A stretch of 58,932 nt of DNA from a bacterium (GTDB lineage Bacteria > UBA6262 > WVXT01), in assembly GCA_046759165.1 (NCBI GenBank), contig JBHIBS010000003.1, positions 1-58,932 on the forward strand. The letters run 5' to 3'. Position numbers and translations under genes: made by a program. A model generated the notes under the pieces. The model made no database searches and was not told the DNA's origin. It was given only the letters and a program-made list of their open reading frames with translations. This document shows, in pieces, positions 1 through 58,932 of this stretch; position 1 is the first letter of the stretch; every line of letters begins with the position of its first letter.

Positions 1-816
1 CATTCTTGTTTCTGAGATTTGCTGAGTGACTTTCTCTCCTGGAAGATGCCCGCCAATTCCAGGTTTTGCTCCCTGGCCAATTTTGATTTCAATCGCCGCT
101 GCCACATCTAAGTAATCGCTGTGTACCCCGAAACGTCCCGAAGCCACTTGAACAATCGTATTTTTACCAAATTGATAAAGGTCTTGATGCAAACCCCCTT
201 CTCCAGTATTATAATAAATACCAAGAGTCTGTGCTGCTTGGGCCAAAGCTAAACATACATTATAACTAATTGAGCCATAAGACATTGCTGAAAACATAAT
301 TGGTGTTTCCAATTCTAATTGAGGCGCCATTTTTGTCTTTAGCTGAAATTTCCTTTTATTATCTCTTTCGACTTCTAATTTTTCTGGTTTAGACCCTAAA
401 TAGGCTTTCAATTCCATCGGTTCCCGTAAGGGGTCAATTGAGGGATTAGTAACCTGACTAGCATCTAATAACAGTTTATCCCAGTAGATCGGATATTCTT
501 TATCGCAACCCATCCCGGATAATAACACACCACCGACTTCAGATTGTTTGAAAATATCCCGAATAACGTTACTGCGCCAGTTATAATTTCTTCGGAATTC
601 CTGAAGGTAAGGAGAAACTACCAGTGCTTGAGTGGGACAAAGTGTAGCACAACGATGGCAGCCAACGCATTTAAAACTATCGCTGATTACTCTATTTCCA
701 TCTCTATCATAAGTATGGACTTCAAATCCGCATTGCCTCACACAAATCTCACACTGGATACATTTTTCTTCATTTCTAATAATTTGAAACTCTGGGTATA
801 GCAGTGATAATTTCAT
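1..816 (-). CDS. Archaeal-type glutamate synthase FMN-binding subunit with N-terminal 2x[4Fe-4S] ferredoxin domain (partial, runs off window)
   Basis: Manual translation from ATG at 816 (ATGA overlap with upstream stop): MKLSLLYPEF...CIQCEICVRQC...CVGCHRCATLCP...YWDKLLLDASQVTNPSIDPLREPMELK; absent from ORF track because truncated. Confidence 0.85.
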   Translation of the reverse strand, partial: MKLSLLYPEFQIIRNEEKCIQCEICVRQCGFEVHTYDRDGNRVISDSFKCVGCHRCATLCPTQALVVSPYLQEFRRNYNWRSNVIRDIFKQSEVGGVLLSGMGCDKEYPIYWDKLLLDASQVTNPSIDPLREPMELKAYLGSKPEKLEVERDNKRKFQLKTKMAPQLELETPIMFSAMSYGSISYNVCLALAQAAQTLGIYYNTGEGGLHQDLYQFGKNTIVQVASGRFGVHSDYLDVAAAIEIKIGQGAKPGIGGHLPGEKVTQQISETRM

Positions 817-1892
817 CTTAATTCTCCTATTGCTGGCTCACCAGCTTTAGGTGCCCAGATCTTATCTGGCTGATGACAAATTTCACGGATGCCACACTCT
901 TCACTGGATAGATAAAACATATCTCCTTTACGAGCAGCCATCAAGGGTCGTAATTTTATTCTATCATTCAAACCGAGCATCCCTTTTCTGTGGCCAAGAA
1001 TTAAGGAAGAAGGACCGTTAACTAATGCACTGCCATAAGTCATCCGAATTGCTTTATTCAATTCTTTTTCCCCGCCAGACATACGCTCTATTTCTGTCCA
1101 ATGAACTGGCGCCAAGGCACGACAGGCTATCTTCAAAGGCAATTTATGCCGGCGAAGAAGCAAATCAAAAAGATAAAGAATTGATTCAGAATCGGCCTGA
1201 AGCATTAATTTGTATCCGAATCCCTCAAGATACCTCTTATTGATCCCATAAGAAGATATCTCACCGTTATGTATCAAAGCCCAATCCAGAAGACCGAATG
1301 GATGAGCACCTCCCCACCAACCAGGTGTATTAGTAGGAAATCTTCCATGAGCAATCCATAGATAAGCTTCATATTCGTCAATACGATAAAAATTAGCAAT
1401 ATCCTCAGGGAATCCCACTCCTTTAAAAATACCCATATTCTTGCCACTTGATATCACAAAAGCACCAGAAAATTGGCTGTTAATTTTCATTACCCAACTT
1501 AATACGATGGAGTCTTCACTCATACCATGAAATTCTTTTCTTATTTCCGGCTTAATTTGTAAAAAATAACGGTAAAGAAGCGGACGGTTAATAATTATTT
1601 CTACTGACCAGGTAGGAATAACTTCTGACTTAACAATTTTAAAATAATGTTTTAAATAACTTTCTGTGTCTTCTTTTGCTTTCCGGTTACTATACATTAA
1701 ATGGAAGCAATACTCATCTTTATTCTCTGGATAAATACCGTATGCAGCAAATCCTCCACCAAGACCATTAGCACGCTGGTGCATTATGTTTATCATCTTA
1801 ATAACGGTCTCGCCTTTGACAAGATTTCCGGATTCGTTCAATATGCCACAAAGTGAACAACCGCTAGGAATGCGCGGATCTACCTTATTCAT
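813..1892 (-). CDS. Class II glutamine amidotransferase, glutamate synthase domain-1 subunit
   Basis: N-terminal GCSLCG, RANGLGGGFA, AHGRFPTNTPGWWGGAHPF, HNGEISSYG motifs; coupled to the FMN subunit. Confidence 0.85.
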   Translation of the reverse strand: MNKVDPRIPSGCSLCGILNESGNLVKGETVIKMINIMHQRANGLGGGFAAYGIYPENKDEYCFHLMYSNRKAKEDTESYLKHYFKIVKSEVIPTWSVEIIINRPLLYRYFLQIKPEIRKEFHGMSEDSIVLSWVMKINSQFSGAFVISSGKNMGIFKGVGFPEDIANFYRIDEYEAYLWIAHGRFPTNTPGWWGGAHPFGLLDWALIHNGEISSYGINKRYLEGFGYKLMLQADSESILYLFDLLLRRHKLPLKIACRALAPVHWTEIERMSGGEKELNKAIRMTYGSALVNGPSSLILGHRKGMLGLNDRIKLRPLMAARKGDMFYLSSEECGIREICHQPDKIWAPKAGEPAIGELR

Positions 1893-1899
1893 TATCTAC

Positions 1900-2145
1900 T
1901 TACCCTTTCCGGTACTGCTCGATTTGAATACCCAATTTTTTAATTTTGGAACGTAAAGTGTTTCTATTTATTCCTAAAATGCTCGCTGCCTTGAGTTGAT
2001 TCCCTTTTGTGTTTTGAAGGATTCTTCCAATTAGAGGTTTCTCTATTGAGGATACAAGGAACTTATATAATTTCTCACCTTTCTCCTTCAAAAACAATTC
2101 CTCAATTTCCTCGATCGCTTTTCCTACTGAATTAATTTCTCTCAT
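1900..2145 (-). CDS. Fis/NtrC-type stand-alone helix-turn-helix protein
   Basis: EKPLI...TKGNQLKAASILGINRNTLRSKIKKLGI Fis-family HTH. Confidence 0.85.
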   Translation of the reverse strand: MREINSVGKAIEEIEELFLKEKGEKLYKFLVSSIEKPLIGRILQNTKGNQLKAASILGINRNTLRSKIKKLGIQIEQYRKG

Positions 2146-2158
2146 TATTCAAAAGTTT

Positions 2159-2177
2159 TTGCCTAAATTTTAGGCAA
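2159..2177. promoter_or_regulatory. Palindromic operator candidate (TGC-N11-GCA)
   Basis: TTGCCTAAA-T-TTTAGGCAA perfect inverted repeat 13 bp upstream of the Fis-like gene. Confidence 0.5.
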
Positions 2178-2214
2178 CCCTAAATAAAAAAATTTATTTA
2201 CGGCAATCCAGAAA

Positions 2215-3648
2215 TCAAATATCAAAATACAAATAGAACTCATAAGGATGAGGTCTTATTCTTATAGCATCGATTTCTCTGGTTTTCTTATATTCGATCC
2301 AAACGTCAATTACGTCCTGAGTGAAAACTCCACCTTTAAGTAAAAATTCCTGGTCTTTTCCTAACGCATCAATCGCCTCTTCTAAAGAACCAGGTACAGT
2401 GGGTATTTTTTTAAGTTCTTCTTTACTCAATTCATAAGAATCCTTATCCACCGGTTCCCCCGGGTCGATCTTGTTTTGAATACCATCTAAACCCGCCATA
2501 AGCATTGCCGCAAAGGCAAGATAAGGATTACACGAATTATCTGGTGGTCTGAACTCAATCCTCTTAGTCTGAGGATTTTCAGTATAAACTGGAATACGAA
2601 TCCCTGCGCTACGGTTTCTCTGAGAATAGATAAGATTCACCGGTGCCTCAAAACCAGGAACTAACCGTTTATAGGAATTCGTTGTCGGTGCACAGAAAGC
2701 CATCAAAGCCTGTCCATGCTTTATCAAACCACCAATAAAATATTTTGCCATCTGGGAAATCAAGGCATATCCTTTTGCATCAAAAAATATATTCTTTCCC
2801 TCTTTCCATAAACTTATATGAGTATGCATCCCTGAACCATTATCTTTGAAGATAGGCTTGGGCATAAAAGTAGCTACCTTAGCATGTTTGCGAGCAATAT
2901 TTTTCACAATATACTTATACATCAAACATTTATCCCCCATTCTAGTAAGAGTATCAAATTTCATATCAATCTCACCTTGTCCAGCAGTAGCTACTTCATG
3001 ATGATGAACTTCAATTGGTATACCCGACTTAATCATTGTCAAGATTATTTCACTCCTCAAGTCCTGTTGAGAATCATGCGGAGGAACTGGAAAATACCCT
3101 TCTTTATAACGCGGTTTGTATCCTAAATTAGGTTTCTCATCTCTCCCTGAATTCCACTCTCCTTCTATTGAATCAATAAAATAGTACCCAGCATTTTCGG
3201 TTTGGTTGAATCTTATATCATCAAAGATAAAGAATTCCATTTCCGGTCCCCAGTAGCTTTTATCAGCAATTCCAGTAGACTTTAGATATTCTTCTGCCTT
3301 TTCAGCAATATAGCGGGGGTCACGCGTATAAGGTTTTTTGGCAAGCGGATTATAGATATTACAAATCATACTCAAAGTAGGAATTTCACATGCAGGGTCT
3401 ATGACTGCGGTCTCTGGATGGGGAATTAAAATCATATCGCTTTCCTGAATTTTCTGGAACCCCCTGATACTTGACCCATCAAAACCCACCCCTTCTTCCC
3501 AGATGCCTTTTGTAGGGTCATCGATTTCGGTCAACTCCGAAACCGGCATAGAAAAATGCTGCCACAAACCCGGTAGGTCATTAAACTTCAAATCCACAAT
3601 CTTAATCTTATTTTCCTTAATGAACTTCAAAACTTCTTCTGCCTTCAT
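2215..3648 (-). CDS. glnA: Glutamine synthetase type I
   Basis: FDGSSIRGFQ, HHHEVATAGQGEI, FMPKPIFKDNGSGMHTH, NSYKRLVPGFEAP, RIEFRPPD motifs. Confidence 0.97.
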   Translation of the reverse strand: MKAEEVLKFIKENKIKIVDLKFNDLPGLWQHFSMPVSELTEIDDPTKGIWEEGVGFDGSSIRGFQKIQESDMILIPHPETAVIDPACEIPTLSMICNIYNPLAKKPYTRDPRYIAEKAEEYLKSTGIADKSYWGPEMEFFIFDDIRFNQTENAGYYFIDSIEGEWNSGRDEKPNLGYKPRYKEGYFPVPPHDSQQDLRSEIILTMIKSGIPIEVHHHEVATAGQGEIDMKFDTLTRMGDKCLMYKYIVKNIARKHAKVATFMPKPIFKDNGSGMHTHISLWKEGKNIFFDAKGYALISQMAKYFIGGLIKHGQALMAFCAPTTNSYKRLVPGFEAPVNLIYSQRNRSAGIRIPVYTENPQTKRIEFRPPDNSCNPYLAFAAMLMAGLDGIQNKIDPGEPVDKDSYELSKEELKKIPTVPGSLEEAIDALGKDQEFLLKGGVFTQDVIDVWIEYKKTREIDAIRIRPHPYEFYLYFDI

Positions 3649-3676
3649 TGCTTCCTCCTTTTCTTTTTCTGTTCAT

Positions 3677-4018
3677 CTATCCTATTGCTTTACCTCCTCT
3701 TTCTTCGGTTCTGATTCTGATACATTCTGGTAAATCTAATATGAATATCTTCCCGTCGCCGATATTCCCAGTTTTAGCACCGTTCATAATAGCCTTTATG
3801 GTAGGCTCAACAAAATCTTCATTAACCGCAATCTCAAGCCTTACCTTTTTGAGTAAGTTTACTTCCTCTATCACTCCTCGGTAAGTCTCAGTATATCCTT
3901 TCTGTTCGCCACATCCTAAAGCATTCGTAACCGTCATTTTGTAAACCTGGGCCTCAAACAGGGCACGCTTTACATCAGGGAGTTTGTAAGGTTGTATCAT
4001 TGCCATAATTAATTTCAT
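3677..4018 (-). CDS. glnK: P-II nitrogen regulatory protein
   Basis: [15 protein letters not shown]-loop, [18 protein letters not shown]; adjacent to amt; ATG at 4018 after GAGGAGG. Confidence 0.9.
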
Positions 4019-4030
4019 GTTACCTCCTCG

Positions 4031-4112
4031 TGTCATTGCAAGGGTAGTGGAAGTCCCGATTTATCGGGACCGCGGTCGAGATCCCTCGCCCACGCTCGGG
4101 ACAAGCCTCGCA
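4031..4112. repeat. Short palindromic REP-like element
   Basis: GTCCCGAT-TT-ATCGGGAC palindrome; GTCATTGC end shared with the elements at about 46.3 and 48.7 kb. Confidence 0.5.
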
Positions 4113-4113
4113 T

Positions 4114-5403
4114 CTATTGCGTCGTAAATATCTGGAATCCAGCATAGGATTCCATTCCATGCTCCCCAACATCCAACCCTTTTAATTCTTCGTCTCTGGC
4201 TACTCTTAAGCCGATAATACTCTCGATGAATTTAAACATAAGATACATAGCGCTGATGACAAACAAGGTGACCGTGAATGTACCCAAAGCCTGAACACCA
4301 ACTTGAGTCATTCCTCCACCGTGTAGCAATCCGTCACGAGCAAGACCTAAAGCCTTTTGTCCAAAAATACCAACAGACAAAGTACCCCAGATTCCATTTA
4401 TCCCGTGCACCGGGACAGCACCCACCGGATCATCCACGTGAATCCTATCGAGGAACATAATTCCGCTAACCACAATAATTCCTCCTACCGCTCCGATAAG
4501 AATAGCCTCTCCAGGGAAGACAAAGGCACAAGGTGCTGTGATAGCAACTAATCCTGCTAATGCTCCATTCATAGTCATAGAAAGATCAGGTTTTCTAAAT
4601 TTAGACCAGGCAAAGAACATAGCAGTTATTGCACCGCTTGCAGCAGCAAGATTTGTATTTATAGCCACACGAGCAATCAGACTTCCATCACTAACTCCGA
4701 GGGTAGACCCGGGGTTAAAACCAAACCAGCCAAACCACAAGAGGAAAATTCCTAACGAGGCGAGAGGCATAGAATGTCCAGCAATTGCTTTAGCTGAGCC
4801 GTCTGGATTATACTTGCCTATCCTGGGCCCAAGGATAACAGTGCCAATAAAAGCAGCCCAGCCACCCACAGCATGAACAACAGTTGATCCAGCAAAATCA
4901 GCAAAATCTAACCCTGCTAACCAGCCGCCACCCCAAATCCAGTGCCCCACTATTGGATACACAAGAGCAGAGATGAGGAAAGAATAAAGGAGATAAGCCT
5001 GGAATTTCATTCTTTCGGCCATCCCACCAGCAACGATTGTAGCAGCTGTGCCACAGAAAACAGCCTGAAATAACCAGTAAGCATAAAGAGGAAGTCCAGC
5101 TCCTGATTCTGCGCCAGAAAGAAACCAGCCTTTAGTGCCAAAAAGTGCATTTCCTGAACCGAACATAATGGCATAACCAAACATAAAGAAACCAAGAGAC
5201 GCCGTACAGAAATCCATCAAGTTCTTCATGAGGATATTACATGTGTTCTTGGCTCGAATAAGCCCTGCTTCAAGCATTCCAAAACCAGCTTGCATTAAAA
5301 AGACTAAAAACGCTGCAATCAGAACCCAGACAGTATTTAATCCCTTCGCTAAATTTGCTAATTGACCAATGTCTTCCATATTTTCTATACTTTGCCCTCG
5401 CAA
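4114..5403 (-). CDS. amtB: Ammonium transporter
   Basis: FLMQAGFGMLEAG, DFAGSTVVHAVGG, LWFGWFGFNPGS, DDPVGAVPVHG; true start may be ATG 5379. Confidence 0.95.
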   Translation of the reverse strand: MRGQSIENMEDIGQLANLAKGLNTVWVLIAAFLVFLMQAGFGMLEAGLIRAKNTCNILMKNLMDFCTASLGFFMFGYAIMFGSGNALFGTKGWFLSGAESGAGLPLYAYWLFQAVFCGTAATIVAGGMAERMKFQAYLLYSFLISALVYPIVGHWIWGGGWLAGLDFADFAGSTVVHAVGGWAAFIGTVILGPRIGKYNPDGSAKAIAGHSMPLASLGIFLLWFGWFGFNPGSTLGVSDGSLIARVAINTNLAAASGAITAMFFAWSKFRKPDLSMTMNGALAGLVAITAPCAFVFPGEAILIGAVGGIIVVSGIMFLDRIHVDDPVGAVPVHGINGIWGTLSVGIFGQKALGLARDGLLHGGGMTQVGVQALGTFTVTLFVISAMYLMFKFIESIIGLRVARDEELKGLDVGEHGMESYAGFQIFTTQ

Positions 5404-5657
5404 AATCGTCTTAAGTAATCTAAATTGTGATATAAGATATCGTACTTTTCCATCAATTCGGGTGACTCACCACAAATCTCACACAGTCCTTCCATTTCCC
5501 CTAAAGTCTTCAGTGCGCTTACAACGAGACTCCTCGCCACTGCTTTGAACATATCTAATTCACTCATCTTTGATTTCTTCTTTTTCTCCTCCGCTACATT
5601 GTTAAGAGCCTCATCAATTACTTTTTTAAGCCACTCATTTTTGTCGCTCTCAGACAT
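5385..5657 (-). CDS. Hypothetical 90-aa protein
   Basis: Fills the gap between the C26 gene and amt, GAGGA RBS, helical charged sequence with one CxxC. Confidence 0.6.
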   Translation of the reverse strand: MSESDKNEWLKKVIDEALNNVAEEKKKKSKMSELDMFKAVARSLVVSALKTLGEMEGLCEICGESPELMEKYDILYHNLDYLRRFCEGKV

Positions 5658-5672
5658 TGACTATTTCCTCGT

Positions 5673-6401
5673 TTATTCCCTTTGGGATTTAAGCAAACGA
5701 TATTCTCTCGCTGCACTTACAAAAGCGGTGAACAGAGGTTTTATCTCTGGGTGTTCTTCCCACATCTCTTCAGGATGGAACTGAACTCCCACAACAAAAT
5801 GATCGTCTTTCTTCTCAATCCCCTCAATTGCTCCATCTTCTGCCCAGGCAGAAATCTTAAAATCAGAGGGCAAATCCTTGATTGCTTGGTGATGGTGGCT
5901 ATTTACAGCCAATAATTCCATATCAAATATATCCATTAACTTAGTATGATTTTCAAAAAAGATAAGATGTAACGATTCTGAATCCTGCTTATCTGGCCTA
6001 TGTTGAACTTTCTGGTTAGGAATGTCCTGATAGAGTGTGCCTCCACAAGCTACAGTCAGTAGCTGATGTCCTCGACAGATGCCTAATATTGGAACATTTT
6101 TCTCTAAAGCCCACTTAATCAACTTCATCTCCATTTTATCTTTTTCCTTATCCGGCTTACCACAAGAATGCTCAGGTTTTTCTCCGTACAACTTAGGGTC
6201 AACGTCTGCATCCCCATTCACAAGAAGTCCATCAAGAATAGAACACATTACTTGGTACATTCCATCGTTCCTGATCAATGGTAAAAGCAAAGGAAGCCCT
6301 CCAGCAGTCTCGATAGCTCCTGCGTAAGCACGAGGGACACCATCGTATATTTCTTCATTTTCCATCTTTGTTCGTGAGGTGATACCTATTAGTGGATTCA
6401 T
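5673..6401 (-). CDS. Gamma-glutamyl-GABA hydrolase / peptidase C26 family glutamine amidotransferase
   Basis: PILGICRGHQLL, VNSHHHQAI, GVQFHPE class I GATase triad motifs. Confidence 0.9.
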   Translation of the reverse strand: MNPLIGITSRTKMENEEIYDGVPRAYAGAIETAGGLPLLLPLIRNDGMYQVMCSILDGLLVNGDADVDPKLYGEKPEHSCGKPDKEKDKMEMKLIKWALEKNVPILGICRGHQLLTVACGGTLYQDIPNQKVQHRPDKQDSESLHLIFFENHTKLMDIFDMELLAVNSHHHQAIKDLPSDFKISAWAEDGAIEGIEKKDDHFVVGVQFHPEEMWEEHPEIKPLFTAFVSAAREYRLLKSQRE

Positions 6402-6408
6402 TGCCCAT

Positions 6409-6516
6409 AAAATAAAAAAGCGTTCTATCCATCAGTGGTTAACCCCACCCATTAACGATGGGCGTAGGTAAATAGAACGCCTAAGTCCTTTTGCTATACT
6501 GACCCCTCAACGGGTC
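6409..6516 (-). promoter_or_regulatory. ANTAR-type dual-hairpin leader with overlapping terminator
   Basis: RNA GACCC-GUUGAG-GGGUC (6501-6516), 12-nt linker, GGAC-UUAGGC-GUUC (6475-6488) overlapping terminator GCGUUCUAUUUA...UGGAUAGAACGC-UUUUUUAUUUU. Confidence 0.75.
6441..6473. repeat. 33-bp palindromic element in the terminator loop
   Basis: 26/33 identical to 7016-7048. Confidence 0.6.
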
Positions 6517-6582
6517 TGATCCGTCTCTATCTCTCTACTTATACAAGTAAAAAAAGGGCAATTTTGTTAACTCCTATTTTCC

Positions 6583-7131
6583 TTATTCATCTATTTTATT
6601 GTTCCATTTCTTACAAATATGCTTCTGGATTTTGGATACCCTCACGAAAGAAATATCCAATCTTTTCCCAATTTCTCTCAGCGTATAGCCTTCTAAACAA
6701 AGAGCAAAGACTTCCTTCTCTCTTTTCGTGAGGCCATTTGTCCTCATCTTTTCAATGATTATTTTCCAATTAATCAACTCGGGAAGATGTTGAGAATTAT
6801 CTGGTATTATTTCACCGAGCGTTGTTTCCTCACTATCAATTGGTTCATCAAAACTGATAATTTCACCTTTATCATCAACTGTCCTTAGATAATTCTGAAG
6901 ATGAAACCAGCAACTCTGAAGCAGATAACTCTCAGTCTTTCCTTCAAGTTCGCCTTGTTTCCATTTCTTCCATAAATGAAGGGACATTTCTTGCATTAAA
7001 TCATCTTCATCAATAAACCCTGCCCATCGTTGATGGGCGTGGGTAAATCGTAAGTGTCCATTAACTCGTTTGGCTATTCCCTTAAGTCGAGGGAAAAGTC
7101 CTTCTAAGGACCTTTCAAAATTCACCTCCAT
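6583..7131 (-). CDS. Sigma-70 family (ECF/alternative) RNA polymerase sigma factor
   Basis: Region 2 DEDDLMQEMSLHLW and region 4 LTKREKEVFALCLEGYTLREIGKRLDIS; likely start ATG 7131 or GTG 7125 near AGGAGG rather than 7185. Confidence 0.85.
   Translation of the reverse strand: MEVNFERSLEGLFPRLKGIAKRVNGHLRFTHAHQRWAGFIDEDDLMQEMSLHLWKKWKQGELEGKTESYLLQSCWFHLQNYLRTVDDKGEIISFDEPIDSEETTLGEIIPDNSQHLPELINWKIIIEKMRTNGLTKREKEVFALCLEGYTLREIGKRLDISFVRVSKIQKHICKKWNNKIDE
7016..7048. repeat. 33-bp palindromic element, in frame inside the sigma gene
   Basis: GCCCATC-GTT-GATGGGC core; homologous to 6441-6473. Confidence 0.6.
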
Positions 7132-7183
7132 CACCTCCTGAAAACGGATTTGCACACCATCGTGATGGAGGACTTCCATGTCC
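7125..7183 (-). promoter_or_regulatory. ANTAR-type hairpin overlapping an RBS/start-sequestering stem
   Basis: RNA GGAC-AUGGAA-GUCC (7170-7183); perfect 10-bp stem CCUCCAUCAC/GUGAUGGAGG (7162-7171 with 7125-7134) covering the end of the SD, the spacer and the start region. Confidence 0.6.
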
Positions 7184-7230
7184 ATTCCCTGCCTGCTTTC
7201 CTAGAAGGCAGAGATTTTTCATTGCATTTT

Positions 7231-7266
7231 TTACCCCGTAAGACCTTTGGTCTCTTACGGGGTGAA
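7231..7266. repeat. Palindromic element overlapping the nadE 3' end
   Basis: ACCCCGTAAGA...TCTTACGGGGT 11-bp arms; ends resemble the ACCCCGTTAGA family. Confidence 0.55.
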
Positions 7267-8934
7267 TCTATTGGTGATTGGCATTCTCCTGTCCTTGCCA
7301 AATGCTTTAGGTGTAATCTTTATTCCCGGCGGCGACTGCCGGCGTTTATACTCACTCTTATCAACCATAGTCAAGACTTTATAGGTGGTCTCTTTATCGA
7401 AACCCAAAGAGATAATCTCATTTAAATCTTTATCCTCTTCAATATAAGCCTTCAAAATTGGGTCTAAAGTTTCATAAGTAGGCAATGTATCTCTGTCTTT
7501 CTGCTCGGGTTTAAGTTCGGCAGAGGGCTCTTTTGTTAGCACATGCTCAGGAATAACCAAACCAAGAGAATTCCTGTATCGAGCCAACTTATAAACTAAT
7601 GTTTTAGGTACATCTTTAATTACAGCAAAACCTCCGGCCATATCTCCGTATAGAGTGGCATAACCTGTACTCATTTCCGATTTATTACCCGTGGTTAAAA
7701 CCAGCCAGCCAAATTTATTAGAAAGCGCCATCAAAATATTGCCCCTGATGCGTGCTTGTAAGTTCTCCTCCGTTACATCCCTTTCTAATCCCAAAAAGTG
7801 CGGTTCAAGAATCATTAGGTAAATTTTATATATCTGCTCAATTGAAATATTTATTAATTTTATACCTAAATTTTGTGCCAATTGCCTGGCATCAATTCCG
7901 GATTCTTGCGAAGAATATCGTGAAGGCATAAATACACCGATAACATTTTCCTTGCCTAAAGCATCAACCGCTAAAGTTGCAACAACTGAAGAATCAATCC
8001 CTCCGCTTAAGCCAATAACTGCTTTCTGAAAGCCATTTTTAGTTACATAATCTTTAAGGCCTAAAATCAAAGCCTGATAAATCTCTACAATTGGCTCTAA
8101 TGGTTTAGTTTCTTTTTTAGGTAGCGGAGTTCTATTTTTAGATAATACTTCATCTGTAATCATAATTACTCTTTTTGCTGGTTCGGCCCTACTTGTCGGA
8201 ATATCTAAGTCTACTATTAATAAATCTTCCTTAAATGCTTCTACTGTAGCGATTACCTTGCCATTACTATCCACGACCATACTCTGACCATCAAAAACTA
8301 ATTCGTCTTGTCCACCGACTAAATTGGTATATGCAATAAATACGCCATTATCCTTTGCTTGATTACAAATAATTTCTTCCCTTTCTTTAATTTTGCCTGC
8401 ATGATAAGGCGAGGCACTAATGTTAAGAATTAGTTTTGCTCCAGATAAAACCTGTGATCTTATCGGCCCATCTTGATACCAAATATCTTCGCAAATGTTT
8501 ACGCCCAAGACGAATTCGCCAAATTTAAAAACTAAGGGGTTAATCCCAGATTTGAAATAGCGCTTCTCATCAAAAACACCATAATTAGGTAAAAGCATCT
8601 TGCGGTATATTTCTTTAATCTCGCCATTGTAAATTATAGCACAAGCATTATAGATGTCTTTCTCTTGTCTATCTACAAAACCAACAACAGCTACAATATC
8701 ATTAACAGATTTAATTAATTCTTTTAACTTTTCTAAATTATCTTCAATGAATTTAGGTTTAAGTAAAAGGTCTTCAGGTGGATAACCAGTAATAGCCAGC
8801 TCCGGAAAGGTCACTATATTAATACCCATTGACTTTGCTTCCTCGATGAATTGGCAGATTTTCTGAACATTCCCTTTTAAATCCCCCACCGTGCAATTAA
8901 TTTGAGCCAGACCTATTCTTAGAACCTTTTGCAT
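7255..8934 (-). CDS. nadE: Glutamine-dependent NAD+ synthetase
   Basis: N-terminal nitrilase-like domain ([21 protein letters not shown]) plus [31 protein letters not shown]. Confidence 0.96.
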
Positions 8935-8947
8935 CTCATCCTCCTTG

Positions 8948-9046
8948 AAAAAACGCCCTCAATCCCCTTCATTGGAAGAAGAGGACGTCTGGGTCCAAAA
9001 TAAAAATGTCTTCCAGCCCTGCATCGCCAAAAGACATCAATGTCTT
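8948..9046 (-). promoter_or_regulatory. Tandem hairpin/terminator ANTAR-type leader of nadE
   Basis: AAGAC-AUUGAU-GUCUU (9031-9046) overlapping terminator 9006-9037 plus U tract; GGAC-CCAGAC-GUCC (8983-8996) overlapping terminator 8953-8988 plus U tract. Confidence 0.75.
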
Positions 9047-9076
9047 ACTTCAAAAACCTAAATATTTTTTAAATTA

Positions 9077-9104
9077 ATTATAGCAAAACCTTTATTTTTG
9101 TTAA
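9077..9104 (-). promoter_or_regulatory. Sigma70-type promoter candidate for nadE
   Basis: TTAACA-16-TATAAT with TGn extended -10. Confidence 0.55.
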
Positions 9105-9120
9105 TATTTTCTCAAGAAAT

Positions 9121-10329
9121 TTATTTCTTCATTTCCGAAGTCAAAATAATCGCTTCGGCTATTTCACGCATTGACCTTCGCATATCCATACTCTTGCGAT
9201 GAATGGTCCTATATGCTTCGTCTTCCCCCATCCCGGTTTCTTTCATTAAAATGCCTTTAGCTCTTTCGACTAATTTCCTCACCTCTAAAGCCTCTCGGGC
9301 AGCCAAAATTTCTTCCATTAGTTTTGTATTCTCAATAGCTACTGCGGCTTGGTTAGCTACAGATTGTAAGATGTTTATCTCATCTTCAGTAAATTTATGT
9401 TCATTAGCAGTATAACTGTTAATCACTCCAACTACTTTATTCTTTACCATCATTGGGACAGCAAGCATCGAACAAATCCCTTCTTTCCTTGCTATTTGAG
9501 GATATTTGTAGCCGGGTTCTTCTGTCACATCTAAAACAGTAATTGGTTTTTTCTCTTTGACTGCTTTGCCACTGATACTCTCACCTACTCTTAACGGTGG
9601 TTTCTTAATATATTCCTCACTTAAACTTTGTGTCGCTTCAATAGTCAATTCCTGTTTCTTTTCATTTAAAAACATTATCGAACATATTTTCGAGTTCATC
9701 ATTTCAGCAGTCATGGTAACGATTAATTGAAGAATCTCTTTTAAATACCGGTTTGAAGCAATTGTCTTACTTACCTGAGCAAGAGTCTCCAACTGCATGG
9801 CTCTTTTTTTCGTTTCCTCATAAAGTCGAGCATTTTCAATTGCTCCACCAACCTGTTGAGCAATAGTAGAAAGAAGAGCTATCTCATCACGGCTATGCTG
9901 GTGAGCTTGCTTATGCTGTACATTGATTACCCCAATAACTTCGTTTTTGCTGATAATGGGAACTGAGAGAAAAGCCTGGTATTTATCTTCAGGGAGGTTG
10001 TGGAAAAATTTGAATCGCGGATCATCACTCGCATTCTTAGATATCGCCACCGACTTTTTCTCTTTCGCTACCCAACCAGTAATTCCTTCACCTAATTTAA
10101 GTCTTATTTTACCTAATATTTTCGGATGAGGATTCTTAGATGCCCGCAAGATTAGTTCTTCCTTCCTATCATCGAAAAGATATAATAGACAAGCGTCTCC
10201 TTCTGTAATCTGTATAACTATTTCAACGCTTCGTTTTAATACTTCTTCCAGATTCAACGTACAACTTATGGTTTCGGTAATCCTTCGTAATATCTGTATT
10301 TCCTCTTCTGGTTTTAATCTAAACTTCAT
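9121..10329 (-). CDS. GAF-GAF-ANTAR RNA-binding regulator
   Basis: Two GAF repeats (GEGITGWVA...LSVPI...VIGVINV) and C-terminal ANTAR (RKLVERAKGILM...EDEAYRTIHRKSMDMRRSMREIAEAII). Confidence 0.92.
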   Translation of the reverse strand: MKFRLKPEEEIQILRRITETISCTLNLEEVLKRSVEIVIQITEGDACLLYLFDDRKEELILRASKNPHPKILGKIRLKLGEGITGWVAKEKKSVAISKNASDDPRFKFFHNLPEDKYQAFLSVPIISKNEVIGVINVQHKQAHQHSRDEIALLSTIAQQVGGAIENARLYEETKKRAMQLETLAQVSKTIASNRYLKEILQLIVTMTAEMMNSKICSIMFLNEKKQELTIEATQSLSEEYIKKPPLRVGESISGKAVKEKKPITVLDVTEEPGYKYPQIARKEGICSMLAVPMMVKNKVVGVINSYTANEHKFTEDEINILQSVANQAAVAIENTKLMEEILAAREALEVRKLVERAKGILMKETGMGEDEAYRTIHRKSMDMRRSMREIAEAIILTSEMKK

Positions 10330-10355
10330 TTTATCAAACCTTATATTTCTATCTT

Positions 10356-10371
10356 AGAACGTCATTGTTCT
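10356..10371 (-). promoter_or_regulatory. Isolated ANTAR-type hairpin
   Basis: RNA AGAAC-AAUGAC-GUUCU, 26 nt before the start codon. Confidence 0.55.
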
Positions 10372-10378
10372 TTTAATT

Positions 10379-10464
10379 CTGTTAGAAATTTTAGCAAATA
10401 GTATTTCGCCAGATAAAGATTAATCAAGTTTAATCTAGAAACTTATGAGATTTCTAACGGGGTT
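10379..10464. repeat. GTTAGAAAT...ATTTCTAAC inverted-repeat element
   Basis: Arms at 10381-10389 and 10450-10458 followed by GGGGT; same motif clustered at 38411-38572. Confidence 0.6.
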
Positions 10465-10470
10465 CATTCC

Positions 10471-10542
10471 AAAAAAAATGTCCTCCAGCTATCATTGCCA
10501 GAAGACATCAATGTCGCTTCCAGAAAAACACTTACGATGTGC
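10471..10542 (-). promoter_or_regulatory. ANTAR-type dual-hairpin leader with terminator (autoregulatory)
   Basis: GCAC-AUCGUAA-GUGU (10528-10542), 12-nt linker, GAC-AUUGAU-GUC (10504-10515) overlapping 12-bp terminator AUGUCUUCUGGC/GCUGGAGGACAU plus U tract. Confidence 0.8.
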
Positions 10543-10550
10543 CTCAAGTA

Positions 10551-10579
10551 ATTATACGTAATAAAATTATTTTTGTCAA
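10551..10579 (-). promoter_or_regulatory. Consensus sigma70 promoter
   Basis: TTGACA-17-TATAAT exact. Confidence 0.85.
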
Positions 10580-10749
10580 CTGTTTTTTGACAAGTTTTTC
10601 TACGAAAGAGAAATTTTCAGGGGAGGAGCATATCACTATACCGACCTCTCACCATAATAATGAGAGAAAGATTTAATGCGAGGAGAAGAATTTAGACATG
10701 AATTTCAAAAATTGAGTAAAGTAATTTATCTAAATGATATTATATATTT

Positions 10750-11445
10750 CTAAATACCAGTATCACTTTTTTGACATAAACTATCGATCAAACCTGCTTC
10801 TTCGAAGCCTTTAGCTCTCAATCTGCACGCATCACACTCACCACAAGGTTCTTCTTTCCCCTGATAACAACTCCAGGTAAGTTCTAAAGGCACTTTTAGC
10901 CTTACTGCTTCTTGTACTATCTCTTTCTTTGTCATTCGAATTAAAGGGGTTTTTATCTCTATTTTACCGCCTTCTATTGTCTTTTTTATAGCTACATTAA
11001 TCAGATTCTGATATGTTTCCATATATCTCAGTGTTGTATCTGGATAACCTGGATTATCTATCATATTTGCACCTATATAAATTGCATCTGCGTCTATCAC
11101 CTCGGCAAAACTCAAAGCTACGCCAAGAAAAATTGTATTCCTTGCCGGTACATAAGTCGGTGGGACATCGCTGACTATTTCTTCTATCTCTCTTCCCATA
11201 GGAACTTCTATGTTATCCGTTAAAGCTGAACCTCCTATTTGTCTTAAATCAATCTTAATCTTTTTAAAAATTGCACCAGCTTTCTCAGCTATTCTTCTTG
11301 AAGATTCGACCTCCTTGAGATGCCTCTGTCCGTAGTCAAAACATAATGCATAAGGGACATACCCATCTTCAATCGCCTTGTACAAGCAAGTAGATGAATC
11401 AAGTCCACCGCTTAATAATACTACTGCTTTTTTGTCTTCTTTCAT
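10750..11445 (-). CDS. queC: 7-cyano-7-deazaguanine synthase
   Basis: VLLSGGLDS, YGQRH, TYVPARN, TWSCY...PCGECDACRLR; ORF extends upstream to 11484. Confidence 0.95.
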   Translation of the reverse strand: MKEDKKAVVLLSGGLDSSTCLYKAIEDGYVPYALCFDYGQRHLKEVESSRRIAEKAGAIFKKIKIDLRQIGGSALTDNIEVPMGREIEEIVSDVPPTYVPARNTIFLGVALSFAEVIDADAIYIGANMIDNPGYPDTTLRYMETYQNLINVAIKKTIEGGKIEIKTPLIRMTKKEIVQEAVRLKVPLELTWSCYQGKEEPCGECDACRLRAKGFEEAGLIDSLCQKSDTGI

Positions 11446-11545
11446 TGTCTCCCATTCCATTTTCTTTTTCTTGTAGCCTTCCATTTCCTATGGCCGCAAT
11501 CCGCTATCGGGCGGGTCTTAAATTCTCTGGGAATCTCTTATTAGG

Positions 11546-13156
11546 TCAAATTTTAAGCTGTATATTTTTTTCCCTATTTAGGGAGGCTTTGATAAAATCT
11601 CTGAACAGGGGGTGGGGTTTCCCGGGTCTGGACTTGAATTCGGGGTGGAACTGCACTGCTACAAACCAGGGGTGGCCTTTAAGTTCAACAATTTCTGCCA
11701 GATGTTTTTTCTCATACTCGCCAGTCACCAGGAGCCCCTTTGCTTTCAACCTGGCTCGAAACTTATTGTTCAATTCATACCTGTGTCGATGTCTCTCAAA
11801 CACAAATCCTTTTTTATAGGCACAAAAAGCAAGGGAGCCTTCTTTGATTCTGCATGGATAATTCCCCAGCCTCATCGTTCCGCCTTTTTGAAATATCTTC
11901 TTCTGCTCAGGAAGCAAATCGATAACTGGGTAGGGAGTATGTGGATTGAATTCTGTGCTGTGTGCTCCTTTCATTCCACAGACGCTTTGAGCGAAATCGA
12001 TTACTGCGCACTGCATTCCTAAACAGATACCCAGGAAAGGAACTTTACTCTCCCGAGCAAATCTGCAAACCCTTATTTTCCCGTCGATCCCTCTCTCTCC
12101 AAATCCTCCTGGAACAAGTATTCCATCTACAGTTTCTAATTCTTTCTCCAATTTTGTATCTTCTACGTCAATATATTTTATCCTGACATTTACATTAGTG
12201 GTTAGTCCTCCGTGAACTAATGCTTCCCATATGCTCTTGTAGGCATCTTTTAGCTCGGTGTACTTTCCTGCAATACCAATTATCACATTTTTTCTTAAGC
12301 TTCTTATTTTCTTAAGAATTTCTTTCCATTTAGATAGGTCACTACTCTTTCTCCTAAAACGTAACATTTCCAATAAAATAGTATCGAGGTTTTGTCCTTT
12401 CAGCATTAAGGGGACCTCGTAGATACTGGTGGAGACGTCCCTTTCTTCGACTACTGCTTTTCCTTGAACGTTACAGAATAATGCTATCTTTCTCCTTAAC
12501 TCCTTTGGCAATGGTCTTTCAGTACGGCAAATAATTATTTGAGGCTCAATTCCAATTTCCCTTAACTTGGCTACACTCTGTTGTGTGGGCTTTGTCTTCA
12601 TCTCCTCAGCAGCTCGGATGTAAGGCACCAGGGTCACGTGAATATAACAAACGTTATCTCCTCCTACGTCCTGCTTGAACTGTCTCGCTGCTTCCAGAAA
12701 AGGCAGTCCTTCTATATCGCCTGTGGTTCCGCCAATTTCAGTAATTACTACATCGGAATTTTTCGATAACACCTTGATACGAGACTTAATCTCATCAGTG
12801 ACATGGGGAATGACTTGGACCGTTTTGCCCAAGAAATCTCCTTTCCTTTCTTTACTGATCACTGCGTCGTAGATCACACCACTGGTGATATTATTGGTCT
12901 GTTTCAAATTGATATCCAGAAACCTTTCATAATGGCCCAAATCTAAATCGGTCTCCGCTCCATCTTCGGTTACGAAAACTTCTCCGTGTTGAAAAGGGCT
13001 CATCGTTCCAGGGTCTACATTAAGATAAGGGTCTATCTTCAGGATATTTACTTTCAATCCGCAACTTTTTAATAAACATCCAATAGAGGCTGCGGTTATC
13101 CCTTTACCTAACGAAGAGACTACTCCACCCGTAATGAAAATGTATTTAGTCGCCAT
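11546..13156 (-). CDS. pyrG: CTP synthase
   Basis: [45 protein letters not shown]. Confidence 0.98.
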
Positions 13157-13177
13157 TCTAGCTTTCCTTCCTTAGCA

Positions 13178-14608
13178 CTAAAATAACTCTACTTGCTTGC
13201 TCTTTTTACCAGTTTTCTGCTCTAATCTATATTTAGAGACTTCTTCCTCAACTGGAACAGGATAATTTCCATCAAAGCAAGCTGTACAGAACTCTTCTCT
13301 GTCCAGATACATTGAGTTGAGCATTCCTTCCAAGCTTAGATAACCTATACTGTCCAGACCGATATAATCTTTTATCTCCTTCAAGGTATGCGAAGAAGCT
13401 ATCAATTCGCTCTTCGTAGGAAAATCTATCCCATAGAAGCAGGGAAATCTATGAGGAGGGCAACTGACCCTCATATGGACCTCCTTAGCACCAGCATCCC
13501 GAAGAGTCCTCATTCTGGTCCTCGATGTAGTCCCCCGGACAATGGAGTCTTCCACAATTACTATGCGCTTGTCTTTTAAGACTTCTCTCACTGGATTAAG
13601 TTTTACCTTCACACCCAAATCCCGTACATATTGTGAAGGCTCAATAAAGGTTCTCCCTACATAGTGGTTTCTTACCATACCCATTTCAAAGGGAACTCCA
13701 GACTCTTCAGCATAGCCCAAAGCTGCATAGTTTCCAGAATCTGGAATGGGCATAACTAAATCTGCCTTTACCGGACATTCCCTAGCGAGCTGCATGCCTA
13801 ATCTCTTTCTGGCCAGGTAAACACTCTTTCCAAAAATGTTACTATCAGGTCGGGCAAAATAGATAAATTCGAAAATGCAAAAAGAATGTTTTCCACCTGA
13901 AAATGGCTTGACAGAACGGAGCCCATTCTTATCTATAAAAAGTATCTCTCCTGGCTCAATATCTCTAAGGTATTCAGCTTGAATGAGGTCCAGAGCGCAA
14001 GTCTCTGAAGCAACACAATAAGCATTATCGAGCTTGCCCAGACAAAGTGGTCGGAACCCTTTTGGATCTCTTATTGCAATTAATTTATCTTCGGTTAATA
14101 AGACTAAAGAATAGGCTCCTTTTATTTGAGTCAAAGAATCGATTAGCCTCTTCTCCAAATCGGGCTCTTTTGACCTCGCTATGAGGTGAATTACCACTTC
14201 ACTATCCATGGTGGACTGTAAAATAGAGCCCGAACTCTCCAATTCATTTTTCAGGCGAAGAGTATTGACCAGGTTACCATTATGGGCAATGGCAATAGAA
14301 CCTTGGAAGTAGTTAACAAAAAAGGGCTGAACATTTTTAATAGTAGAAGAGCCAGTAGTAGAATACCGAACATGTCCTATTGCAAGGTGCCCGGAAAGTT
14401 TCTCTAGTATCTCACGGCTAAAAACATCAGCTACAAGTCCCATCCCTCTGTGGGCAGCGGTCTGTTTGCCGTCAGAGACAACGATTCCTGCACTCTCCTG
14501 GCCTCGGTGCTGAAGTGCGTAAAGACCTAAATAAGTAAGCCGGGTTGCATCCGTGTGTCCAAAGATACCAAATACTCCACATGCTTCCTTCGGTAATCTC
14601 TTCCACAT
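13178..14608 (-). CDS. purF: Amidophosphoribosyltransferase
   Basis: EACGVFG, LQHRGQESAG, GHVRYST, EDSIVRGTT, PCFYGID. Confidence 0.97.
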   Translation of the reverse strand: MWKRLPKEACGVFGIFGHTDATRLTYLGLYALQHRGQESAGIVVSDGKQTAAHRGMGLVADVFSREILEKLSGHLAIGHVRYSTTGSSTIKNVQPFFVNYFQGSIAIAHNGNLVNTLRLKNELESSGSILQSTMDSEVVIHLIARSKEPDLEKRLIDSLTQIKGAYSLVLLTEDKLIAIRDPKGFRPLCLGKLDNAYCVASETCALDLIQAEYLRDIEPGEILFIDKNGLRSVKPFSGGKHSFCIFEFIYFARPDSNIFGKSVYLARKRLGMQLARECPVKADLVMPIPDSGNYAALGYAEESGVPFEMGMVRNHYVGRTFIEPSQYVRDLGVKVKLNPVREVLKDKRIVIVEDSIVRGTTSRTRMRTLRDAGAKEVHMRVSCPPHRFPCFYGIDFPTKSELIASSHTLKEIKDYIGLDSIGYLSLEGMLNSMYLDREEFCTACFDGNYPVPVEEEVSKYRLEQKTGKKSKQVELF

Positions 14609-14665
14609 TACCGTATCCCTCTCTTAAATCAGCAAAAAGGAGTGAACTCAATCAAGCAATCAGTC

Positions 14666-14712
14666 AAACAAAAAAGCCCTCCAGCCACTTTTGCCAGAAG
14701 ACCCATTGAATT
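14666..14712 (-). terminator. Leader terminator upstream of purF, homologous to the ANTAR leader terminators
   Basis: GGUCUUCUGGC-AAAAGUG-GCUGGAGGGCU-UUUUUGUUU; the overlapping hairpin is degenerate (CAAUGG loop, broken stem). Confidence 0.7.
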
Positions 14713-14792
14713 TTGTAGAATGCTTTGCTGTATTTGATTCATATTTTACCTATTCTTTCCCTCTTTTGTCCAGAAATTTTTAGAGAGCTCTT

Positions 14793-15551
14793 TTAGGTTC
14801 TTACACTGATTTCTTTAGCAAAGAGATAATCTTTTACTTCTTTTATTCTATATTCTCCGTAGTGAAAGATAGAGGCAGCCAGAGCTGCATCAGCTTTTCC
14901 TTCGGTAAAAACTTCATAGAAATGCTCAAGCTTTCCTGCTCCACCAGAGGCAATCACTGGAATGCTCACCGATTCTGAAACAAGACGAGTCAACTCAATA
15001 TCGTATCCAGCCTTAGTTCCATCTGCATCCATACTAGTGAGAAGGATTTCTCCAGCGCCCATGCTTTCTACCTTTTTTGCCCATTCTATGGTATCCCTAC
15101 CAGTAGGAGTTCTACCTCCATCAATATAGACTTCCCACTTCCCTTCTGTTTTCCTTTTAGCATCTATTGCTACAACAATACATTGACTTCCGAACCTTTC
15201 CGAAGCATCTCTAATCAAGAGAGGATTTTTTACTGCTGCTGTATTTATGGAAACTTTATCAGCGCCAGATTTAAGTAGCACATTGATATCTTTTATTCCG
15301 CCGATACCTCCCCCGACTGTAAAAGGAATAAAGACTTCTTCGGCAGTCTTCTTAACCACTTCTACTGTGGTTTTGCGTCCTTCGACAGTGGCCGTAATAT
15401 CTAAAAAGACAAGCTCATCGGCTCCCTCTCCACTGTAAAAGGCGCCGATTTCCACTGGGTCTCCCGCATCTTTCAAATTTACAAAGTGAACCCCCTTTAC
15501 CACGCGTCCGTTCTTTACATCTAAACAAGGGATAATCCTTTTGGTTAACAC
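14793..15551 (-). CDS. hisF: Imidazole glycerol phosphate synthase cyclase subunit
   Basis: [40 protein letters not shown]. Confidence 0.97.
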
Positions 15552-15571
15552 AGTAAATTTTCCTCCATGGT

Positions 15572-16177
15572 TTAAGCTAAATTACAAAAATTTCTCAAAA
15601 TTTTCAATCCTTTCTCCCCGCTCTTCTCAGGGTGAAACTGCATCCCATAAATATTGTCTTTTTCAACCATCGACATAAATTCTTCTCCGTATTCGGTTAT
15701 TGTAGCAACCACCCCTCTATCTTCTGGCTCAACATAATAAGAATGGGCGAAATACACAAAGCATGGAAAATCCAAATTTGAAAGCAAAGTCACCTCGCCT
15801 TTTGGTTTTAGCTCGTTCCACCCCATGTGGGGTACTTTCATTTTATTTTTAAAACGTTTTACTTTCCCCTTTAAAATGTCTAACCCTCTTGGAGCACCGC
15901 CTTCTTCGCTTTCGCTGAATAGTAGTTGGAATCCGAGACAGATACCCAGAAGAGGTCTACCTCTTTCAACAAATTCATAAATAGCAGGAATGAGATCGAG
16001 CCTTTTGAGATTCTCCATAGCCTGAGAGAAAGCACCCACGCCGGGTAGAACAATACCATCAGCATTACGAATCCCCTTTTTCTCAGAACTTATTTTAACT
16101 CTTATTCCTACCTTTTCCAGTGCTTTGCTAACACTTCGTAAATTTCCCATGCCATAGTCAATTACAACTACGAACAA
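15572..16177 (-). CDS. hisH: Imidazole glycerol phosphate synthase glutaminase subunit
   Basis: [37 protein letters not shown]. Confidence 0.96.
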
Positions 16178-16206
16178 ATAGTTCCTCCTTTATTGGCCAC
16201 TCACAA

Positions 16207-16235
16207 ATTATACTTATAATTTGACCGGAGAGCAA
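16207..16235 (-). promoter_or_regulatory. Sigma70-type promoter candidate for hisH-hisF
   Basis: TTGCTC-17-TATAAT, with AAGGAGG RBS downstream. Confidence 0.5.
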
Positions 16236-16339
16236 GAGAATTAGTGGAAGCAATATTTATCACCGATAGGATTTACTCAGTATTTTGGGCGAGAAAATAG
16301 ACAAGACGATAGTCTTAAAGATGGAATGTACTAAGTTTC

Positions 16340-18547
16340 CTAAGCTGAAATCAGTGACTGCAATGAGTTTGCCCATTTTTCGGATATTTTTCTAATAGGT
16401 AAATTGATTAATTCTCTTCGGCCATTCAATATGTTGAATTCTTTGCCACCGGTTCGACCAATTATTTGAAAAGGTACACTATTTCTTCCGGCTATATCTC
16501 TAATTTCATTGATGAATTCATTCCTACAAGAAAGAATAATTCTTGATTGAGATTCACCAAACAGTAACGCATCTCTTCTTATATCAAAAATTAGACTATC
16601 GATAACGGCCCCTATCATATTTTCCTTATTGGAAACACAACATTCAGCTAATGCAACTGCCAACCCACCTTCAGAACAATCGTGTGCTGAACTAGTCAAT
16701 CCCCTTCTTATTGCTTCTAATGCTGTCTGCTGAACCGCCTGTTCCAATTGCAAATCTAAATCTGGAGCATCGCCTTTTATTAACTTACGAACTTCTTTTA
16801 AATACTCACTGCCTCCCAATTCTTCCTTGCAAGTTCCTAAAAGAACGATTATCTCTTTCTCTTTCTTAAAATATTGTGTACAGATTTTTCTGACATCATC
16901 AATAATTCCAATCATACCAATTGTAGGAGTAGGATAAATTGCTCTTTTAGGGCTCTCATTATAAAAGGAGACATTGCCGCTAACTACAGGTATTTTAAGA
17001 AAGTTACAGGCATGAGCAATTCCTTCCACACAATTTTTAAATTGCCAAAACCTATCTGGTTTTTCAGGATTGCCAAAATTAAGACAATCTGTAAGGGCTG
17101 CCGGCTCCGCACCTGAACATACTAAATTTCTTGCCGCCTCTGCAACTGCAATTTGAGCACCTCTGTAGGGATTTAAGTAACAATAACGGCTATTGCAATC
17201 AGTAGTGGCAGCAATGGCTTTATCTGTTCCCTTTAACCCGAGTACAGCTCCATCCGAACCAGGTAAAACTATGGTATTAGTCTGAACCATATGATCATAC
17301 TGTTCATAAACCCATTCTTTACTTGAGATAGAAGGAGAACATAAAAGTTTAAGCAAAACCTCGTTATAATCTTTGGGCTCAGGTATTGTGTTCATATTCA
17401 ATTTATTCAACTTATCTAAATAGTCTGGCTTCTTATACGGCATATCATAAACAGGAGCTTTAGTTAATGCATGAGCTCCTATCTCAGCCACTACTTTACC
17501 TTTATCTTTAATCTGAACAATCCCGTTCTCAGTAACTCTACCAATAACCACAGCATTCAAATCCCACTTGGCAAATATCTTTTTTACTTCTTCCTCTCGT
17601 CCTTTCTTAACACAGACAAGCATTCTTTCTTGAGATTCAGACATCATCACTTCCCAAGGTTCCATGTTGGCTTCTCTTTTGGGAACAAGCTCCAATTCTA
17701 TCTCCACTCCTGAGTCACCAGCTGAAGCCATCTCACTCGTGGAACAGGTAAGACCTGCTGCCCCCATATCCTTAATTCCTACAATATCGCCTGTGGCTAA
17801 AGTTTCTAATGTAGCTTCAATTAAACATTTTTCAGTGAAAGGGTCTCCAATTTGAACTGTCGGTCTTTTCTCCTCATCTTCTTTAAATTCATGTGAAGCT
17901 AAAACACTACAACCTCCAATGCCATCTCTTCCAGTACTTGCTCCCACATACATAATGGAATTGCTCACTCCAGAAACCCGGGCCCTAGCTAATTTATCCT
18001 TCTTGGCGATGCCAATACTCATGGCATTAACTAAACAATTGCCGCTATAGCTTTCGTCAAAATATATGTCACCACCCACAGTTGGTACCCCCAAACAATT
18101 TCCATAGAATTGGATTCCATCTACTACGCCTGTCAAAAGATACCTATTATACGGATCATGTAAAGGTCCAAAACGTAAAGAATTCAACGATGCTATTGGT
18201 CTTGCTCCAGTGGTAAAAATGTCTCTAATGATGCCTCCCACTCCAGTAGCAGCACCTTGTTTCGGCTCTACCTGCGAAGGATGGTTGTGGCTCTCCATCT
18301 TAAAAATAATGGCTAAATCATCAATAATAATTCCTCCTGAATCCTCGGCTATTAAAGCTGGGGATTTGCCTTTCTTGGGTAAAAGTTTAAGCCAGCTACG
18401 AGAACGTGGATATCCGCAGTGCTCAGACCACTCAATAGAAAACATCGCCAATTCTGTAGGCGTTGGCTCCCGCTTCAAAATGTCTATAATCCTTTGATAT
18501 TCCTTATCGCTTAGACCTAATGATCGATAAACTTCTGGTTTTGCCAT
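16340..18547 (-). CDS. purL: FGAM synthase subunit PurL
   Basis: WSEHC, KMESHNHPS, GRDGIGG, DMGAAGL, SESQERM, DCLNFGNPE; ORF extends upstream to 18574. Confidence 0.96.
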   Translation of the reverse strand: MAKPEVYRSLGLSDKEYQRIIDILKREPTPTELAMFSIEWSEHCGYPRSRSWLKLLPKKGKSPALIAEDSGGIIIDDLAIIFKMESHNHPSQVEPKQGAATGVGGIIRDIFTTGARPIASLNSLRFGPLHDPYNRYLLTGVVDGIQFYGNCLGVPTVGGDIYFDESYSGNCLVNAMSIGIAKKDKLARARVSGVSNSIMYVGASTGRDGIGGCSVLASHEFKEDEEKRPTVQIGDPFTEKCLIEATLETLATGDIVGIKDMGAAGLTCSTSEMASAGDSGVEIELELVPKREANMEPWEVMMSESQERMLVCVKKGREEEVKKIFAKWDLNAVVIGRVTENGIVQIKDKGKVVAEIGAHALTKAPVYDMPYKKPDYLDKLNKLNMNTIPEPKDYNEVLLKLLCSPSISSKEWVYEQYDHMVQTNTIVLPGSDGAVLGLKGTDKAIAATTDCNSRYCYLNPYRGAQIAVAEAARNLVCSGAEPAALTDCLNFGNPEKPDRFWQFKNCVEGIAHACNFLKIPVVSGNVSFYNESPKRAIYPTPTIGMIGIIDDVRKICTQYFKKEKEIIVLLGTCKEELGGSEYLKEVRKLIKGDAPDLDLQLEQAVQQTALEAIRRGLTSSAHDCSEGGLAVALAECCVSNKENMIGAVIDSLIFDIRRDALLFGESQSRIILSCRNEFINEIRDIAGRNSVPFQIIGRTGGKEFNILNGRRELINLPIRKISEKWANSLQSLISA

Positions 18548-18548
18548 C

Positions 18549-19244
18549 TTATCTACTCTCCAACCATTTGACAATCGACTTGAAAATTAAAAGTCCATCT
18601 TTTGAGCCAAGTGCTTCCTCAGAACTCCTCTCAGGGTGGGGCATCATTCCTAATATATTTCTTCCCTCATTTATAATTCCAGCAATATTGTCTAATGCTC
18701 CATTCGGATTAAATTCGCTCGTAGTGTTGGCTTCCTTATTACAATAACGAAATACAATCTGTTTATTTCTCTTAATCTGTTTAAGTCCTTTTTCATCAAT
18801 ATAGTAGTTACCCTCATTATGGGCTATTGGTATTTTTAAAATTTGATTCTTTTGACAAAGATTTGTAAAAGGTGTCTCATTATTTTCTGCCTTTATATAC
18901 ACATACTTACAGATAAAATGGAGATTTTTATTCCTCAACATCGCACCAGGCAAAAGTGCTGTCTCTAGCAGGATTTGGAAACCATTGCAGATTCCAATTA
19001 CTGCTTTTCCCTTCCTGGCAAATTCAGAAATTCGCTTCATTATGGGAGAAAATCTGGCTATTGCTCCGGTTCTTAGATAATCTCCATAACTAAAACCTCC
19101 CGGTAATACAATACAATCAAAGTTGTCCAATTTTGTATCCTTATGCCAGATATATTTAACCGGTTGATTCAGAATGTCCTCAATTACATAAAAACAATCC
19201 TGGTCGCAGTTAGAACCAGGGAAGACAACTACACCAAATCTCAT
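18549..19244 (-). CDS. purQ: FGAM synthase glutaminase subunit PurQ
   Basis: [33 protein letters not shown]. Confidence 0.96.
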
Positions 19245-19493
19245 CTACACCTCTTCTATCTTAAAGCTATAATCTTCTATGATAGGATTGGCTAATAACT
19301 TGTGACACATTTGGTTAACTTTTGTTTCAGTCTCTCTTTTATCTTTTAGATTTAATTTTATAGTAATTAACTTCCCCACACGAACCTCTTCTACTTCCTT
19401 ATAATTTAGAGAATCCAAAGCACGTTTAATAGTTAAGCCTTGAGGATCAGACACTGTCTTTTTTAGAGTGATATAGATTTCTGCTTTTACCAT
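19245..19493 (-). CDS. purS: FGAM synthase subunit PurS
   Basis: DPQG and LLANPIIEDY motifs. Confidence 0.95.
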   Translation of the reverse strand: MVKAEIYITLKKTVSDPQGLTIKRALDSLNYKEVEEVRVGKLITIKLNLKDKRETETKVNQMCHKLLANPIIEDYSFKIEEV

Positions 19494-19496
19494 TCT

Positions 19497-21059
19497 TTAC
19501 TCCCATTCAATTGTGCTTGGTGGTTTGGAGGAAATATCATATACGACACGGTTTAACCCTTTGACTTCATTTATAATACGATTAGAAATTCTCTCCAGTA
19601 TCTCATAGGGGAGCTTCGCCCAATGAGCAGTCATTGCATCCTCACTTGTTACTGCCCTTATAGCTACCACATTCTCATATGACCTCTTATCTCCCATTAC
19701 TCCCACTGTCTTTATGGGTAAAAGAACGCAAAATGACTGCCATAATTTCCGATATAATTTTCCACGTTTTATCTCATCCATTAATATCCAGTCTGCCTCG
19801 CGCAAGATATCCAGTCTTTCTTTAGTAATAGCGCCTATAACGCGCACTGCCAGTCCCGGACCCGGAAAAGGCTGCCTGTAAATAATATCCTCGGGCAATC
19901 CTAGTTCTTTACCAACGAGCCTTACCTCGTCTTTAAATATATCTTTGAGTGGCTCGATTAACTCAAACCTTAAATGGGGTGGTAATCCTCCAACATTATG
20001 ATGGCTCTTGATAGTTGCCGAAGGTCCCCCAATTGGAGATCTTGATTCAATTACATCTGGATATAATGTGCCTTGAGCCAAAAACTTAATCTTTCCTAAC
20101 TTTTTTGCCTCTCTTTCAAAAACATCTATAAATAATCTTCCGATGGTTTTGCGTTTGGTTTCAGGATTTTTGACCCCTCTTAGGGCCCTTAAGAAAGTAT
20201 CTTGTGCATTTACAACTATTAGGTTAATCCGATAGTAATTCTTAAATCTTGTTTTAACAAGTGCTACTTCATCTTTGCGCAAAAGCCCGTTATCAATAAA
20301 GATGGCTGTTAAATTCCTTCCTATGGCTTTATGAAGTAATACTGCCAAAACAGACGAATCTACACCTCCGCTCAATCCACACAAAACTTTTTCATTGCCT
20401 ATCCTTTGTTTCAGTTCATTAATCGAATTTTTGACAAACGAATGCATACTCCAGGAAGGTCTGCAATTTGCTAAATAATAAAGAAAATTCTTCAATATCT
20501 TTTTTCCTTTTGGCGTGTGAACTACTTCGGGATGAAATTGGAGTCCGTAGAATCTTCTGGCCTTATTCTCCATTGAAGCAATAGGAGAATTCTCGGTTGA
20601 CCCGATTGTCCGAAAACCTTTGGGTAATCGCGAAATCTTATCTCCATGACTCATCCAGATAGTTTCCTTTGATGATAATCCTTTGAATAAGCTCTCTTTA
20701 GATTTCACTTGAAGAGTAACCTTTCCATATTCGCTTGCCTTGGCTTTTACAACTCTGCCCCTAAAAACTTTAGCAATAAGTTGTGCTCCGTAACAAATCC
20801 CAAGGATGGGAATACCTATATTGAATATATCTCTATCGCATATAGGGCTTTTTCTTGAAGTAACGGTGCCAGGCCCGCCTGAGAAAATAATAGCCTTTGG
20901 CACTCTTTCTAAAAGTTGGCGGGAGTCGATGTTGTAAGGGACTATTTCGGAATAAACACCGCACTCTCTTACTCTCCGCGCAATGAGATGGGTGTATTGG
21001 GAGCCGAAATCTAAAATAGCAACCCAATTTTGTTTTTTATCTTTATGTTCGAGATTCAT
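19497..21059 (-). CDS. guaA: GMP synthase (glutamine-hydrolysing)
   Basis: [49 protein letters not shown]; likely start ATG 21059. Confidence 0.97.
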
Positions 21060-22707
21060 CTTCTGTTTCATAAGTGGAGTAATAATAAGGAGTATAGGCC
21101 TCAAATTCTGCGCCACATGTATCAACAAGTTTAAAAGTAGGCAAAATGCCTCTTTCTTTGCGCAATTTATAAATTAAACTTTCATCCATTCCAAAAAGTT
21201 TGGACAATTGTTTATCAGAAAAACCATATTCCTTGGCCTTGTAGATAAGGTATGTAGGAATTTTAGATTTACTTCTCCCTTTATAGGAGTTGAGCTCTTT
21301 TTCCAGGTCTACAATCTCTTTTATATTATACAAAAACCATCTGTCAATCTTACTCAACTCATACACCTCATCTATATTCATACCTTTCTTTAACGCGTAT
21401 TTTATATAAAATACCCTCTCTGCATTGGGCACCCTTAATTTCTCTTCCAGTCTTTCATCTGAAACCCCATCTTTTAAATCCTCCAATCCAAAAATCCCTA
21501 TTTCTAAAGAGCGCAGCCCTTTTTGCAGTGCTTCTTTAAACGTTCGGCCAATAGCCATCACCTCACCTACAGATTTCATAGAGACGGTTAATGAAGGGTC
21601 TGCTTCAGGAAATTTCTCAAATGTAAAGCGAGGAATCTTCACTACACAATAATCAATAGTTGGCTCAAAACAAGCCTGGGTCTCTTTGGTGATGTCATTT
21701 GGGATTTCCTCTAATGTGTAACCAATGGCTAATTTTGCCGCGATCTTTGCAATAGGAAAACCTGTAGCTTTAGAAGCTAAAGCCGAACTTCTTGATACCC
21801 TAGGATTCATCTCAATAATAACCATTTTACCATTTTCAGCATTTATGGCAAACTGAATATTTGACCCTCCTGTCTCAACACCTATCTCTCTAATGCAGGC
21901 AATTGCTGCATCGCGCATTTTTTGATATTCTTTATCGGTCAATGTTTGCGCTGGAGCAACAGTAATTGAATCTCCTGTATGAATTCCCATAGGATCAAAA
22001 TTTTCTATTGAACATATAATGACGACGTTATCCTTTAAGTCTCTCATTACCTCTAATTCAAACTCCTTCCAGCCAATAAGAGACTCCTCAATTAATATCT
22101 CGCTAATCATACTTGACTCAAGGCCCCTTTCAGCCACCTCTTTAAATTCTTCTCTATTGTATGCTACACCTCCCCCTGTCCCACCTAAAGTAAAACTTGG
22201 ACGAACGATCACAGGAAAACCTACACTCTCAACTACATCAAGAGCCTCTTTTATGTCGTAAGCCTTTCCGCTTTTGGGCAAATCCAATCCAATCTTTTGC
22301 ATTGCCTCCTTAAATAGTTCTCTGTCCTCTGCTTTTTTGATTGCCTCGACATCTGCCCCAATTATCTCTACTTTATATTTACTTAAAATACCTCTTTTTG
22401 CTACGGCTACAGTAACATTTAACGCGGTTTGACCACCTAATGTTGGCAAAATAGCATCGGGTCTTTCTCTTTCAATTACTTTTTCAACCACTTCTGGGGT
22501 AATCGGTTCAATATAAGTTCTATCAGCCATCACCGGATCAGTCATAATAGTAGCAGGATTGCTATTCAGCAAAATCACCTTAAACCCTTCGGTTTTTAAA
22601 ACCTTACAAGCTTGCGTGCCTGAATAGTCAAATTCACAGGCCTGGCTAATAATTATAGGACCCGAGCCAATAATGAGAATTTTGTTAATATCAGTTCTCT
22701 TAGGCAC
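21043..22707 (-). CDS. carB: Carbamoyl-phosphate synthase large subunit, N-terminal half only
   Basis: [42 protein letters not shown]; ends at [19 protein letters not shown] after 554 aa. Confidence 0.92.
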
Positions 22708-23815
22708 GATTTAGCTCCATCATCTTAACAAATTCATCGAACAAGTATTGTGCATCATGAGGTCCGGGAGATGCTTCAGGATGAAATTGCACTGAAAATA
22801 TAGGAAGTTTTTTATGCTTGATTCCTTCTAAGGTGTTGTCATTGAGGTTAATATGGGTTATCTCGATATCTTCCTTATTCAAAGAATCCATATCCACACA
22901 GAATCCATGATTTTGTACAGTTATATAAACCTTACCTGTGTTCAAGTCCTTGACAGGATGGTTTGCTCCATGATGACCAAATTTAAGCTTGTAAGTCTTT
23001 CCGTCCAGGGCCAATCCCAACATCTGGTGCCCTAAACAGATGCCGAAAACTGGTAATTTGCCGATTAATTTTTTAACAGTTTCAACTACATAAGGAACGC
23101 CTGCCGGGTCTCCTGGGCCATTGGAAAGTAATATGCCATCTGGTTCCATCGTTAGAATTTGCTCGGCTTCTGTCTTTGCTGGGACAATAATCACCTGGCA
23201 CTCATTATTGACTAATTCCCTCAAAATATTAAACTTAACTCCGCAATCTACAACTACTACTTTGTACTTGCCTCGTTCATTCCAATTTTGGACTCTATCA
23301 GCTGTAACTTCCTTAACCAAATCCCTGCCAATCAGCCCAGGTGAAGACTTAGCCTTTTCAATTAAGCTTTTTTCATCTAAATTCTCAGTGGAAATAACAG
23401 CCTTCATCGCGCCTTGTAATCTAATATGTCGGGTAAGTGCGCGTGTATCTATACCCTCTATCCCTATTATACCATTTTCTTTAAGGTATTCGTCTAGGCT
23501 TTTTTGTGAGCGCCAATTACTGGCAATGCGGCTACATTCCTTAACCACAAAACCTTCCACAAATGGCTTTCTTGACTCAACATCTTCGGAATTTATACCA
23601 TAGTTACCGATGAGTGGATAGGTCATGGTGACGATCTGACCTTTATAGGAAGGATCGGTGAGGACTTCTTGATAACCAGTCATGCTGGTACTAAAGACTA
23701 CTTCACCGAATCTGGTTCCACTTGCACCGAAGGAGAAACCTTCAAAGGCTCTGCCATCTTCAAGAGCAATCCTTGCCTTCCTTTGTTTATTCCCATAGCC
23801 TTGGTTCTTCATCAA
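22700..23815 (-). CDS. carA: Carbamoyl-phosphate synthase small subunit
   Basis: [41 protein letters not shown]. Confidence 0.97.
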
Positions 23816-23818
23816 ATT

Positions 23819-25384
23819 TTAACCCAGGATTTGGTCCACTTTTTCCTTATCGTAATCCATTACATAGGCAATGCCAGAGATTTCTGAAGCTGACCTGGTT
23901 ATAGCAAAGATATCATCTCGGTTGATATACTTTAGAGCGAATTTTCTTTCGCCAGCCATAAGCTGTCTTAGACCTGTTGCTAATCGATCGTAGTAGGTAT
24001 ACATCCCAATAGCACCTGTGGGGATATCTTTGAAGTCCTTTCCATATTTTCCCTTTAACGTTTCAGCCGCAACGAAAATCTGTTCTATTGTATGCCCATA
24101 TTTCTTATATTCAGCAGGCACCTTACCTTCTTTTATAAGGTTACCCACTGTCTTGGCGGCCATCGCCGCAGCAAACGTTGCTCTACCCATACATATAGCC
24201 TTCACATAAGGTGCAGCCAATGCTATAGCCTTGAAAATGTGGTCTTCTAACGCAAGGCCTCCAGCTATTGCTACTGGCGGAATATATTTACCCTGCTCGT
24301 CTATTCTCTTTAACATTTGATAGAGAAGGCATTCTAACTCAACGGTGGGGATGCCCCACTCGTTCATCATTCTCCAGGGACTCATCCCAGTTCCTCCACC
24401 TGCTCCATCTACTGTAATCAGATCAATTTTAGCATTGGAAGCATACTTGACCGCTCTAGCCAAATCGACTGGTCGATAAGCACCTGTTTTTAGGGTTACA
24501 TATTTAAATCCGAGCTTTCTTAAGCGCTCCACTTCTTTGTAAAACGCTTCTTCTTCAACCATGCCAAGTCTTGAATGTCTTTCAAATTCTTTAATAGCCC
24601 CCTCTTTGTAGGCCTTCTTTGTCACAGGGTCTTCTGGGTCAGGATAGACGATATAACCCCTCTTCTTAAGTTCAAGGGCTCTTTCTATCGATGGCAATTT
24701 AACTTCTCCTCCTATATCTTTAGCTCCTTGACCCCACTTAGGCTCAATAGCCTCCACGCCAAGCTCCAGGACATATTCGGGAACACCAAGCCTTCCATCT
24801 TCAACATTATATTGAACTACTATCGTTCCATTTCCTGTATGCCATTTCCTGTAACTCTTGATTCTGCGTTCCATTTCTGCCGATTTTACTATCCTTCCGT
24901 TCTTAATCTCAGCTCGGTGATCCATCCCACAGACATTCTCTCCTACAACCACTATTGTTCCACATATAGCTGCGCCTACAGCGTTCTCTTCCCAATTGAT
25001 CCTCGCTATCTCAGTTGAGCCTAGAGCACCTGTAAAGAATGGCACATCTAACCTAAGCTTATTTTCCCCTCCCACTTCTGTGGCCACATTAACATTGGGA
25101 AATGTAGCTTTATCCGGATCCGCTTCTACACCAACTGCACCAACACATGTCCCGTGAATATTGAAATGAGAAAAATCTATTGGGTAATCCTTTTCACAAC
25201 CAGCAACAATCTTTCCAAAAGGCTGAGGGTAAATAAGTTCTCTTCCTCTAATACCTGATTTTGCAACCTCACAAAAGCCTACGCAACCATCAAGACATGT
25301 AACACAGAGTCCAGAAATTGGCGCTGGATTTACCCTATTTCTGGTATTTGTTGCAGGACTTGCATTTGGTTTACTAAAAGACAT
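23819..25384 (-). CDS. FMN-binding glutamate synthase family protein (stand-alone)
   Basis: N-terminal CVTCLDGC..FC cluster, KWGQGAKDIGGE, TVDGAGGGTGMSP, IAGGL; AGGAGG RBS. Confidence 0.85.
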   Translation of the reverse strand: MSFSKPNASPATNTRNRVNPAPISGLCVTCLDGCVGFCEVAKSGIRGRELIYPQPFGKIVAGCEKDYPIDFSHFNIHGTCVGAVGVEADPDKATFPNVNVATEVGGENKLRLDVPFFTGALGSTEIARINWEENAVGAAICGTIVVVGENVCGMDHRAEIKNGRIVKSAEMERRIKSYRKWHTGNGTIVVQYNVEDGRLGVPEYVLELGVEAIEPKWGQGAKDIGGEVKLPSIERALELKKRGYIVYPDPEDPVTKKAYKEGAIKEFERHSRLGMVEEEAFYKEVERLRKLGFKYVTLKTGAYRPVDLARAVKYASNAKIDLITVDGAGGGTGMSPWRMMNEWGIPTVELECLLYQMLKRIDEQGKYIPPVAIAGGLALEDHIFKAIALAAPYVKAICMGRATFAAAMAAKTVGNLIKEGKVPAEYKKYGHTIEQIFVAAETLKGKYGKDFKDIPTGAIGMYTYYDRLATGLRQLMAGERKFALKYINRDDIFAITRSASEISGIAYVMDYDKEKVDQILG

Positions 25385-25519
25385 TTTTTACCTCCTTTCT
25401 GCACATTAGTTTTTTCTTCATATTCACTTTCATGTCCGCCGCTAAAATAATTGCTTCGGGCACTTTGCGCATGGTCCTACGGTAATTCACAATATCTTTG
25501 AATCCGGAGTCAACGGAAG

Positions 25520-25674
25520 AATAAAAAAGCGTTCTTTTGCCAAAACGTATGACATTGAACGCCATTGTTCTAAAAAACGTACTTCTCTTAGCAAACTTTG
25601 TTACTAAAAGGACGTCTTTATCCAGTTCTTCTAACGAACACCTTTGTCCATTTTTCAAGCACTATCCTTGTGCT
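25520..25674 (-). promoter_or_regulatory. Four-hairpin, two-terminator ANTAR-type leader
   Basis: GCAC-AAGGAUA-GUGC (25659-25673), GGAC-AAAGGU-GUUC (25636-25649), GGAU-AAAGAC-GUCC (25610-25623) then imperfect stem plus U6, GAAC-AAUGGC-GUUC (25557-25570) overlapping GCGUUC...GAACGC-U6. Confidence 0.85.
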
Positions 25675-25690
25675 CTATTTTACAAAACAA

Positions 25691-25719
25691 ATCCTATCAC
25701 AAGGCCTTAGACATGTCAA
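25691..25719 (-). promoter_or_regulatory. Sigma70-type promoter
   Basis: TTGACA-17-TAGGAT with TGn. Confidence 0.7.
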
Positions 25720-25732
25720 GCTTTTTTTCGCC

Positions 25733-26419
25733 TCAGCTCATTTTTCTTCGTCCCCTGCAAACTTTAACGCAGATTCCACAAATATGATGCCCTATGTTAC
25801 AAGTCTTTCTAAATTCATCTAATTTCCTGTAACAGGCAAGCCAATCAAAATCTTCAAGCTTCTCTTTGATAGCTCCTGCTGGGCAGACTCCCAAGCAGTC
25901 CTCGCAGTCATCACACCCATTTTCTATCGGTTTGTCACAGGGAAGAGGAAAATCGGTTAAAACAGTAACCAGTCTAATCCGAGAACCGAAATCTGGATTA
26001 ACCAATAGATTGTTTCTACCAATCCAGCCCAGGCCCGCCTGTTGTGACACCTCCTTATGTGAAAGATGGCCTCTCTGCTTCTCCCAATCAATGGTCTGGG
26101 AAGACGGTATTGGCAAAGCATTCCCGCCCCTATTTTGAATAAATTGCGTGACTCCCAGAGCCACACGGTCCAAAAAATAATTCACTTGGCGGTAATGGTA
26201 ATAGTAGAGTTTAGTTGGTCTATCCTCAATACTCTCAATTATCTTCTCAGACAACCTCACTGCTAAAGAAATACCCTTATTCAATCCTTTAATGACTCCG
26301 GGAGATAAATTTAAAAATTCACCTTTCAACTTGGGAAGGTCAGCAACTCCAAATAACGAAGCTCCCGATTCCAAGGCAAACTCTTTTAGTTTAGAATAGT
26401 TTTCTCTCTCCTGATCCAT
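25733..26419 (-). CDS. Epoxyqueuosine reductase (QueG)-like 4Fe-4S protein
   Basis: AGLGWIGRNNLLV..FGSRIRLVTVLTD, CDDCEDCLGVCP, CGICVKVC. Confidence 0.75.
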   Translation of the reverse strand: MDQERENYSKLKEFALESGASLFGVADLPKLKGEFLNLSPGVIKGLNKGISLAVRLSEKIIESIEDRPTKLYYYHYRQVNYFLDRVALGVTQFIQNRGGNALPIPSSQTIDWEKQRGHLSHKEVSQQAGLGWIGRNNLLVNPDFGSRIRLVTVLTDFPLPCDKPIENGCDDCEDCLGVCPAGAIKEKLEDFDWLACYRKLDEFRKTCNIGHHICGICVKVCRGRRKMS

Positions 26420-26432
26420 ATTTCACATCCTT

Positions 26433-28313
26433 TTAACTTCCCATCCTCTTCATGTGAACCATTAAGATAGCAATAGCAGCTGGAGTAACTCCTGAAATGC
26501 GTGAAGCCTGACCTAAAGAGCCTGGTCTTATCTTAGACAATTTTTCTCTCACCTCGTTCGATAAACCAACAATTTCCTCATAATTAATTCCCGCAGGAAT
26601 TTTTCTATTCTCCAGTTTCTTAAACTTTTCTATCTCTTGCTTTTGGTGTTTGATATATCCTTCATATTTAATTTGGATTTCCACCTGCTCGGCTACCTCC
26701 AATGGAACCTCACCACTTTTCTTATCAAAAAGTTTCAAATCAGAGTGAGAAATTTCAGGTCTCCTCAATAGTTCAGCTAAACTGATTGGACTTCTCAGAG
26801 TTACCCATCCCGATTCGGAAAATTTCTTATTTGTCCTGGAATTGGGAAAAATCTTGACCTCTTTTAATCGAGCCAGCTCTTTTTCAATAGCTCTCTTTTT
26901 AGCTTCGACCTCTTGGTATCTCGCTTCTCCAGCCAGCCCGATGCTATATGCCTTCTCGGTTAGTCTCAAGTCGGCATTATCTTCTCTCAAAATTAGTCGG
27001 TACTCAGCTCGGGAAGTGAACATACGATAAGGTTCCTTAGTTCCCTTAGTTACTAGATCATCAATCAAAACACCAATATAACCTTCCGAACGGTCGAGGA
27101 TAAATGGTGTCTTATTCTGTATTTTCAGGGCAGCGTTAATTCCACCAATTAATCCTTGTGCTGCTGCCTCTTCATAACCAGTGGTCCCATTAATTTGGCC
27201 GCAGAAGTAGAGATTGTCAATTGATTTGGTCTCCAGTGTTGGTCTTAGCTGTGTGGGTTCGACATAATCATGCTCAATACCATACCCAGGTCGCATTATC
27301 TCTATACCTTCCAAACCCTCGATAGTTCGCAACATCCTGAACTGGATATCTATAGGCAAACTGGTCGCTAAGCCATTGGGATAAAATTCGGATGTATTAA
27401 GACCTTCTGGTTCCAAAAAAATCTGATGTCGTTCTCTTTCCGGGAATTTCATTACCTTATCTTCAATGGAGGGACAGTAGCGTACCCCTGTCCCTTTAAT
27501 AACACCCGTATAAAGAGGGGAACGGTTCAGACCTTCTCTGATTAGCTGGTGCGTTTTAGGATTCGTGTAAGTAATATAACAGGGTAGTTGAGGCTGAGTT
27601 ACCTTTTTAGTAGTAAAAGAGAAAGGAACGGGAACTTCATCGCCTTTTTGTGATTTAAGTTTAGAAAAATCGATAGTTTTCCCATCCAGGCGAGGACAGG
27701 TTCCAGTCTTGAATCTGCCTATTTGAAAACCGAGTTCCTTCAGATTCTGAGAAAGTTTTACTGCCGGGAAGTCACCCATCCTGCCAGCCGGGAAATTCAT
27801 CAAACCAATATGAATTAATCCATTTAAGAAAGTTCCGGGAGTAATAATCACCGCTTGTGCATAAAACTTCTCACCAATGCTTGTTTTTACTCCCACTACA
27901 GCGCTTTCCTCTACCAGAATTTCTTCAACCAAGGCTTGCTTTAATTCCAAATTTTCCTGCCTCTCTAAGACCTCTTTCATCCCCAGCCGGTAGGCTTGCC
28001 TATCTACCTGTGCTCGTGAGCCGCGGACAGCTGGACCTTTCGCCATGTTCAATCGTCGAAATTGAATAGCTGTTGCATCCGTATTCTTGCCCATCTCTCC
28101 ACCTAAGGCATCGATCTCTTTAACCAACTGACCCTTCGCTAAACCACCAACTGCCGGGTTACAAGACATAAAGGCAATAGTATCCAAATTCATACTCAAA
28201 AGCAGAGTTCGGCAACCAAGCCGAGATGCCGCAAGAGCAGCCTCACAGCCAGCGTGGCCGCCGCCCACTACAATAACCTTATATTCTCTATCTCTAGGTT
28301 CCAACCCTGCCAT
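26433..28313 (-). CDS. mnmG: tRNA uridine-5-carboxymethylaminomethyl synthesis enzyme
   Basis: VVGGGHAGCEAA, MSCNPAVGG, RYCPSIEDK, GQINGTTGYEEAAAQG, EPYRMFTSRAEYRL. Confidence 0.97.
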   Translation of the reverse strand: MAGLEPRDREYKVIVVGGGHAGCEAALAASRLGCRTLLLSMNLDTIAFMSCNPAVGGLAKGQLVKEIDALGGEMGKNTDATAIQFRRLNMAKGPAVRGSRAQVDRQAYRLGMKEVLERQENLELKQALVEEILVEESAVVGVKTSIGEKFYAQAVIITPGTFLNGLIHIGLMNFPAGRMGDFPAVKLSQNLKELGFQIGRFKTGTCPRLDGKTIDFSKLKSQKGDEVPVPFSFTTKKVTQPQLPCYITYTNPKTHQLIREGLNRSPLYTGVIKGTGVRYCPSIEDKVMKFPERERHQIFLEPEGLNTSEFYPNGLATSLPIDIQFRMLRTIEGLEGIEIMRPGYGIEHDYVEPTQLRPTLETKSIDNLYFCGQINGTTGYEEAAAQGLIGGINAALKIQNKTPFILDRSEGYIGVLIDDLVTKGTKEPYRMFTSRAEYRLILREDNADLRLTEKAYSIGLAGEARYQEVEAKKRAIEKELARLKEVKIFPNSRTNKKFSESGWVTLRSPISLAELLRRPEISHSDLKLFDKKSGEVPLEVAEQVEIQIKYEGYIKHQKQEIEKFKKLENRKIPAGINYEEIVGLSNEVREKLSKIRPGSLGQASRISGVTPAAIAILMVHMKRMGS

Positions 28314-28349
28314 AAACTATCTTCGCTCCGCAATTCCAATCCTACTTCC

Positions 28350-28422
28350 AAAAAAATGTCTTCTGCCCAAATCATCAGAGCAAAAGACATCAACGTCCTT
28401 CATTAGAACATTTCAATATGCT
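28350..28422 (-). promoter_or_regulatory. ANTAR-type dual-hairpin leader with terminator upstream of mnmG
   Basis: AGCAU-AUUGAA-AUGUU (28407-28422), AAGGAC-GUUGAU-GUCUUU (28383-28400) overlapping terminator AUGUCUUUUGCUC/GGGCAGAAGACAU plus U tract. Confidence 0.8.
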
Positions 28423-28431
28423 TTTTGTTGT

Positions 28432-28460
28432 AGGGTACTGAATTCTTTTTGTTTTATCAA
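28432..28460 (-). promoter_or_regulatory. Sigma70-type promoter candidate
   Basis: TTGATA-17-TACCCT just upstream of the first hairpin. Confidence 0.4.
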
Positions 28461-28471
28461 GCAATTTTTTA

Positions 28472-29251
28472 TTATTTTCTTATCTCCTTGCTTAAAATTA
28501 TAGCCTCTGCAATCTCCCGCATGGGCTTGCGAGTGTCCATACTTTGCTTCTGTATTCTTCGGAAAGCCTCTTCCCCAGATATCGCCAGCTCGTCCATTAA
28601 TATATCCTTTGCCCTCTCTACGAGTTTGCGAGTTTCAAGCTCTTCTTGAATAACTTTAGACCTCACCATAAGTTCCATATTCTCAATAGCAACTGCAGCC
28701 TGATTGGCTACTGTGGTAAGCATATCTATTTCCGATTTGGTAAATCGGCGAGGTGAGGAGGTATAGCAATTAATAACTCCAATCACCCTTCCCCTCACAT
28801 TTAGGGGAACGCTCAAGAGAGAACATAACTTCTCTTTTTTTGCTATCTCCATATTTATATAGCGAGCATCCTTTTTTACGTCCAGAACCCTAATGGCTCT
28901 ATTCTCCCTAGCAACCCTTCCCGCGATACCTTCTCCCAATTTCAGATTCGGTTTCCTGTTATACTCCTCACTGATCGACTGAGTCGCTCGAACAATTAGC
29001 TCCTTCTTATCCTCATGCAATAGCATTAAGGAGCATATTTTAGAACCCATTACCTCAGCTGTCACAGTTACAATCAATTTCAAAATATTTTCCAAGTAAA
29101 GTTCAGAAGAGATTGCCTTGCTTATTCTGGAAAGCGCTTCTATCTGCTTGCTGTAAGATCTATCTCTTCTTTTCGATTTTCGCGAAGGCTTTTTAGCTAC
29201 TGTTTTCAAGTTATTAATCCTCCTTGATGACAACATCTTCACCCAATTCAT
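28472..29251 (-). CDS. GAF-ANTAR RNA-binding regulator
   Basis: Single GAF closely similar to GAF2 of 9121-10329; ANTAR RKLVERAKDILM...EEAFRRIQKQSMDTRKPMREIAEAII. Confidence 0.92.
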   Translation of the reverse strand: MNWVKMLSSRRINNLKTVAKKPSRKSKRRDRSYSKQIEALSRISKAISSELYLENILKLIVTVTAEVMGSKICSLMLLHEDKKELIVRATQSISEEYNRKPNLKLGEGIAGRVARENRAIRVLDVKKDARYINMEIAKKEKLCSLLSVPLNVRGRVIGVINCYTSSPRRFTKSEIDMLTTVANQAAVAIENMELMVRSKVIQEELETRKLVERAKDILMDELAISGEEAFRRIQKQSMDTRKPMREIAEAIILSKEIRK

Positions 29252-30533
29252 GAAAATAGTCGGCCTCTTTTATCAACCTCTTAGATGTCCTCTGTCTCGA
29301 AGGAAAGGCTGCAACTTCGACCTTAACTTCATCGTGTTGTCTCTTCAAATACTTAATAAGGTCTACGAAATCGCCATCGCCACTAACAATGGTAACCACA
29401 TCGAACCTGGGAATAGTTTGGAGGATATCTATAGTAAGTCCTAAATCCCAGTTCCCCTTTCTCGAGCCATCTGGCCTCTCCAGAAGCTCCCTGAATTTTA
29501 CTTGAAAACCCAAACGCTCTAGAAGCTTTTTAAATTTAGTCTGATCCTTCTCAGGATTTTCTACCAGATAAGCGTAAGCGCCAGCCAGAAACCTCTCTTC
29601 TTTTCCGCTTCCTTTTACAATCTTATCCAGAAGTGCTTTGTAATCCAGCTTTCCTCTAAACTCTTCTTTAGCAGCATAATACAAATTCTGGGCGTCAACG
29701 AAAACCCCTACCCGCTTCAGATTCTTAAGGTTCTTGAGTTTCTCTTCCCTCAAAGTAAGTTCTTTCTCCAGTGAGGCGATTTTCAATTTAAGGAGCTCCA
29801 CCTCTTGGATCTCTTCTTCTGATTTTTCCTTTAATCTCTCAGCATCACTCAACCTCGCTTTAATGGAAGCGAGTTCGGATTTAAGTTGCCGGTTCTCCTT
29901 TTCCAGACTGTAGCACTTAGAAGACAACTCCTCAAGAGAGCTCTGCTTTTGGGAGAGTCTTGGCAGGAGCTCCTCAATTCTCCTTTCCAGCTTCTCTTTT
30001 TGATGTTTAAATTTGTCTGCTCTACTTTCCATCTCTTTTAATTTTCTCTTCACTTTTTCGCTCTCCTCAAGAGCGCTCTCGTAAAGCCCTTTCTTCTCCT
30101 TGACCATCTGCCAGTATCTATCCATAACTCTATCCTGAAGATTATCGAATATTGAATCTATAAAATCCTCCCATTGTTCTTCCGATTTGCCCAGTAATCC
30201 CCACAGAACCCAACCTATCTCCTGGTCAGAAAGACCGAGCACCTCCTTCTCTACATTTCCCTCGGATATCCCTTTCTCAAAATTGCACTTTTCATCCAAT
30301 AAATCTACCATCGATTTTGCGGAATCAAAATCGCTGAAGAATTCCTCAGTTAAGCGTATAGCAAGGACCTCGGGAGGAATTGAGCCACTCCTGTACCCAT
30401 TATGACTAATGCCAATTTTCCTGGAAATGGAGGATATCTCTTGAGGAGTCAAACAAGAAGTAATAAGAAACATAAATTCCTCAGGAGCCAGTATTTTTCT
30501 TACTCTTTCAATTCGATCCTTACCAGGTAACAT
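29214..30533 (-). CDS. NYN (LabA/DUF88-like PIN fold) domain protein with coiled coil
   Basis: C-terminal VFVDAQNLYY, KGNWDLGLTID, IVSGDGDFVDL; central heptad-rich region. Confidence 0.85.
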   Translation of the reverse strand: MLPGKDRIERVRKILAPEEFMFLITSCLTPQEISSISRKIGISHNGYRSGSIPPEVLAIRLTEEFFSDFDSAKSMVDLLDEKCNFEKGISEGNVEKEVLGLSDQEIGWVLWGLLGKSEEQWEDFIDSIFDNLQDRVMDRYWQMVKEKKGLYESALEESEKVKRKLKEMESRADKFKHQKEKLERRIEELLPRLSQKQSSLEELSSKCYSLEKENRQLKSELASIKARLSDAERLKEKSEEEIQEVELLKLKIASLEKELTLREEKLKNLKNLKRVGVFVDAQNLYYAAKEEFRGKLDYKALLDKIVKGSGKEERFLAGAYAYLVENPEKDQTKFKKLLERLGFQVKFRELLERPDGSRKGNWDLGLTIDILQTIPRFDVVTIVSGDGDFVDLIKYLKRQHDEVKVEVAAFPSRQRTSKRLIKEADYFHELGEDVVIKED

Positions 30534-30546
30534 TTCCCTACAAAAT

Positions 30547-31839
30547 CTAATCCTTTCCCTTTAACGCCGTTCTCAAAAAGTCAAGTGCACTTGCCACCGT
30601 GCTTTCCTTGACTTCTCTCCTTTGACCACTAAAGCGAAATTCCCTACATATCTCAACACCCCTTTCAGGCCACACCAGAGCTATGTAGATCAAGCCCACC
30701 GGTTTCTTAGCAGTCCCCCCGGTGGGTCCGGCAATCCCAGTAGTACCCAAGCCTATATCCGTTCCACTAATTCTCTGTGCTCCTCTTGCCATTTCCAATG
30801 CTGTCTCTCTGGAAACAGCGCCAAATTCGTTTAGAGTTTCGTCTTTAACCCCCAAAATTCTCACTTTCGCTTCGTTATTGTAGGCCACGATTCCCTCTTT
30901 AAAATATAGCGAACTCCCAGCAACATCAGTAATTCGATCGCCAATTAATCCACCAGTACAAGATTCAGCCACTGCCAGGGTCAATCTGTTCCTAAGAAGT
31001 AAACCACCCACCACACTTTCTAAAGTATCTTCATCTTGCCCGTAAATATAGTCTCCCAAACAGTCGTAGATTTCCTGCCTCGCCTTGTGAAGCATTTCAT
31101 CAACAAGTAACCCGTTCTCCCCTTCCCCTGAAATCTCTACATCTATAGTTGTAAGATGGGCTAATATAGAAAACCTCAAAATTCCACCTTCCATCCTCTG
31201 TTCAATTTCTACCACTCCTTTAATCTTCTCATAAACGGAAGACTCCGTGAGCCCGCAAATATGGAGAACACATTTCTTCAATATTTTTCGCTCATACCTC
31301 TCCTTGAGATATGGCAACACAACCTCCTCAACCATCGGTCTCATCTCCCGAGGAGGTCCGGGTAACATAATTATGCTCACTTTTTGAACTTTCGATTTCG
31401 AACGGGTCTTAGTTCTCCTTTCCACGACCATTCCGGGAGCGGTGCCAACCTTATTGGGAATGACTCTAGCACTTTCAATGATATAAGCCTGCCTTTCGTT
31501 CTCTTTCGGCATCTCCAGATCCCTCTTTGCAAAATGGCCAGCAATCTGGTGCATCACTTGCCGATCAAAGATCAGTTTCTTCTTTAAGACCCTAGCCATA
31601 GCCTCTCGGGTCAAATCGTCAAATGTTGGACCCAACCCACCAGTGGTGATTATAATATCAGACCTATTTAAAGCCTCGCGAAGGACGCTCTCAATCTTTT
31701 CTCGATCATCACCAACCGTAGTCTCCCTCTCTATGGTTAATCCGATGCTGTCTAGCTTCTCACCCAAGAAAGCAATATCAGTATTAATCTTCCCTTTCAA
31801 TAGCTCCGTACCAACGGAGACCAGTTCCACTTTCATCAC
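30547..31839 (-). CDS. cinA: Competence/damage-inducible protein A (with NMN deamidase domain)
   Basis: VGTELLKG, TGGLGPTFDDLT, LPGPPREM, AESCTGG, TGIAGPTGG. Confidence 0.93.
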   Translation of the reverse strand: MMKVELVSVGTELLKGKINTDIAFLGEKLDSIGLTIERETTVGDDREKIESVLREALNRSDIIITTGGLGPTFDDLTREAMARVLKKKLIFDRQVMHQIAGHFAKRDLEMPKENERQAYIIESARVIPNKVGTAPGMVVERRTKTRSKSKVQKVSIIMLPGPPREMRPMVEEVVLPYLKERYERKILKKCVLHICGLTESSVYEKIKGVVEIEQRMEGGILRFSILAHLTTIDVEISGEGENGLLVDEMLHKARQEIYDCLGDYIYGQDEDTLESVVGGLLLRNRLTLAVAESCTGGLIGDRITDVAGSSLYFKEGIVAYNNEAKVRILGVKDETLNEFGAVSRETALEMARGAQRISGTDIGLGTTGIAGPTGGTAKKPVGLIYIALVWPERGVEICREFRFSGQRREVKESTVASALDFLRTALKGKD

Positions 31840-31950
31840 CCATCCCCTTATAGAAAATGGTCAATTAACGCTGCCACTTTATAGATAGAAACTCAAGACG
31901 GAACCTGTACCGCACGCTTGACACTCCAATTTGAGTAGTAGAACGGATTC

Positions 31951-32010
31951 AAAAAATAGTTTGTCAAGAGCTTTTGGAATTTTAGCCAAAAAATGAGGAC
32001 AACACATTCC
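31951..32010. repeat. Dispersed 60-bp intergenic repeat, copy 1
   Basis: 48/60 ungapped identity to 58751-58810. Confidence 0.65.
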
Positions 32011-32289
32011 CATAATGCGAGGAAATTGGTGTAGCAACCATTAGAATTCTTAGCCAAAAATTGAAGAAGAGAGTTTAGCCGAAACTGATCGCACGGAATT
32101 TCGGTAAATTCCTGAGACTTTCGCGGTGGTCGAAGACCAAAAAATTCTCAGCGAGTGAACCAAATCCCGACCATATCCTCCTCAGCGATGAACAAACTGT
32201 CTTTAAACCCGAGCTTCTTTGGGTTCCTACTAGTCCCAGGCGTGCCATTTTAGAATTTGGAAATTGCGAGCTTCAAATTAAGCCGTCTT

Positions 32290-32841
32290 CTATTCCATCA
32301 TCACTTTGCCTGTTTCCACATCAATAATCTTTATCTCCACTTCACCATCGGTCTCTTCAACTAACGCCACTGTGGGATTCTCCTTGGGCAAAGAGGGACT
32401 GCCCGGATTTAAAAATACCACGTCCCCCTCTCTTGCTAATTTCGGTCGGTGTGTATGACCCGAGACAAAAATATTGGCGCCCCATCTCTTAGCAAGGTCA
32501 ACCTTTTCCTCATCAGTCAGTTTATCGCCATGGTTCACTACAATCCGGAGGGAGCCCAGCTGAAGTAAAGCAAACGGGCTCTGCAAGGGAAAATTCACCA
32601 CAGAATCATCAACGTCTGAATCACAATTTCCCCGCACCACTACCAGGGGAATTTCCAACCCATTCATCTCCTGGACTAATTCCCCGGGAGCGAAACCCTC
32701 AGGCATGGGATTCCTGGGACCGTAATTGAATAGATCTCCGGCGTGAATAATCATATCCACATCAGGAAAAATTTCTTCCATTACTTTCCGCCAACCCACC
32801 AAATCACCATGTGTATCTGCCATAACGCCAATCTTCACCAT
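32290..32841 (-). CDS. YfcE/MJ0936-family metallophosphoesterase
   Basis: DTHG, HAGDL, RGNCD, HG, GHTHRP, NPGS motifs. Confidence 0.9.
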   Translation of the reverse strand: MVKIGVMADTHGDLVGWRKVMEEIFPDVDMIIHAGDLFNYGPRNPMPEGFAPGELVQEMNGLEIPLVVVRGNCDSDVDDSVVNFPLQSPFALLQLGSLRIVVNHGDKLTDEEKVDLAKRWGANIFVSGHTHRPKLAREGDVVFLNPGSPSLPKENPTVALVEETDGEVEIKIIDVETGKVMME

Positions 32842-32922
32842 TTGCCTCCTTTAGCCTGGCAAATGCCAATCTTCCCTACTTCTAATCAAAAATCTATTTG
32901 CTCTTATGTTTCCTTTCATAAT

Positions 32923-33681
32923 TTACACGTTTTGTTCTTCTAATTCCTGTATTCTATCTCGCAGCTGAGCTGCCCTCTCATAATTTTCCTCTTCAATAGC
33001 CTCCTGAAGCTTTTTCTGAAGTTTCTCCTTTTCGGAAATGGGCCTCTCCCCGAGAATCTCCTTTGCCATCCCTCTTAAAAGACCTAAAGACCTTCCCTTT
33101 TCATCAGTAAAAGTTGCGTTCTCCATATCCGGAAGAGAATCGATCGCTCTAATTCCCTCTTCGATCTTTCTCAAGGCCTCCCCATATTCCTTTCTTTCCA
33201 GATGGGCAAGTCCCTTCCCCAGTGCGTTCATTCTTATTATGTACGGTCGATACTGCTCAAGAGCCAGTTTGTCTTCCTCATCGATTGCATATTTCTTCAC
33301 AAAATCGAAATATTCAATATTCCGCTGAGTATCTCTGGCCACTCTTTCATAATCCTTTAACTGAAAAAATAGAACGTAACGAAAGTAATATAATAGCCCT
33401 TCTTCATATAATGTTGAGCAGTCCTCTCTTGTGAGACCAAACCCCTCATCGGTTCCATTCCTCCTCTTATAAACTTCAACTTTTGCCCTATAATACTCCA
33501 AAAGCGACTCTTTGCCATAGGGTCTTTTGCCGTCAGGCCTTCCGTCTACCTCGAACTGCTCAATTCCCAAGGGCAATCTAATCTGAATTTTCTCTTTATT
33601 GTGATTTCCTTTTATTTTTCTTATATTATTTAGCGGGTCATATTCCCACGTCTTGAGAATTTCACTGATGTCGTAAGGCAT
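32923..33681 (-). CDS. UvrB/UvrC-motif containing protein
   Basis: C-terminal LQEAIEEENYERAAQLRDRI UVR motif; GRPDGKRPYG. Confidence 0.75.
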   Translation of the reverse strand: MPYDISEILKTWEYDPLNNIRKIKGNHNKEKIQIRLPLGIEQFEVDGRPDGKRPYGKESLLEYYRAKVEVYKRRNGTDEGFGLTREDCSTLYEEGLLYYFRYVLFFQLKDYERVARDTQRNIEYFDFVKKYAIDEEDKLALEQYRPYIIRMNALGKGLAHLERKEYGEALRKIEEGIRAIDSLPDMENATFTDEKGRSLGLLRGMAKEILGERPISEKEKLQKKLQEAIEEENYERAAQLRDRIQELEEQNV

Positions 33682-33705
33682 TTTTTTCTCCTTTTCTTTA
33701 AGATT

Positions 33706-35001
33706 TTATTTTTTCAAATATAAACTGCTCTGTCTCATTGCGCAGAACTCACCGCACATCGTGCAAACTCGGGCATCTTTTGGCTTCGATTTCTTTCTCT
33801 CCTGCCTGAATTTCTTAGGATTTATGGAAAATCTTTCTTGTCTTTTCCAATTAAGTGACTTTCTTGCTTTGGATATTTGAATATCCCAATTTAATGCTCC
33901 CTTTACTCCCTTGGCCACATCGGCCGCATGGGCAGCAATCCTGGTAGCAATTACCCCTTCGGTTACATCGTTCACATCAGGGAGGCGAATGTGCTCTGCA
34001 GGAGTAACATAACACAGGAAATCGGCCCCTGAGGCAGCAGCAACCGCCCCACCGATAGCACAAGCAATATGGTCGTATCCTGGTGCAACATCGGTCACCA
34101 AAGGACCCAAAAGATAAAAGGGCGCGCCTCCACACAGACTCTTTTCCAATAAAACATTGGCTTCAATCTGATTTAAAGGAACATGTCCAGGTCCTTCTAT
34201 CATCACCTGAACATTCCTCTCCCTTGCCATTCTTGCCAGTTCTCCGAGAACAGAAAGCTCTGCAATCTGCACTTCATCTGTGGCATCAGCAAGGCATCCC
34301 GGCCTGAGCCCGTCTCCCAGGCTCAAAGTCACATCATACTTATAGGCGATATCCAGGAGCCTGTCGAATTGTTCGTATAGGGGATTCTCTCCATTATTGT
34401 CCATTATCCACTGTGCCAGAAACACTCCACCCCTACTAACGATCCCCGTAATCCTTCCGCTTCTCCTTAAAGTCTCGACAATTCTCTGGGTAACCCCGCA
34501 GTGAACTGTCATAAAGTCGACTCCCTCTTTAGCCTGTTGTTCAATTATACGAAAGATAACTTTTACATCCATTTTGCCAATTTTCTCACCTTTGTAAACA
34601 GTCTCGCATGCAGCTTGATAGATTGGCACAGTCCCTACAGGCAAAATGGAGCGTTCGAGCACCATACTTCTCATCTTTCCAATATTCCCTCCTGTGGAGA
34701 GGTCCATTACGCTATCTGCTCCAGCTTCAATGGCTGCATCCAACTTGCTCTTCTCTTCCACCACGCTGACTCTATCCGGAGAAGAACCGATGTTGGCGTT
34801 CACCTTTGTCCTTAATCCTTTTCCTATTCCTATTATTCGTAATTTATTCCCTTGGCGGCGGTTTACATTACAGGGAATAACCACTGTCCCTTCAGCAATA
34901 CAGGAACGGAGATATTCTGGAGTTAAGCGCTCATCAGCAGCAACTTTTCTCATTTCACGTGTAATTTTTTTCTTTTTAGCCCATTCTAATTGTGTCATCA
35001 A
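33706..35001 (-). CDS. thiC: Phosphomethylpyrimidine synthase
   Basis: TKVNANIGSS, MDLSTGG, GIVSRGG, EGPGHVP, CTMCGEFC. Confidence 0.97.
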   Translation of the reverse strand: MMTQLEWAKKKKITREMRKVAADERLTPEYLRSCIAEGTVVIPCNVNRRQGNKLRIIGIGKGLRTKVNANIGSSPDRVSVVEEKSKLDAAIEAGADSVMDLSTGGNIGKMRSMVLERSILPVGTVPIYQAACETVYKGEKIGKMDVKVIFRIIEQQAKEGVDFMTVHCGVTQRIVETLRRSGRITGIVSRGGVFLAQWIMDNNGENPLYEQFDRLLDIAYKYDVTLSLGDGLRPGCLADATDEVQIAELSVLGELARMARERNVQVMIEGPGHVPLNQIEANVLLEKSLCGGAPFYLLGPLVTDVAPGYDHIACAIGGAVAAASGADFLCYVTPAEHIRLPDVNDVTEGVIATRIAAHAADVAKGVKGALNWDIQISKARKSLNWKRQERFSINPKKFRQERKKSKPKDARVCTMCGEFCAMRQSSLYLKK

Positions 35002-35002
35002 T

Positions 35003-35719
35003 TTAACCCTTTGCCTGTTTAATTCTTCTGCGCATCTCTGTTGCAGCTTTTCTCACATTTTTAGCACTGAATACAGCATGGATAACAGCCACTCTTTCGG
35101 CACCTGCACGGATAACTTCTCCGACATTCTCTTGGTCAATCCCACCAATGGCAAAAAAGGGTATCTTCACCTTCTTTCTTACTTGACGAATCGAGTTGAG
35201 CCCTATTGGCTTTAAGTCAGGCTTGGAAGATGTGTGGAAGATCGGCCCGATACTAATATAATCGGCACCTTCTTTCTCTGCTTTAATAGCTTCCTTTAAA
35301 CTGTGGGTAGAAACACCTATGAAACGAGTGACAGGACGCCCCTTGGGAAGAGGACCACCTTTTTGTAGCTTCCGCTTCTGGCCTCTTTCATATATTGAAG
35401 CTCCTGCTACCTCCCACCTCAAGAGTCTCCTGACTAATGTTAAAGGCATATCTTGCTGGCCAAGATGGACTCCATCAGCCCCCAGAGCTAGAGCAACATC
35501 TGGCCGATCATTAACTACCATGGGCAAGTGGTGGCTACTGGCAATTTCTCTCAATTTTTGTCCAATCTCGATTGTCTTCCTATCCATCCAGTCTTTTACC
35601 CTGAGCTGAACCATATCGGCTCCACCCGAGATGGCTTCCTCAGCCATCTCCAGGTAATCCATATCCGACCTAGCATAAAGGATAACGTATAATTCCACAT
35701 CCTGCAAATTCTTGACCAT
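35003..35719 (-). CDS. thiE: Thiamine-phosphate synthase
   Basis: VQLRVK, NDRPDVA, GVHLGQQD, GVSTHS, FAIGGI. Confidence 0.93.
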   Translation of the reverse strand: MVKNLQDVELYVILYARSDMDYLEMAEEAISGGADMVQLRVKDWMDRKTIEIGQKLREIASSHHLPMVVNDRPDVALALGADGVHLGQQDMPLTLVRRLLRWEVAGASIYERGQKRKLQKGGPLPKGRPVTRFIGVSTHSLKEAIKAEKEGADYISIGPIFHTSSKPDLKPIGLNSIRQVRKKVKIPFFAIGGIDQENVGEVIRAGAERVAVIHAVFSAKNVRKAATEMRRRIKQAKG

Positions 35720-35742
35720 AGGCGAGCTACCCTCTCACTACT

Positions 35743-36567
35743 CTAAAATTTCTGCAAGAAACCCACCTCAAAACCTCTCTCCTTTACTTTCACCAAAGGA
35801 GATATCCCTGTTTTTTCCTTTTTATTTTGACTGACTACTGCCCTTCCCACCAGAGTACCAATAATAGCACCCAGAGCTACATCCGAAGTCCAATGTTTAT
35901 TATGGTAAACTCGCGAGAGTGCCGTAAGGCTGGCAATTGTATAAGCACTTATATCGACCAGGAGATTATCATACTCTGAAGCTATAACCGAAGCTAAAGA
36001 AAAAGCTACGGTCGCATGGCCGGAAGGAAGGGATAACTTGGAATTGTCAAATGTTGGTCCGTAGAATTTCCCGCTACCTTCCTCACGATATGGTCTACTC
36101 CTTCCCACAAGAACTTTAAGGCTTGAACATATAAGTCCTGAAAAAATAAAAGATTCCAAAGCTGAAACCGCTGTCTCTTGAGATTTCTCATCATTGAAAA
36201 TTTTACCAACCAAATAGAACGTCGCAGCGATAGAAACAGTTGCTCTTCCATCCCCAAACTGTTTTGAGAAGGCGAATATTTCATCCCAACCATTAGTGTT
36301 GAAATCCTGGACTGAACACCTGATCTCTTCATCCAGGGCCATCAATCCACAAGTGCCGATAAGAATTGCTGAGAGTGGAAGAATATCAGACTTGCCTAAT
36401 CTGAGAGGACTGGTAAAGATATATTTGAAATCCCTGCCAAATCGAGAAAATATATTTCTTTCCTCGGAAGCAAAGACAGGCCCGGCTCGGGAGAAAAAGG
36501 AAAGAACAAAAATTGAAAGAACTATACTGGCCCAATTCTTCTTCAATTCTCCCCTTTCGAGGCTCAA
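35743..36567 (-). CDS. PAP2-family phosphatase
   Basis: KVLVGRSRP, PSGHA, SRVYHNKHWTSDV. Confidence 0.88.
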   Translation of the reverse strand: MSLERGELKKNWASIVLSIFVLSFFSRAGPVFASEERNIFSRFGRDFKYIFTSPLRLGKSDILPLSAILIGTCGLMALDEEIRCSVQDFNTNGWDEIFAFSKQFGDGRATVSIAATFYLVGKIFNDEKSQETAVSALESFIFSGLICSSLKVLVGRSRPYREEGSGKFYGPTFDNSKLSLPSGHATVAFSLASVIASEYDNLLVDISAYTIASLTALSRVYHNKHWTSDVALGAIIGTLVGRAVVSQNKKEKTGISPLVKVKERGFEVGFLQKF

Positions 36568-36576
36568 GCCAACCCT

Positions 36577-36999
36577 CTAAGAAATGCGAGTAAATATCTC
36601 CTTTTCTGCCCCGTAAATCTTAAATCTGATTTTCTTTAACCTGTCTCCCGCATCCGTTGAAATAAGTCTAGAGAACTCTTCCAGAACTCTTATTCCCTCT
36701 TCTACCCTCCTGAAATTTGCAAAAATGATATTCTTGAGATTACTCCTCCTTCCTTCTTTAACGGTCAGTCCCACATCCTTTTCAGGCTCCCTAGACTTTA
36801 CTAATTGAGGGTAGACATTGCTAGTGATTTTACTCAAATTATGCCTAATATTTTTTAGCTTTTTAGATAACTCCCTATCGTTATATAAAAAACGGGCCAC
36901 GTCCTCAATGACACGTAACCCCTCTCTTGCTCTGTTTAAATTAGCGTCCAAAAGTCTATATTTATTTTGCATCTTCAAAGTAAGAGAATTTTTCCGCAC
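36577..36999 (-). CDS. ThiD2-like domain (N-terminal domain of cyanobacterial-type ThiE), stand-alone
   Basis: RLLDANLNRAREGLRVIEDVARF...ANFRRVEEGIRVLEEF. Confidence 0.8.
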   Translation of the reverse strand: MRKNSLTLKMQNKYRLLDANLNRAREGLRVIEDVARFLYNDRELSKKLKNIRHNLSKITSNVYPQLVKSREPEKDVGLTVKEGRRSNLKNIIFANFRRVEEGIRVLEEFSRLISTDAGDRLKKIRFKIYGAEKEIFTRIS

Positions 37000-37037
37000 G
37001 AATCAGAAAGCTATCCTTACCTTTTAGCATGTGCACC

Positions 37038-38387
37038 TTATCCCTGTTTAAATATTCTTTCCTGAATAAAACTGGTGTTGACTTCCCCCCTTCTGTAAAA
37101 CTCATCAGACATGACTATGGTATGGAAAGGAATAGTAGTCTTTACTCCCTCAATAACAAATTCACCGAGAGCCCTCTCCATGCGAGCGATGGCCTCCTGC
37201 CTGTTGCCTCCAATCACGATTAACTTCGCAATCATTGAATCGTAGAAGGGCAGGATGTTGTAACCTGGATAAATGCCCGTATCTACTCTCACCCCGGGTC
37301 CGCCCGGCAGAATATAATTAGAAATCACACCTGAAGAGGGCAAGAAATCTTTATCAGGGTCCTCAGCATTTATCCGACATTCAATAGCCTTTCCATAAAT
37401 TTTAATGTCATCCGGCTCGAGATTTAACTTCTCTCCCGCAGCCAACCTGATCTGCATCTTAACCAAGTCCACCCCGGAAACAAGTTCGGTCACGGGATGT
37501 TCTACCTGAATCCTTGTGTTCATCTCCATAAAATAGAAGTTCCCGTTGTTTTCCAACAAGAATTCCACCGTGCCCACAGTAGTATAATTTACCGCTTTAG
37601 CAGCCTTAACAGCCGCGTGTCCCATCTTGCGTCGCAATTTCGAGTTAACCGCAGGAGAGGGCGATTCTTCGATCAACTTTTGATGGCGACGCTGTATTGA
37701 ACAATCCCTCTCTGGCAAGTAAATAATATTGCCTTTCTCGTCCCCCAGAATCTGGAACTCAACATGCCTTGGTTCGGGAATATACTTCTCCAGATATACT
37801 TCTTCCTTGCCAAAAGATGCTTTAGCCTCACTCTGGCAGGTCATCACTGCATTCTTTAAACCTTCTTCGTTCTGGACAATGCGCATTCCTTTGCCACCAC
37901 CGCCAGCAGACGCTTTTATTACTATGGGGTATTTAATCTTTTTTGCCAATTTCAGAGCATCGTCTATCTTGGAAATAGTCCCCCGACTACCGGGAATAAT
38001 AGGCACCCCTGCTTTTTCCATTGCCTTTCTCGCTTTGCACTTATCTCCCATCTTCAAGATTACTTCCTTGGATGGTCCAATAAAAGTAATATTACAGGAT
38101 TTGCAAACCTCTGCAAAATAGGTGTTCTCTGCCAAAAATCCATATCCAGGATGGATAGCATCAGCGCCAGTAATTTCTGCAGCACTAATGATATTAGGGA
38201 TATTAAGATAACTCTCGTCCGAAGGTCCAGGTCCAATGCAGACGCTCTCATCAGAAAACCTCGCATGCAAGGAGTCAGTATCTGCCTCTGAGTGGACCGC
38301 TACTGTCTTTATCCCCATTTCCCGACAAGCGCGAATTATCCTCAATGCAATCTCACCCCGGTTAGCTATTAAAATCTTTTTGAACAT
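37038..38387 (-). CDS. accC: Acetyl-CoA carboxylase biotin carboxylase
   Basis: [43 protein letters not shown]. Confidence 0.97.
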
Positions 38388-38410
38388 TAAACCTTCCTCC
38401 AGTTGAAGAT

Positions 38411-38572
38411 TTACCCCGTTAGATTCATTTTATCTCACGGAGCATGTCCAAAATCCGTTAGAAATCAAGAATTTCTAAATGTGGTAAGCATTCTAACAGG
38501 GTTTACTCTCGTTAGAAATTCCATTTCTAAAGGGGCCCACGCAAAGGATATAGCAAAATTTCTAACGGGTTT
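38411..38572. repeat. Cluster of CCGTTAGA(AAT)...(ATT)TCTAAC(G)GG inverted-repeat elements
   Basis: Several GTTAGAAAT and TTCTAAC arms between accB and accC. Confidence 0.65.
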
Positions 38573-39150
38573 TATTTATGCTTTTTCTTTGGGCTCTTAG
38601 ATACCTCCTCTTCTTCATAATAAGGGTCTATCAAGAACATATCCTGACCATACTCAACCGGGTGGCCGTTCTCGACCAAAATTTTAACTACTTTTCCCCC
38701 TTTATCAGCAGAGATCTCCCTCATAATCTTCATAGCCTCAATAACGCATATCTTTTGTCCGGGCTTGATGACATCTTTAACCTTAACCAGAGGAGGTTGA
38801 CCTTCAGAAAGTGAATTATAAAAAGTTCCCACCATGCGAGATTTAATTGTGGTATACTTTTCTAAAAAGGGTAAGGTTTCTTCTTTAATTTTCTGGGAAA
38901 TCTCTTCTGAGGTCTTGAGGCTGGGAGGAGGAGTTTCACCGGAGTTTTCAGAAGCACTTACTTTCTTTTCTGCTAATTCTTTTTCTTCATCTAAATTAGG
39001 AACCCCTCTTTTAAAACTTATCTTCGTTCCGTTCTTTTCCCATAGAAGCTCTGTAATATCGGCATCTTTTATAAGGTTGACAAATTCTCTTATCTCCAAT
39101 AGCTCTTTTGTCTTCTTATTACTGCTATTTTTGCTCTTCTTCTTTCGCAT
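38572..39150 (-). CDS. accB: Biotin carboxyl carrier protein
   Basis: MVGTFY, IEAMKIM biotinylation motif, VEYGQ. Confidence 0.92.
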   Translation of the reverse strand: MRKKKSKNSSNKKTKELLEIREFVNLIKDADITELLWEKNGTKISFKRGVPNLDEEKELAEKKVSASENSGETPPPSLKTSEEISQKIKEETLPFLEKYTTIKSRMVGTFYNSLSEGQPPLVKVKDVIKPGQKICVIEAMKIMREISADKGGKVVKILVENGHPVEYGQDMFLIDPYYEEEEVSKSPKKKHK

Positions 39151-39245
39151 AATCCCCCCTCAGAAACTTTTTGATGCCTTACCCATCAAACTGTTAACAA
39201 ATAAATAGCCACTCTAGCCAGTGGCCAGAAAAATTCTGTTTGAAT

Positions 39246-39803
39246 TTATACTCTCTCGATGTATTTCCCAGTTTGTGTGTCCACTTTAATTGTATCACCG
39301 GTATTGATAAATAGAGGCACCTGCACCTTTGCACCTGTCTCCACTACAGCCGGCTTGGTCACATTAGTAACAGTATCGCCTTTCTTTCCTGGCTCCGTAT
39401 ACGCAACCCTAAGTTCTACAGAGTTTGGCATTTCTACCCCAATTATCGCACCTTTATGTATAAGAACCCCCACCTCCATATTCTCTTTTAGAAACTGTGT
39501 ACCCTCACCTAACTCTTTTTCCGTAAAGGGAATCTGTTCAAAAGTTTCCATGTCCATAAAGTAGTAATTCTTCCCATCCCTATATAAATATTGGTTTTTT
39601 GTTCTTTCCAGGACAGCCTTTTCAAACCTATCCTCAGGACGAAAAGTCTTTTCCATAATCCGTCCTGTGGCGATGTTCTTCAATTTTGTCCTCACCATAG
39701 CTCCGCCCTTGCCGGGCTTATGGTGCTGGAACCAGATAACACTGAACACCTCACCGTTAAGTTCAATATTAATCCCGTTCCTAAGGTCAGTAGCTAAAAT
39801 CAT
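39246..39803 (-). CDS. efp: Elongation factor P
   Basis: HKPGKGGA, GDT, VPLFINTGD. Confidence 0.97.
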   Translation of the reverse strand: MILATDLRNGINIELNGEVFSVIWFQHHKPGKGGAMVRTKLKNIATGRIMEKTFRPEDRFEKAVLERTKNQYLYRDGKNYYFMDMETFEQIPFTEKELGEGTQFLKENMEVGVLIHKGAIIGVEMPNSVELRVAYTEPGKKGDTVTNVTKPAVVETGAKVQVPLFINTGDTIKVDTQTGKYIERV

Positions 39804-39812
39804 ATACTAAAT

Positions 39813-40955
39813 CTATTTTGTCTCCGTTAAGACTTCACAGTCTCTTTTCGTAACTAAAACCATATCTTCGATTCTCACTCCGCCAAAGCCTGGAATATAG
39901 ACTCCCGGCTCAACAGTCAAAACCATCCCGGGTCTCAAAACCTGCTTACTACTCTCTTCCACCCAAGGGAGCTCGTGGACTTCCAGCCCAATTCCATGAC
40001 CAGTCCTGTGGATAAAATAGTCACCCAGCCTGGCTCGGGAAATCACTTTCCGGGCTGCAGAATCGATACTTGAACACTTAACCCCCGGTCTTATCTTTTC
40101 TATAGCAGCTCTCTGGGCCTTCCGCACCGTCTGGTAAATCTTCTTATATTTGCCTTTGAATTGAAGGGACAATGTGGCCCGGGGATCTTCTCGATGGGTA
40201 ACTCCTATTATATCCAAGAATAGAGGTCTTGTCAAGTCGGAACAGTAACCTTTGTAGACACATCCCATATCAATAACCAGACAGTCGCCCGGCCTTATCT
40301 CTCGCTCTCCCGTCTGATAGTGTGGATAGACAGTATTTTCCCCAGAAGCGACTACAATCTCAAAGGACGGCTTCTGAGCTCCCCTCTTCTTGATAAAATA
40401 TTCAAGTTGGCAAGCGATGATTCTTTCCCTCATTCCTATTCTAATTCTCCTTTTTATGAATCGAAAAGCCGCCACACACATCTGGGCGCTCTTTCTGATA
40501 AGGCGCACCTCCTCTTCTGTTTTAACTATTCGCATCTCTTCCACCAGCCCATCTAAAGGCACCAACCTGACTCGCCTAAAGGCCCTCTCCATCTCCATAT
40601 ATCTTTTGAGTGAAACCCCTCCTGCTTCAAAACCCAGCCTCCTTATTTTCTCACAAGCCAGAAAATTCCTGACCTTCCCCAAAAGTTTATTCCTGCAGCC
40701 CGTCACTTCGAAGTTTCTCACTATCTCATTGGCTTGCGCGTATAATAACTCAGGAACAAAAATTCTTGCCTCTTTTTGAGTCACCAGACCAAAGCTCCCT
40801 TCCGCTCGAAAACCACCCAAATAGAAAAGGTTAGAAGGGCTAGTAATTAGGAATCCCCCAATTCTCTTCTCTTTAAGAATCTCTCTCAATCTTCCTAGTC
40901 TATCAACCATTTCTCTTGCACACGGTAATGGATAGCGGCGAAGCTTAAGCTTCAT
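39813..40955 (-). CDS. Xaa-Pro aminopeptidase (M24)
   Basis: DMG..Y.SDLTR, HRTGHGIGLEVHE, EPGVY, GGVRIED. Confidence 0.92.
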   Translation of the reverse strand: MKLKLRRYPLPCAREMVDRLGRLREILKEKRIGGFLITSPSNLFYLGGFRAEGSFGLVTQKEARIFVPELLYAQANEIVRNFEVTGCRNKLLGKVRNFLACEKIRRLGFEAGGVSLKRYMEMERAFRRVRLVPLDGLVEEMRIVKTEEEVRLIRKSAQMCVAAFRFIKRRIRIGMRERIIACQLEYFIKKRGAQKPSFEIVVASGENTVYPHYQTGEREIRPGDCLVIDMGCVYKGYCSDLTRPLFLDIIGVTHREDPRATLSLQFKGKYKKIYQTVRKAQRAAIEKIRPGVKCSSIDSAARKVISRARLGDYFIHRTGHGIGLEVHELPWVEESSKQVLRPGMVLTVEPGVYIPGFGGVRIEDMVLVTKRDCEVLTETK

Positions 40956-40962
40956 CTCCCTT

Positions 40963-41023
40963 TTAGTGCCGATTCATCGGCACCACTACATTCAATCACG
41001 GGTTCGATGAATCGAACCCCTAC
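40963..41023. repeat. Pair of GTAG-type REP-like palindromes
   Basis: GTGCCGAT-TC-ATCGGCAC-CACTAC and GGGTTCGAT-GA-ATCGAACCC-CTAC; degenerate copy near 46680. Confidence 0.6.
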
Positions 41024-41034
41024 ATTAGATGGAG

Positions 41035-41290
41035 AAAACTAGCCCACCTGTTAATACTCTAACGATGAAGGGATAGTTAAAGGAGCTTCAATTCCGCCAG
41101 GTTTTCCCCCAGCGCTGGCGGAATTAGAGCGAGGTTCTATCCGATGCGACTCCGAAAACTATACCACCTCTTAACATCCTGAGGATGAAAGGATAGTTAC
41201 AGGAGCTTCAATTCCGCCAGGTTTCGCCCAGCGCTGGCGGAATTAGAGCGAGGTTCTAACCGAGCGACTCCGAAAACTATCCCTTCATCC
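41035..41290. mobile_element. Tandem pair of about 120-bp MITE-like elements
   Basis: Direct repeat with period about 120; unit 2 bounded by GGATGAAAGGATAGTT / AACTATCCCTTCATCC inverted ends; internal AATTCCGCCAG...CTGGCGGAATT hairpin. Confidence 0.65.
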
Positions 41291-41744
41291 TATCTTTAAT
41301 CTTATTAACCGCGGCTGTCAATGCCAAAACATAACTATCCGGACCGAAACCGCAAATCTGGCCAACAGCAACCGGCGCAATTAAAGACTTCCGACGAAAC
41401 TCCTCCCGGGCGTAGATATTTGACAGATGAACCTCGATAGTGGGAATCCCTGTAGCTACAATAGCGTCCCTGACAGCCACACTTGTATGGGTGTAAGCAG
41501 CAGGATTAATGATTAGAAAATCGAATTTACCCTTGGCTTTTCCAATAGTTTCCACAATGTCGCCTTCATGGTTAGACTGGAAGAACTCGACTTCACATTG
41601 CAATTCTTTAGCTAATTCACCCATTTTCTCGTTAATTTCCCTTAGAGTCAGCCTGCCATATACCTCAGGTTGCCTCTTACCCAAAAGGTCAAGATTGGGA
41701 CCGTTAATCACTAAAAGCTTCATTTCCCCTCCCAATAATTGCAA
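41277..41744 (-). CDS. aroQ: Type II 3-dehydroquinate dehydratase
   Basis: [46 protein letters not shown]. Confidence 0.96.
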
Positions 41745-41748
41745 AAAA

Positions 41749-42834
41749 CTACTTTATAAGGCCTCTAATTACATCTTTCACTATGTACTCTGGGACATCA
41801 TTCCGCACTACAACCCTTCCAATCCTCTCTGGCAAAACGAACCTGACCTTCCCTGCCCGCACCTTCTTATCAAGAGAGAGGACTTGTATGATACCATCCA
41901 CACTCAACTCCACTCCAATTCTCCCCGGCAAACCAGCTTTTCCAATCAAATGCTCAATTCTATCTCTTGCCTCCTTTCTCAACATCCCCATCTCCTCGGC
42001 AATTCTACACGCACCAACCATACCGATTGCCACAGCCTCACCATGCTTGTACTTCTTATATTCAGTAAGAGCCTCGAGTGCGTGGCCCAGAGTATGACCG
42101 AAATTGAGAATAGACCTCAGTCCTATTTCTCTCTCATCCTTTTCTACAACTCTTGCCTTAAGCCTGCAACACCGAGCCACAACGGTCTCCAACACCTCCG
42201 CATCGAGTTCTCTCAACTTTCCAATCTTCTCTTCCAGATATTCAAAGAAGTTCTTATCCAGAATAACGCCATATTTAATCACCTCAGCCATCCCCGCCTC
42301 CATCTCCTCAACCGGCAGTGTTTTCAAAACAGCAAGGTCGATATAGACCAGAAGTGGCTGATAGAAAGAGCCCACCAAATTCTTACCTTCCGGAAGATTG
42401 ACCGCCACTTTGCCGCCCACAGAACTATCCACCTGGGCCAGAAAAGTAGTGGGGACCTGAACTATTGGGAGACCTCGCATAAAAGTTGCAGCCACATATC
42501 CAGCCAGATCGCCGATCACCCCACCTCCCAATCCAACAATAATAGATTCTCTCTCCAGCCTGTATTCCACGCACCTTGCATAAAGTTTACTCCCCTCAGC
42601 CAGGGACTTATGCTCCTCGCCATCGGGAACTTGAGCCACAAACACTTTAAATCCAGCCTTCTGCAAGCCCCTCTCAACCGTCTCCAAGTAGTATTCTGCA
42701 ATTGTGGGATTAGTAATAATAAGACTCTTAATCCCTTTTGTGTACTTCTTAAGCATTCTACCAATCTCATCCAAGGGGTACCCTATAAGAATATCGTAAC
42801 TCTTCTCACCAAGTCCCACTCTCACTTTCTTCAT
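41749..42834 (-). CDS. aroB: 3-dehydroquinate synthase
   Basis: [43 protein letters not shown]. Confidence 0.97.
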
Positions 42835-43343
42835 CTTCTCTTTCTCTCAGATAAGAATTTGATAATCTCATCCGCAACTTCTTCTATCCCTTTATTGGAA
42901 GTATCGATCATCCTACTACATCTCTTATAAAATCCTTCTCTCTTGTTCAAAAGCTTCTTTATCTCACTTTCTGCGTCGTCCACATTTAGTAGTGGTCGAT
43001 AATCCGTCTTACTTGTGCGCCTCAGAATCACTTCAGGTGAAGCGGTCAAACATATAATCACCCCATTTCTTTCCAGCTCTTCCATGTTCTCACTTTTCTG
43101 AACCACCCCACCGCCGGTATCTACAACAAAGTTATCCAGCATTGCCACACACTTAACAACTTTTGTTTCTGCATCCCGGAAGTACGATTCACCTCTCTTC
43201 TTGAAAATTTTATGTACATGCATGCCCACATCTTTCTCAATGACGTCATCAGTACTAATATATTTCATATTCAATCTTTGGGCTAACTTTTTCCCTACAA
43301 CCGTCTTGCCAGTGCCCATCATTCCTGTCAAAACAATGTTCAT
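42831..43343 (-). CDS. aroK: Shikimate kinase
   Basis: GMMGTGKT, GESYFRDAE, TGGG, RPLL. Confidence 0.94.
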   Translation of the reverse strand: MNIVLTGMMGTGKTVVGKKLAQRLNMKYISTDDVIEKDVGMHVHKIFKKRGESYFRDAETKVVKCVAMLDNFVVDTGGGVVQKSENMEELERNGVIICLTASPEVILRRTSKTDYRPLLNVDDAESEIKKLLNKREGFYKRCSRMIDTSNKGIEEVADEIIKFLSERKRR

Positions 43344-43763
43344 TAATTAACCTCAATATAAAGTACGAATTAAGTGTACATTTTTTTAAGTAATAAAACA
43401 AGTTTAAAAATTCCCATTATGGCTTTAAGATAATTATTTTCTGTAGCTAAAGCATTACTTTTTCGAGGAAAGTAATACTTCTGGAGTGAAAAATTCAATT
43501 AGGTAGTCAGCAACACGAGTCTTATGCGCTTGTAATTTGCGAGTGTATAGCAGTGTATCTTGAGGTTATCATTAAGGACATTGTGGATTTTTATCTTCGG
43601 GTTCTTTTTTGCTCGCCGATACAAGTAATTTCTTACCATTTTCAGCCCAAAATTCATCAAAGTTGATCATAACGGATACTCATTTCTTTCGCTAGCGCTA
43701 TTTGAAAATCGACACATTCTTCCTTACTTATCCTGACTGTCCTTAAATCATGAAAGGCCTTCT

Positions 43764-44120
43764 TCACCTATCCTTGAACCTTTCTCTTATTTTCTCTCCC
43801 AGGTCCTCTCCGCCTACAAGAACTTTTGCAACTATTCCTCCTTCCCTGTCTTTCCCAATCGGCACTATCTTTATCGGCCCTGAGTTGAGCATATCAGATA
43901 GAAATCCTTTTGCCTCCTCATATTCTGGCTCTCCCTCCTGAAGTGATTCTACTCCATAAAGCTTTACTTTTCCCCAGCGAGAAGACCAAAAAGTACTTCC
44001 ATCAATTACTAGAAAAGTCTCATTCTTTTCGTTTATTATTCTCCCCCCCAATCTGAAAGCAGGAAGGAGGAGAAAGAGGAAAATCAAAACGATTATTAAC
44101 GCAAAAAGAGGAATTTGCAT
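43764..44120 (-). CDS. Membrane-anchored protein with degenerate thermonuclease (SNase)-like domain
   Basis: N-terminal TM, VIDGSTF...VKLYGVES...EAKGFL...DREGGIVAKV pattern; catalytic residues altered. Confidence 0.55.
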   Translation of the reverse strand: MQIPLFALIIVLIFLFLLLPAFRLGGRIINEKNETFLVIDGSTFWSSRWGKVKLYGVESLQEGEPEYEEAKGFLSDMLNSGPIKIVPIGKDREGGIVAKVLVGGEDLGEKIRERFKDR

Positions 44121-44199
44121 ACAATTTCCTTTGAGAAATAAATAGGAACCCTACAGGTGGCTCCGCTCATTAATAATGAGAGTTATTCTTAATTCATTA

Positions 44200-44787
44200 T
44201 TATCTTATTTCCAGCTTTATTATATCCATTATACCTCTTCTGATCATCATCACACCAATCGATGCCAGAATCAAACTCGCCACTTTTGAAATAGCCTTAG
44301 AACCAGCCTCACCCAGAATCCTTAGTATGTGATCGGAATTAACAAAGACAAACCAGACAATCAGCATATTTAGTATAAAGGAAGTAATCGTGGGAACAAT
44401 CCCATAAATATCGATCAACATAATAATAGTGGTCAGAACCGCTGGTCCCACAATCAGCGGGGTGCCGAGTGGAACGACGCCCATAGTGGAGGTAGGCTGA
44501 CGCCTGCTCTTCTCCGGGCTCAATAGATCCATCAAGGAGAGAACCAAGAGGACAAGCCCGCCAGCAATCTTAAAATCTGCTACTAGAAGCCCGATAATAA
44601 GAAAGATAGCCTTTCCCAGGAACAGAAAGCCAAGCCCCACAGCTGAAGCTGTTACCACAGACTGAAAGATAACTCTTTTTCTCTCCGAAAATTCTAAGGA
44701 CCCTACAAGAGAAATAAAGATTGGTAGAATTCCCAAAACATCAACCGCAACGAATATAGGGATAAAGGTCAAAATATAAGCCATCAT
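44200..44787 (-). CDS. MarC family membrane protein
   Basis: FKIAGGLVL, VVPLGTPLIVGPAVLTT. Confidence 0.9.
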   Translation of the reverse strand: MMAYILTFIPIFVAVDVLGILPIFISLVGSLEFSERKRVIFQSVVTASAVGLGFLFLGKAIFLIIGLLVADFKIAGGLVLLVLSLMDLLSPEKSRRQPTSTMGVVPLGTPLIVGPAVLTTIIMLIDIYGIVPTITSFILNMLIVWFVFVNSDHILRILGEAGSKAISKVASLILASIGVMMIRRGIMDIIKLEIR

Positions 44788-44799
44788 CGATGTTCACCT

Positions 44800-45261
44800 T
44801 CACCTTCTCTCCTCGATTCTTCCTCTCATCATATCAGTTCTTTTAGTGCTCTCTATCTGACGGTTAATAAAAGCCAATATCAATAGAAATACAATTATAG
44901 TTCCCAAAAAGGAAATACCAAAGAAAAGCAGATTCAATTTCCTATGCTTCTTCTTCCTCATCTCCTGTTCGAGCCATTCCTCTTCAGTCATTACCTTCTC
45001 AGGTTTTTTCTCTTCTTCTTTAAAGTCATAATTACAGAACCGGCAGATCTTCGCTCCAGCTTTGACAAACTCTGCACACTATGGGCTCTTCTTCAACTTC
45101 TCAAAGACCCTCGACTCTGGAGAAAGCAATGCTCCGACAAAAAAGGCAATAAGAGGACTTGCAAAAAGACTCAGCAAAAAGCCGAGAACGCTATTTAGCC
45201 CCTTCTGTTTATAATAATAACCAATCAGCACTGCCAACCCAACCCAGACAACAAGCCACAC
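44800..45261 (-). pseudogene. Membrane zinc-ribbon protein gene interrupted by in-frame TAG
   Basis: ORFs 45079-45261 and 44800-44991 are in frame; read-through gives KKSP*CAEFVKAGAKICRFCNYDF. Confidence 0.65.
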
Positions 45262-45312
45262 GCTTCCCCCTGTGTCATATTTTTCCGACCAGAATTAAGA
45301 TGGTTTATCAAT

Positions 45313-45645
45313 TCACCGCTCTACTATCTTCTGTCGCAGTTTCTTTTTTTCAGACCTTAAACGCTTCTCTTTGAGGATTCGTTCCTTTGCTGAAGCTGAT
45401 ATTTTGGTAGGAATTCTTGGCTTCTTTTTCTTCTTTAGTCGCTCCAATCTCTCCCTGAGTCTTTCCAAGGCAAGCTGCCGATTTCTCGCCTGGGAACGAA
45501 ACTCAGTGGCAATCACTGTTATTCCTGTTGGAATGTGTCGGATTCGAACCGCTGTCTCCTTCTTGTTCTTCCTTTGACCGCCTGGTCCCCTGCTCTTGTA
45601 ATATTCTGTCCTGATGTCTCGAATTCTATCTTTCATAATCTTCAT
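45313..45645 (-). CDS. Peptidyl-tRNA hydrolase of the RF-1/ArfB family
   Basis: SRGPGGQ..NK.ETAVRI.H.PTG, RSQARNR, basic C-terminal tail. Confidence 0.88.
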   Translation of the reverse strand: MKIMKDRIRDIRTEYYKSRGPGGQRKNKKETAVRIRHIPTGITVIATEFRSQARNRQLALERLRERLERLKKKKKPRIPTKISASAKERILKEKRLRSEKKKLRQKIVER

Positions 45646-45761
45646 TGCCCCTCAACGGGTAGGCTGAATCCCTCGCTACAATACGGGCATTCTACATATT
45701 TCTTATTATCCGACACTAATATCTTCTCCTTGCAATTTGGACAGGTAACCTCAATTTCCAT
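45642..45761 (-). CDS. 39-aa zinc-ribbon microprotein
   Basis: MEIEVTCPNCKEKILVSDNKKYVECPYCSEGFSLPVEGQ; AAGGA RBS; ATGA overlap with the downstream gene. Confidence 0.75.
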   Translation of the reverse strand: MEIEVTCPNCKEKILVSDNKKYVECPYCSEGFSLPVEGQ

Positions 45762-45849
45762 ATGTCTTCCTTTTCCCCAAAAAGATACCGGCAATGCAAT
45801 TCTATTTACGGCACCTTAAGTCATCTGTTTACTTAAACTCTGTTCAATT

Positions 45850-46266
45850 TTACTCACCTATAACCTTGATTAGAACCCTTTTCCTTCTTCGACCATCAAA
45901 TTCACCATAAAAGATCTGTTCCCATGGTCCAAAGTCCAATTTCCCCTTAGTTATGGCGACCACTACCTCCCTGCCCATAATAGTACGTTTCAGGTGAGCA
46001 TCTGCATTATCTTCACCGGTCAAATTGTGCTTATACTTTTCTTTAGCATAAGGGGCAATTTTTTCAAGCCATCCGTTGAAATCCTCATGTAACCCGTTTT
46101 CATCATCATTAATAAATACGCTTGCCGTAATGTGCATGGCATTAACAAGGCAAAATCCCTCTTTCACACGGCTTTTTTTCACAACTTCCTCAACCTGCGG
46201 AGTTATATTTATGAACTCTCGCCTATTCCCTGTATTAAACCAAAGGTATTCCGTATAGGATTTCAT
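45850..46266 (-). CDS. YjbQ/UPF0047 family protein
   Basis: [28 protein letters not shown]. Confidence 0.92.
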
Positions 46267-46311
46267 AAGAATTATACCTCCTATTTTGCACGGTTAAAGC
46301 CGCGCCTACAG

Positions 46312-46388
46312 ATGCCATTGCGAGGGCGAAGCCCGCGGCAATCTCGTAATTCCGCGCGAGATTGCTTGACTTCGTTCGCAATGACACC
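46312..46388. repeat. Palindromic element CATTGCGA...GCAATCTCG...CGAGATTGC...TCGCAATG
   Basis: Nested inverted repeats; same family at 48695-48796. Confidence 0.65.
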
Positions 46389-46452
46389 ATAATCGTTGTA
46401 GGTAGAGATTTAATCTGTGCAAACTATGTTTGCGAAGCCTAAAACAGTCTAT

Positions 46453-46641
46453 CTATTCTTGAATAGTTATGGCATCAACAGGACAGGTTTCAGAAGCCTC
46501 TTTACAGGATTCTTTTGCTTCCCCGGGAACTTCGTTCACAATGACCCGAGCCGTATCATTATCCAGCACAAAGACTTCTGGACAAGTATCAGCACAGACT
46601 CCACAGCCAGTACACAATTCCTGATCAACAACTGCTTTCAC
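46453..46641 (-). CDS. Single-cluster ferredoxin
   Basis: CTGCGVCADTCPEVF...CPVDAI. Confidence 0.92.
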   Translation of the reverse strand: MKAVVDQELCTGCGVCADTCPEVFVLDNDTARVIVNEVPGEAKESCKEASETCPVDAITIQE

Positions 46642-46702
46642 TTTGGCCCTCCTTTCAAAAATTCATCCCTTTTTGTAAAGGGTTCATGAATCGAACCCTC
46701 AC

Positions 46703-47935
46703 CTAAAACTTATAATCTATGGAAACTCTCCCTGCGTTTTGGGTCTCATCCGACGTTACTTCATAGTCCTTCAATTTCCACTTATATTCCGTCGCCAAAG
46801 CTAACTTATGAAGGATAATCTCTTTCTCAAATTGAATACCCATAGAATAAGTCTCTTTATCTTTTTCCCTCCCAATAGTATAATCGTAAATACCTAAACC
46901 GAGTTTAAGCAAAGTCCTCCAGTTATTCTTCCAAGAGAAGTGGACTGCCATTTCCACTGAATCTTTGTCATAGCTTGAAATCTTCATTTGGGAATAGTCT
47001 GTTTCTCGATGGATGTAGCTTAAGGTAAGGGAGAACCTCTTCATATGGTTTTCCAAAAATATATACCTCCACTGATTCTCTATCTCATACCACCCGTAGT
47101 CATAATTGGCGGTTGTATAATCTTTATTATAATTGATATATTTAACACCTGTATACACTCTTTCAAAAACAGGATGCTCAGTCTTCAACCACCACCTGCG
47201 GTATCTAAAATAGTAGTCACCTTCCTGTTCTTCTTCTATATCCTCATCCGTATACTTCTTCCCCTGTTCCATCCTTCCTGCCATCTCTGAAAGGAAGCTA
47301 AATTCCGGTCTCACCTTAACTCCAAGCCTGTAGATAAATTGATTTGTATCTGGTTTGGAGTCGAAGTCTGTCTGACGGAAATTAAGAAGCGCCAGAAACT
47401 GAATTCTCTTATTGGAGAAATATCTCTTCCCCTCCACTTTTTCGGAGAACTCCCTCCTGTCCTTCCCTTCGGTCAGGAAGTAGTCATAGTCCTTATAACC
47501 CAGCTCTCCTGAGACACTCCATAATTCTCTTATCTTGTAGGTGGACTTTAGCTTTAACATCCACTGACTATTGGTATATGTGTCTTTATCTTTATATCTC
47601 TTCTCCCGCCGCCCCAAATCGACATCGAATTTTAGGCTGGAATCCTTTGTAATGAAAAGAAAGTAGTCCAGATAACTTTTAACCAATATTGTATTATTAT
47701 TTAATTCTTTTTCATCCTCATATTTTTTGCGATAGGAATTGTAGACAAGGGTCAGATTCAACCGTTTTCTGATTGGGTACTTGTATCTTAGATAATACTT
47801 AGCATAATCATAGTCTAAGGTGTTTCTTCCCTCAATTGCTTCTATCGTAGTCCTGTTTCCCGCCTCAACGAATCCCCTGAGAATAGGCTCAAAGGCGTAA
47901 CCCAAATTAGAACAGAGCATTAATGCTCCAATCAA
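46703..47935 (-). CDS. Putative outer-membrane beta-barrel protein
   Basis: Signal-peptide-like N-terminus, Tyr-rich alternating strands, terminal Phe (VSIDYKF). Confidence 0.65.
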   Translation of the reverse strand: MIGALMLCSNLGYAFEPILRGFVEAGNRTTIEAIEGRNTLDYDYAKYYLRYKYPIRKRLNLTLVYNSYRKKYEDEKELNNNTILVKSYLDYFLFITKDSSLKFDVDLGRREKRYKDKDTYTNSQWMLKLKSTYKIRELWSVSGELGYKDYDYFLTEGKDRREFSEKVEGKRYFSNKRIQFLALLNFRQTDFDSKPDTNQFIYRLGVKVRPEFSFLSEMAGRMEQGKKYTDEDIEEEQEGDYYFRYRRWWLKTEHPVFERVYTGVKYINYNKDYTTANYDYGWYEIENQWRYIFLENHMKRFSLTLSYIHRETDYSQMKISSYDKDSVEMAVHFSWKNNWRTLLKLGLGIYDYTIGREKDKETYSMGIQFEKEIILHKLALATEYKWKLKDYEVTSDETQNAGRVSIDYKF

Positions 47936-48016
47936 AGCTAATTTTGGAATGTTTGAAATTTATGCCTCCTTTTTACACCAGATTTGTCAAATTGTCCGTC
48001 TGCTCCAGGCTTTCGC

Positions 48017-48553
48017 TTAAATTATCAAAACAAGTCCAAAATAGTTCCCTCTACAGTCGGGGCTTTTGAGCACCTCTATCTCAAAACCATTCTTTCTGGC
48101 GGTTTTGAAAACATCTATCCCCGACGCTTCCATTGAAGGTCTTGCTTCATATGGCTTTTTGCAGGGTTTATTGACGTCGCATCTATTACAGAGATCGCAT
48201 GGCCCTGAACCCATGCCATAGGCTTTATAATAGCCTGAGAGAAATGCCTCTCTTTCCAGCCTGGCAACTATCCTGCTAATGTCTGTATAATCGTCTCCAT
48301 GCACTAGGACGGCTTTTCTATAGTGCTTCAACACTTCCCGGGTCTTTTCTGGCGTAGGCGAATATGGAGGGCAGGTCAAATATTCTCCATAAGCATCGCA
48401 CCCATAATGGCACTTCAACCTTACCCAGGGAGCAGTAACAACAGTATCAACGGAAATTACTTTGGCCTTAATCGCCCCCCATTTTTTGGCAAATTTACAG
48501 AAAGACTGGAAATCTCTCTCCACCCTCTCCTCCAAAACTGAATTGAGCATCAA
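48017..48553 (-). CDS. DUF2284 family metal-binding protein
   Basis: WVRLKCHYGC..YG..LTCPP, GPCDLCNRC, ARPSMEASGIDV. Confidence 0.85.
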   Translation of the reverse strand: MMLNSVLEERVERDFQSFCKFAKKWGAIKAKVISVDTVVTAPWVRLKCHYGCDAYGEYLTCPPYSPTPEKTREVLKHYRKAVLVHGDDYTDISRIVARLEREAFLSGYYKAYGMGSGPCDLCNRCDVNKPCKKPYEARPSMEASGIDVFKTARKNGFEIEVLKSPDCRGNYFGLVLII

Positions 48554-48694
48554 GCTAAGGCACTTCGGTTATTCATCGGTTCACCCATAATTGTAATTAA
48601 TATTCAGATATGTATATTAATGTTTTTTTAATTAAAAAGTCAAGAAAAATGTAGTAACTCTACTTTCTTGACGTCTCTGAAAAAGCCCCCTGAG

Positions 48695-48796
48695 TGTCTT
48701 TGCGATGAGCAAAGGGGTTGCGAGGCGAAGCCGAAGTAAACTCGGAATAGACTCCGCAATCTCGGGATTGCCACGCCCTTTGGGCTCGCAAAGACA
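48695..48796. repeat. Palindromic element (GTCTTTGCGA...TCGCAAAGAC)
   Basis: Inverted ends and internal GCAATCTCGGGATTGC; related to 46312-46388. Confidence 0.6.
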
Positions 48797-48962
48797 GACC
48801 AAAAGCAAATTCTTTTCAGACACATCTTCTATGGCATAGACGAGTTTGGCTCGGCAACTGCACACAGGAAATCATTAGATTCTAGGGGATTGTCTTTTGA
48901 AGAGTTCCGTTTTTAGTGCGGGAATTTTGGTGGGGTTAATAGAAGCGCCAAAAGATGTCGAT

Positions 48963-49769
48963 TCAGTGCTTTTCCCTTCGGGAGTATTCATCCATAATTC
49001 TTCGCTCTTCTCTCGTTAAACTATCCACACCCTGGATCAAAATTTTGTCGAGGATCTGATTAACTCTTTTTTCAATCTCATAAGATTCGGTATTGTATTT
49101 TTTCCCTCTTTTTGAATCAAATTTTGGCAACCTTAAGAATGCAAATACTCTTGTTGGATGGAGATAATATTTCCAAACGGGGAACTTCAAATACACATAA
49201 CCTACCAATAAACCTCCGAGATGGCCAAAATGGGCAATGTTAGACCTTCCACCCGAAATCCCACTCAAGAAGGCAATAGCTCCAATCAGAATAGCAAAAT
49301 GTTTCGCCTTGATGGGAAAAAGGAAGTATAGATAGATTATGGAATCAGGATATACCATTGCAAATGCGACCAGAATTCCGTAAATTGCCCCTGAGGCTCC
49401 TATAACAGGTATTCTCGAATTTATAGAAGTGATGAGGATAAAAATACCAGCTCCTAAACCGCAGGTAAAATAGTACTTAAGGAAGGAACTGGTTCCCCAT
49501 GCTCTCTCTATCGGTTTTCCAAACATCCAGAGCACAAATAGATTTATTAAGAGGTGGAATAGTCCCCCATGAAGAAACATGTGGGTGAATATTTGCCAGA
49601 GCCATAAATTCCCTATCACCTGGTGAGGAACCAAACCAAAAGTGTACAGGAAATTTCTCCCTGCAAACATCTTAACTAGATATACAGAAACATTGGCAAT
49701 TATTAGCCATTTTATTGCCTTGCCCCACTGATGGGAGAACAAAGGTTGATGATAATATTTATGAGCCAT
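48963..49769 (-). CDS. Rhomboid family intramembrane serine protease
   Basis: MFLHGG..HLLIN, GASGAIYG, AHFGHLGG; C-terminal ILDKI..GVDSLT..ER. Confidence 0.93.
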   Translation of the reverse strand: MAHKYYHQPLFSHQWGKAIKWLIIANVSVYLVKMFAGRNFLYTFGLVPHQVIGNLWLWQIFTHMFLHGGLFHLLINLFVLWMFGKPIERAWGTSSFLKYYFTCGLGAGIFILITSINSRIPVIGASGAIYGILVAFAMVYPDSIIYLYFLFPIKAKHFAILIGAIAFLSGISGGRSNIAHFGHLGGLLVGYVYLKFPVWKYYLHPTRVFAFLRLPKFDSKRGKKYNTESYEIEKRVNQILDKILIQGVDSLTREERRIMDEYSRREKH

Positions 49770-49783
49770 TTTAGTTTAAAAGA

Positions 49784-50947
49784 TTAACAATTTTTGAGCT
49801 CTTCTATATAATGCCCGAAGTTCAATTTCATCTCTTTAAGAGAGTCGCCACCAAACTTCTCTCTCATCGCGCGGGCTATCTCAAAAGCAACCACTGCCTC
49901 TCCAATCACGCAGGCTGAAGGAACAGCGCAGATATCGGATCTGACGACCTCAGCTGGAACCTCTTTTTTTGTAATCATGTCCACTGACTGGAGGGGTTTC
50001 TTCAATGAAGACAGTGGTTTCATTGCCACCCGTGCGATAATATTTTCTCCATTACTTATTCCGCCCTCAATTCCACCAGAATTATTAGTCTTTCGGTAGT
50101 AACCCTTGCCAGCTTCATAGAAAATCTCATCGTGTACCTTAGAGCCGGGCTTTCTCGCCATGCCAAATCCTCCACCAATTTCCACTCCCTTCACTGCTGG
50201 AATGGACATCAATGCCTGAGCCAGCCTGCCATCAAGCCTTAGATCCCACTGCGTGTGGCTCCCCAGTCCTGCTGGAGGATTAATAGCTAACACCGTGAAG
50301 ACTCCGCCCAGCGTATCTCCTGATTTCTCTGCTTCTTTAATTACCTTTGACATCTTCTTCTCCGCACTTTTATCCGGGCACCGAACTGAAGATGACTCAC
50401 TTGCTTTCTCTATCCCTTCTGGTCTTAACTTTGAAACTTCGGCTTGGATACCACCAATTTCCTCAGTCATGCTCACCACCTTGATGGCAAACTCGGCCAA
50501 GAGCCTCTTGCACACAGCTCCTACTGCTACCCTAGCAGCAGTTTCGCGAGCAGATGCTCTTTCCAGGATATCTCTTAAATCCTCACGGCCATACTTGAGA
50601 GCACCAGCCAGGTCGGCATGACCTGGTCGGGGACGAACCATCCTGGTTTCCATTTCTTTATCTGAGGCATAAATAGACATCAATTTTTTCCAGTTTTCCC
50701 AGTCTTTGTTAATTATGGTCATAGTAATGGGACTACCTATAGTTTCTCCCCAACGTATGCCAGAAGTAATTTCCACTCTGTCTTTCTCAATTTTCTGCAT
50801 TCTTTCTCCCCGGCCAAAGCCTCTCTGTCGCCGGACAAGTTCTCCATTAATGTCTTCCTCTCTCAATTTTAACCCTGAAGGTATGCCCTCAAGTATCGAA
50901 TGCAAGCATTTTCCATGAGATTCACCAGAGGTAATATAACGAAGCAT
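49784..50947 (-). CDS. aroC: Chorismate synthase
   Basis: SGESHG, RPGHAD, ERASARETAARV, GGIEGGISNG. Confidence 0.97.
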   Translation of the reverse strand: MLRYITSGESHGKCLHSILEGIPSGLKLREEDINGELVRRQRGFGRGERMQKIEKDRVEITSGIRWGETIGSPITMTIINKDWENWKKLMSIYASDKEMETRMVRPRPGHADLAGALKYGREDLRDILERASARETAARVAVGAVCKRLLAEFAIKVVSMTEEIGGIQAEVSKLRPEGIEKASESSSVRCPDKSAEKKMSKVIKEAEKSGDTLGGVFTVLAINPPAGLGSHTQWDLRLDGRLAQALMSIPAVKGVEIGGGFGMARKPGSKVHDEIFYEAGKGYYRKTNNSGGIEGGISNGENIIARVAMKPLSSLKKPLQSVDMITKKEVPAEVVRSDICAVPSACVIGEAVVAFEIARAMREKFGGDSLKEMKLNFGHYIEELKNC

Positions 50948-50973
50948 AGGTGCCCTCCGTTGAAAATTTCTAT

Positions 50974-51261
50974 CTATTCCTTTCCTTTCCTAAAGAATTC
51001 AAGTTTCCATAAATCCTGGTTCTGATCGTATTTCAAAATATAAGTCTGGTTATTTTCGTCTCTTACTTTGAAATAGAGACAACCCGGGCTATACCATTGA
51101 TCGAGTATTTCCTTGATAAGAAATTCTCTGTTGTTAATCGTAAAACTGATAGGCCTTTCGTTAATTCTATAGCCGGAATAACATTTTACTTTTAACATCT
51201 GGTTTAAAATATCCCTTCGCCGAAATCGGACAACCCATCCAACATTTTCACGAGCGTGCAA
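50974..51261 (-). CDS. Small conserved hypothetical protein
   Basis: VKCYSGYRINERP.SF...ILDQWY.P..YFKV...YIL pattern; true start probably at the internal MLKV. Confidence 0.65.
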   Translation of the reverse strand: MHARENVGWVVRFRRRDILNQMLKVKCYSGYRINERPISFTINNREFLIKEILDQWYSPGCLYFKVRDENNQTYILKYDQNQDLWKLEFFRKGKE

Positions 51262-51289
51262 AGCTTTTTATCTGAATCCCTATATGGTT

Positions 51290-51724
51290 CTAGTATACTT
51301 TCGATCCCAAATAGATTAAAGCTCCTCCAATTATTATCCCGACAACGCAGGCAGAACTTATAAACCAACTGGGAATCTGGGTAGCTTTAGCTGCGATTCT
51401 CTGAAGTGAAGAAGGAAAATATAGAAATATCACCCCACCCCCAGCCATTAGGTAACCTGCAATTGCCATGAACACTTCCAGGGGCCTATCGGTCTTACAG
51501 AGGGTTACCAGTACCACCACCGCATAAAGGAAAAGGGAAAGACCAAACGCTGAAGCGCATCCGGGAGAAGCAACAACAAAGTTATTAAAGGCTGTCGTCA
51601 ATCTTCGAGGAAAAAAGATGCCGGGTAGCCTGATTACTATAATCATAGCTCCCAAAACAATTGCTAATAAAGAGAGATCGAGCATTTCAAAACCCCCTTT
51701 TAGAGACTGCTCAAAATGGAGCAA
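51290..51724 (-). CDS. Hypothetical membrane protein (about 4 TM)
   Basis: Hydrophobic segments; operon position after aroE. Confidence 0.7.
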   Translation of the reverse strand: MLHFEQSLKGGFEMLDLSLLAIVLGAMIIVIRLPGIFFPRRLTTAFNNFVVASPGCASAFGLSLFLYAVVVLVTLCKTDRPLEVFMAIAGYLMAGGGVIFLYFPSSLQRIAAKATQIPSWFISSACVVGIIIGGALIYLGSKVY

Positions 51725-52576
51725 CTACAAATCCTTAAGAATTCTATTTCTCATCACTTCTATAGGCGCCTTCTGACCTGTCCAGATTTCAAATGACGCT
51801 GCTCCCTGGTGTATCAACATTCCGATTCCGCCCAGAGCTCTCAACCCTCTTTTTTTTGCCGCTTCAATTAATGGGGTTTCTCTATTATAAATCACATCAT
51901 AAATGAAAAGGTCTTTATGGAGATGCTCGGGATCAATCACACAGGGATCTCCCTCTTTCATGCCTACTGGCGTGGCATTGATAAGAAGTGTGCTTCCAAA
52001 GAGGGCTCTTGCAAATTCCTTGTCGCTAGGAAGGATGGCATAGACTGGACAGTCGGGAATGTTTTCTCGAAGTTTCCTTACCAGAGCCTCCGCCCTTTCG
52101 ACTATCTTATCGGTAATAACGAGTCTCTCCACTCCCCTCTCAGCCAATTTTACAGCTACTGGCTTCCCTGCCCCTCCTGCACCGATCAGAAGAACCTTCT
52201 GACCTTCAAGCTTTACTCTGCCATCAGTGAGTAAAGATGTGATGAAACCCTGACCATCGGTGTTATAACCTATGAGTTTTCCTTCCCGATTATGAATCGT
52301 GTTCACAGCACCAATGAATTTAGCTTCAGGAGTGATTTCATCCAAGTATTTGATGACCTCTTCCTTATACGGAATGGTAACATTTGCCCCCACGACATTC
52401 AATGCCCTTAAACCCATTACTGCTTCCTTTAGATAATGGGGCCTTACCGAAAAGAGGAAATATATAAAATCGAGCCCGAGAGATTCGAAAGCAGCATTGT
52501 GCATAAGCGGGCTTTTCGAATGCTCTACAGGATAGCCAATCAGTCCCACAATTTTCGTAGAACCAGATGGTTTCAT
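51725..52576 (-). CDS. aroE: Shikimate dehydrogenase
   Basis: HSKSPLMHN, NVTIPYK, GAVNT, NTDGQG, GAGGAG, MLIHQG. Confidence 0.96.
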   Translation of the reverse strand: MKPSGSTKIVGLIGYPVEHSKSPLMHNAAFESLGLDFIYFLFSVRPHYLKEAVMGLRALNVVGANVTIPYKEEVIKYLDEITPEAKFIGAVNTIHNREGKLIGYNTDGQGFITSLLTDGRVKLEGQKVLLIGAGGAGKPVAVKLAERGVERLVITDKIVERAEALVRKLRENIPDCPVYAILPSDKEFARALFGSTLLINATPVGMKEGDPCVIDPEHLHKDLFIYDVIYNRETPLIEAAKKRGLRALGGIGMLIHQGAASFEIWTGQKAPIEVMRNRILKDL

Positions 52577-52578
52577 CT

Positions 52579-53952
52579 CTACTCACCACTAATAAGAATA
52601 TCGGAGATTCTTATGGTAGGAGAACCCAAACTTCCATAAAATTCTAAATCATCGCCAATGGCATCGATGGAATTCAAAAGGTCGAGAACATTGCCTGCTA
52701 TGGTGACCCCGTGGACAGGAAAGGATAATTTTCCTCTCTCTATCCATAATCCACTAACTCCCACTGAAAAGTCTCCAGAAACAGGGTCGGCTGTGTGCAT
52801 TCCCATAGTCTCCATTACATAGAGCCCCTTATCTGTACTTGCAATCAATTCCTCCCTTCTGGTCCTTCCTTTCTCCAGAAAGAAGTTGGTGAACCCCACA
52901 GAGGGCAGAGCCTTAAAAGAGCTCCTGCAAGCATTGCCAGATGACTCGACCTTATCCTTCCTCGCAGTATAGGAATCATAAAGAAAGGTGGAAAGTATGC
53001 CATCCTTAACCAGAACCGTCTTCCCCCTCGGTATACCTTCATCATCGAAGGGAGAGGTAGCTACTCCCCGTAGCAAGGTCCCATCATCAATGATGTTGAC
53101 AATCTTGTTGGCAATTCTCTTTCCCCTCTTTTTCGCAAACGGAGACTTCGTCTTTTGTACAAAGTCGGCACCAAAACCTCTGGCAATGAGCTTGAGAAAA
53201 CTTGAGACCACAAGCGGTTCAAGAACGACAGATGCCCTCTGAGTTCTTAGCCTCCTTGCTCCCAAAAGAGAAACAGCCCGATGGGCTGCATTTTCAGCAA
53301 CCTGGTTGAAATGGAGTTCTTGAAACCTTCTTCTTACGACAAAATCGGATCCAAGTTGAATCTCTTTACTTTCCTTTCCTGGAAACACTTTAGCCTCAGC
53401 CACAGCAATCAGGCCAGCAGCACAGTGAGTACCTCTGTAACTTGCTTTCAGTTTTCTTGAATTGAAGATGAATATTTCGTACTGGCTATCACCATAGGAA
53501 GCCCTAAGCACTCTCCTTACCCTATTATCATAAGCAAGAGTCTTCTCTTCCATCTCTCTAATTTTGTCAATCTTTATCCCTACCGGAATTCTAGTCAAGT
53601 CTTCGTCATATAAATGTTCATGCAACAGACCACTTGACCTTTGATGCTGGCTGAGTTGTGGCAAACAGTGGCACTCATCCGGAGTACCATTTAAGGCATT
53701 ATCTTTAGCCTGCTGAACTAACCTCTCAATACCCTCTCGGTCAAAACGCGTAGTATATGCAAAACCCATCCTGTTTTTGGAAAAGATTCTTAAGCCAATC
53801 CCAGAACAATAGGGGGTATTGAAATTTTCCAGTTTCTGCCCGGAGACATCGACATGGACTGCCCGTAATGTCTTTATATAAACTTCGGCTTCTTCTTCCT
53901 TTGAACCGCAAACTCGCTCGATTATCTCTTCGCCTATCTTTGAATAGTCCAC
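52579..53952 (-). CDS. TldD/PmbA family protein (PmbA-like)
   Basis: FDDEG, STGNA-like SSGNA, GDFS, TIAGN motifs. Confidence 0.9.
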   Translation of the reverse strand: MDYSKIGEEIIERVCGSKEEEAEVYIKTLRAVHVDVSGQKLENFNTPYCSGIGLRIFSKNRMGFAYTTRFDREGIERLVQQAKDNALNGTPDECHCLPQLSQHQRSSGLLHEHLYDEDLTRIPVGIKIDKIREMEEKTLAYDNRVRRVLRASYGDSQYEIFIFNSRKLKASYRGTHCAAGLIAVAEAKVFPGKESKEIQLGSDFVVRRRFQELHFNQVAENAAHRAVSLLGARRLRTQRASVVLEPLVVSSFLKLIARGFGADFVQKTKSPFAKKRGKRIANKIVNIIDDGTLLRGVATSPFDDEGIPRGKTVLVKDGILSTFLYDSYTARKDKVESSGNACRSSFKALPSVGFTNFFLEKGRTRREELIASTDKGLYVMETMGMHTADPVSGDFSVGVSGLWIERGKLSFPVHGVTIAGNVLDLLNSIDAIGDDLEFYGSLGSPTIRISDILISGE

Positions 53953-53964
53953 ATTTAGACCTTT

Positions 53965-54216
53965 TTACTTAAAAATTAAAATATTTTTTCCTACAAATCC
54001 CCCATAGAGGAAAATAATCGAAATGATTAGAAAGATCACGCCTATCTTCTTGCGGTGGGTTATCAATAATTGATCGTTAAAGAGATACTTTCGACCCCAG
54101 GCATTAAACCTTATTATAATTGTTGGCCGGTAGAGGTAACCCAGACTAATGATGAGAAAGAAAAGACCTATCAAGACTTCTAAGAGTCCCAAAATAAACC
54201 TCCCTCTTTGTATCAA
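53965..54216 (-). CDS. Small two-TM hypothetical protein
   Basis: Two hydrophobic helices; promoter candidate immediately upstream. Confidence 0.6.
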   Translation of the reverse strand: MIQRGRFILGLLEVLIGLFFLIISLGYLYRPTIIIRFNAWGRKYLFNDQLLITHRKKIGVIFLIISIIFLYGGFVGKNILIFK

Positions 54217-54224
54217 CTTTTATT

Positions 54225-54253
54225 AAATTAGCACAGAAACCATATTTTGTCAA
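54225..54253 (-). promoter_or_regulatory. Sigma70-type promoter candidate
   Basis: TTGACA-17-TAATTT with TGn. Confidence 0.5.
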
Positions 54254-54289
54254 TGAAAAACAGGTAATAATGGAGAAAGTCCTGAGCCT

Positions 54290-55609
54290 TTACTTTCCGA
54301 TGAGTTTTTTCTTCAGGAGCAACCTGTGGTACCTGATAGCAAAGCGGTGAGCTTCATCTCGTATACGTTGGATCAGCTGTAAAGACGGTGAGCTGGAAGG
54401 GAGGCGAATCGGGCGAGAACGTTGAGGCAGAAATATCAATTCTTCTCCTTTTGCAAGTCCAACTACCGGAATACTGTCCAGGCCCAGTTGCTTAAGAACT
54501 CCTTTGGCCCCGTTCACTTGCCCTTTCCCTCCATCAACCAGAACCAAATCTGGCAACAATCCTTTCTCTCTTATCAACCTTGTATATCTTCGGCGAATCA
54601 CCTCTTTCATCATACCCACATCATCAATTCCTGAGACCATTTTTATCTTAAATTTCCTATAATACTTACTTTCCGATTTTCCACCAGAAAAAACAACCAT
54701 AGATCCCGCAGCCGAGTCTCCATAAATCTCAGATATATCGAAAGCCTCTATCCGTTCTGGTAAGCTTTCCAACTCTATTGCTTTTTGAAGTTCAATCAAA
54801 ACTTCCCCCATTCCAGCAGCCTTCAATTTCTGCTTCTCTACTTGTCGCAGATTAACCCTTTCCGAAATGCTCTCTATTGCCCATATCTGGTCTCTCAAGA
54901 TTTTTGCCTTCTCAAAGTCGAGTCGTCTGGATGCCCTTTCCATCTCTTCTTCCAGCTTTTTCAAAAGACTCTCTCCCTTTCCCGAGAGAAACAGGACAAC
55001 TTTCTCCACAATTTTCCTATAATCTTCCCCACTTATCCACCCTGCGCAGGGTGCCAGGCACTGTCCCAGATGGACATCTAAACAACTACTGGGGTTACCC
55101 TCCTTTCGTCGAGCCAGAAAGAAGCTCTTGCCACATTTAACTAGAGGAAATATCCTCTGGATTGTTTTAAGTGTCCTCTTGAGGGAAGAGACATCCGGAT
55201 AAGGACCGAAATACTTTACCCCGGGCGTTCTGTGCTTCACCCTCTCCCTTTTGGAGATCCGCGCCATCACCAATCTAGGAAAATCCTCATCAATGGTCAA
55301 CTTAAGGTGGGGATAGGTTTTATCGTCCCTTAAGGCTACATTATATTTTGGATGGAAGTATTTTATTAACTCGTTCTCCAAGATCAGGGCCTCTTTTTCG
55401 TTTCGTGTTACAATGTATTCTAGGTCTCGCACATTCGAAATTAGAGCAAAAGTTCTTGGAGAGTAAGTGCCCGGCGATTGAAAATATGAAGGGACTCTTT
55501 TTCTGATCGATTTTGCTTTGCCCACATAAATAACTCTGCCAGTGATGTCCTTCATCATATATACCCCTGGTGCCTCGGGTAGAGAAGCGAGTTTTTCCTC
55601 AAACTTCAT
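54290..55609 (-). CDS. uvrC: Excinuclease ABC subunit C (short form, no C-terminal HhH)
   Basis: GIY-YIG PGVY...IYVGKAK, UVR motif, IEAFDIS, DGGKGQ, RDEAHRFA. Confidence 0.92.
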   Translation of the reverse strand: MKFEEKLASLPEAPGVYMMKDITGRVIYVGKAKSIRKRVPSYFQSPGTYSPRTFALISNVRDLEYIVTRNEKEALILENELIKYFHPKYNVALRDDKTYPHLKLTIDEDFPRLVMARISKRERVKHRTPGVKYFGPYPDVSSLKRTLKTIQRIFPLVKCGKSFFLARRKEGNPSSCLDVHLGQCLAPCAGWISGEDYRKIVEKVVLFLSGKGESLLKKLEEEMERASRRLDFEKAKILRDQIWAIESISERVNLRQVEKQKLKAAGMGEVLIELQKAIELESLPERIEAFDISEIYGDSAAGSMVVFSGGKSESKYYRKFKIKMVSGIDDVGMMKEVIRRRYTRLIREKGLLPDLVLVDGGKGQVNGAKGVLKQLGLDSIPVVGLAKGEELIFLPQRSRPIRLPSSSPSLQLIQRIRDEAHRFAIRYHRLLLKKKLIGK

Positions 55610-57287
55610 CTGTCGATTCCTTCCGTGTGGTTATCTTCCATACGTATTTAATCTCTTCACAGCGCAAAAGATGCGTGACCAAAATGTAGATACCTAAACA
55701 AATCAGGATAGTGCCCACCACCTGTATCAACTTGTTGATCTGGCCTAGGAATCGGGAGGAATATATGCAGGCTAAGCCCATAGCTGAAGAGGCAAGTAGA
55801 ATCTTAGCAAGCGAAAGTACCACTTTCTTTGATACCAACCTGCCAATCCTCTTCCAGAGATAGAATAGAAGAATTAACAAATTAATAAAGGCAGCGATGG
55901 CGGTTGCAAAAGCAAGTCCACCTACATCCAAAATGCGCATTAGGATCAGATTCAGAACTATGTTTGCTACCATAGCGATGGAGGCTACTCTAACTGGGGT
56001 CCTAGTGTCCTGCATGGAATAGAATGCAGATGCTACCACCTTTACTCCCGCATAAGCCACTATTCCAGTTGAATAGAATAGGAGTGCCCAGCTTGTTGAC
56101 TGAGTAGCTTGAGATGTAAATCTTCCCCTTTCAAATAGAAGAGAGATTATGGGATTTCCTAAAATAATGAGTCCCACGGAGGCAGGAACAATAGTGAATA
56201 GTATCATTCTGAATGCTAATGATAGTGTATCCTTTAGTTCTTGCATGTTACGGGCTGCCACTGACCTGGACATCATTGGCAAGGCAACAGTTGCTATTGC
56301 TGTCCCGAACAGAGCCAGAGGAAGTTGCATTATGCGATTTGCATAATATAGAGCCGTAACACTTCCTTCTCTAAGCATTGAGGCGCATATTGCGTCCACA
56401 ACGGTATTCACCTGCGATACAGATAATCCCAGAGTTGCTGGGAGCATCAATAGCCCTATCCTCTTCACCCCCGGATGATCTAAGATGGAAGTCCATCTCT
56501 TCCAGAGTACAATCCAGTTCTTCAGGAGATTTTGGGGATAGTTTATCGGCTTTAGACGTGGATTACTGTAACCCTTCCCGGCTGGTATAACAAAACCTCT
56601 TTTTACTAAAGAGGGTATCTGAAAGAAGAACTGGGCAAACCCCCCAGCCAAGACCCCCAAAGCAAGGCCAATTATTGGTCGTTCCATTAATGGACATATA
56701 AGCAAAATAAAGAAAATTTCAGAAATACTGAGCAGACAGGGAGCCAGGGCAGGAATAATAAACCTGTGGAGAGAGTTCAATATTCCCAAAGCTAAAGCCG
56801 CCATACCTATTATAATCATGAAAGGAAAAAGGATACGGGTGAGAGTAATGGTTAAGGAGAGCTTTTCAGGATCCTTAATGAAACCCGGAGCAATCACGCG
56901 GACAATTATAGGAGAAAACATGATTCCCAGAATTGTCAAAATAGACAGGATGGTCAAGAGTAGTAAGCCCGAAATTCTTACCAGTCTCTGTGCTTCTTCT
57001 TTAGGCTTGGTAGTTAAATATTCGGTAAACACAGGAATAAAGGATGCGGAGAGTGCCCCCTCTCCAAGAAGTCGACGGAGAAGGTTGGGAATGCGATAGG
57101 CAATGAAAAACGCATCAGCTACCAAACCGGCACCAAAGAAGTTGGCAATAAGCATGTCTCTCAGATAGCCGAGAATCCGAGATACCAAGGTAGAAGCGCT
57201 AACACCAGCAACCGACCCGGTGATTTTTCCTTCCTTCTCCAATATTCTTCTCCGAAATAAAGATTGTTCTTGACTTTCGCTTCTCAA
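55599..57287 (-). CDS. murJ: Lipid II flippase
   Basis: SRILGYLRD, ADAFFIAYRIPNLLRRLLGEGALSASFIP, YANRIMQLP; true start may be further downstream. Confidence 0.95.
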   Translation of the reverse strand: MRSESQEQSLFRRRILEKEGKITGSVAGVSASTLVSRILGYLRDMLIANFFGAGLVADAFFIAYRIPNLLRRLLGEGALSASFIPVFTEYLTTKPKEEAQRLVRISGLLLLTILSILTILGIMFSPIIVRVIAPGFIKDPEKLSLTITLTRILFPFMIIIGMAALALGILNSLHRFIIPALAPCLLSISEIFFILLICPLMERPIIGLALGVLAGGFAQFFFQIPSLVKRGFVIPAGKGYSNPRLKPINYPQNLLKNWIVLWKRWTSILDHPGVKRIGLLMLPATLGLSVSQVNTVVDAICASMLREGSVTALYYANRIMQLPLALFGTAIATVALPMMSRSVAARNMQELKDTLSLAFRMILFTIVPASVGLIILGNPIISLLFERGRFTSQATQSTSWALLFYSTGIVAYAGVKVVASAFYSMQDTRTPVRVASIAMVANIVLNLILMRILDVGGLAFATAIAAFINLLILLFYLWKRIGRLVSKKVVLSLAKILLASSAMGLACIYSSRFLGQINKLIQVVGTILICLGIYILVTHLLRCEEIKYVWKITTRKESTDEV

Positions 57288-57298
57288 TATGGTACTTT
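57270..57298 (+). promoter_or_regulatory. Sigma70-type promoter candidate for rpsT
   Basis: TTGACT-17-TACTTT with TGn. Confidence 0.45.
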
Positions 57299-57336
57299 AA
57301 ATGCGGGATTTCTTTGATCTCAAGGAGATTTCGCTA

Positions 57337-57624
57337 ATGGCTAAATTAAAATTTGGCCGACATACTCAGGCACTTAAATCGCAAAGACAGAATAATAAAC
57401 GGCATCTAAGGAATGTCGCCGTCAAGACAAAAATCAGGACAATAGCTAAAAAAGTAGAGTTGGCAGTCGCTCAGGGCAAACCCGAAGAAGCAAAAAAAAT
57501 CTTCTTACAAGCAATGAAAGGACTAAATAAGGCTGCCAGCAAGAAGATCATACCTAAAAGAAGAGCCTCGAGAAAAAAGTCAAGATTGGCAAAAAAAATC
57601 AATGCCTTAAAAGCAAAAAAGTAA
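57337..57624 (+). CDS. rpsT: 30S ribosomal protein S20
   Basis: ALKSQRQN.KRHLRN..VKTKIRT...KAASKKII...ASRKKSRL; AAGGAG RBS before ATG 57337. Confidence 0.93.
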   Translation: MAKLKFGRHTQALKSQRQNNKRHLRNVAVKTKIRTIAKKVELAVAQGKPEEAKKIFLQAMKGLNKAASKKIIPKRRASRKKSRLAKKINALKAKK

Positions 57625-57630
57625 ATCAAC

Positions 57631-58653
57631 CTAGATAAGTTGATGTCTTTTCTCACCGCATAAATTCAAAATTAGAAGTTCCAGCACAAGCTGAGCTGGT
57701 TTCTTGCCTACCTTAATTTCCCAGTCTGCCCGAAGCAGGTGGTCGAAATTATCCAAGAGCTCTTTCCGATCGAAATCTTGAATCTCGGACGTGAAATCCT
57801 TATCGAAAAAAGGATGTAAGCCCACTTCCTCAATTATTCTCGATCGTACCACTCTCTGGTCTAGAAGTTCTTTGGCGCGAATTATTTGTCGAATCCTCTT
57901 TGCTATTCTTACTAAAATGCCCACAGGCTTTTCTCCAGCTTCTGTCAACTTTGATAGGATTTCCAGAGAGTATCTCAAGTTCCTCCGGGTAATCGCCCTC
58001 AAGAGGTCAAAAATAGAGTCGGACCTAGAACGACCTATCAACTGCTCAACATCGTCCAGCGTAACCTCATTTCTATCTATGGTATAGATTAACAATTTTT
58101 CGATCTCTCCAGACAAGTCTAATAAGTTATTTCCGACTTCTACAAACAGATAATGGGCAGCTTCTCGGGAAATAATTTTTCCCTCTCTGGATATTCTATT
58201 TTCAATCCAACCAGGAATCTCTGAATCGAAAAGCCTCCAGAAAATTACTGTTTCACAAAGAGAAGAAATGGTTTTATATATTGCTCTATCTAACGCCTCC
58301 CTTTTAACCTTTTCACTCACCAGAACAAGACATGTAAAGGAAGCGGATTTCTTCAGGTACTCAATAATTTCTTTCAACTCACTTTCTACAAATCTATCTA
58401 TATCTTTAACCACAATTAATCTCCTCTTCGACATAGAAGGATAAGTCTCGGCAAGGGAAATGGCCTCTCTGGCAGAAGTATCTTCAGCATAAAGAAGCCC
58501 GAAGTCAAAGTCCTCTGCACCGGGCTCGATTAGCATTTCCTTCAACAGAAGGATTGCTTCCTGTTTTAGATAATCCTCCTCGCCACAGAAAAAGTAGCAA
58601 TTGGCAATTCTTCCCCTATTCAAATTTGCAATCAATTCTTGATGCTTCATCAC
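57631..58653 (-). CDS. holA: DNA polymerase III delta subunit
   Basis: YFFCGEEDYL, RRLIVVKD, EIEKLL.Y, IFDL; usual convergent neighbour of rpsT. Confidence 0.9.
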   Translation of the reverse strand: MMKHQELIANLNRGRIANCYFFCGEEDYLKQEAILLLKEMLIEPGAEDFDFGLLYAEDTSAREAISLAETYPSMSKRRLIVVKDIDRFVESELKEIIEYLKKSASFTCLVLVSEKVKREALDRAIYKTISSLCETVIFWRLFDSEIPGWIENRISREGKIISREAAHYLFVEVGNNLLDLSGEIEKLLIYTIDRNEVTLDDVEQLIGRSRSDSIFDLLRAITRRNLRYSLEILSKLTEAGEKPVGILVRIAKRIRQIIRAKELLDQRVVRSRIIEEVGLHPFFDKDFTSEIQDFDRKELLDNFDHLLRADWEIKVGKKPAQLVLELLILNLCGEKRHQLI

Positions 58654-58750
58654 CAGATTGCAGGCAAAAATTCAATTCTAATAAACGCAAACTAAACTTA
58701 AGCAAATTCCCTTTATAAAGCAGAGGTCCGCTCTACCACCACAGATGTTT

Positions 58751-58810
58751 AAAAGGTAGTTTGTGAAGAGCTTTTGGAATCCCAGCCAAAAAACGAAGAA
58801 AAGATATCCC
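58751..58810. repeat. Dispersed 60-bp intergenic repeat, copy 2
   Basis: 48/60 ungapped identity to 31951-32010. Confidence 0.65.
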
Positions 58811-58932
58811 TTGACAAGCCTTTTCAGTCGCTGGCAATGACAGGCGGTGCTCGAAGAAGATATTCCCTTCGGGAATACTTCCATAGGGGTTTCACCCCTC
58901 TGGCGTTCACCAAATGTCCACCGGACATTTGG

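Follow-up and report, generated by a model that had tools for sequence, protein, structure and literature searches.

Gene Content of the Block

The window, as the whole stretch of 58,932 nt analysed here is termed, opens with a co-directional gene block of about 35 kb, which comprises positions 1-31839 and an extension onto a second contig (C1). All genes of the block lie on the minus strand, and every long ORF across the 59-kb contig points in the same direction. The far end of the block is cinA, at 31839; on the other side it crosses window position 1, and the remaining glutamate synthase (GOGAT) subunits are located at the end of contig C1 (continuation at C1:85553-86302). Between 32 and 59 kb the window holds housekeeping genes and no his, pur or pyr genes. 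The genes of the block are as follows:

1..816, minus: GOGAT FMN/4Fe-4S subunit (gltB FMN/Fe-S), N-terminal part, truncated where the contig stops (Pfam Glu_synthase 1.6e-54, plus Fer4)
813..1892, minus: GOGAT class-II glutaminase subunit (gltB GATase; GATase_2 1.8e-10)
1900..2145, minus: orf81, 81-aa Fis-family HTH protein (PF02954 HTH_8, 1.7e-12)
2215..3648, minus: glnA, type I glutamine synthetase (TIGR00653, 671 bits)
3677..4036, minus: PII nitrogen regulatory protein (PRK10858 2.9e-32, under that model's cut-off)
4114..5403, minus: amt, ammonium transporter (TIGR00836, 441 bits)
5385..5657, minus: orf90, small conserved protein of no known family (homologues 41-47%)
5673..6401, minus: Peptidase C26/class-I GATase (PF07722 1.3e-61)
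6583..7185, minus: sigma-70 region 4/LuxR-type HTH protein, 200 aa (TIGR02937, 52 bits; Sigma70_r4 and GerE)
7255..8934, minus: nadE, glutamine-dependent NAD synthetase (PRK13981, 754 bits)
9121..10329, minus: GAF-GAF-ANTAR regulator (two GAF domains; ANTAR 3.1e-20)
10750..11484, minus: queC (TIGR00364, 201 bits)
11546..13156, minus: pyrG, CTP synthase (832 bits)
13178..14608, minus: purF, Cys nucleophile present in the alignment, ..EACGVFGI (TIGR01134, 558 bits)
14793..15551, minus: hisF, forming IGP synthase with hisH (TIGR00735, 394 bits)
15572..16177, minus: hisH, forming IGP synthase with hisF (TIGR01855, 247 bits)
16340..18574, minus: purL, FGAM synthase (profile match)
18549..19244, minus: purQ, FGAM synthase (profile match)
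19245..19493, minus: purS, FGAM synthase (ORF position and a 62% homologue in G004)
19497..21128, minus: guaA, full-length GMP synthase (795 bits)
21043..22707, minus: carB, half-size (model positions 1-545 of 1058)
22700..23815, minus: carA, GICLGHQ and FHPE intact (motif inspection)
23819..25384, minus: unk521, FMN-binding glutamate-synthase-family protein (PF01645 3.2e-15; atlas clusters, score 0.99)
25733..26419, minus: QueG/reductive-dehalogenase-like Fe-S protein (TIGR00276 2.1e-19, under its cut-off)
26433..28313, minus: mnmG (906 bits)
28472..29251, minus: GAF-ANTAR regulator (GAF; ANTAR 6.8e-20)
29214..30533, minus: NYN-domain protein (PF01936 6e-30)
30547..31839, minus: cinA, NMN deamidase family (PRK00549, 439 bits)

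The glutamine-dependent enzymes encoded here are CPS, GMP synthase, FGAM synthase, IGP synthase, PurF, CTP synthase and NAD synthetase. The gene content described in the initial annotation is present, including its amidotransferases, but carB corresponds only to the N-terminal half of the protein (554 aa), and mnmE, named there together with mnmG, resides on another contig (C6), with mnmG alone in the window. CarA keeps the class-I Cys-His-Glu residues, PurF has its Cys nucleophile near the N-terminus (..ACGVFGI), and NadE combines a nitrilase-type glutaminase with the synthetase domain. The real guaA start is probably further in, since the model match opens at residue 36.

Several smaller genes travel with the regulators. 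Orf81 accompanies GAF-ANTAR and unk521 in relatives, lying in G004 between GAF-ANTAR and an unk521-like gene, and the homologues of orf90, which has no Pfam match, precede GAF-ANTAR in G002 and G004. Of unk521, 587 of 600 stretches were confirmed as relatives. The GOGAT glutaminase subunit is 56% identical to its counterpart in a Desulfotomaculum copahuensis locus (L132). CinA opens the conserved unit cinA-GAF_ANTAR-leader-mnmG; in the relatives examined, the NYN-domain gene is absent between cinA and GAF-ANTAR.

Attenuator Leaders and Transcription Units

The block comprises at least six units, each opened by a conserved ANTAR-type attenuator (four class-A, one triple tandem class-B and one class-B-like), with promoter-like sites at 10579, 9104, 14772 and 25719:

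6402..6582, minus: class-B-like leader, GGAC TTAGGC GTTC hairpin followed by a long terminator ending in GAACGC and a T-run (fold and sequence), similar to a G002 leader
8996..9104, minus: class-A attenuator with promoter-like site (11/12), AAGAC ATTGAT GTCTT hairpin
10468..10579, minus: class-A attenuator with perfect TTGACA-17-TATAAT, GAC ATTGAT GTC hairpin
14664..14772, minus: class-A attenuator 5' of purF-pyrG-queC, homologous to the leader preceding pyrG in relatives
25385..25719, minus: triple tandem class-B attenuators with promoter-like site, hexaloops AAAGGT, AAAGAC and AATGGC
28346..28432, minus: class-A attenuator 5' of mnmG, AGCAT ATTGAA ATGTT hairpin

The single super-operon originally envisaged is thus replaced by separate units with their own terminators and internal promoter-like sites. 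The "orf94" of the ORF list is the triple ANTAR-type leader, which is kept in both G000 (the assembly carrying the window) and G002.

No Rfam match was found in the window. A covariance model of the class-A leaders (R1) gives 17 matches in 9 of 12 genomes of the phylum: four in the G000 cluster, which are all those of that assembly, six in hisF2-pyrG gaps, six in GAF-ANTAR-mnmG gaps and one preceding a PPDK_N gene. In the class-A terminator helix 9 of 13 pairs vary on both sides and 97.8% of cells are paired, which none of 500 shuffles equals. The class-B pattern has 10 matches in 7 of the 12 genomes, all within the regulon, and none in the reversed control. The terminator 5' arm begins with the sequence that forms the hairpin's 3' arm, making the two structures mutually exclusive.

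ANTAR proteins recognize two small hairpins with hexanucleotide loops in which the first nucleotide is A and the fourth is G (PMC3369931). Such loops are clear in the triple class-B leader, in three of the four G000 class-A leaders and in a G009 leader, which is a textbook dual hairpin. Among 18 class-A leaders, seven have A..G.. hexaloop hairpins, compared with 2.8 ± 1.5 in shuffles, a test inflated by kinship among the sequences; the other 11 lack an A..G.. hairpin with a stem of at least 3, and often there is one hairpin instead of a pair.

Both regulators carry the ANTAR RNA-binding domain (PF03861), and the best NCBIfam matches of their GAF domains are PtsP and NifA. The GAF domain of PtsP binds glutamine (PMC4848567) and that of NifA binds 2-oxoglutarate (PMC6490700). 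Co-regulation by nitrogen status, as first proposed, is suggested by the shared attenuators and the ANTAR regulators, but is read from sequence. Neither is missing where relatives share the gene adjacency: ANTAR proteins and leaders both accompany the cluster there.

Amidotransferase Steps Separated from Their Pathways

Within 17.5 kb of the cluster lie six of the seven class-I GATase (PF00117) matches of the assembly, an arrangement that random placement would give with a probability of ~3e-9 (a rough bound). Glutaminase-competent amidotransferase genes are likewise concentrated, with 9 of 12 inside 1.9% of the assembly (~6e-14 by chance, also rough). Bacillus-type pur, pyr and his operons provide the reference gene order. 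The runs pyrR-pyrB-C-K-D-F-E and hisD-B-A, found elsewhere in G000, follow this order, but without carAB and hisH, respectively, which are placed in the nitrogen cluster; purF and purSQL, too, are in the cluster and off the contigs with purM, purH and purB. The grouping by nitrogen donor instead of by pathway, as had been claimed, is therefore borne out. Of the amidotransferase-type genes, glmS, gatAB and an asnB-like gene are outside the cluster.

G000 carries a further carAB, purF, nadE, guaA (C-terminal half) and glnA outside the cluster, none of them within a pathway operon, where ordinary duplicates might have been sought. PurL, hisHF, pyrG and queC are single-copy genes, and these cannot be turned off entirely.

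Glutaminase-Dead and Glutaminase-Less Paralogues

Newly recognized in this analysis is a set of predicted glutaminase-dead or glutaminase-less paralogues that the lineage holds outside the cluster: CarA2 (Cys to Ser), PurF2 (Cys1 to Ser), a single-domain NadE and the GuaA C-terminal half, with PurL2 and HisF2 as further glutaminase-less forms in relatives. In all seven CarA2 orthologues Ser replaces the catalytic Cys (GIS(L/S/A)GHE) and YYP- replaces FHPE, so that the Cys-His-Glu triad is lost. PurF2 begins with MSGIFGV in four of four cases, without the Cys nucleophile, and a PurF2-like protein of G009 begins with MAGIFGI. CarA2 pairs with a full-length CarB in the gene order carA2-carB-purF2. 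HisF2 retains all recognisable channel motifs and bears no sequence mark of ammonia specificity.

Loss of the nucleophile has precedents. The glutaminase-like domain of mammalian CPS1 has Ser294 in place of Cys and the enzyme uses ammonia only (PMC4655335), and E. coli PurF Cys1 mutants are still able to use ammonia (PMC3261824). CarA2 and PurF2 resemble CPS1 and the Cys-less archaeal PurF' paralogues (PMC4655335, PMC3261824) in this loss. In contrast to these, the present lineage has both changes in neighbouring bacterial genes, beside intact glutamine-dependent copies, and also has GATase-less forms of PurL, HisF, NadE and GuaA.

Distribution among Relatives

The comparison set consists of 12 genomes of the phylum, all MAGs and 76-98% complete, and absence in it means "not found". 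The module is found in G000, G001, G002 and G004, and was not found in five of the six genomes of genus g4. The order unk521-carA-carB-guaA-purSQL-hisHF-purF is shared, wholly or in part, by G001, G002 and G004, which answers the synteny comparison suggested at the outset; on a G002 contig (C2) the order matches G000 from unk521 to purF, followed by an extra purL2-hisF2 pair and pyrG-queC. HisH, purQ, glutamine-type carA and glutamine-type purF each occur in 7 of the 12 genomes. None of the four, and no amt match, was found in G003 and G005-G008, which have only the glutaminase-free set and GdhA: they carry gdhA-(guaA)-purL2-hisF2, and their GlnA is of the GlnA2 type only. Conversely, G000 has no match to gdhA, purL2 or hisF2.

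The purL2-hisF2 genes and gdhA of the relatives also follow these attenuators. The regulon is thus not confined to glutamine users, and a model of a regulated glutamine set and a constitutive ammonia set is too neat.

The initial annotation did not bring out that the genes gathered here are specifically those for the glutamine-dependent isoforms, that the altered paralogues lie elsewhere, that the module occurs in only some family members, or that partial versions recur in other phyla.

Comparison with Known Systems

In the Geobacter GnfK/GnfR cascade, an ANTAR response regulator reportedly relieves terminators preceding nitrogen-assimilation genes. The likeness lies in ANTAR relief of terminators at nitrogen genes; that cascade has two-component input, whereas G000 has GAF domains, and it is not known to gather amidotransferases. 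Partial modules recur across phyla around the conserved unk521 and GAF-ANTAR, and five Dehalococcoidia-labelled loci have a hisF-unk521 adjacency. In G000, seven enzymes with ANTAR leaders are gathered, and the lineage has a parallel glutaminase-free set.

ANTAR nitrogen regulons are already known (Ramesh et al., 2012, PMC3369931), including that of Desulfotomaculum acetoxidans with 13 leaders in six units. They share with G000 the ANTAR regulators, the hexaloop hairpins overlapping intrinsic terminators, and the division into several units, with PII, amt, glnA and glutamate synthase among the targets. By contrast with the regulons of PMC3369931, G000 adds the amidotransferase steps of purine, pyrimidine, histidine, GMP, CTP and NAD synthesis (some of which that paper's supplementary tables may list), has these steps removed from pathway operons and all units contiguous, and uses as sensor a GAF domain, which the paper calls uncharacterised in ANTAR proteins.

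Alternative Explanations

A chimera of assembly or binning, a danger already foreseen in the initial annotation, is extremely unlikely. G000 is a draft MAG (1.885 Mb, 165 contigs, 3.5% contamination) with a second purM on a short, GC-richer contig, but the junctions from 5001 to 25000 are all spanned by Logan contigs from three samples (X1, 20.7 and 25.1 kb; X2, 11.8 kb; X3, eight of 1.1-2.4 kb), of which runs X1 and X2 are possible sources of the assembly and X3 is another sample of the same study, and independent MAGs have the same order. The genes might also have drifted together neutrally in a small, rearranged, strand-biased genome, the hairpins being plain terminators or dispersed repeats. 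Co-orientation is indeed unremarkable in a contig that is co-directional throughout, and a genome-wide structural scan yields 51 A..G.. attenuators, mid-range among 16 loop classes and no excess. This neutral history is nevertheless very improbable given the chance estimate for the GATases and the limitation of the leader families to the regulon; moreover, the leaders follow promoter-like sites and precede genes instead of occurring at gene ends in general, and the gene associations recur across phyla, 5 of 78 unk521 loci having A..G.. attenuators 5' of that gene where 0.35 matches are expected.

Horizontal acquisition of the module, its clustering stemming from transfer as a unit and not from co-regulation selected in the lineage, would agree with the patchy distribution within the family and with the greater divergence of module proteins between G000 and G004 (hisH 55%, purF 65%, hisF 71-72%) than of neighbouring housekeeping proteins between G000 and g4 (pyrG 85-88%, mnmG 85-90%, carB 90-93%). 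Similar runs exist in other phyla at 54-71% identity (unk521-carA-carB-guaA-hisH-hisF-nadE in L068, and also L112), and the GC content of 1-28 kb (0.36-0.44) is slightly below that of the remainder of the window. Such a transfer is rather unlikely: no integrase or transposase is among the annotated window proteins, and other families of the phylum (G009-G011) possess glutamine-type carA, purF, hisH and purQ, G009 having its own run (gdhA-carA-half carB-glmS-purF-pyrG), which makes loss of an ancestral module in g4 a possible history. It also leaves assembly on the donor side unexplained, and is compatible with the main explanation. Doubtful, though a real possibility, is that the Ser and GATase-less paralogues are pseudoenzymes or have other roles, the module-less genomes being auxotrophic or having the cluster unbinned, and the window being an ANTAR regulon with ordinary biosynthetic genes. 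The archaeal PurF' without Cys is described as having no proven role (PMC3261824), PurF2 scores 221 bits, under the 350-bit purF cut-off, and at 83-96% MAG completeness clustered genes may vanish jointly in binning. However, identity across genera (CarA2 78-86%, PurF2 84-89%, the adjoining CarB 90-93%) points to purifying selection, the same four absences occur in five independent MAGs, and the single G003 contig (gdhA-guaA-purL2-hisF2-pyrG-queC) leaves no room for purSQL-hisHF-purF where G002 holds them.

A Proposed Glutamine Module

The explanation that we consider reasonably probable is that the block is a "glutamine module" controlled by nitrogen status through ANTAR antitermination, beside an ammonia-based enzyme set. 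The block would join high-affinity ammonium assimilation (Amt, PII, GS, archaeal-type GOGAT) to glutamine-dependent isoforms of seven amidotransferases (CarA with half CarB, GuaA, PurLQS, HisHF, PurF, PyrG and NadE), with QueC, MnmG and the FMN glutamate-synthase-family protein as companions. At the start of each unit, the small A..G.. hexaloop hairpin would share its 3' arm with the intrinsic terminator, and the two GAF-ANTAR proteins are proposed to bind the nascent hairpins, blocking the terminator and permitting read-through. Their GAF domains, resembling the glutamine- and 2-oxoglutarate-sensing domains of PtsP and NifA, may supply the signal. The paralogues outside the cluster, CarA2(Ser) with CarB, PurF2(Ser), single-domain NadE, the GuaA half, PurL2 and HisF2, would run on free ammonia. 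In such a "glutamine economy," scarce ammonium would be imported, fixed as glutamine and spent via the amidotransferases. This arrangement suggests that the lineage may switch its nitrogen donor between glutamine and free ammonia.

Gene content and extent of the cluster

The window makes up the entire contig C3 of the draft genome G000 (1.885 Mb in 165 contigs, 92% complete, 3.5% contamination), and all long ORFs in its ORF list lie on the minus strand. NCBIfam and Pfam profiles bear out the gene list of the initial annotation, and the genes are transcribed in the following order.

Cluster genes in order of transcription, from high to low coordinates
Group 1, minus strand: cinA, NYN-domain gene, GAF-ANTAR
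Group 2, minus strand: mnmG, QueG-like Fe-S gene
Group 3, minus strand: unk521 (521 aa), carA, carB (N-terminal half), guaA, purS, purQ, purL, hisH, hisF
Group 4, minus strand: purF, pyrG, queC
Group 5, minus strand: GAF-GAF-ANTAR
Group 6, minus strand: glutamine-type nadE, sigma-70 region 4/LuxR-type HTH gene
Group 7, minus strand: C26 GATase, orf90, amt, PII, glnA, 81-aa Fis-type HTH, GOGAT glutaminase and FMN subunits

The GOGAT FMN subunit is split by the end of the contig, and its remaining half lies at the extreme end of contig C1 along with an Fe-S protein, an FAD oxidoreductase and the GXGXG subunit; housekeeping genes follow there. Because this remainder and the further GOGAT genes continue on C1, the cluster is about 35 kb long. 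Between 32 and 59 kb the window carries thi, accBC, efp, aro, uvrC, murJ and holA, and profile annotation finds no pur, his or pyr genes there.

Searched with the Pfam GATase profile, the whole assembly returns seven matches, six of which fall between 5751 and 23257 of C3 (chance of such a grouping within 17.5 kb under random placement, about 3e-9), while the seventh is a second carA on contig C23. The class-II GATase matches are purF and the GOGAT glutaminase in the cluster, glmS on C12 and an asnB-like gene on C17. An assembly chimera is ruled out for practical purposes: independently assembled Logan contigs from three metagenome runs, two of them possible sources of the window DNA (X1 and X2) and one a different sample of the same study (X3), span the junctions over 5001-25000, and the gene order is reproduced in MAGs of other species.

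The cluster carB (21043-22707) encodes the N-terminal half only, with the pre-ATP-grasp, ATP-grasp and oligomerisation domains (554 aa), and a separate C-terminal half is absent from the assembly. A half-size CarB beside a glutamine-type CarA is also present in two other species of the phylum, G002 (569 aa) and G009 (551 aa), and the CarB in that position in G004 is full-length (1072 aa).

Several features of the window stand apart from these genes. The NYN-domain protein (29214-30533), a predicted RNase with a coiled-coil N-terminal part, separates cinA from GAF-ANTAR in G000 alone; GAF-ANTAR comes immediately after cinA in G001 and G005-G008, five relatives. Next to thiC, thiE and a ThiD2-family gene (33706-36999), the Rfam TPP riboswitch has no match in the window even at E <= 1. 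For a 110-aa ORF (45313-45645) the match to release factor 2 is confined to the central part of the model (positions 227-306 of 353); this ORF could encode a small protein with an RF domain and not be a broken prfB.

Location of the remaining pathway genes

The other his, pur and pyr genes, which the initial annotation proposed to locate, lie in runs that are devoid of the cluster's amidotransferase steps.

Pathway genes of G000 outside the cluster
C15: pyrR-pyrB-pyrC-pyrK-pyrD-pyrF-pyrE, with carAB missing between pyrC and pyrK
C44: hisD-hisB-hisA, with hisH missing between hisB and hisA
C63: purM..purH..purB
C152: purD
C6: mnmE
C26: gatA-gatB
C12: glmS, after pdxJ
C17: asnB-like gene, among glycosyltransferases

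The contents of the C15, C44 and C63 operons indicate that the amidotransferase steps have been removed from otherwise ordinary operons. Of the glutamine-using genes that the initial annotation listed for the same check, glmS, an asnB-like gene and gatA-gatB were located. A PF00117 search of the assembly finds no stand-alone trpG-like GATase, and a trpG or pabA elsewhere in G000 was dropped on this ground. The MnmE-MnmG pair proposed for the cluster was likewise dropped, since mnmE sits on C6. No IMP dehydrogenase exceeds the TIGR01302 cut-off in G000 (top match, a 397-aa frame on C24 with 116 bits), and guaB is either divergent or in the unassembled part of the genome. A second complete purM occurs on the 2.5-kb contig C118 (locus L012; GC 0.465 against 0.42 for the genome), which may be bin contamination.

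Leaders and transcription units

The block had been read as one co-regulated super-operon. Co-regulation is plausible, but a single operon is wrong, as the block contains several leaders with terminators. A promoter and terminator scan reveals on the coding strand three nearly identical hairpins with T-runs, one each ahead of GAF-GAF-ANTAR, nadE and purF; promoter-like sites (scores 12/12 and 11/12) stand before two of the three. A fourth copy of this attenuator family (class A) lies upstream of mnmG. A covariance model built from the class-A copies of the cluster and one from G002 detects 17 copies in 9 of the 12 phylum genomes searched: four in this cluster, six in the hisF2-pyrG gap, six in the GAF-ANTAR-mnmG gap and one before a PPDK_N-domain gene. 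Pairing in the terminator helix reaches 97.8% across 18 distinct sequences, both sides change in 9 of its 13 pairs, and none of 500 shuffles is as good.

A second leader family (class B) occupies 25385-25719, the 'orf94' of the ORF list, upstream of unk521, and consists of a promoter-like site and three tandem attenuator units. In each unit a 4-bp stem closes a hexaloop (AAAGGT, AAAGAC and AATGGC in G000), and its 3' arm doubles as the 5' arm of the next hairpin. This second-stage hairpin is followed by a T-run in units 2 and 3 but not 1 of G000, and in all three units of the triple leader that is also present in G002. A pattern derived from the units gives ten matches in 7 of the 12 genomes and none in the reversed reading.

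Class-B pattern matches, placed by coordinates
G002, G004: ahead of orf90-GAF_ANTAR-unk521-carA
G000: ahead of unk521
G003, G004: ahead of gdhA
G006: ahead of guaA, with one unannotated gene between
G010: upstream of the carA run, with one unannotated gene between
G007: one match

Another class-B-like leader precedes the C26-orf90-amt-PII-glnA-GOGAT unit. Under the ANTAR recognition rule described in PMC3369931, the loop has six nucleotides, A first and G fourth, and its hairpin competes with a terminator. By sequence, the fit to this rule appears good for the class-B leaders and several class-A leaders, though not universal: an A..G.. hairpin is found in 7 of 18 class-A leaders (2.8 +/- 1.5 in shuffles), and G009 has a clean pair of such hexaloop hairpins.

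Other searches were less informative. An Rfam scan of the entire window at E <= 1 yields a chance snoRNA match and no riboswitch or leader family; a sequence-specific class-A regular expression finds nothing meaningful in relatives and other phyla; and the first leader expression has nine matches in the G000 genome, of which only the three within the cluster have T-tails. Scanning the full genome for A..G.. attenuators by generic structure is uninformative (51 matches, mid-range among 16 loop classes), hence the use of the covariance model and the specific pattern. Upstream of carA2, folding of a 370-nt stretch gives no attenuator signal (z = 0.18). Of the sequencing runs listed as containing the cluster DNA, none is an RNA run.

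Homology links the G000 purF leader to the hisF2-pyrG leader of relatives. In G003 the place of GAF-ANTAR before the mnmG leader is taken by an IS605 OrfB/TnpB-like gene with a Cas12f1-like TNB domain (locus L156, C100, 1591-2817). In G009 a class-A leader is followed by a PPDK_N-domain protein (PEP-utilising enzyme-like; L149, C116), and in a locus labelled Thermodesulfobacteriota a 910-aa protein of this type (L067, 13192-15924) comes after gdhA, next to unk521 and GAF-ANTAR; from these placements the protein may be a further regulon member.

A glutaminase-free second enzyme set

Second copies of cluster genes exist in G000, none of them in the ordinary pathway operons where the initial annotation proposed to seek them. 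On C23 a nitrilase-family gene, carA2, a full-length carB and purF2 form a run whose arrangement is kept in the family. In 7 of 7 aligned CarA2 orthologues the catalytic Cys is replaced by Ser and the His-Pro-Glu motif by Tyr-Tyr-Pro; GICLGHQ and HPE are intact in the cluster CarA and five further CarA sequences. The N-terminus of PurF2 reads MSGIFGV in 4 of 4 orthologues, where PurF has its Cys nucleophile. The same Cys-to-Ser change is described as the reason why human CPS1 cannot use glutamine (PMC4655335), and E. coli PurF with Cys1 replaced is reported to lose glutamine use while ammonia can still serve; Cys-less PurF' paralogues are known in archaea (PMC3261824). A '1 TAG inside' flag on the CarA2 matches in relatives is suspected to reflect a match that extends past the real start codon, since the ORF calls begin about 20 nt later.

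G000 further contains a second GlnA (C8), a single-domain NadE that lacks the glutaminase domain (C6) and a stand-alone C-terminal (ATP-pyrophosphatase) half of GuaA (C2), for which the assembly offers no separate GATase. Alignment of HisF1 with HisF2 gives a few fixed differences, with no loss of what we take to be the catalytic and channel motifs. The C-terminal third of HisF (14793-15551) and HisF2 (L050, 17489-18253) is near-identical within the family and the N-terminal two thirds differ, which hints at gene conversion or recombination between the copies.

Distribution in the phylum

The GTDB phylum comprises only 12 species genomes, all MAGs. Each of hisH, purQ, glutamine-type carA and glutamine-type purF is found in the same seven (G000, G001, G002, G004, G009-G011) and in none of G003 and G005-G008 (83-96% complete). 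These five carry adjacent paralogues of PurL (about 50% identical) and HisF (about 68%), together with CarA2, PurF2, single-domain NadE and the C-terminal half of GuaA. Their class-I GATase domains are confined to pyrG, guaA (two genomes), the dead CarA2 and a stand-alone GATase of about 190 aa; their glutamine synthetase is of the GlnA2 type only, and amt has no match with the query used. One G003 contig reads attenuator, gdhA, guaA, purL2, hisF2, attenuator, pyrG, queC, an order with no space for the purSQL-hisHF-purF genes that occupy this position in G002. Both enzyme sets are present in G001, G002 and G004. G000 has the glutamine set, and gdhA, purL2 and hisF2 have no match in it. Glutamine-type NadE occurs in G000 and G004 only. 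G009, of another family, carries gdhA-carA-half carB-glmS-purF-pyrG, and the gathering of amidotransferases is thus older than the family of G000.

unk521 in other phyla

The cluster protein unk521 (23819-25384) is an uncharacterised member of the 'FMN-binding glutamate synthase family' (about 520-530 aa). By sequence its only match among solved structures is a designed TIM barrel (E = 5e-4). Proteins 60-72% identical to it occur in MAGs labelled Thermodesulfobacteriota, Dehalococcoidia, Nitrospirota, Bacillota and Aerophobetes, and a genome-collection scan confirmed 587 of 600 candidate stretches as relatives. Among the neighbours at the best 80 of these 587 loci are GAF-ANTAR (13, and four labelled as the two-GAF form), glnA (13), hisF (9), nadE (7), carB (6), carA (5) and purF (5). 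One locus reads unk521-carA-carB-guaA-hisH-hisF-nadE (L068; L112 is a further example), and an Aerophobetes locus (L072) reads nadE-like, GAF-ANTAR, gdhA, unk521, hisH, hisF, purF. ANTAR-type attenuators with AAAGGC or AAAGAC loops precede unk521 in 5 of 78 loci (six matches, 0.35 expected), A..G.. being the commonest of 16 loop classes upstream; the strict class-B pattern is matched in L072 only. This repeated adjacency to GAF-ANTAR, glnA, gdhA or amidotransferase genes makes unk521 a candidate marker of ANTAR nitrogen regulons.

A putative switch between nitrogen donors

The best curated matches to the GAF domains of both regulators are PtsP (EI-Ntr) and NifA. The EI-Ntr domain is described as binding glutamine (PMC4848567) and the NifA domain as binding 2-oxoglutarate (PMC6490700), so sensing of one or the other by the GAF-ANTAR proteins is the most economical guess. 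Directly supported are the gene layout, the conservation of leaders and terminators, the presence of ANTAR regulators, the inactivated glutaminase sites and the pattern of distribution. In the proposed mechanism the GAF-ANTAR proteins would read glutamine or 2-oxoglutarate and set the read-through of each unit. Ammonium capture, glutamine synthesis and glutamine spending would rise and fall together, and the glutaminase-free set would carry biosynthesis when free ammonia is plentiful. A simple dual-set model is too neat, because gdhA-purL2-hisF2 also lies behind the same attenuators in relatives, and since several cluster genes are sole copies in G000, attenuation must be partial.

On a wider, tentative reading, nucleotide, histidine and NAD synthesis in the phylum would draw on two nitrogen-donor systems side by side. 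The first would be an ammonia-only set (GdhA, CarA2(Ser)-CarB, PurF2(Ser), PurL2 and HisF2 lacking PurQ or HisH, single-domain NadE, GuaA lacking its GATase), the other a dispensable glutamine module (Amt-PII-GS-GOGAT, the glutamine-dependent isoforms and the GAF-ANTAR attenuator switch). Some species would depend entirely on the ammonia set and lack any glutaminase partner for CPS, PurF, FGAM synthase or IGP synthase. If true, these would have no known precedent among free-living bacteria and would illustrate, in nature, a metabolism organised by nitrogen donor.

A literature search, the supplementary tables of PMC3369931 aside, found no published amidotransferase gene cluster. ANTAR nitrogen regulons are already known; what is new is the recruitment of biosynthetic amidotransferases, their contiguity and the GAF input, the chief novelty being the parallel glutaminase-free enzyme set with its natural presence/absence variants. 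The pairing of glutamine-dependent and glutaminase-dead isoforms, and their presence or absence among close relatives, makes the need for glutamine amidotransfer as against free ammonia testable. The GAF-ANTAR regulators gain candidate targets and a candidate signal, and a widespread uncharacterised protein of the FMN glutamate-synthase family is tied to nitrogen control in several anaerobic phyla. Bacterial genes are usually grouped by pathway; a conserved block arranged by co-substrate, whose sequence gives evidence of a common switch at the RNA level, offers a testable case of regulation shaping genome layout.

Follow-up and report, generated by a model that had tools for sequence, protein, structure and literature searches.

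Why should most of a genome's genes for making and using glutamine sit in a single 29-kb block, together with genes for two ANTAR proteins and a series of leaders that can form terminators? The block lies in a 58,932-nt stretch of bacterial DNA (GCA_046759165.1 JBHIBS010000003.1; the whole stretch is referred to as the window), for which an earlier note had proposed a GAF-ANTAR antitermination regulon. In solventogenic clostridia, the ANTAR-type regulator NitR is found beside glnA and gltAB. Because repeated ANTAR-type stop signals and two ANTAR proteins occur in one block, the present locus looks like a known nitrogen switch whose reach has grown to include genes for nucleotides, NAD and tRNA modification. 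Judging from the sequence, we consider it likely that the leaders are ANTAR-type, protein-dependent attenuators of transcription, which would be read through when a GAF-ANTAR protein binds.

Gene content of the cluster

In the assembly scanned (1,885,084 bases, ~1.9 Mb), 8 of the 11 GATase-domain genes are located within the 29-kb cluster, as are the only two ANTAR domains found (PF03861, with genome-wide scan scores of 75.8 and 74.0 bits), confirming the presence of the two GAF-ANTAR genes on which the earlier proposal was built. The cluster is arranged as follows, in window positions:

1..6401, minus strand: supply operon encoding a Peptidase_C26 GATase, orf90, amt, P-II, glnA, an HTH_8 protein, a GltB GATase_2 subunit and a Fer4-Glu_synthase subunit (Pfam), extending beyond the window edge
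6583..7185, minus strand: ECF-type sigma-70 family protein (TIGR02937, 52.4 bits, cut-off 42.9; Pfam Sigma70_r4, 32.9 bits; tblastn homologies of ~170 aa)
7255..8934, minus strand: nadE, glutamine-dependent NAD synthetase (Pfam CN_hydrolase and NAD_synthase)
9121..10329, minus strand: GAF-GAF-ANTAR one-component regulator, 402 aa (Pfam ANTAR, 72.1 bits, cut-off 27.3)
10750..16177, minus strand: hisH-hisF, then purF-pyrG-queC, members of the glutamine/ammonia-enzyme cluster (Pfam)
16340..25384, minus strand: operon encoding a Glu_synthase-like FMN protein, carA, a half-size carB, guaA, purS, purQ and purL (Pfam)
25733-26419, minus strand: QueG/reductive-dehalogenase-like Fe-S protein, 228 aa (partial match to TIGR00276, 69.7 bits, below cut-off)
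26433-28313, minus strand: mnmG (Pfam GIDA, 562 bits)
28472..29251, minus strand: GAF-ANTAR one-component regulator, 259 aa (Pfam GAF_2, 83.4 bits; ANTAR, 71.0 bits, cut-off 27.3)
29214-30533: NYN-domain protein, with a 38-nt overlap with the downstream GAF-ANTAR gene

The operon from the Glu_synthase-like gene to purL is tight, its neighbouring genes lying a few bases apart or overlapping by as little, and nadE has its own terminator at 7227-7262. The ECF sigma gene probably starts further downstream than 7185.

Structure of the leaders

All twelve hexaloops of the earlier note were read on the minus strand at the places given there, with G at loop position 4 (G4) in 12/12 and A at position 1 (A1) in 8/12. 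The distal hairpin (P2) is a weak hexaloop hairpin of 4-5 bp with the consensus RGAC-NNNGRY-GUCY, whose 3' arm, together with loop positions 4-6, also forms the beginning of the 5' arm of a U-tailed terminator. This overlap, previously described for five leaders, was seen once each in those at 6409, 10471 and 28350 and as two tandem units in those at 8948 and 25520, amounting to seven units with U-tailed terminators in the window. Individual elements are listed below, with bit scores from a covariance model of the unit (R1):

6414..6516, minus strand: supply-operon leader; P1 6501-6516 (GUUGAG), P2 6475-6488 (UUAGGC), terminator 6414-6481; R1 37.0 bits, non-seed
7116..7183, minus strand: ECF sigma leader; hairpin 7170-7183 (AUGGAA) overlapping a long stem at 7116-7173
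8948..9104, minus strand: nadE leader; unit a with P2 9031-9046 and terminator 8997-9038, unit b with P2 8983-8996 and terminator 8948-8989; R1 40.1 and 31.2 bits
10357..10579, minus strand: GAF-GAF-ANTAR leader; P2 10504-10515 (AUUGAU), terminator 10471-10509; R1 36.2 bits
14670..14704, minus strand: hisF/purF intergenic terminator lacking an antiterminator hairpin, related in sequence to the terminators at 10471 and 8997
25523..25719, minus strand: amidotransferase (Glu_synthase-like/carA) operon leader; P2-a 25610-25623 with terminator 25572-25616, P2-b 25557-25570 with terminator 25523-25563; R1 35.8 bits for unit b
28350..28422, minus strand: mnmG leader; P1 28407-28422 (AUUGAA), P2 28384-28399 (GUUGAU), terminator 28350-28391; R1 34.7 bits

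Predicted fold energies are -2.6 to -4.8 kcal/mol for the small hairpins and -11.0 to -26.8 kcal/mol for the terminators. Three canonical P1 hairpins and two with heptaloops are present in the window, and both nadE units and unit b of the carA operon are without a P1 of their own. The two heptaloop hairpins, at 10528-10542 in the GAF-GAF-ANTAR leader and 25658-25674 in the amidotransferase-operon leader, carry A1/G4 and are additional to those previously listed; the latter leader also contains a newly found third unit comprising a hairpin at 25636-25649 (AAAGGU) without a U-tract. A further hairpin (10357-10370, AAUGAC), not accompanied by a terminator, stands 27 nt ahead of the GAF-GAF-ANTAR start codon. 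The strongest promoter matches in this region are directly upstream of three leaders, namely those of the GAF-GAF-ANTAR gene (10579-10551, 12/12), nadE (9104-9077, 11/12) and the amidotransferase operon (25719-25691).

Five of the six hairpin leaders originally proposed fit this architecture. The sixth, at 7125 ahead of the ECF sigma gene, does contain a hairpin, but is atypical in having a weak U-tail (UGAAUUUUG) and a long stem taking in both the SD of the gene that follows and an in-frame AUG; it was not matched by R1 and is regarded as doubtful. No attenuator unit was seen on reading the hisHF leader, and the leader of purF-pyrG-queC has a bare terminator for which no antiterminator hairpin was found, as had been noted for position 14666.

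Motif specificity and pairing

When every hexaloop hairpin of 4 bp that overlaps a terminator is counted, there is no excess of such structures: 613 occur genome-wide with G4 in 150 (24%), compared with a genomic G content of 20%. In addition, the units at 28350, 10471 and 8997 and the terminator at 14670 are near-copies of one another. These observations would be consistent with hairpins that are chance companions of ordinary terminators, or a dispersed repeat, having no regulatory role, a reading that is already disfavoured and that we rate as very improbable for the following reasons. The strict word RAC-N3-GRY-GUY is found 88 times in the genome on both strands, with 8 occurrences on the minus strand of C3:1-30000 where ~0.7 would be expected (~0.8% of the scanned sequence), all 8 of which are in leaders. 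The covariance-model scan that the note had recommended gave seven matches in the genome at E<=1, six of which (E<=1.2e-3) are in the cluster, including the non-seed site at 6411-6490, and the seventh of which is marginal (E 0.31, on C32); these derive from 150 of 523 first-look candidates, and because R1 scans scored 150 of several hundred candidates per genome, sites outside the cluster may be missed. Among the candidates scored, the combination of RGAC-NNNG(R)(Y)-GUCY and a terminator is confined to the cluster.

Enrichment of the loop positions is also apparent when G4 is not selected for. Among compact hairpin-terminator overlaps in the window and 80 further loci, RAY...GYY stems have G4 in 51/65 and A1 in 34/65 cases, compared with G4 in 220/760 for other stems. 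A P1 (an A1/G4 hexaloop hairpin of >=4 bp, <=50 nt upstream) accompanies 27/44 units, and was found in 264/4000 random windows and 151/2200 shuffles. In an alignment of 39 units, 94.9% of 156 P2 cells and 88.9% of 388 terminator cells are paired (40-64% in slid controls), percentages that are partly circular since the units, which include non-independent related genomes, were selected by a pattern requiring the inner three P2 pairs and a folding terminator. The outermost P2 pair, which was not demanded in selection, is GC in 17 units, AU in 10, GU in 3, UG in 1 and other in 8. Changes on both sides are seen at the two outer P2 pairs and at 7/10 terminator pairs. All 37 R1 matches at E<=0.1 in 1.32 Mb, eight of them non-seed, are on the strand of the ANTAR gene (37/37). 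The restriction of the specific motif to leaders of this cluster, the enrichment of G4, A1 and P1 over controls, the coding-strand bias, the both-side pair changes and conservation at orthologous positions in other phyla all argue against chance companions.

Conservation and operon content in other genomes

R1 matches were obtained in 10/11 genomes of the same order, in which operon content varies. Units precede orf90-ANTAR-Glu_synthase-like-carA-carB-guaA-purSQL-hisHF-purF in G002 and G004, ANTAR-carA-carB-purF-pyrG in G009 and G010, and gdhA-guaA-purL'-hisF'-pyrG-queC in G003, G004 and G006, with G004 having further units ahead of ECF sigma, amt-PII and glnA-GATase-nadE-gltB. Thus pyrG and queC are behind a unit in relatives, unlike in this genome. 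G002 (L104) has three tandem units at the position matching the amidotransferase-operon leader, the ECF sigma homologues in L002 and G004 carry canonical units, and the arrangement of the GAF-GAF-ANTAR leader is repeated upstream of the homologue in L002. The mnmG unit is near-identical in G003, G006 and G008, variant in G001 and degenerate in G002 and G005; where ANTAR and mnmG are adjacent in other phyla, plain terminators without an R1 match were found. Other phyla have units ahead of nadE, glnA, amt, gdhA, ECF sigma and the ANTAR gene itself.

This distribution bears on whether the amidotransferase genes are mere passengers of genuine attenuators, with ANTAR controlling classical nitrogen assimilation (amt, glnA, gltB, gdhA) and itself, and the nucleotide, NAD and tRNA genes having joined through operon fusion in a small-genome lineage with no logic of glutamine demand. 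R1 sites in distant phyla are indeed mostly ahead of glnA, amt-PII, gdhA, ECF sigma and the ANTAR gene, which together with the variable operon content of related genomes and the lack of working units at hisHF and purF-pyrG-queC is what such a history would leave. However, nadE is immediately behind a unit in four loci from other phyla (L012, L017, L018, L022) and here has its own promoter and a two-terminator leader, carA-carB-purF-pyrG or gua-pur-his-pyrG-queC operons are behind units in seven genomes of the order, and drift would hardly bring 8/11 GATase-domain genes into one block. We therefore hold the passenger explanation to be unlikely.

The ANTAR regulators and their putative signal

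Homologues of the GAF-GAF-ANTAR protein occur in many phyla with 45-70% identity. The C-terminal 55-65 residues of both regulators resemble a putative antiterminator (1s8n), a response regulator (6wsh) and NasR (4akk), with E values of 3.7e-10 to 3.6e-5. For all three GAF domains the best sequence matches are the GAF domains of PtsP (EI-Ntr) and NifA, including, for the GAF-GAF-ANTAR protein, the PtsP GAF structures 3trc (E 1.3e-24) and 3ci6 (E 1.1e-23). The likeness to the PtsP family NF008283 (NCBIfam; E 7.7e-45 for the GAF-GAF-ANTAR protein, and 4.4e-19) and to the next best family, NifA TIGR01817 (E 2.9e-30 for the GAF-GAF-ANTAR protein), is one of the GAF domain alone, with scores far under the whole-protein family cut-offs. 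The NifA GAF domain senses 2-oxoglutarate. Binding of glutamine by the EI-Ntr GAF domain is established, as described in PMC4848567. Because these are their nearest relatives, the GAF domains likely sense nitrogen status, with glutamine and/or 2-oxoglutarate as the candidate signal.

Could something other than an ANTAR protein operate the attenuators, such as a riboswitch, a leader peptide through its translation, or another RNA-binding protein (for example P-II or the NYN protein, 29214-30533)? Some units do lack P1, and the NYN-domain gene overlaps the GAF-ANTAR gene, but most relatives that retain the unit have no NYN gene. The small hairpins are too weak (see above) to make a ligand pocket, and too short as well. 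Rfam gave no match at gathering score in the window, glutamine, purine, PyrR-site and T-box families included; the only hits in 6300-29300 were four at chance level, with E up to 5. Furthermore, units and GAF-ANTAR genes co-occur across phyla: R1 matches are limited to loci with ANTAR homologues among those scanned, with none in 30 loci (L051-L080) that each have a distant GAF protein only. The A1/G4 hexaloop is itself described as an ANTAR signature (PMC3369931). An operator of another kind is, in our estimation, quite improbable, and the earlier reading of the leaders as ANTAR substrates gains support from the G4/A1 loops, terminator overlap, upstream hairpins, ANTAR genes in cis and recurrence elsewhere.

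Proposed mechanism and targets

Sequence and folding indicate that each unit-bearing leader transcript is able to form a strong intrinsic terminator. By default this terminator would prevail and transcription would end in the leader; binding of a dimeric GAF-ANTAR protein to P1 and P2 would block it, allowing RNA polymerase to continue. Tandem units, two at nadE and two to three at the carA operon, may produce a sharper response. Plausible targets here are the supply operon (C26-amt-P-II-glnA-gltB), nadE, the Glu_synthase-like/carA/carB/guaA/purSQL operon, mnmG and the GAF-GAF-ANTAR gene, and the ECF sigma gene is probably a target also. The suggested extension to NAD, purine, pyrimidine and tRNA-modification genes is thus partly supported, through nadE, the carA-purL operon and mnmG, with control of hisHF (no unit) and purF-pyrG-queC (terminator only) by an ANTAR unit being unsupported in this genome. 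Counting against the attenuator reading, induction of both glutamine supply and demand via one unit type is physiologically unusual, P1 is missing or non-canonical in several units, the ECF sigma leader is atypical, and the mnmG leader is degenerate in two relatives.

Comparison with known systems

As described in PMC3369931, the leaders resemble the general dual-hairpin ANTAR substrate and that of EutV/EutW in the eut system of Enterococcus faecalis in having two small A1/G4 hexaloop hairpins, overlap of P2 with the terminator 5' base and several leaders per regulon. They differ in a fixed RGAC/GUCY P2 stem, some 5- or 7-nt P1 loops, tandem units and glutamine-enzyme targets, and a one-component GAF or GAF-GAF protein takes the place of the phosphorylated receiver. 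The view that no ANTAR regulon of such breadth had been described was too strong, as nitrogen regulons of similar size were predicted by Ramesh et al. (2012; PMC3369931). One Desulfotomaculum was assigned 13 or more sites spread over six transcription units, and the targets named are P-II, the transport of ammonium, urea and nitrate, nitrogenase, and the synthases for glutamate, glutamine and arginine. These regulons, from Desulfotomaculum, Pelobacter and others, share with the present one many ANTAR-type sites in several units and P-II, amt and glutamate and glutamine synthase targets; their main-text description (PMC3369931) does not include NAD synthetase, carbamoyl-phosphate synthetase, GMP, FGAM or CTP synthases, mnmG or ECF sigma, with some overlap possible. 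According to PMC7496416, the only characterised one-component ANTAR proteins are NasR (NIT-ANTAR, Klebsiella) and PAL (PAS-LOV-ANTAR), which likewise have the sensing domain fused directly to ANTAR, and NasR likewise relieves a leader terminator; the sensor here is instead a GAF domain, and by that account (PMC7496416) no GAF-ANTAR protein has been characterised. GnfK/GnfR of Geobacter sulfurreducens also places ANTAR antitermination inside a nitrogen regulon, but GnfR is a two-component response regulator with nitrogen-fixation targets (PMC2995071). In the GAF proteins EI-Ntr (PtsP) and NifA the output is phosphotransfer or sigma-54 activation, whereas the output predicted here is RNA binding. 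The features of the present system that appear new are a one-component sensor of the GAF type, amidotransferase genes as putative targets, and the grouping of genes whose products share a co-substrate.

Gene content of the cluster

All genes from 1 to ~32 kb of the window are carried on the minus strand, in the order given below as determined from Pfam and NCBIfam matches.

Gene order of the cluster, in the direction of transcription (minus strand throughout)
cinA, NYN-domain protein and GAF-ANTAR (28472-29251), first in order
mnmG and QueG-like Fe-S protein, after GAF-ANTAR
Glu_synthase-like FMN protein, carA, half-size carB, guaA, purS, purQ and purL, after the QueG-like gene
hisH and hisF, after purL
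purF, pyrG and queC, after hisF
GAF-GAF-ANTAR (9121-10329), after queC
nadE, then ECF-type sigma, after GAF-GAF-ANTAR
Peptidase_C26 GATase, orf90, amt, P-II, glnA, HTH_8 protein, GltB GATase_2 subunit and Fer4-Glu_synthase subunit, the last gene being cut by the window start

A genome scan of the assembly (1,885,084 bases in 165 contigs, 92% complete, with the window as contig C3) returned seven class-I GATase matches, six of them inside the cluster, four GATase_6 matches (two inside) and a single GATase_2 match (inside). Eight of the 11 distinct class-I or class-II GATase-domain genes therein fall in one block (window 800-26000, minus strand), together with the glutamine-dependent nadE; of the remaining three, glmS is on C12, an asnB-like frame on C17 and one gene on C23. 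A further scan found only two ANTAR domains in the assembly, both in the cluster. The genes of the cluster are grouped, and apparently controlled, by shared co-substrate and not by pathway or pathway end product. No Rfam family matched in its leaders, where the usual purine, pyrimidine and T-box leaders are absent. GlnD was not found in the 92% complete assembly and the genome has three strong matches to sigma-54 activators, and we therefore do not claim ANTAR as the sole nitrogen regulator.

The NYN-domain (RNase-like) protein (29214-30533, minus strand) has a long coiled-coil-like N-terminal part, and its gene, which overlaps that of GAF-ANTAR by 38 nt, is present in the same-order genome G002 and absent from most relatives. 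Between glnA and the gltB subunits lies the 81 aa Fis-type HTH_8 protein (1900-2145, minus strand), and orf90 (5385-5657, minus strand), for which there is no family match, comes first in ANTAR/amidotransferase operons of G002 and G004. The half-size carB (21043-22707, minus strand; 554 aa) matches the large-subunit model (1058 positions) over positions 1-545; in relatives it is adjoined by a second carB-like half, none being seen in the window. The first gene of the amidotransferase operon (23819-25384, minus strand) encodes a protein with a weak Glu_synthase match (E 3.2e-15, 120 residues) and no matching NCBIfam model, which has 71-88% identity to its counterparts in loci L002 and L006 and in G002, and is distinct from the true Fer4-Glu_synthase subunit at 1-816.

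Leader structure

The earlier note had read 12 hexaloops in the leaders, and on rereading them all on the minus strand we obtained the same loops, with G at position 4 (G4) in 12/12 and A at position 1 (A1) in 8/12. RNAfold likewise reproduces its overlap of the distal hairpin (P2) with a U-tailed terminator in five leaders, named by coordinate: 6409 (supply operon), 8948 (nadE, two units), 10471 (GAF-GAF-ANTAR), 25520 (carA operon, two units) and 28350 (mnmG), a unit being P2 plus terminator, often with a small upstream hairpin (P1). In each of the five, the 5' arm of the predicted terminator begins inside the P2 loop, at G4. Predicted folding energies are -2.6 to -4.8 kcal/mol for the small hairpins, against -11.0 to -26.8 kcal/mol for the terminators, so termination is expected to be the default state. 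The ECF sigma leader (7125) does possess the hairpin described for it; it is atypical, with a weak tail, a stem over an in-frame AUG and no match to our covariance model. The range of control must be drawn more narrowly than in the earlier note: the purF leader (14666) has, as stated there, a terminator without an antiterminator hairpin, and the leader of hisHF has no unit. For neither purF-pyrG-queC nor hisHF can control be demonstrated in this genome.

A simple promoter scan, whose total counts are no higher than in shuffles, places the region's three top-scoring matches directly upstream of three of these leaders.

Promoter matches upstream of leaders
10579-10551, 12/12, upstream of the 10471 leader
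9104-9077, 11/12, upstream of the 8948 leader
25719-25691, 10/12, upstream of the 25520 leader

Several window units lack a canonical P1. Two extra P1 hairpins have 7-nt loops in which A1 and G4 are kept (25658-25674 and 10528-10542), an extra unit has no U-tract (25636-25649), and an extra hairpin (10357-10370) lies 27 nt ahead of the GAF-GAF-ANTAR start. Elsewhere in the assembly, the Shine-Dalgarno sequence of glmS, which likewise encodes a glutamine amidotransferase, is overlain by a hexaloop hairpin, GAC-AGAGGU-GUC (C12:42700-42740, plus strand). This hairpin has neither P1 nor terminator; it was set aside and may be a chance occurrence or a translational site. We also considered two P2 classes, AUUGAU (mnmG, ANTAR and first nadE leader units) versus NNAGRC (the others), each of which might serve one ANTAR protein; comparison with other genomes gave no consistent pairing.

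Statistical and covariation analysis of the RNA element

Whether such hairpins could arise by chance depends on how they are defined. Loosely defined, as any 4-bp hexaloop hairpin overlapping a terminator, they number 613 in the genome, with G4 in 150 and no enrichment, which is uninformative. The word RAC-N3-GRY-GUY occurs 88 times in the genome, and eight of these, every one in a leader, are found along a single strand of 30 kb, against ~0.7 expected. When G4 was not demanded, hairpins with RAY...GYY stems overlapping compact terminators had G4 in 51/65 and A1 in 34/65 cases; for other stems overlapping compact terminators the G4 count was 220/760. A P1 with a stem of at least 4 bp and an A1/G4 hexaloop is found within 50 nt upstream in 27/44 units, compared to 264/4000 random windows of the same loci and 151/2200 shuffles.

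The covariance model that the earlier note had called for (R1, P2 plus terminator) was built from six units of the window and 33 of other genomes, 39 in all. With 150 of 523 first-look candidates scored, it gives seven matches at E≤1 in the window's genome, of which six (E≤1.2e-3) are in the cluster, one of them non-seed. The seventh (C32:7400-7450, E 0.31) precedes a 1677-aa ORF without a Pfam family and was taken as noise. R1 matched 37 times across 81 sources (1.32 Mb), always on the strand of the ANTAR gene and eight times outside the seed, and the 30 loci among these sources that hold only distant GAF proteins gave none.

In an alignment of units (A2), picked by a pattern that called for the three inner pairs together with a terminator that folds, and drawn from many related genomes, 94.9% of P2 cells are paired, with the two outer pairs alternating between G-C and A-U. 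The outermost pair, which is outside the selection pattern, is GC in 17 units, AU in 10, GU in three, UG in one and other in eight. The terminator is paired in 88.9% of cells, with two-sided changes in 7/10 pairs; slid controls are 40-64% paired. Covariation with both partners is seen at columns 15 and 16, as mutually exclusive structures would predict. Units of CPR bacteria (L040-L050), L034, L035, L024:12008, window 6403-6490 and the 7125 leader were left out of A2 because of register shifts or long loops. Sequencing runs listed for the window's DNA comprise five DNA runs from three studies and zero RNA runs.

Conservation of the element and its putative targets

Relatives of the 402-aa GAF-GAF-ANTAR protein with 45-70% identity occur in metagenome-assembled genomes (MAGs) labelled Nitrospirota, Elusimicrobia, Manganitrophaceae, Latescibacterota, Firestonebacteria, Syntrophorhabdaceae, Omnitrophota, Planctomycetia, Atribacteria and Gottesmanbacteria. 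Among loci L001-L052, to which the neighbour counts apply (tblastn hits below 40% query coverage dropped, likewise in the same-order comparisons), the ANTAR gene neighbours glnA in 13 loci, an ECF sigma homologue in nine, nadE in five, mnmG plus a QueG-like gene in five, and amt/P-II in several; a Glu_synthase-like gene, pyrG, purF or carAB is nearby in L002, L006, L032 and L038. In these loci, an RGAC-NNNGNN-GUCY hairpin with overlapping terminator lies on the coding strand directly 3' or 5' of the ANTAR gene. Downstream of units in distant loci are, among others, gdhA, genes for porin-like proteins and an amino-acid-permease/P-II fusion. In one distant MAG, an ANTAR-type unit is followed immediately by the gene for an amino-acid permease with a fused P-II domain (L032 13289-15166, plus strand). 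Five distant genomes searched whole had one to six R1 matches each, clustered near ANTAR genes and preceding amt, glnA, gdhA, nadE and ECF sigma. Within the window's order, 10 of 11 genomes have R1 matches, the window's own included, and several operons are headed by units.

Unit-headed operons in genomes of the same order
orf90-ANTAR-Glu_synthase-like-carA-carB-guaA-purSQL-hisHF-purF: G002, G004
ANTAR-carA-carB-purF-pyrG: G009, G010
gdhA-guaA-purL'-hisF'-pyrG-queC: G003, G004, G006
ECF sigma, amt-P-II and glnA-GATase-nadE-gltB: G004

A second purL-like (~750 aa, 49-50% identity) and hisF-like (65-69%) gene pair, absent from the window, lies between guaA or purF and pyrG in relatives (L104 15174-18250, L109 5034-8166, L110 and L111).

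The mnmG leader is intact in the window's genome and in G003, G006 and G008, whereas G001 has a variant of it and in G002 and G005 it is degenerate. ANTAR-mnmG pairs of other phyla have plain terminators. mnmG, the neighbour of ANTAR genes, is a tRNA-modification enzyme gene, and the family shares the gene order cinA-(NYN)-GAF-ANTAR-mnmG-QueG-like Fe-S protein (window 25733-32000, minus strand; L099-L106). The GAF-GAF-ANTAR/mnmG/Fe-S trio recurs without R1 sites in L007, L009, L010, L014 and L020. The ECF-type sigma gene (6583-7185, minus strand) is behind an ANTAR-type hairpin, and in nine loci of other phyla a homologue comes after the ANTAR gene or after nadE, usually with a canonical unit. 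This arrangement suggests an ANTAR-to-sigma cascade.

Proposed mechanism and signal

The ANTAR substrates of EutV, NasR and AmiR comprise two small hairpins with A1/G4 hexaloops, P2 overlapping a terminator, as described in PMC3369931. Since the leader anatomy matches these substrates, the explanation that we prefer, and which is probably right, is antitermination dependent on binding of the two GAF-ANTAR proteins. Where units are in tandem (nadE and the carA operon), read-through would call for several binding events. The GAF domains best match the EI-Ntr/PtsP GAF (3trc 1.3e-24, 3ci6 1.1e-23, NF008283 7.7e-45), with NifA next, and the EI-Ntr GAF binds glutamine according to PMC4848567. Together these point to glutamine and/or 2-oxoglutarate as a likely signal, with chances near even.

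Taken jointly, these observations may, as a tentative reading that we hold to be somewhat less probable than its opposite, describe a widespread uncharacterised one-component RNA-binding family (Nitrospirota, Elusimicrobiota, Omnitrophota, Gottesmanbacteria, Syntrophorhabdaceae and the window's vent lineage), in which a PtsP/NifA-type GAF would read glutamine or 2-oxoglutarate directly and ANTAR would relieve leader terminators. In the vent lineage, the family would govern a whole 'glutamine economy', in which supply (amt, glnA, gltB, gdhA) and almost every amidotransferase that consumes glutamine (carA, guaA, purQ/L, purF, pyrG, hisH, nadE) share one co-substrate-centred supercluster and are co-tuned through terminators in tandem and an ECF sigma factor under ANTAR control. 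If true, this would provide a direct molecular reason for the tie between ANTAR and nitrogen across bacteria. ANTAR antitermination is known to go with nitrogen genes, for a reason that the 2012 paper left open (PMC3369931); direct fusion of ANTAR to a sensor domain most closely related to glutamine-binding ones is a candidate answer that can be tested. The GAF-ANTAR family is common in uncultured phyla, CPR bacteria included, and with a small protein and an RNA target that is short and well defined, it should be easy to reconstitute in vitro and might yield a glutamine-responsive genetic part.

Comparison with known ANTAR systems

The earlier note recognised no described ANTAR regulon of this breadth. 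Prediction of ANTAR regulons that span nitrogen genes, having up to 13 sites in six units, dates from 2012 (PMC3369931), and a regulon this broad in site number is therefore no novelty. Our literature search found no paper linking ANTAR to nadE, carAB, pyrG, purF or guaA, such genes possibly being listed in Table S2 of PMC3369931. In the available part of PMC7496416, NasR and PAL are the only characterised one-component ANTAR proteins, with no GAF-ANTAR protein among them. The mechanism class and its nitrogen tie are already established; what is new, as read from sequence, is a putative GAF-sensor ANTAR family with a distinctive P2, predicted control reaching glutamine-consuming enzymes and an ECF sigma gene, and a cluster apparently organised by co-substrate.
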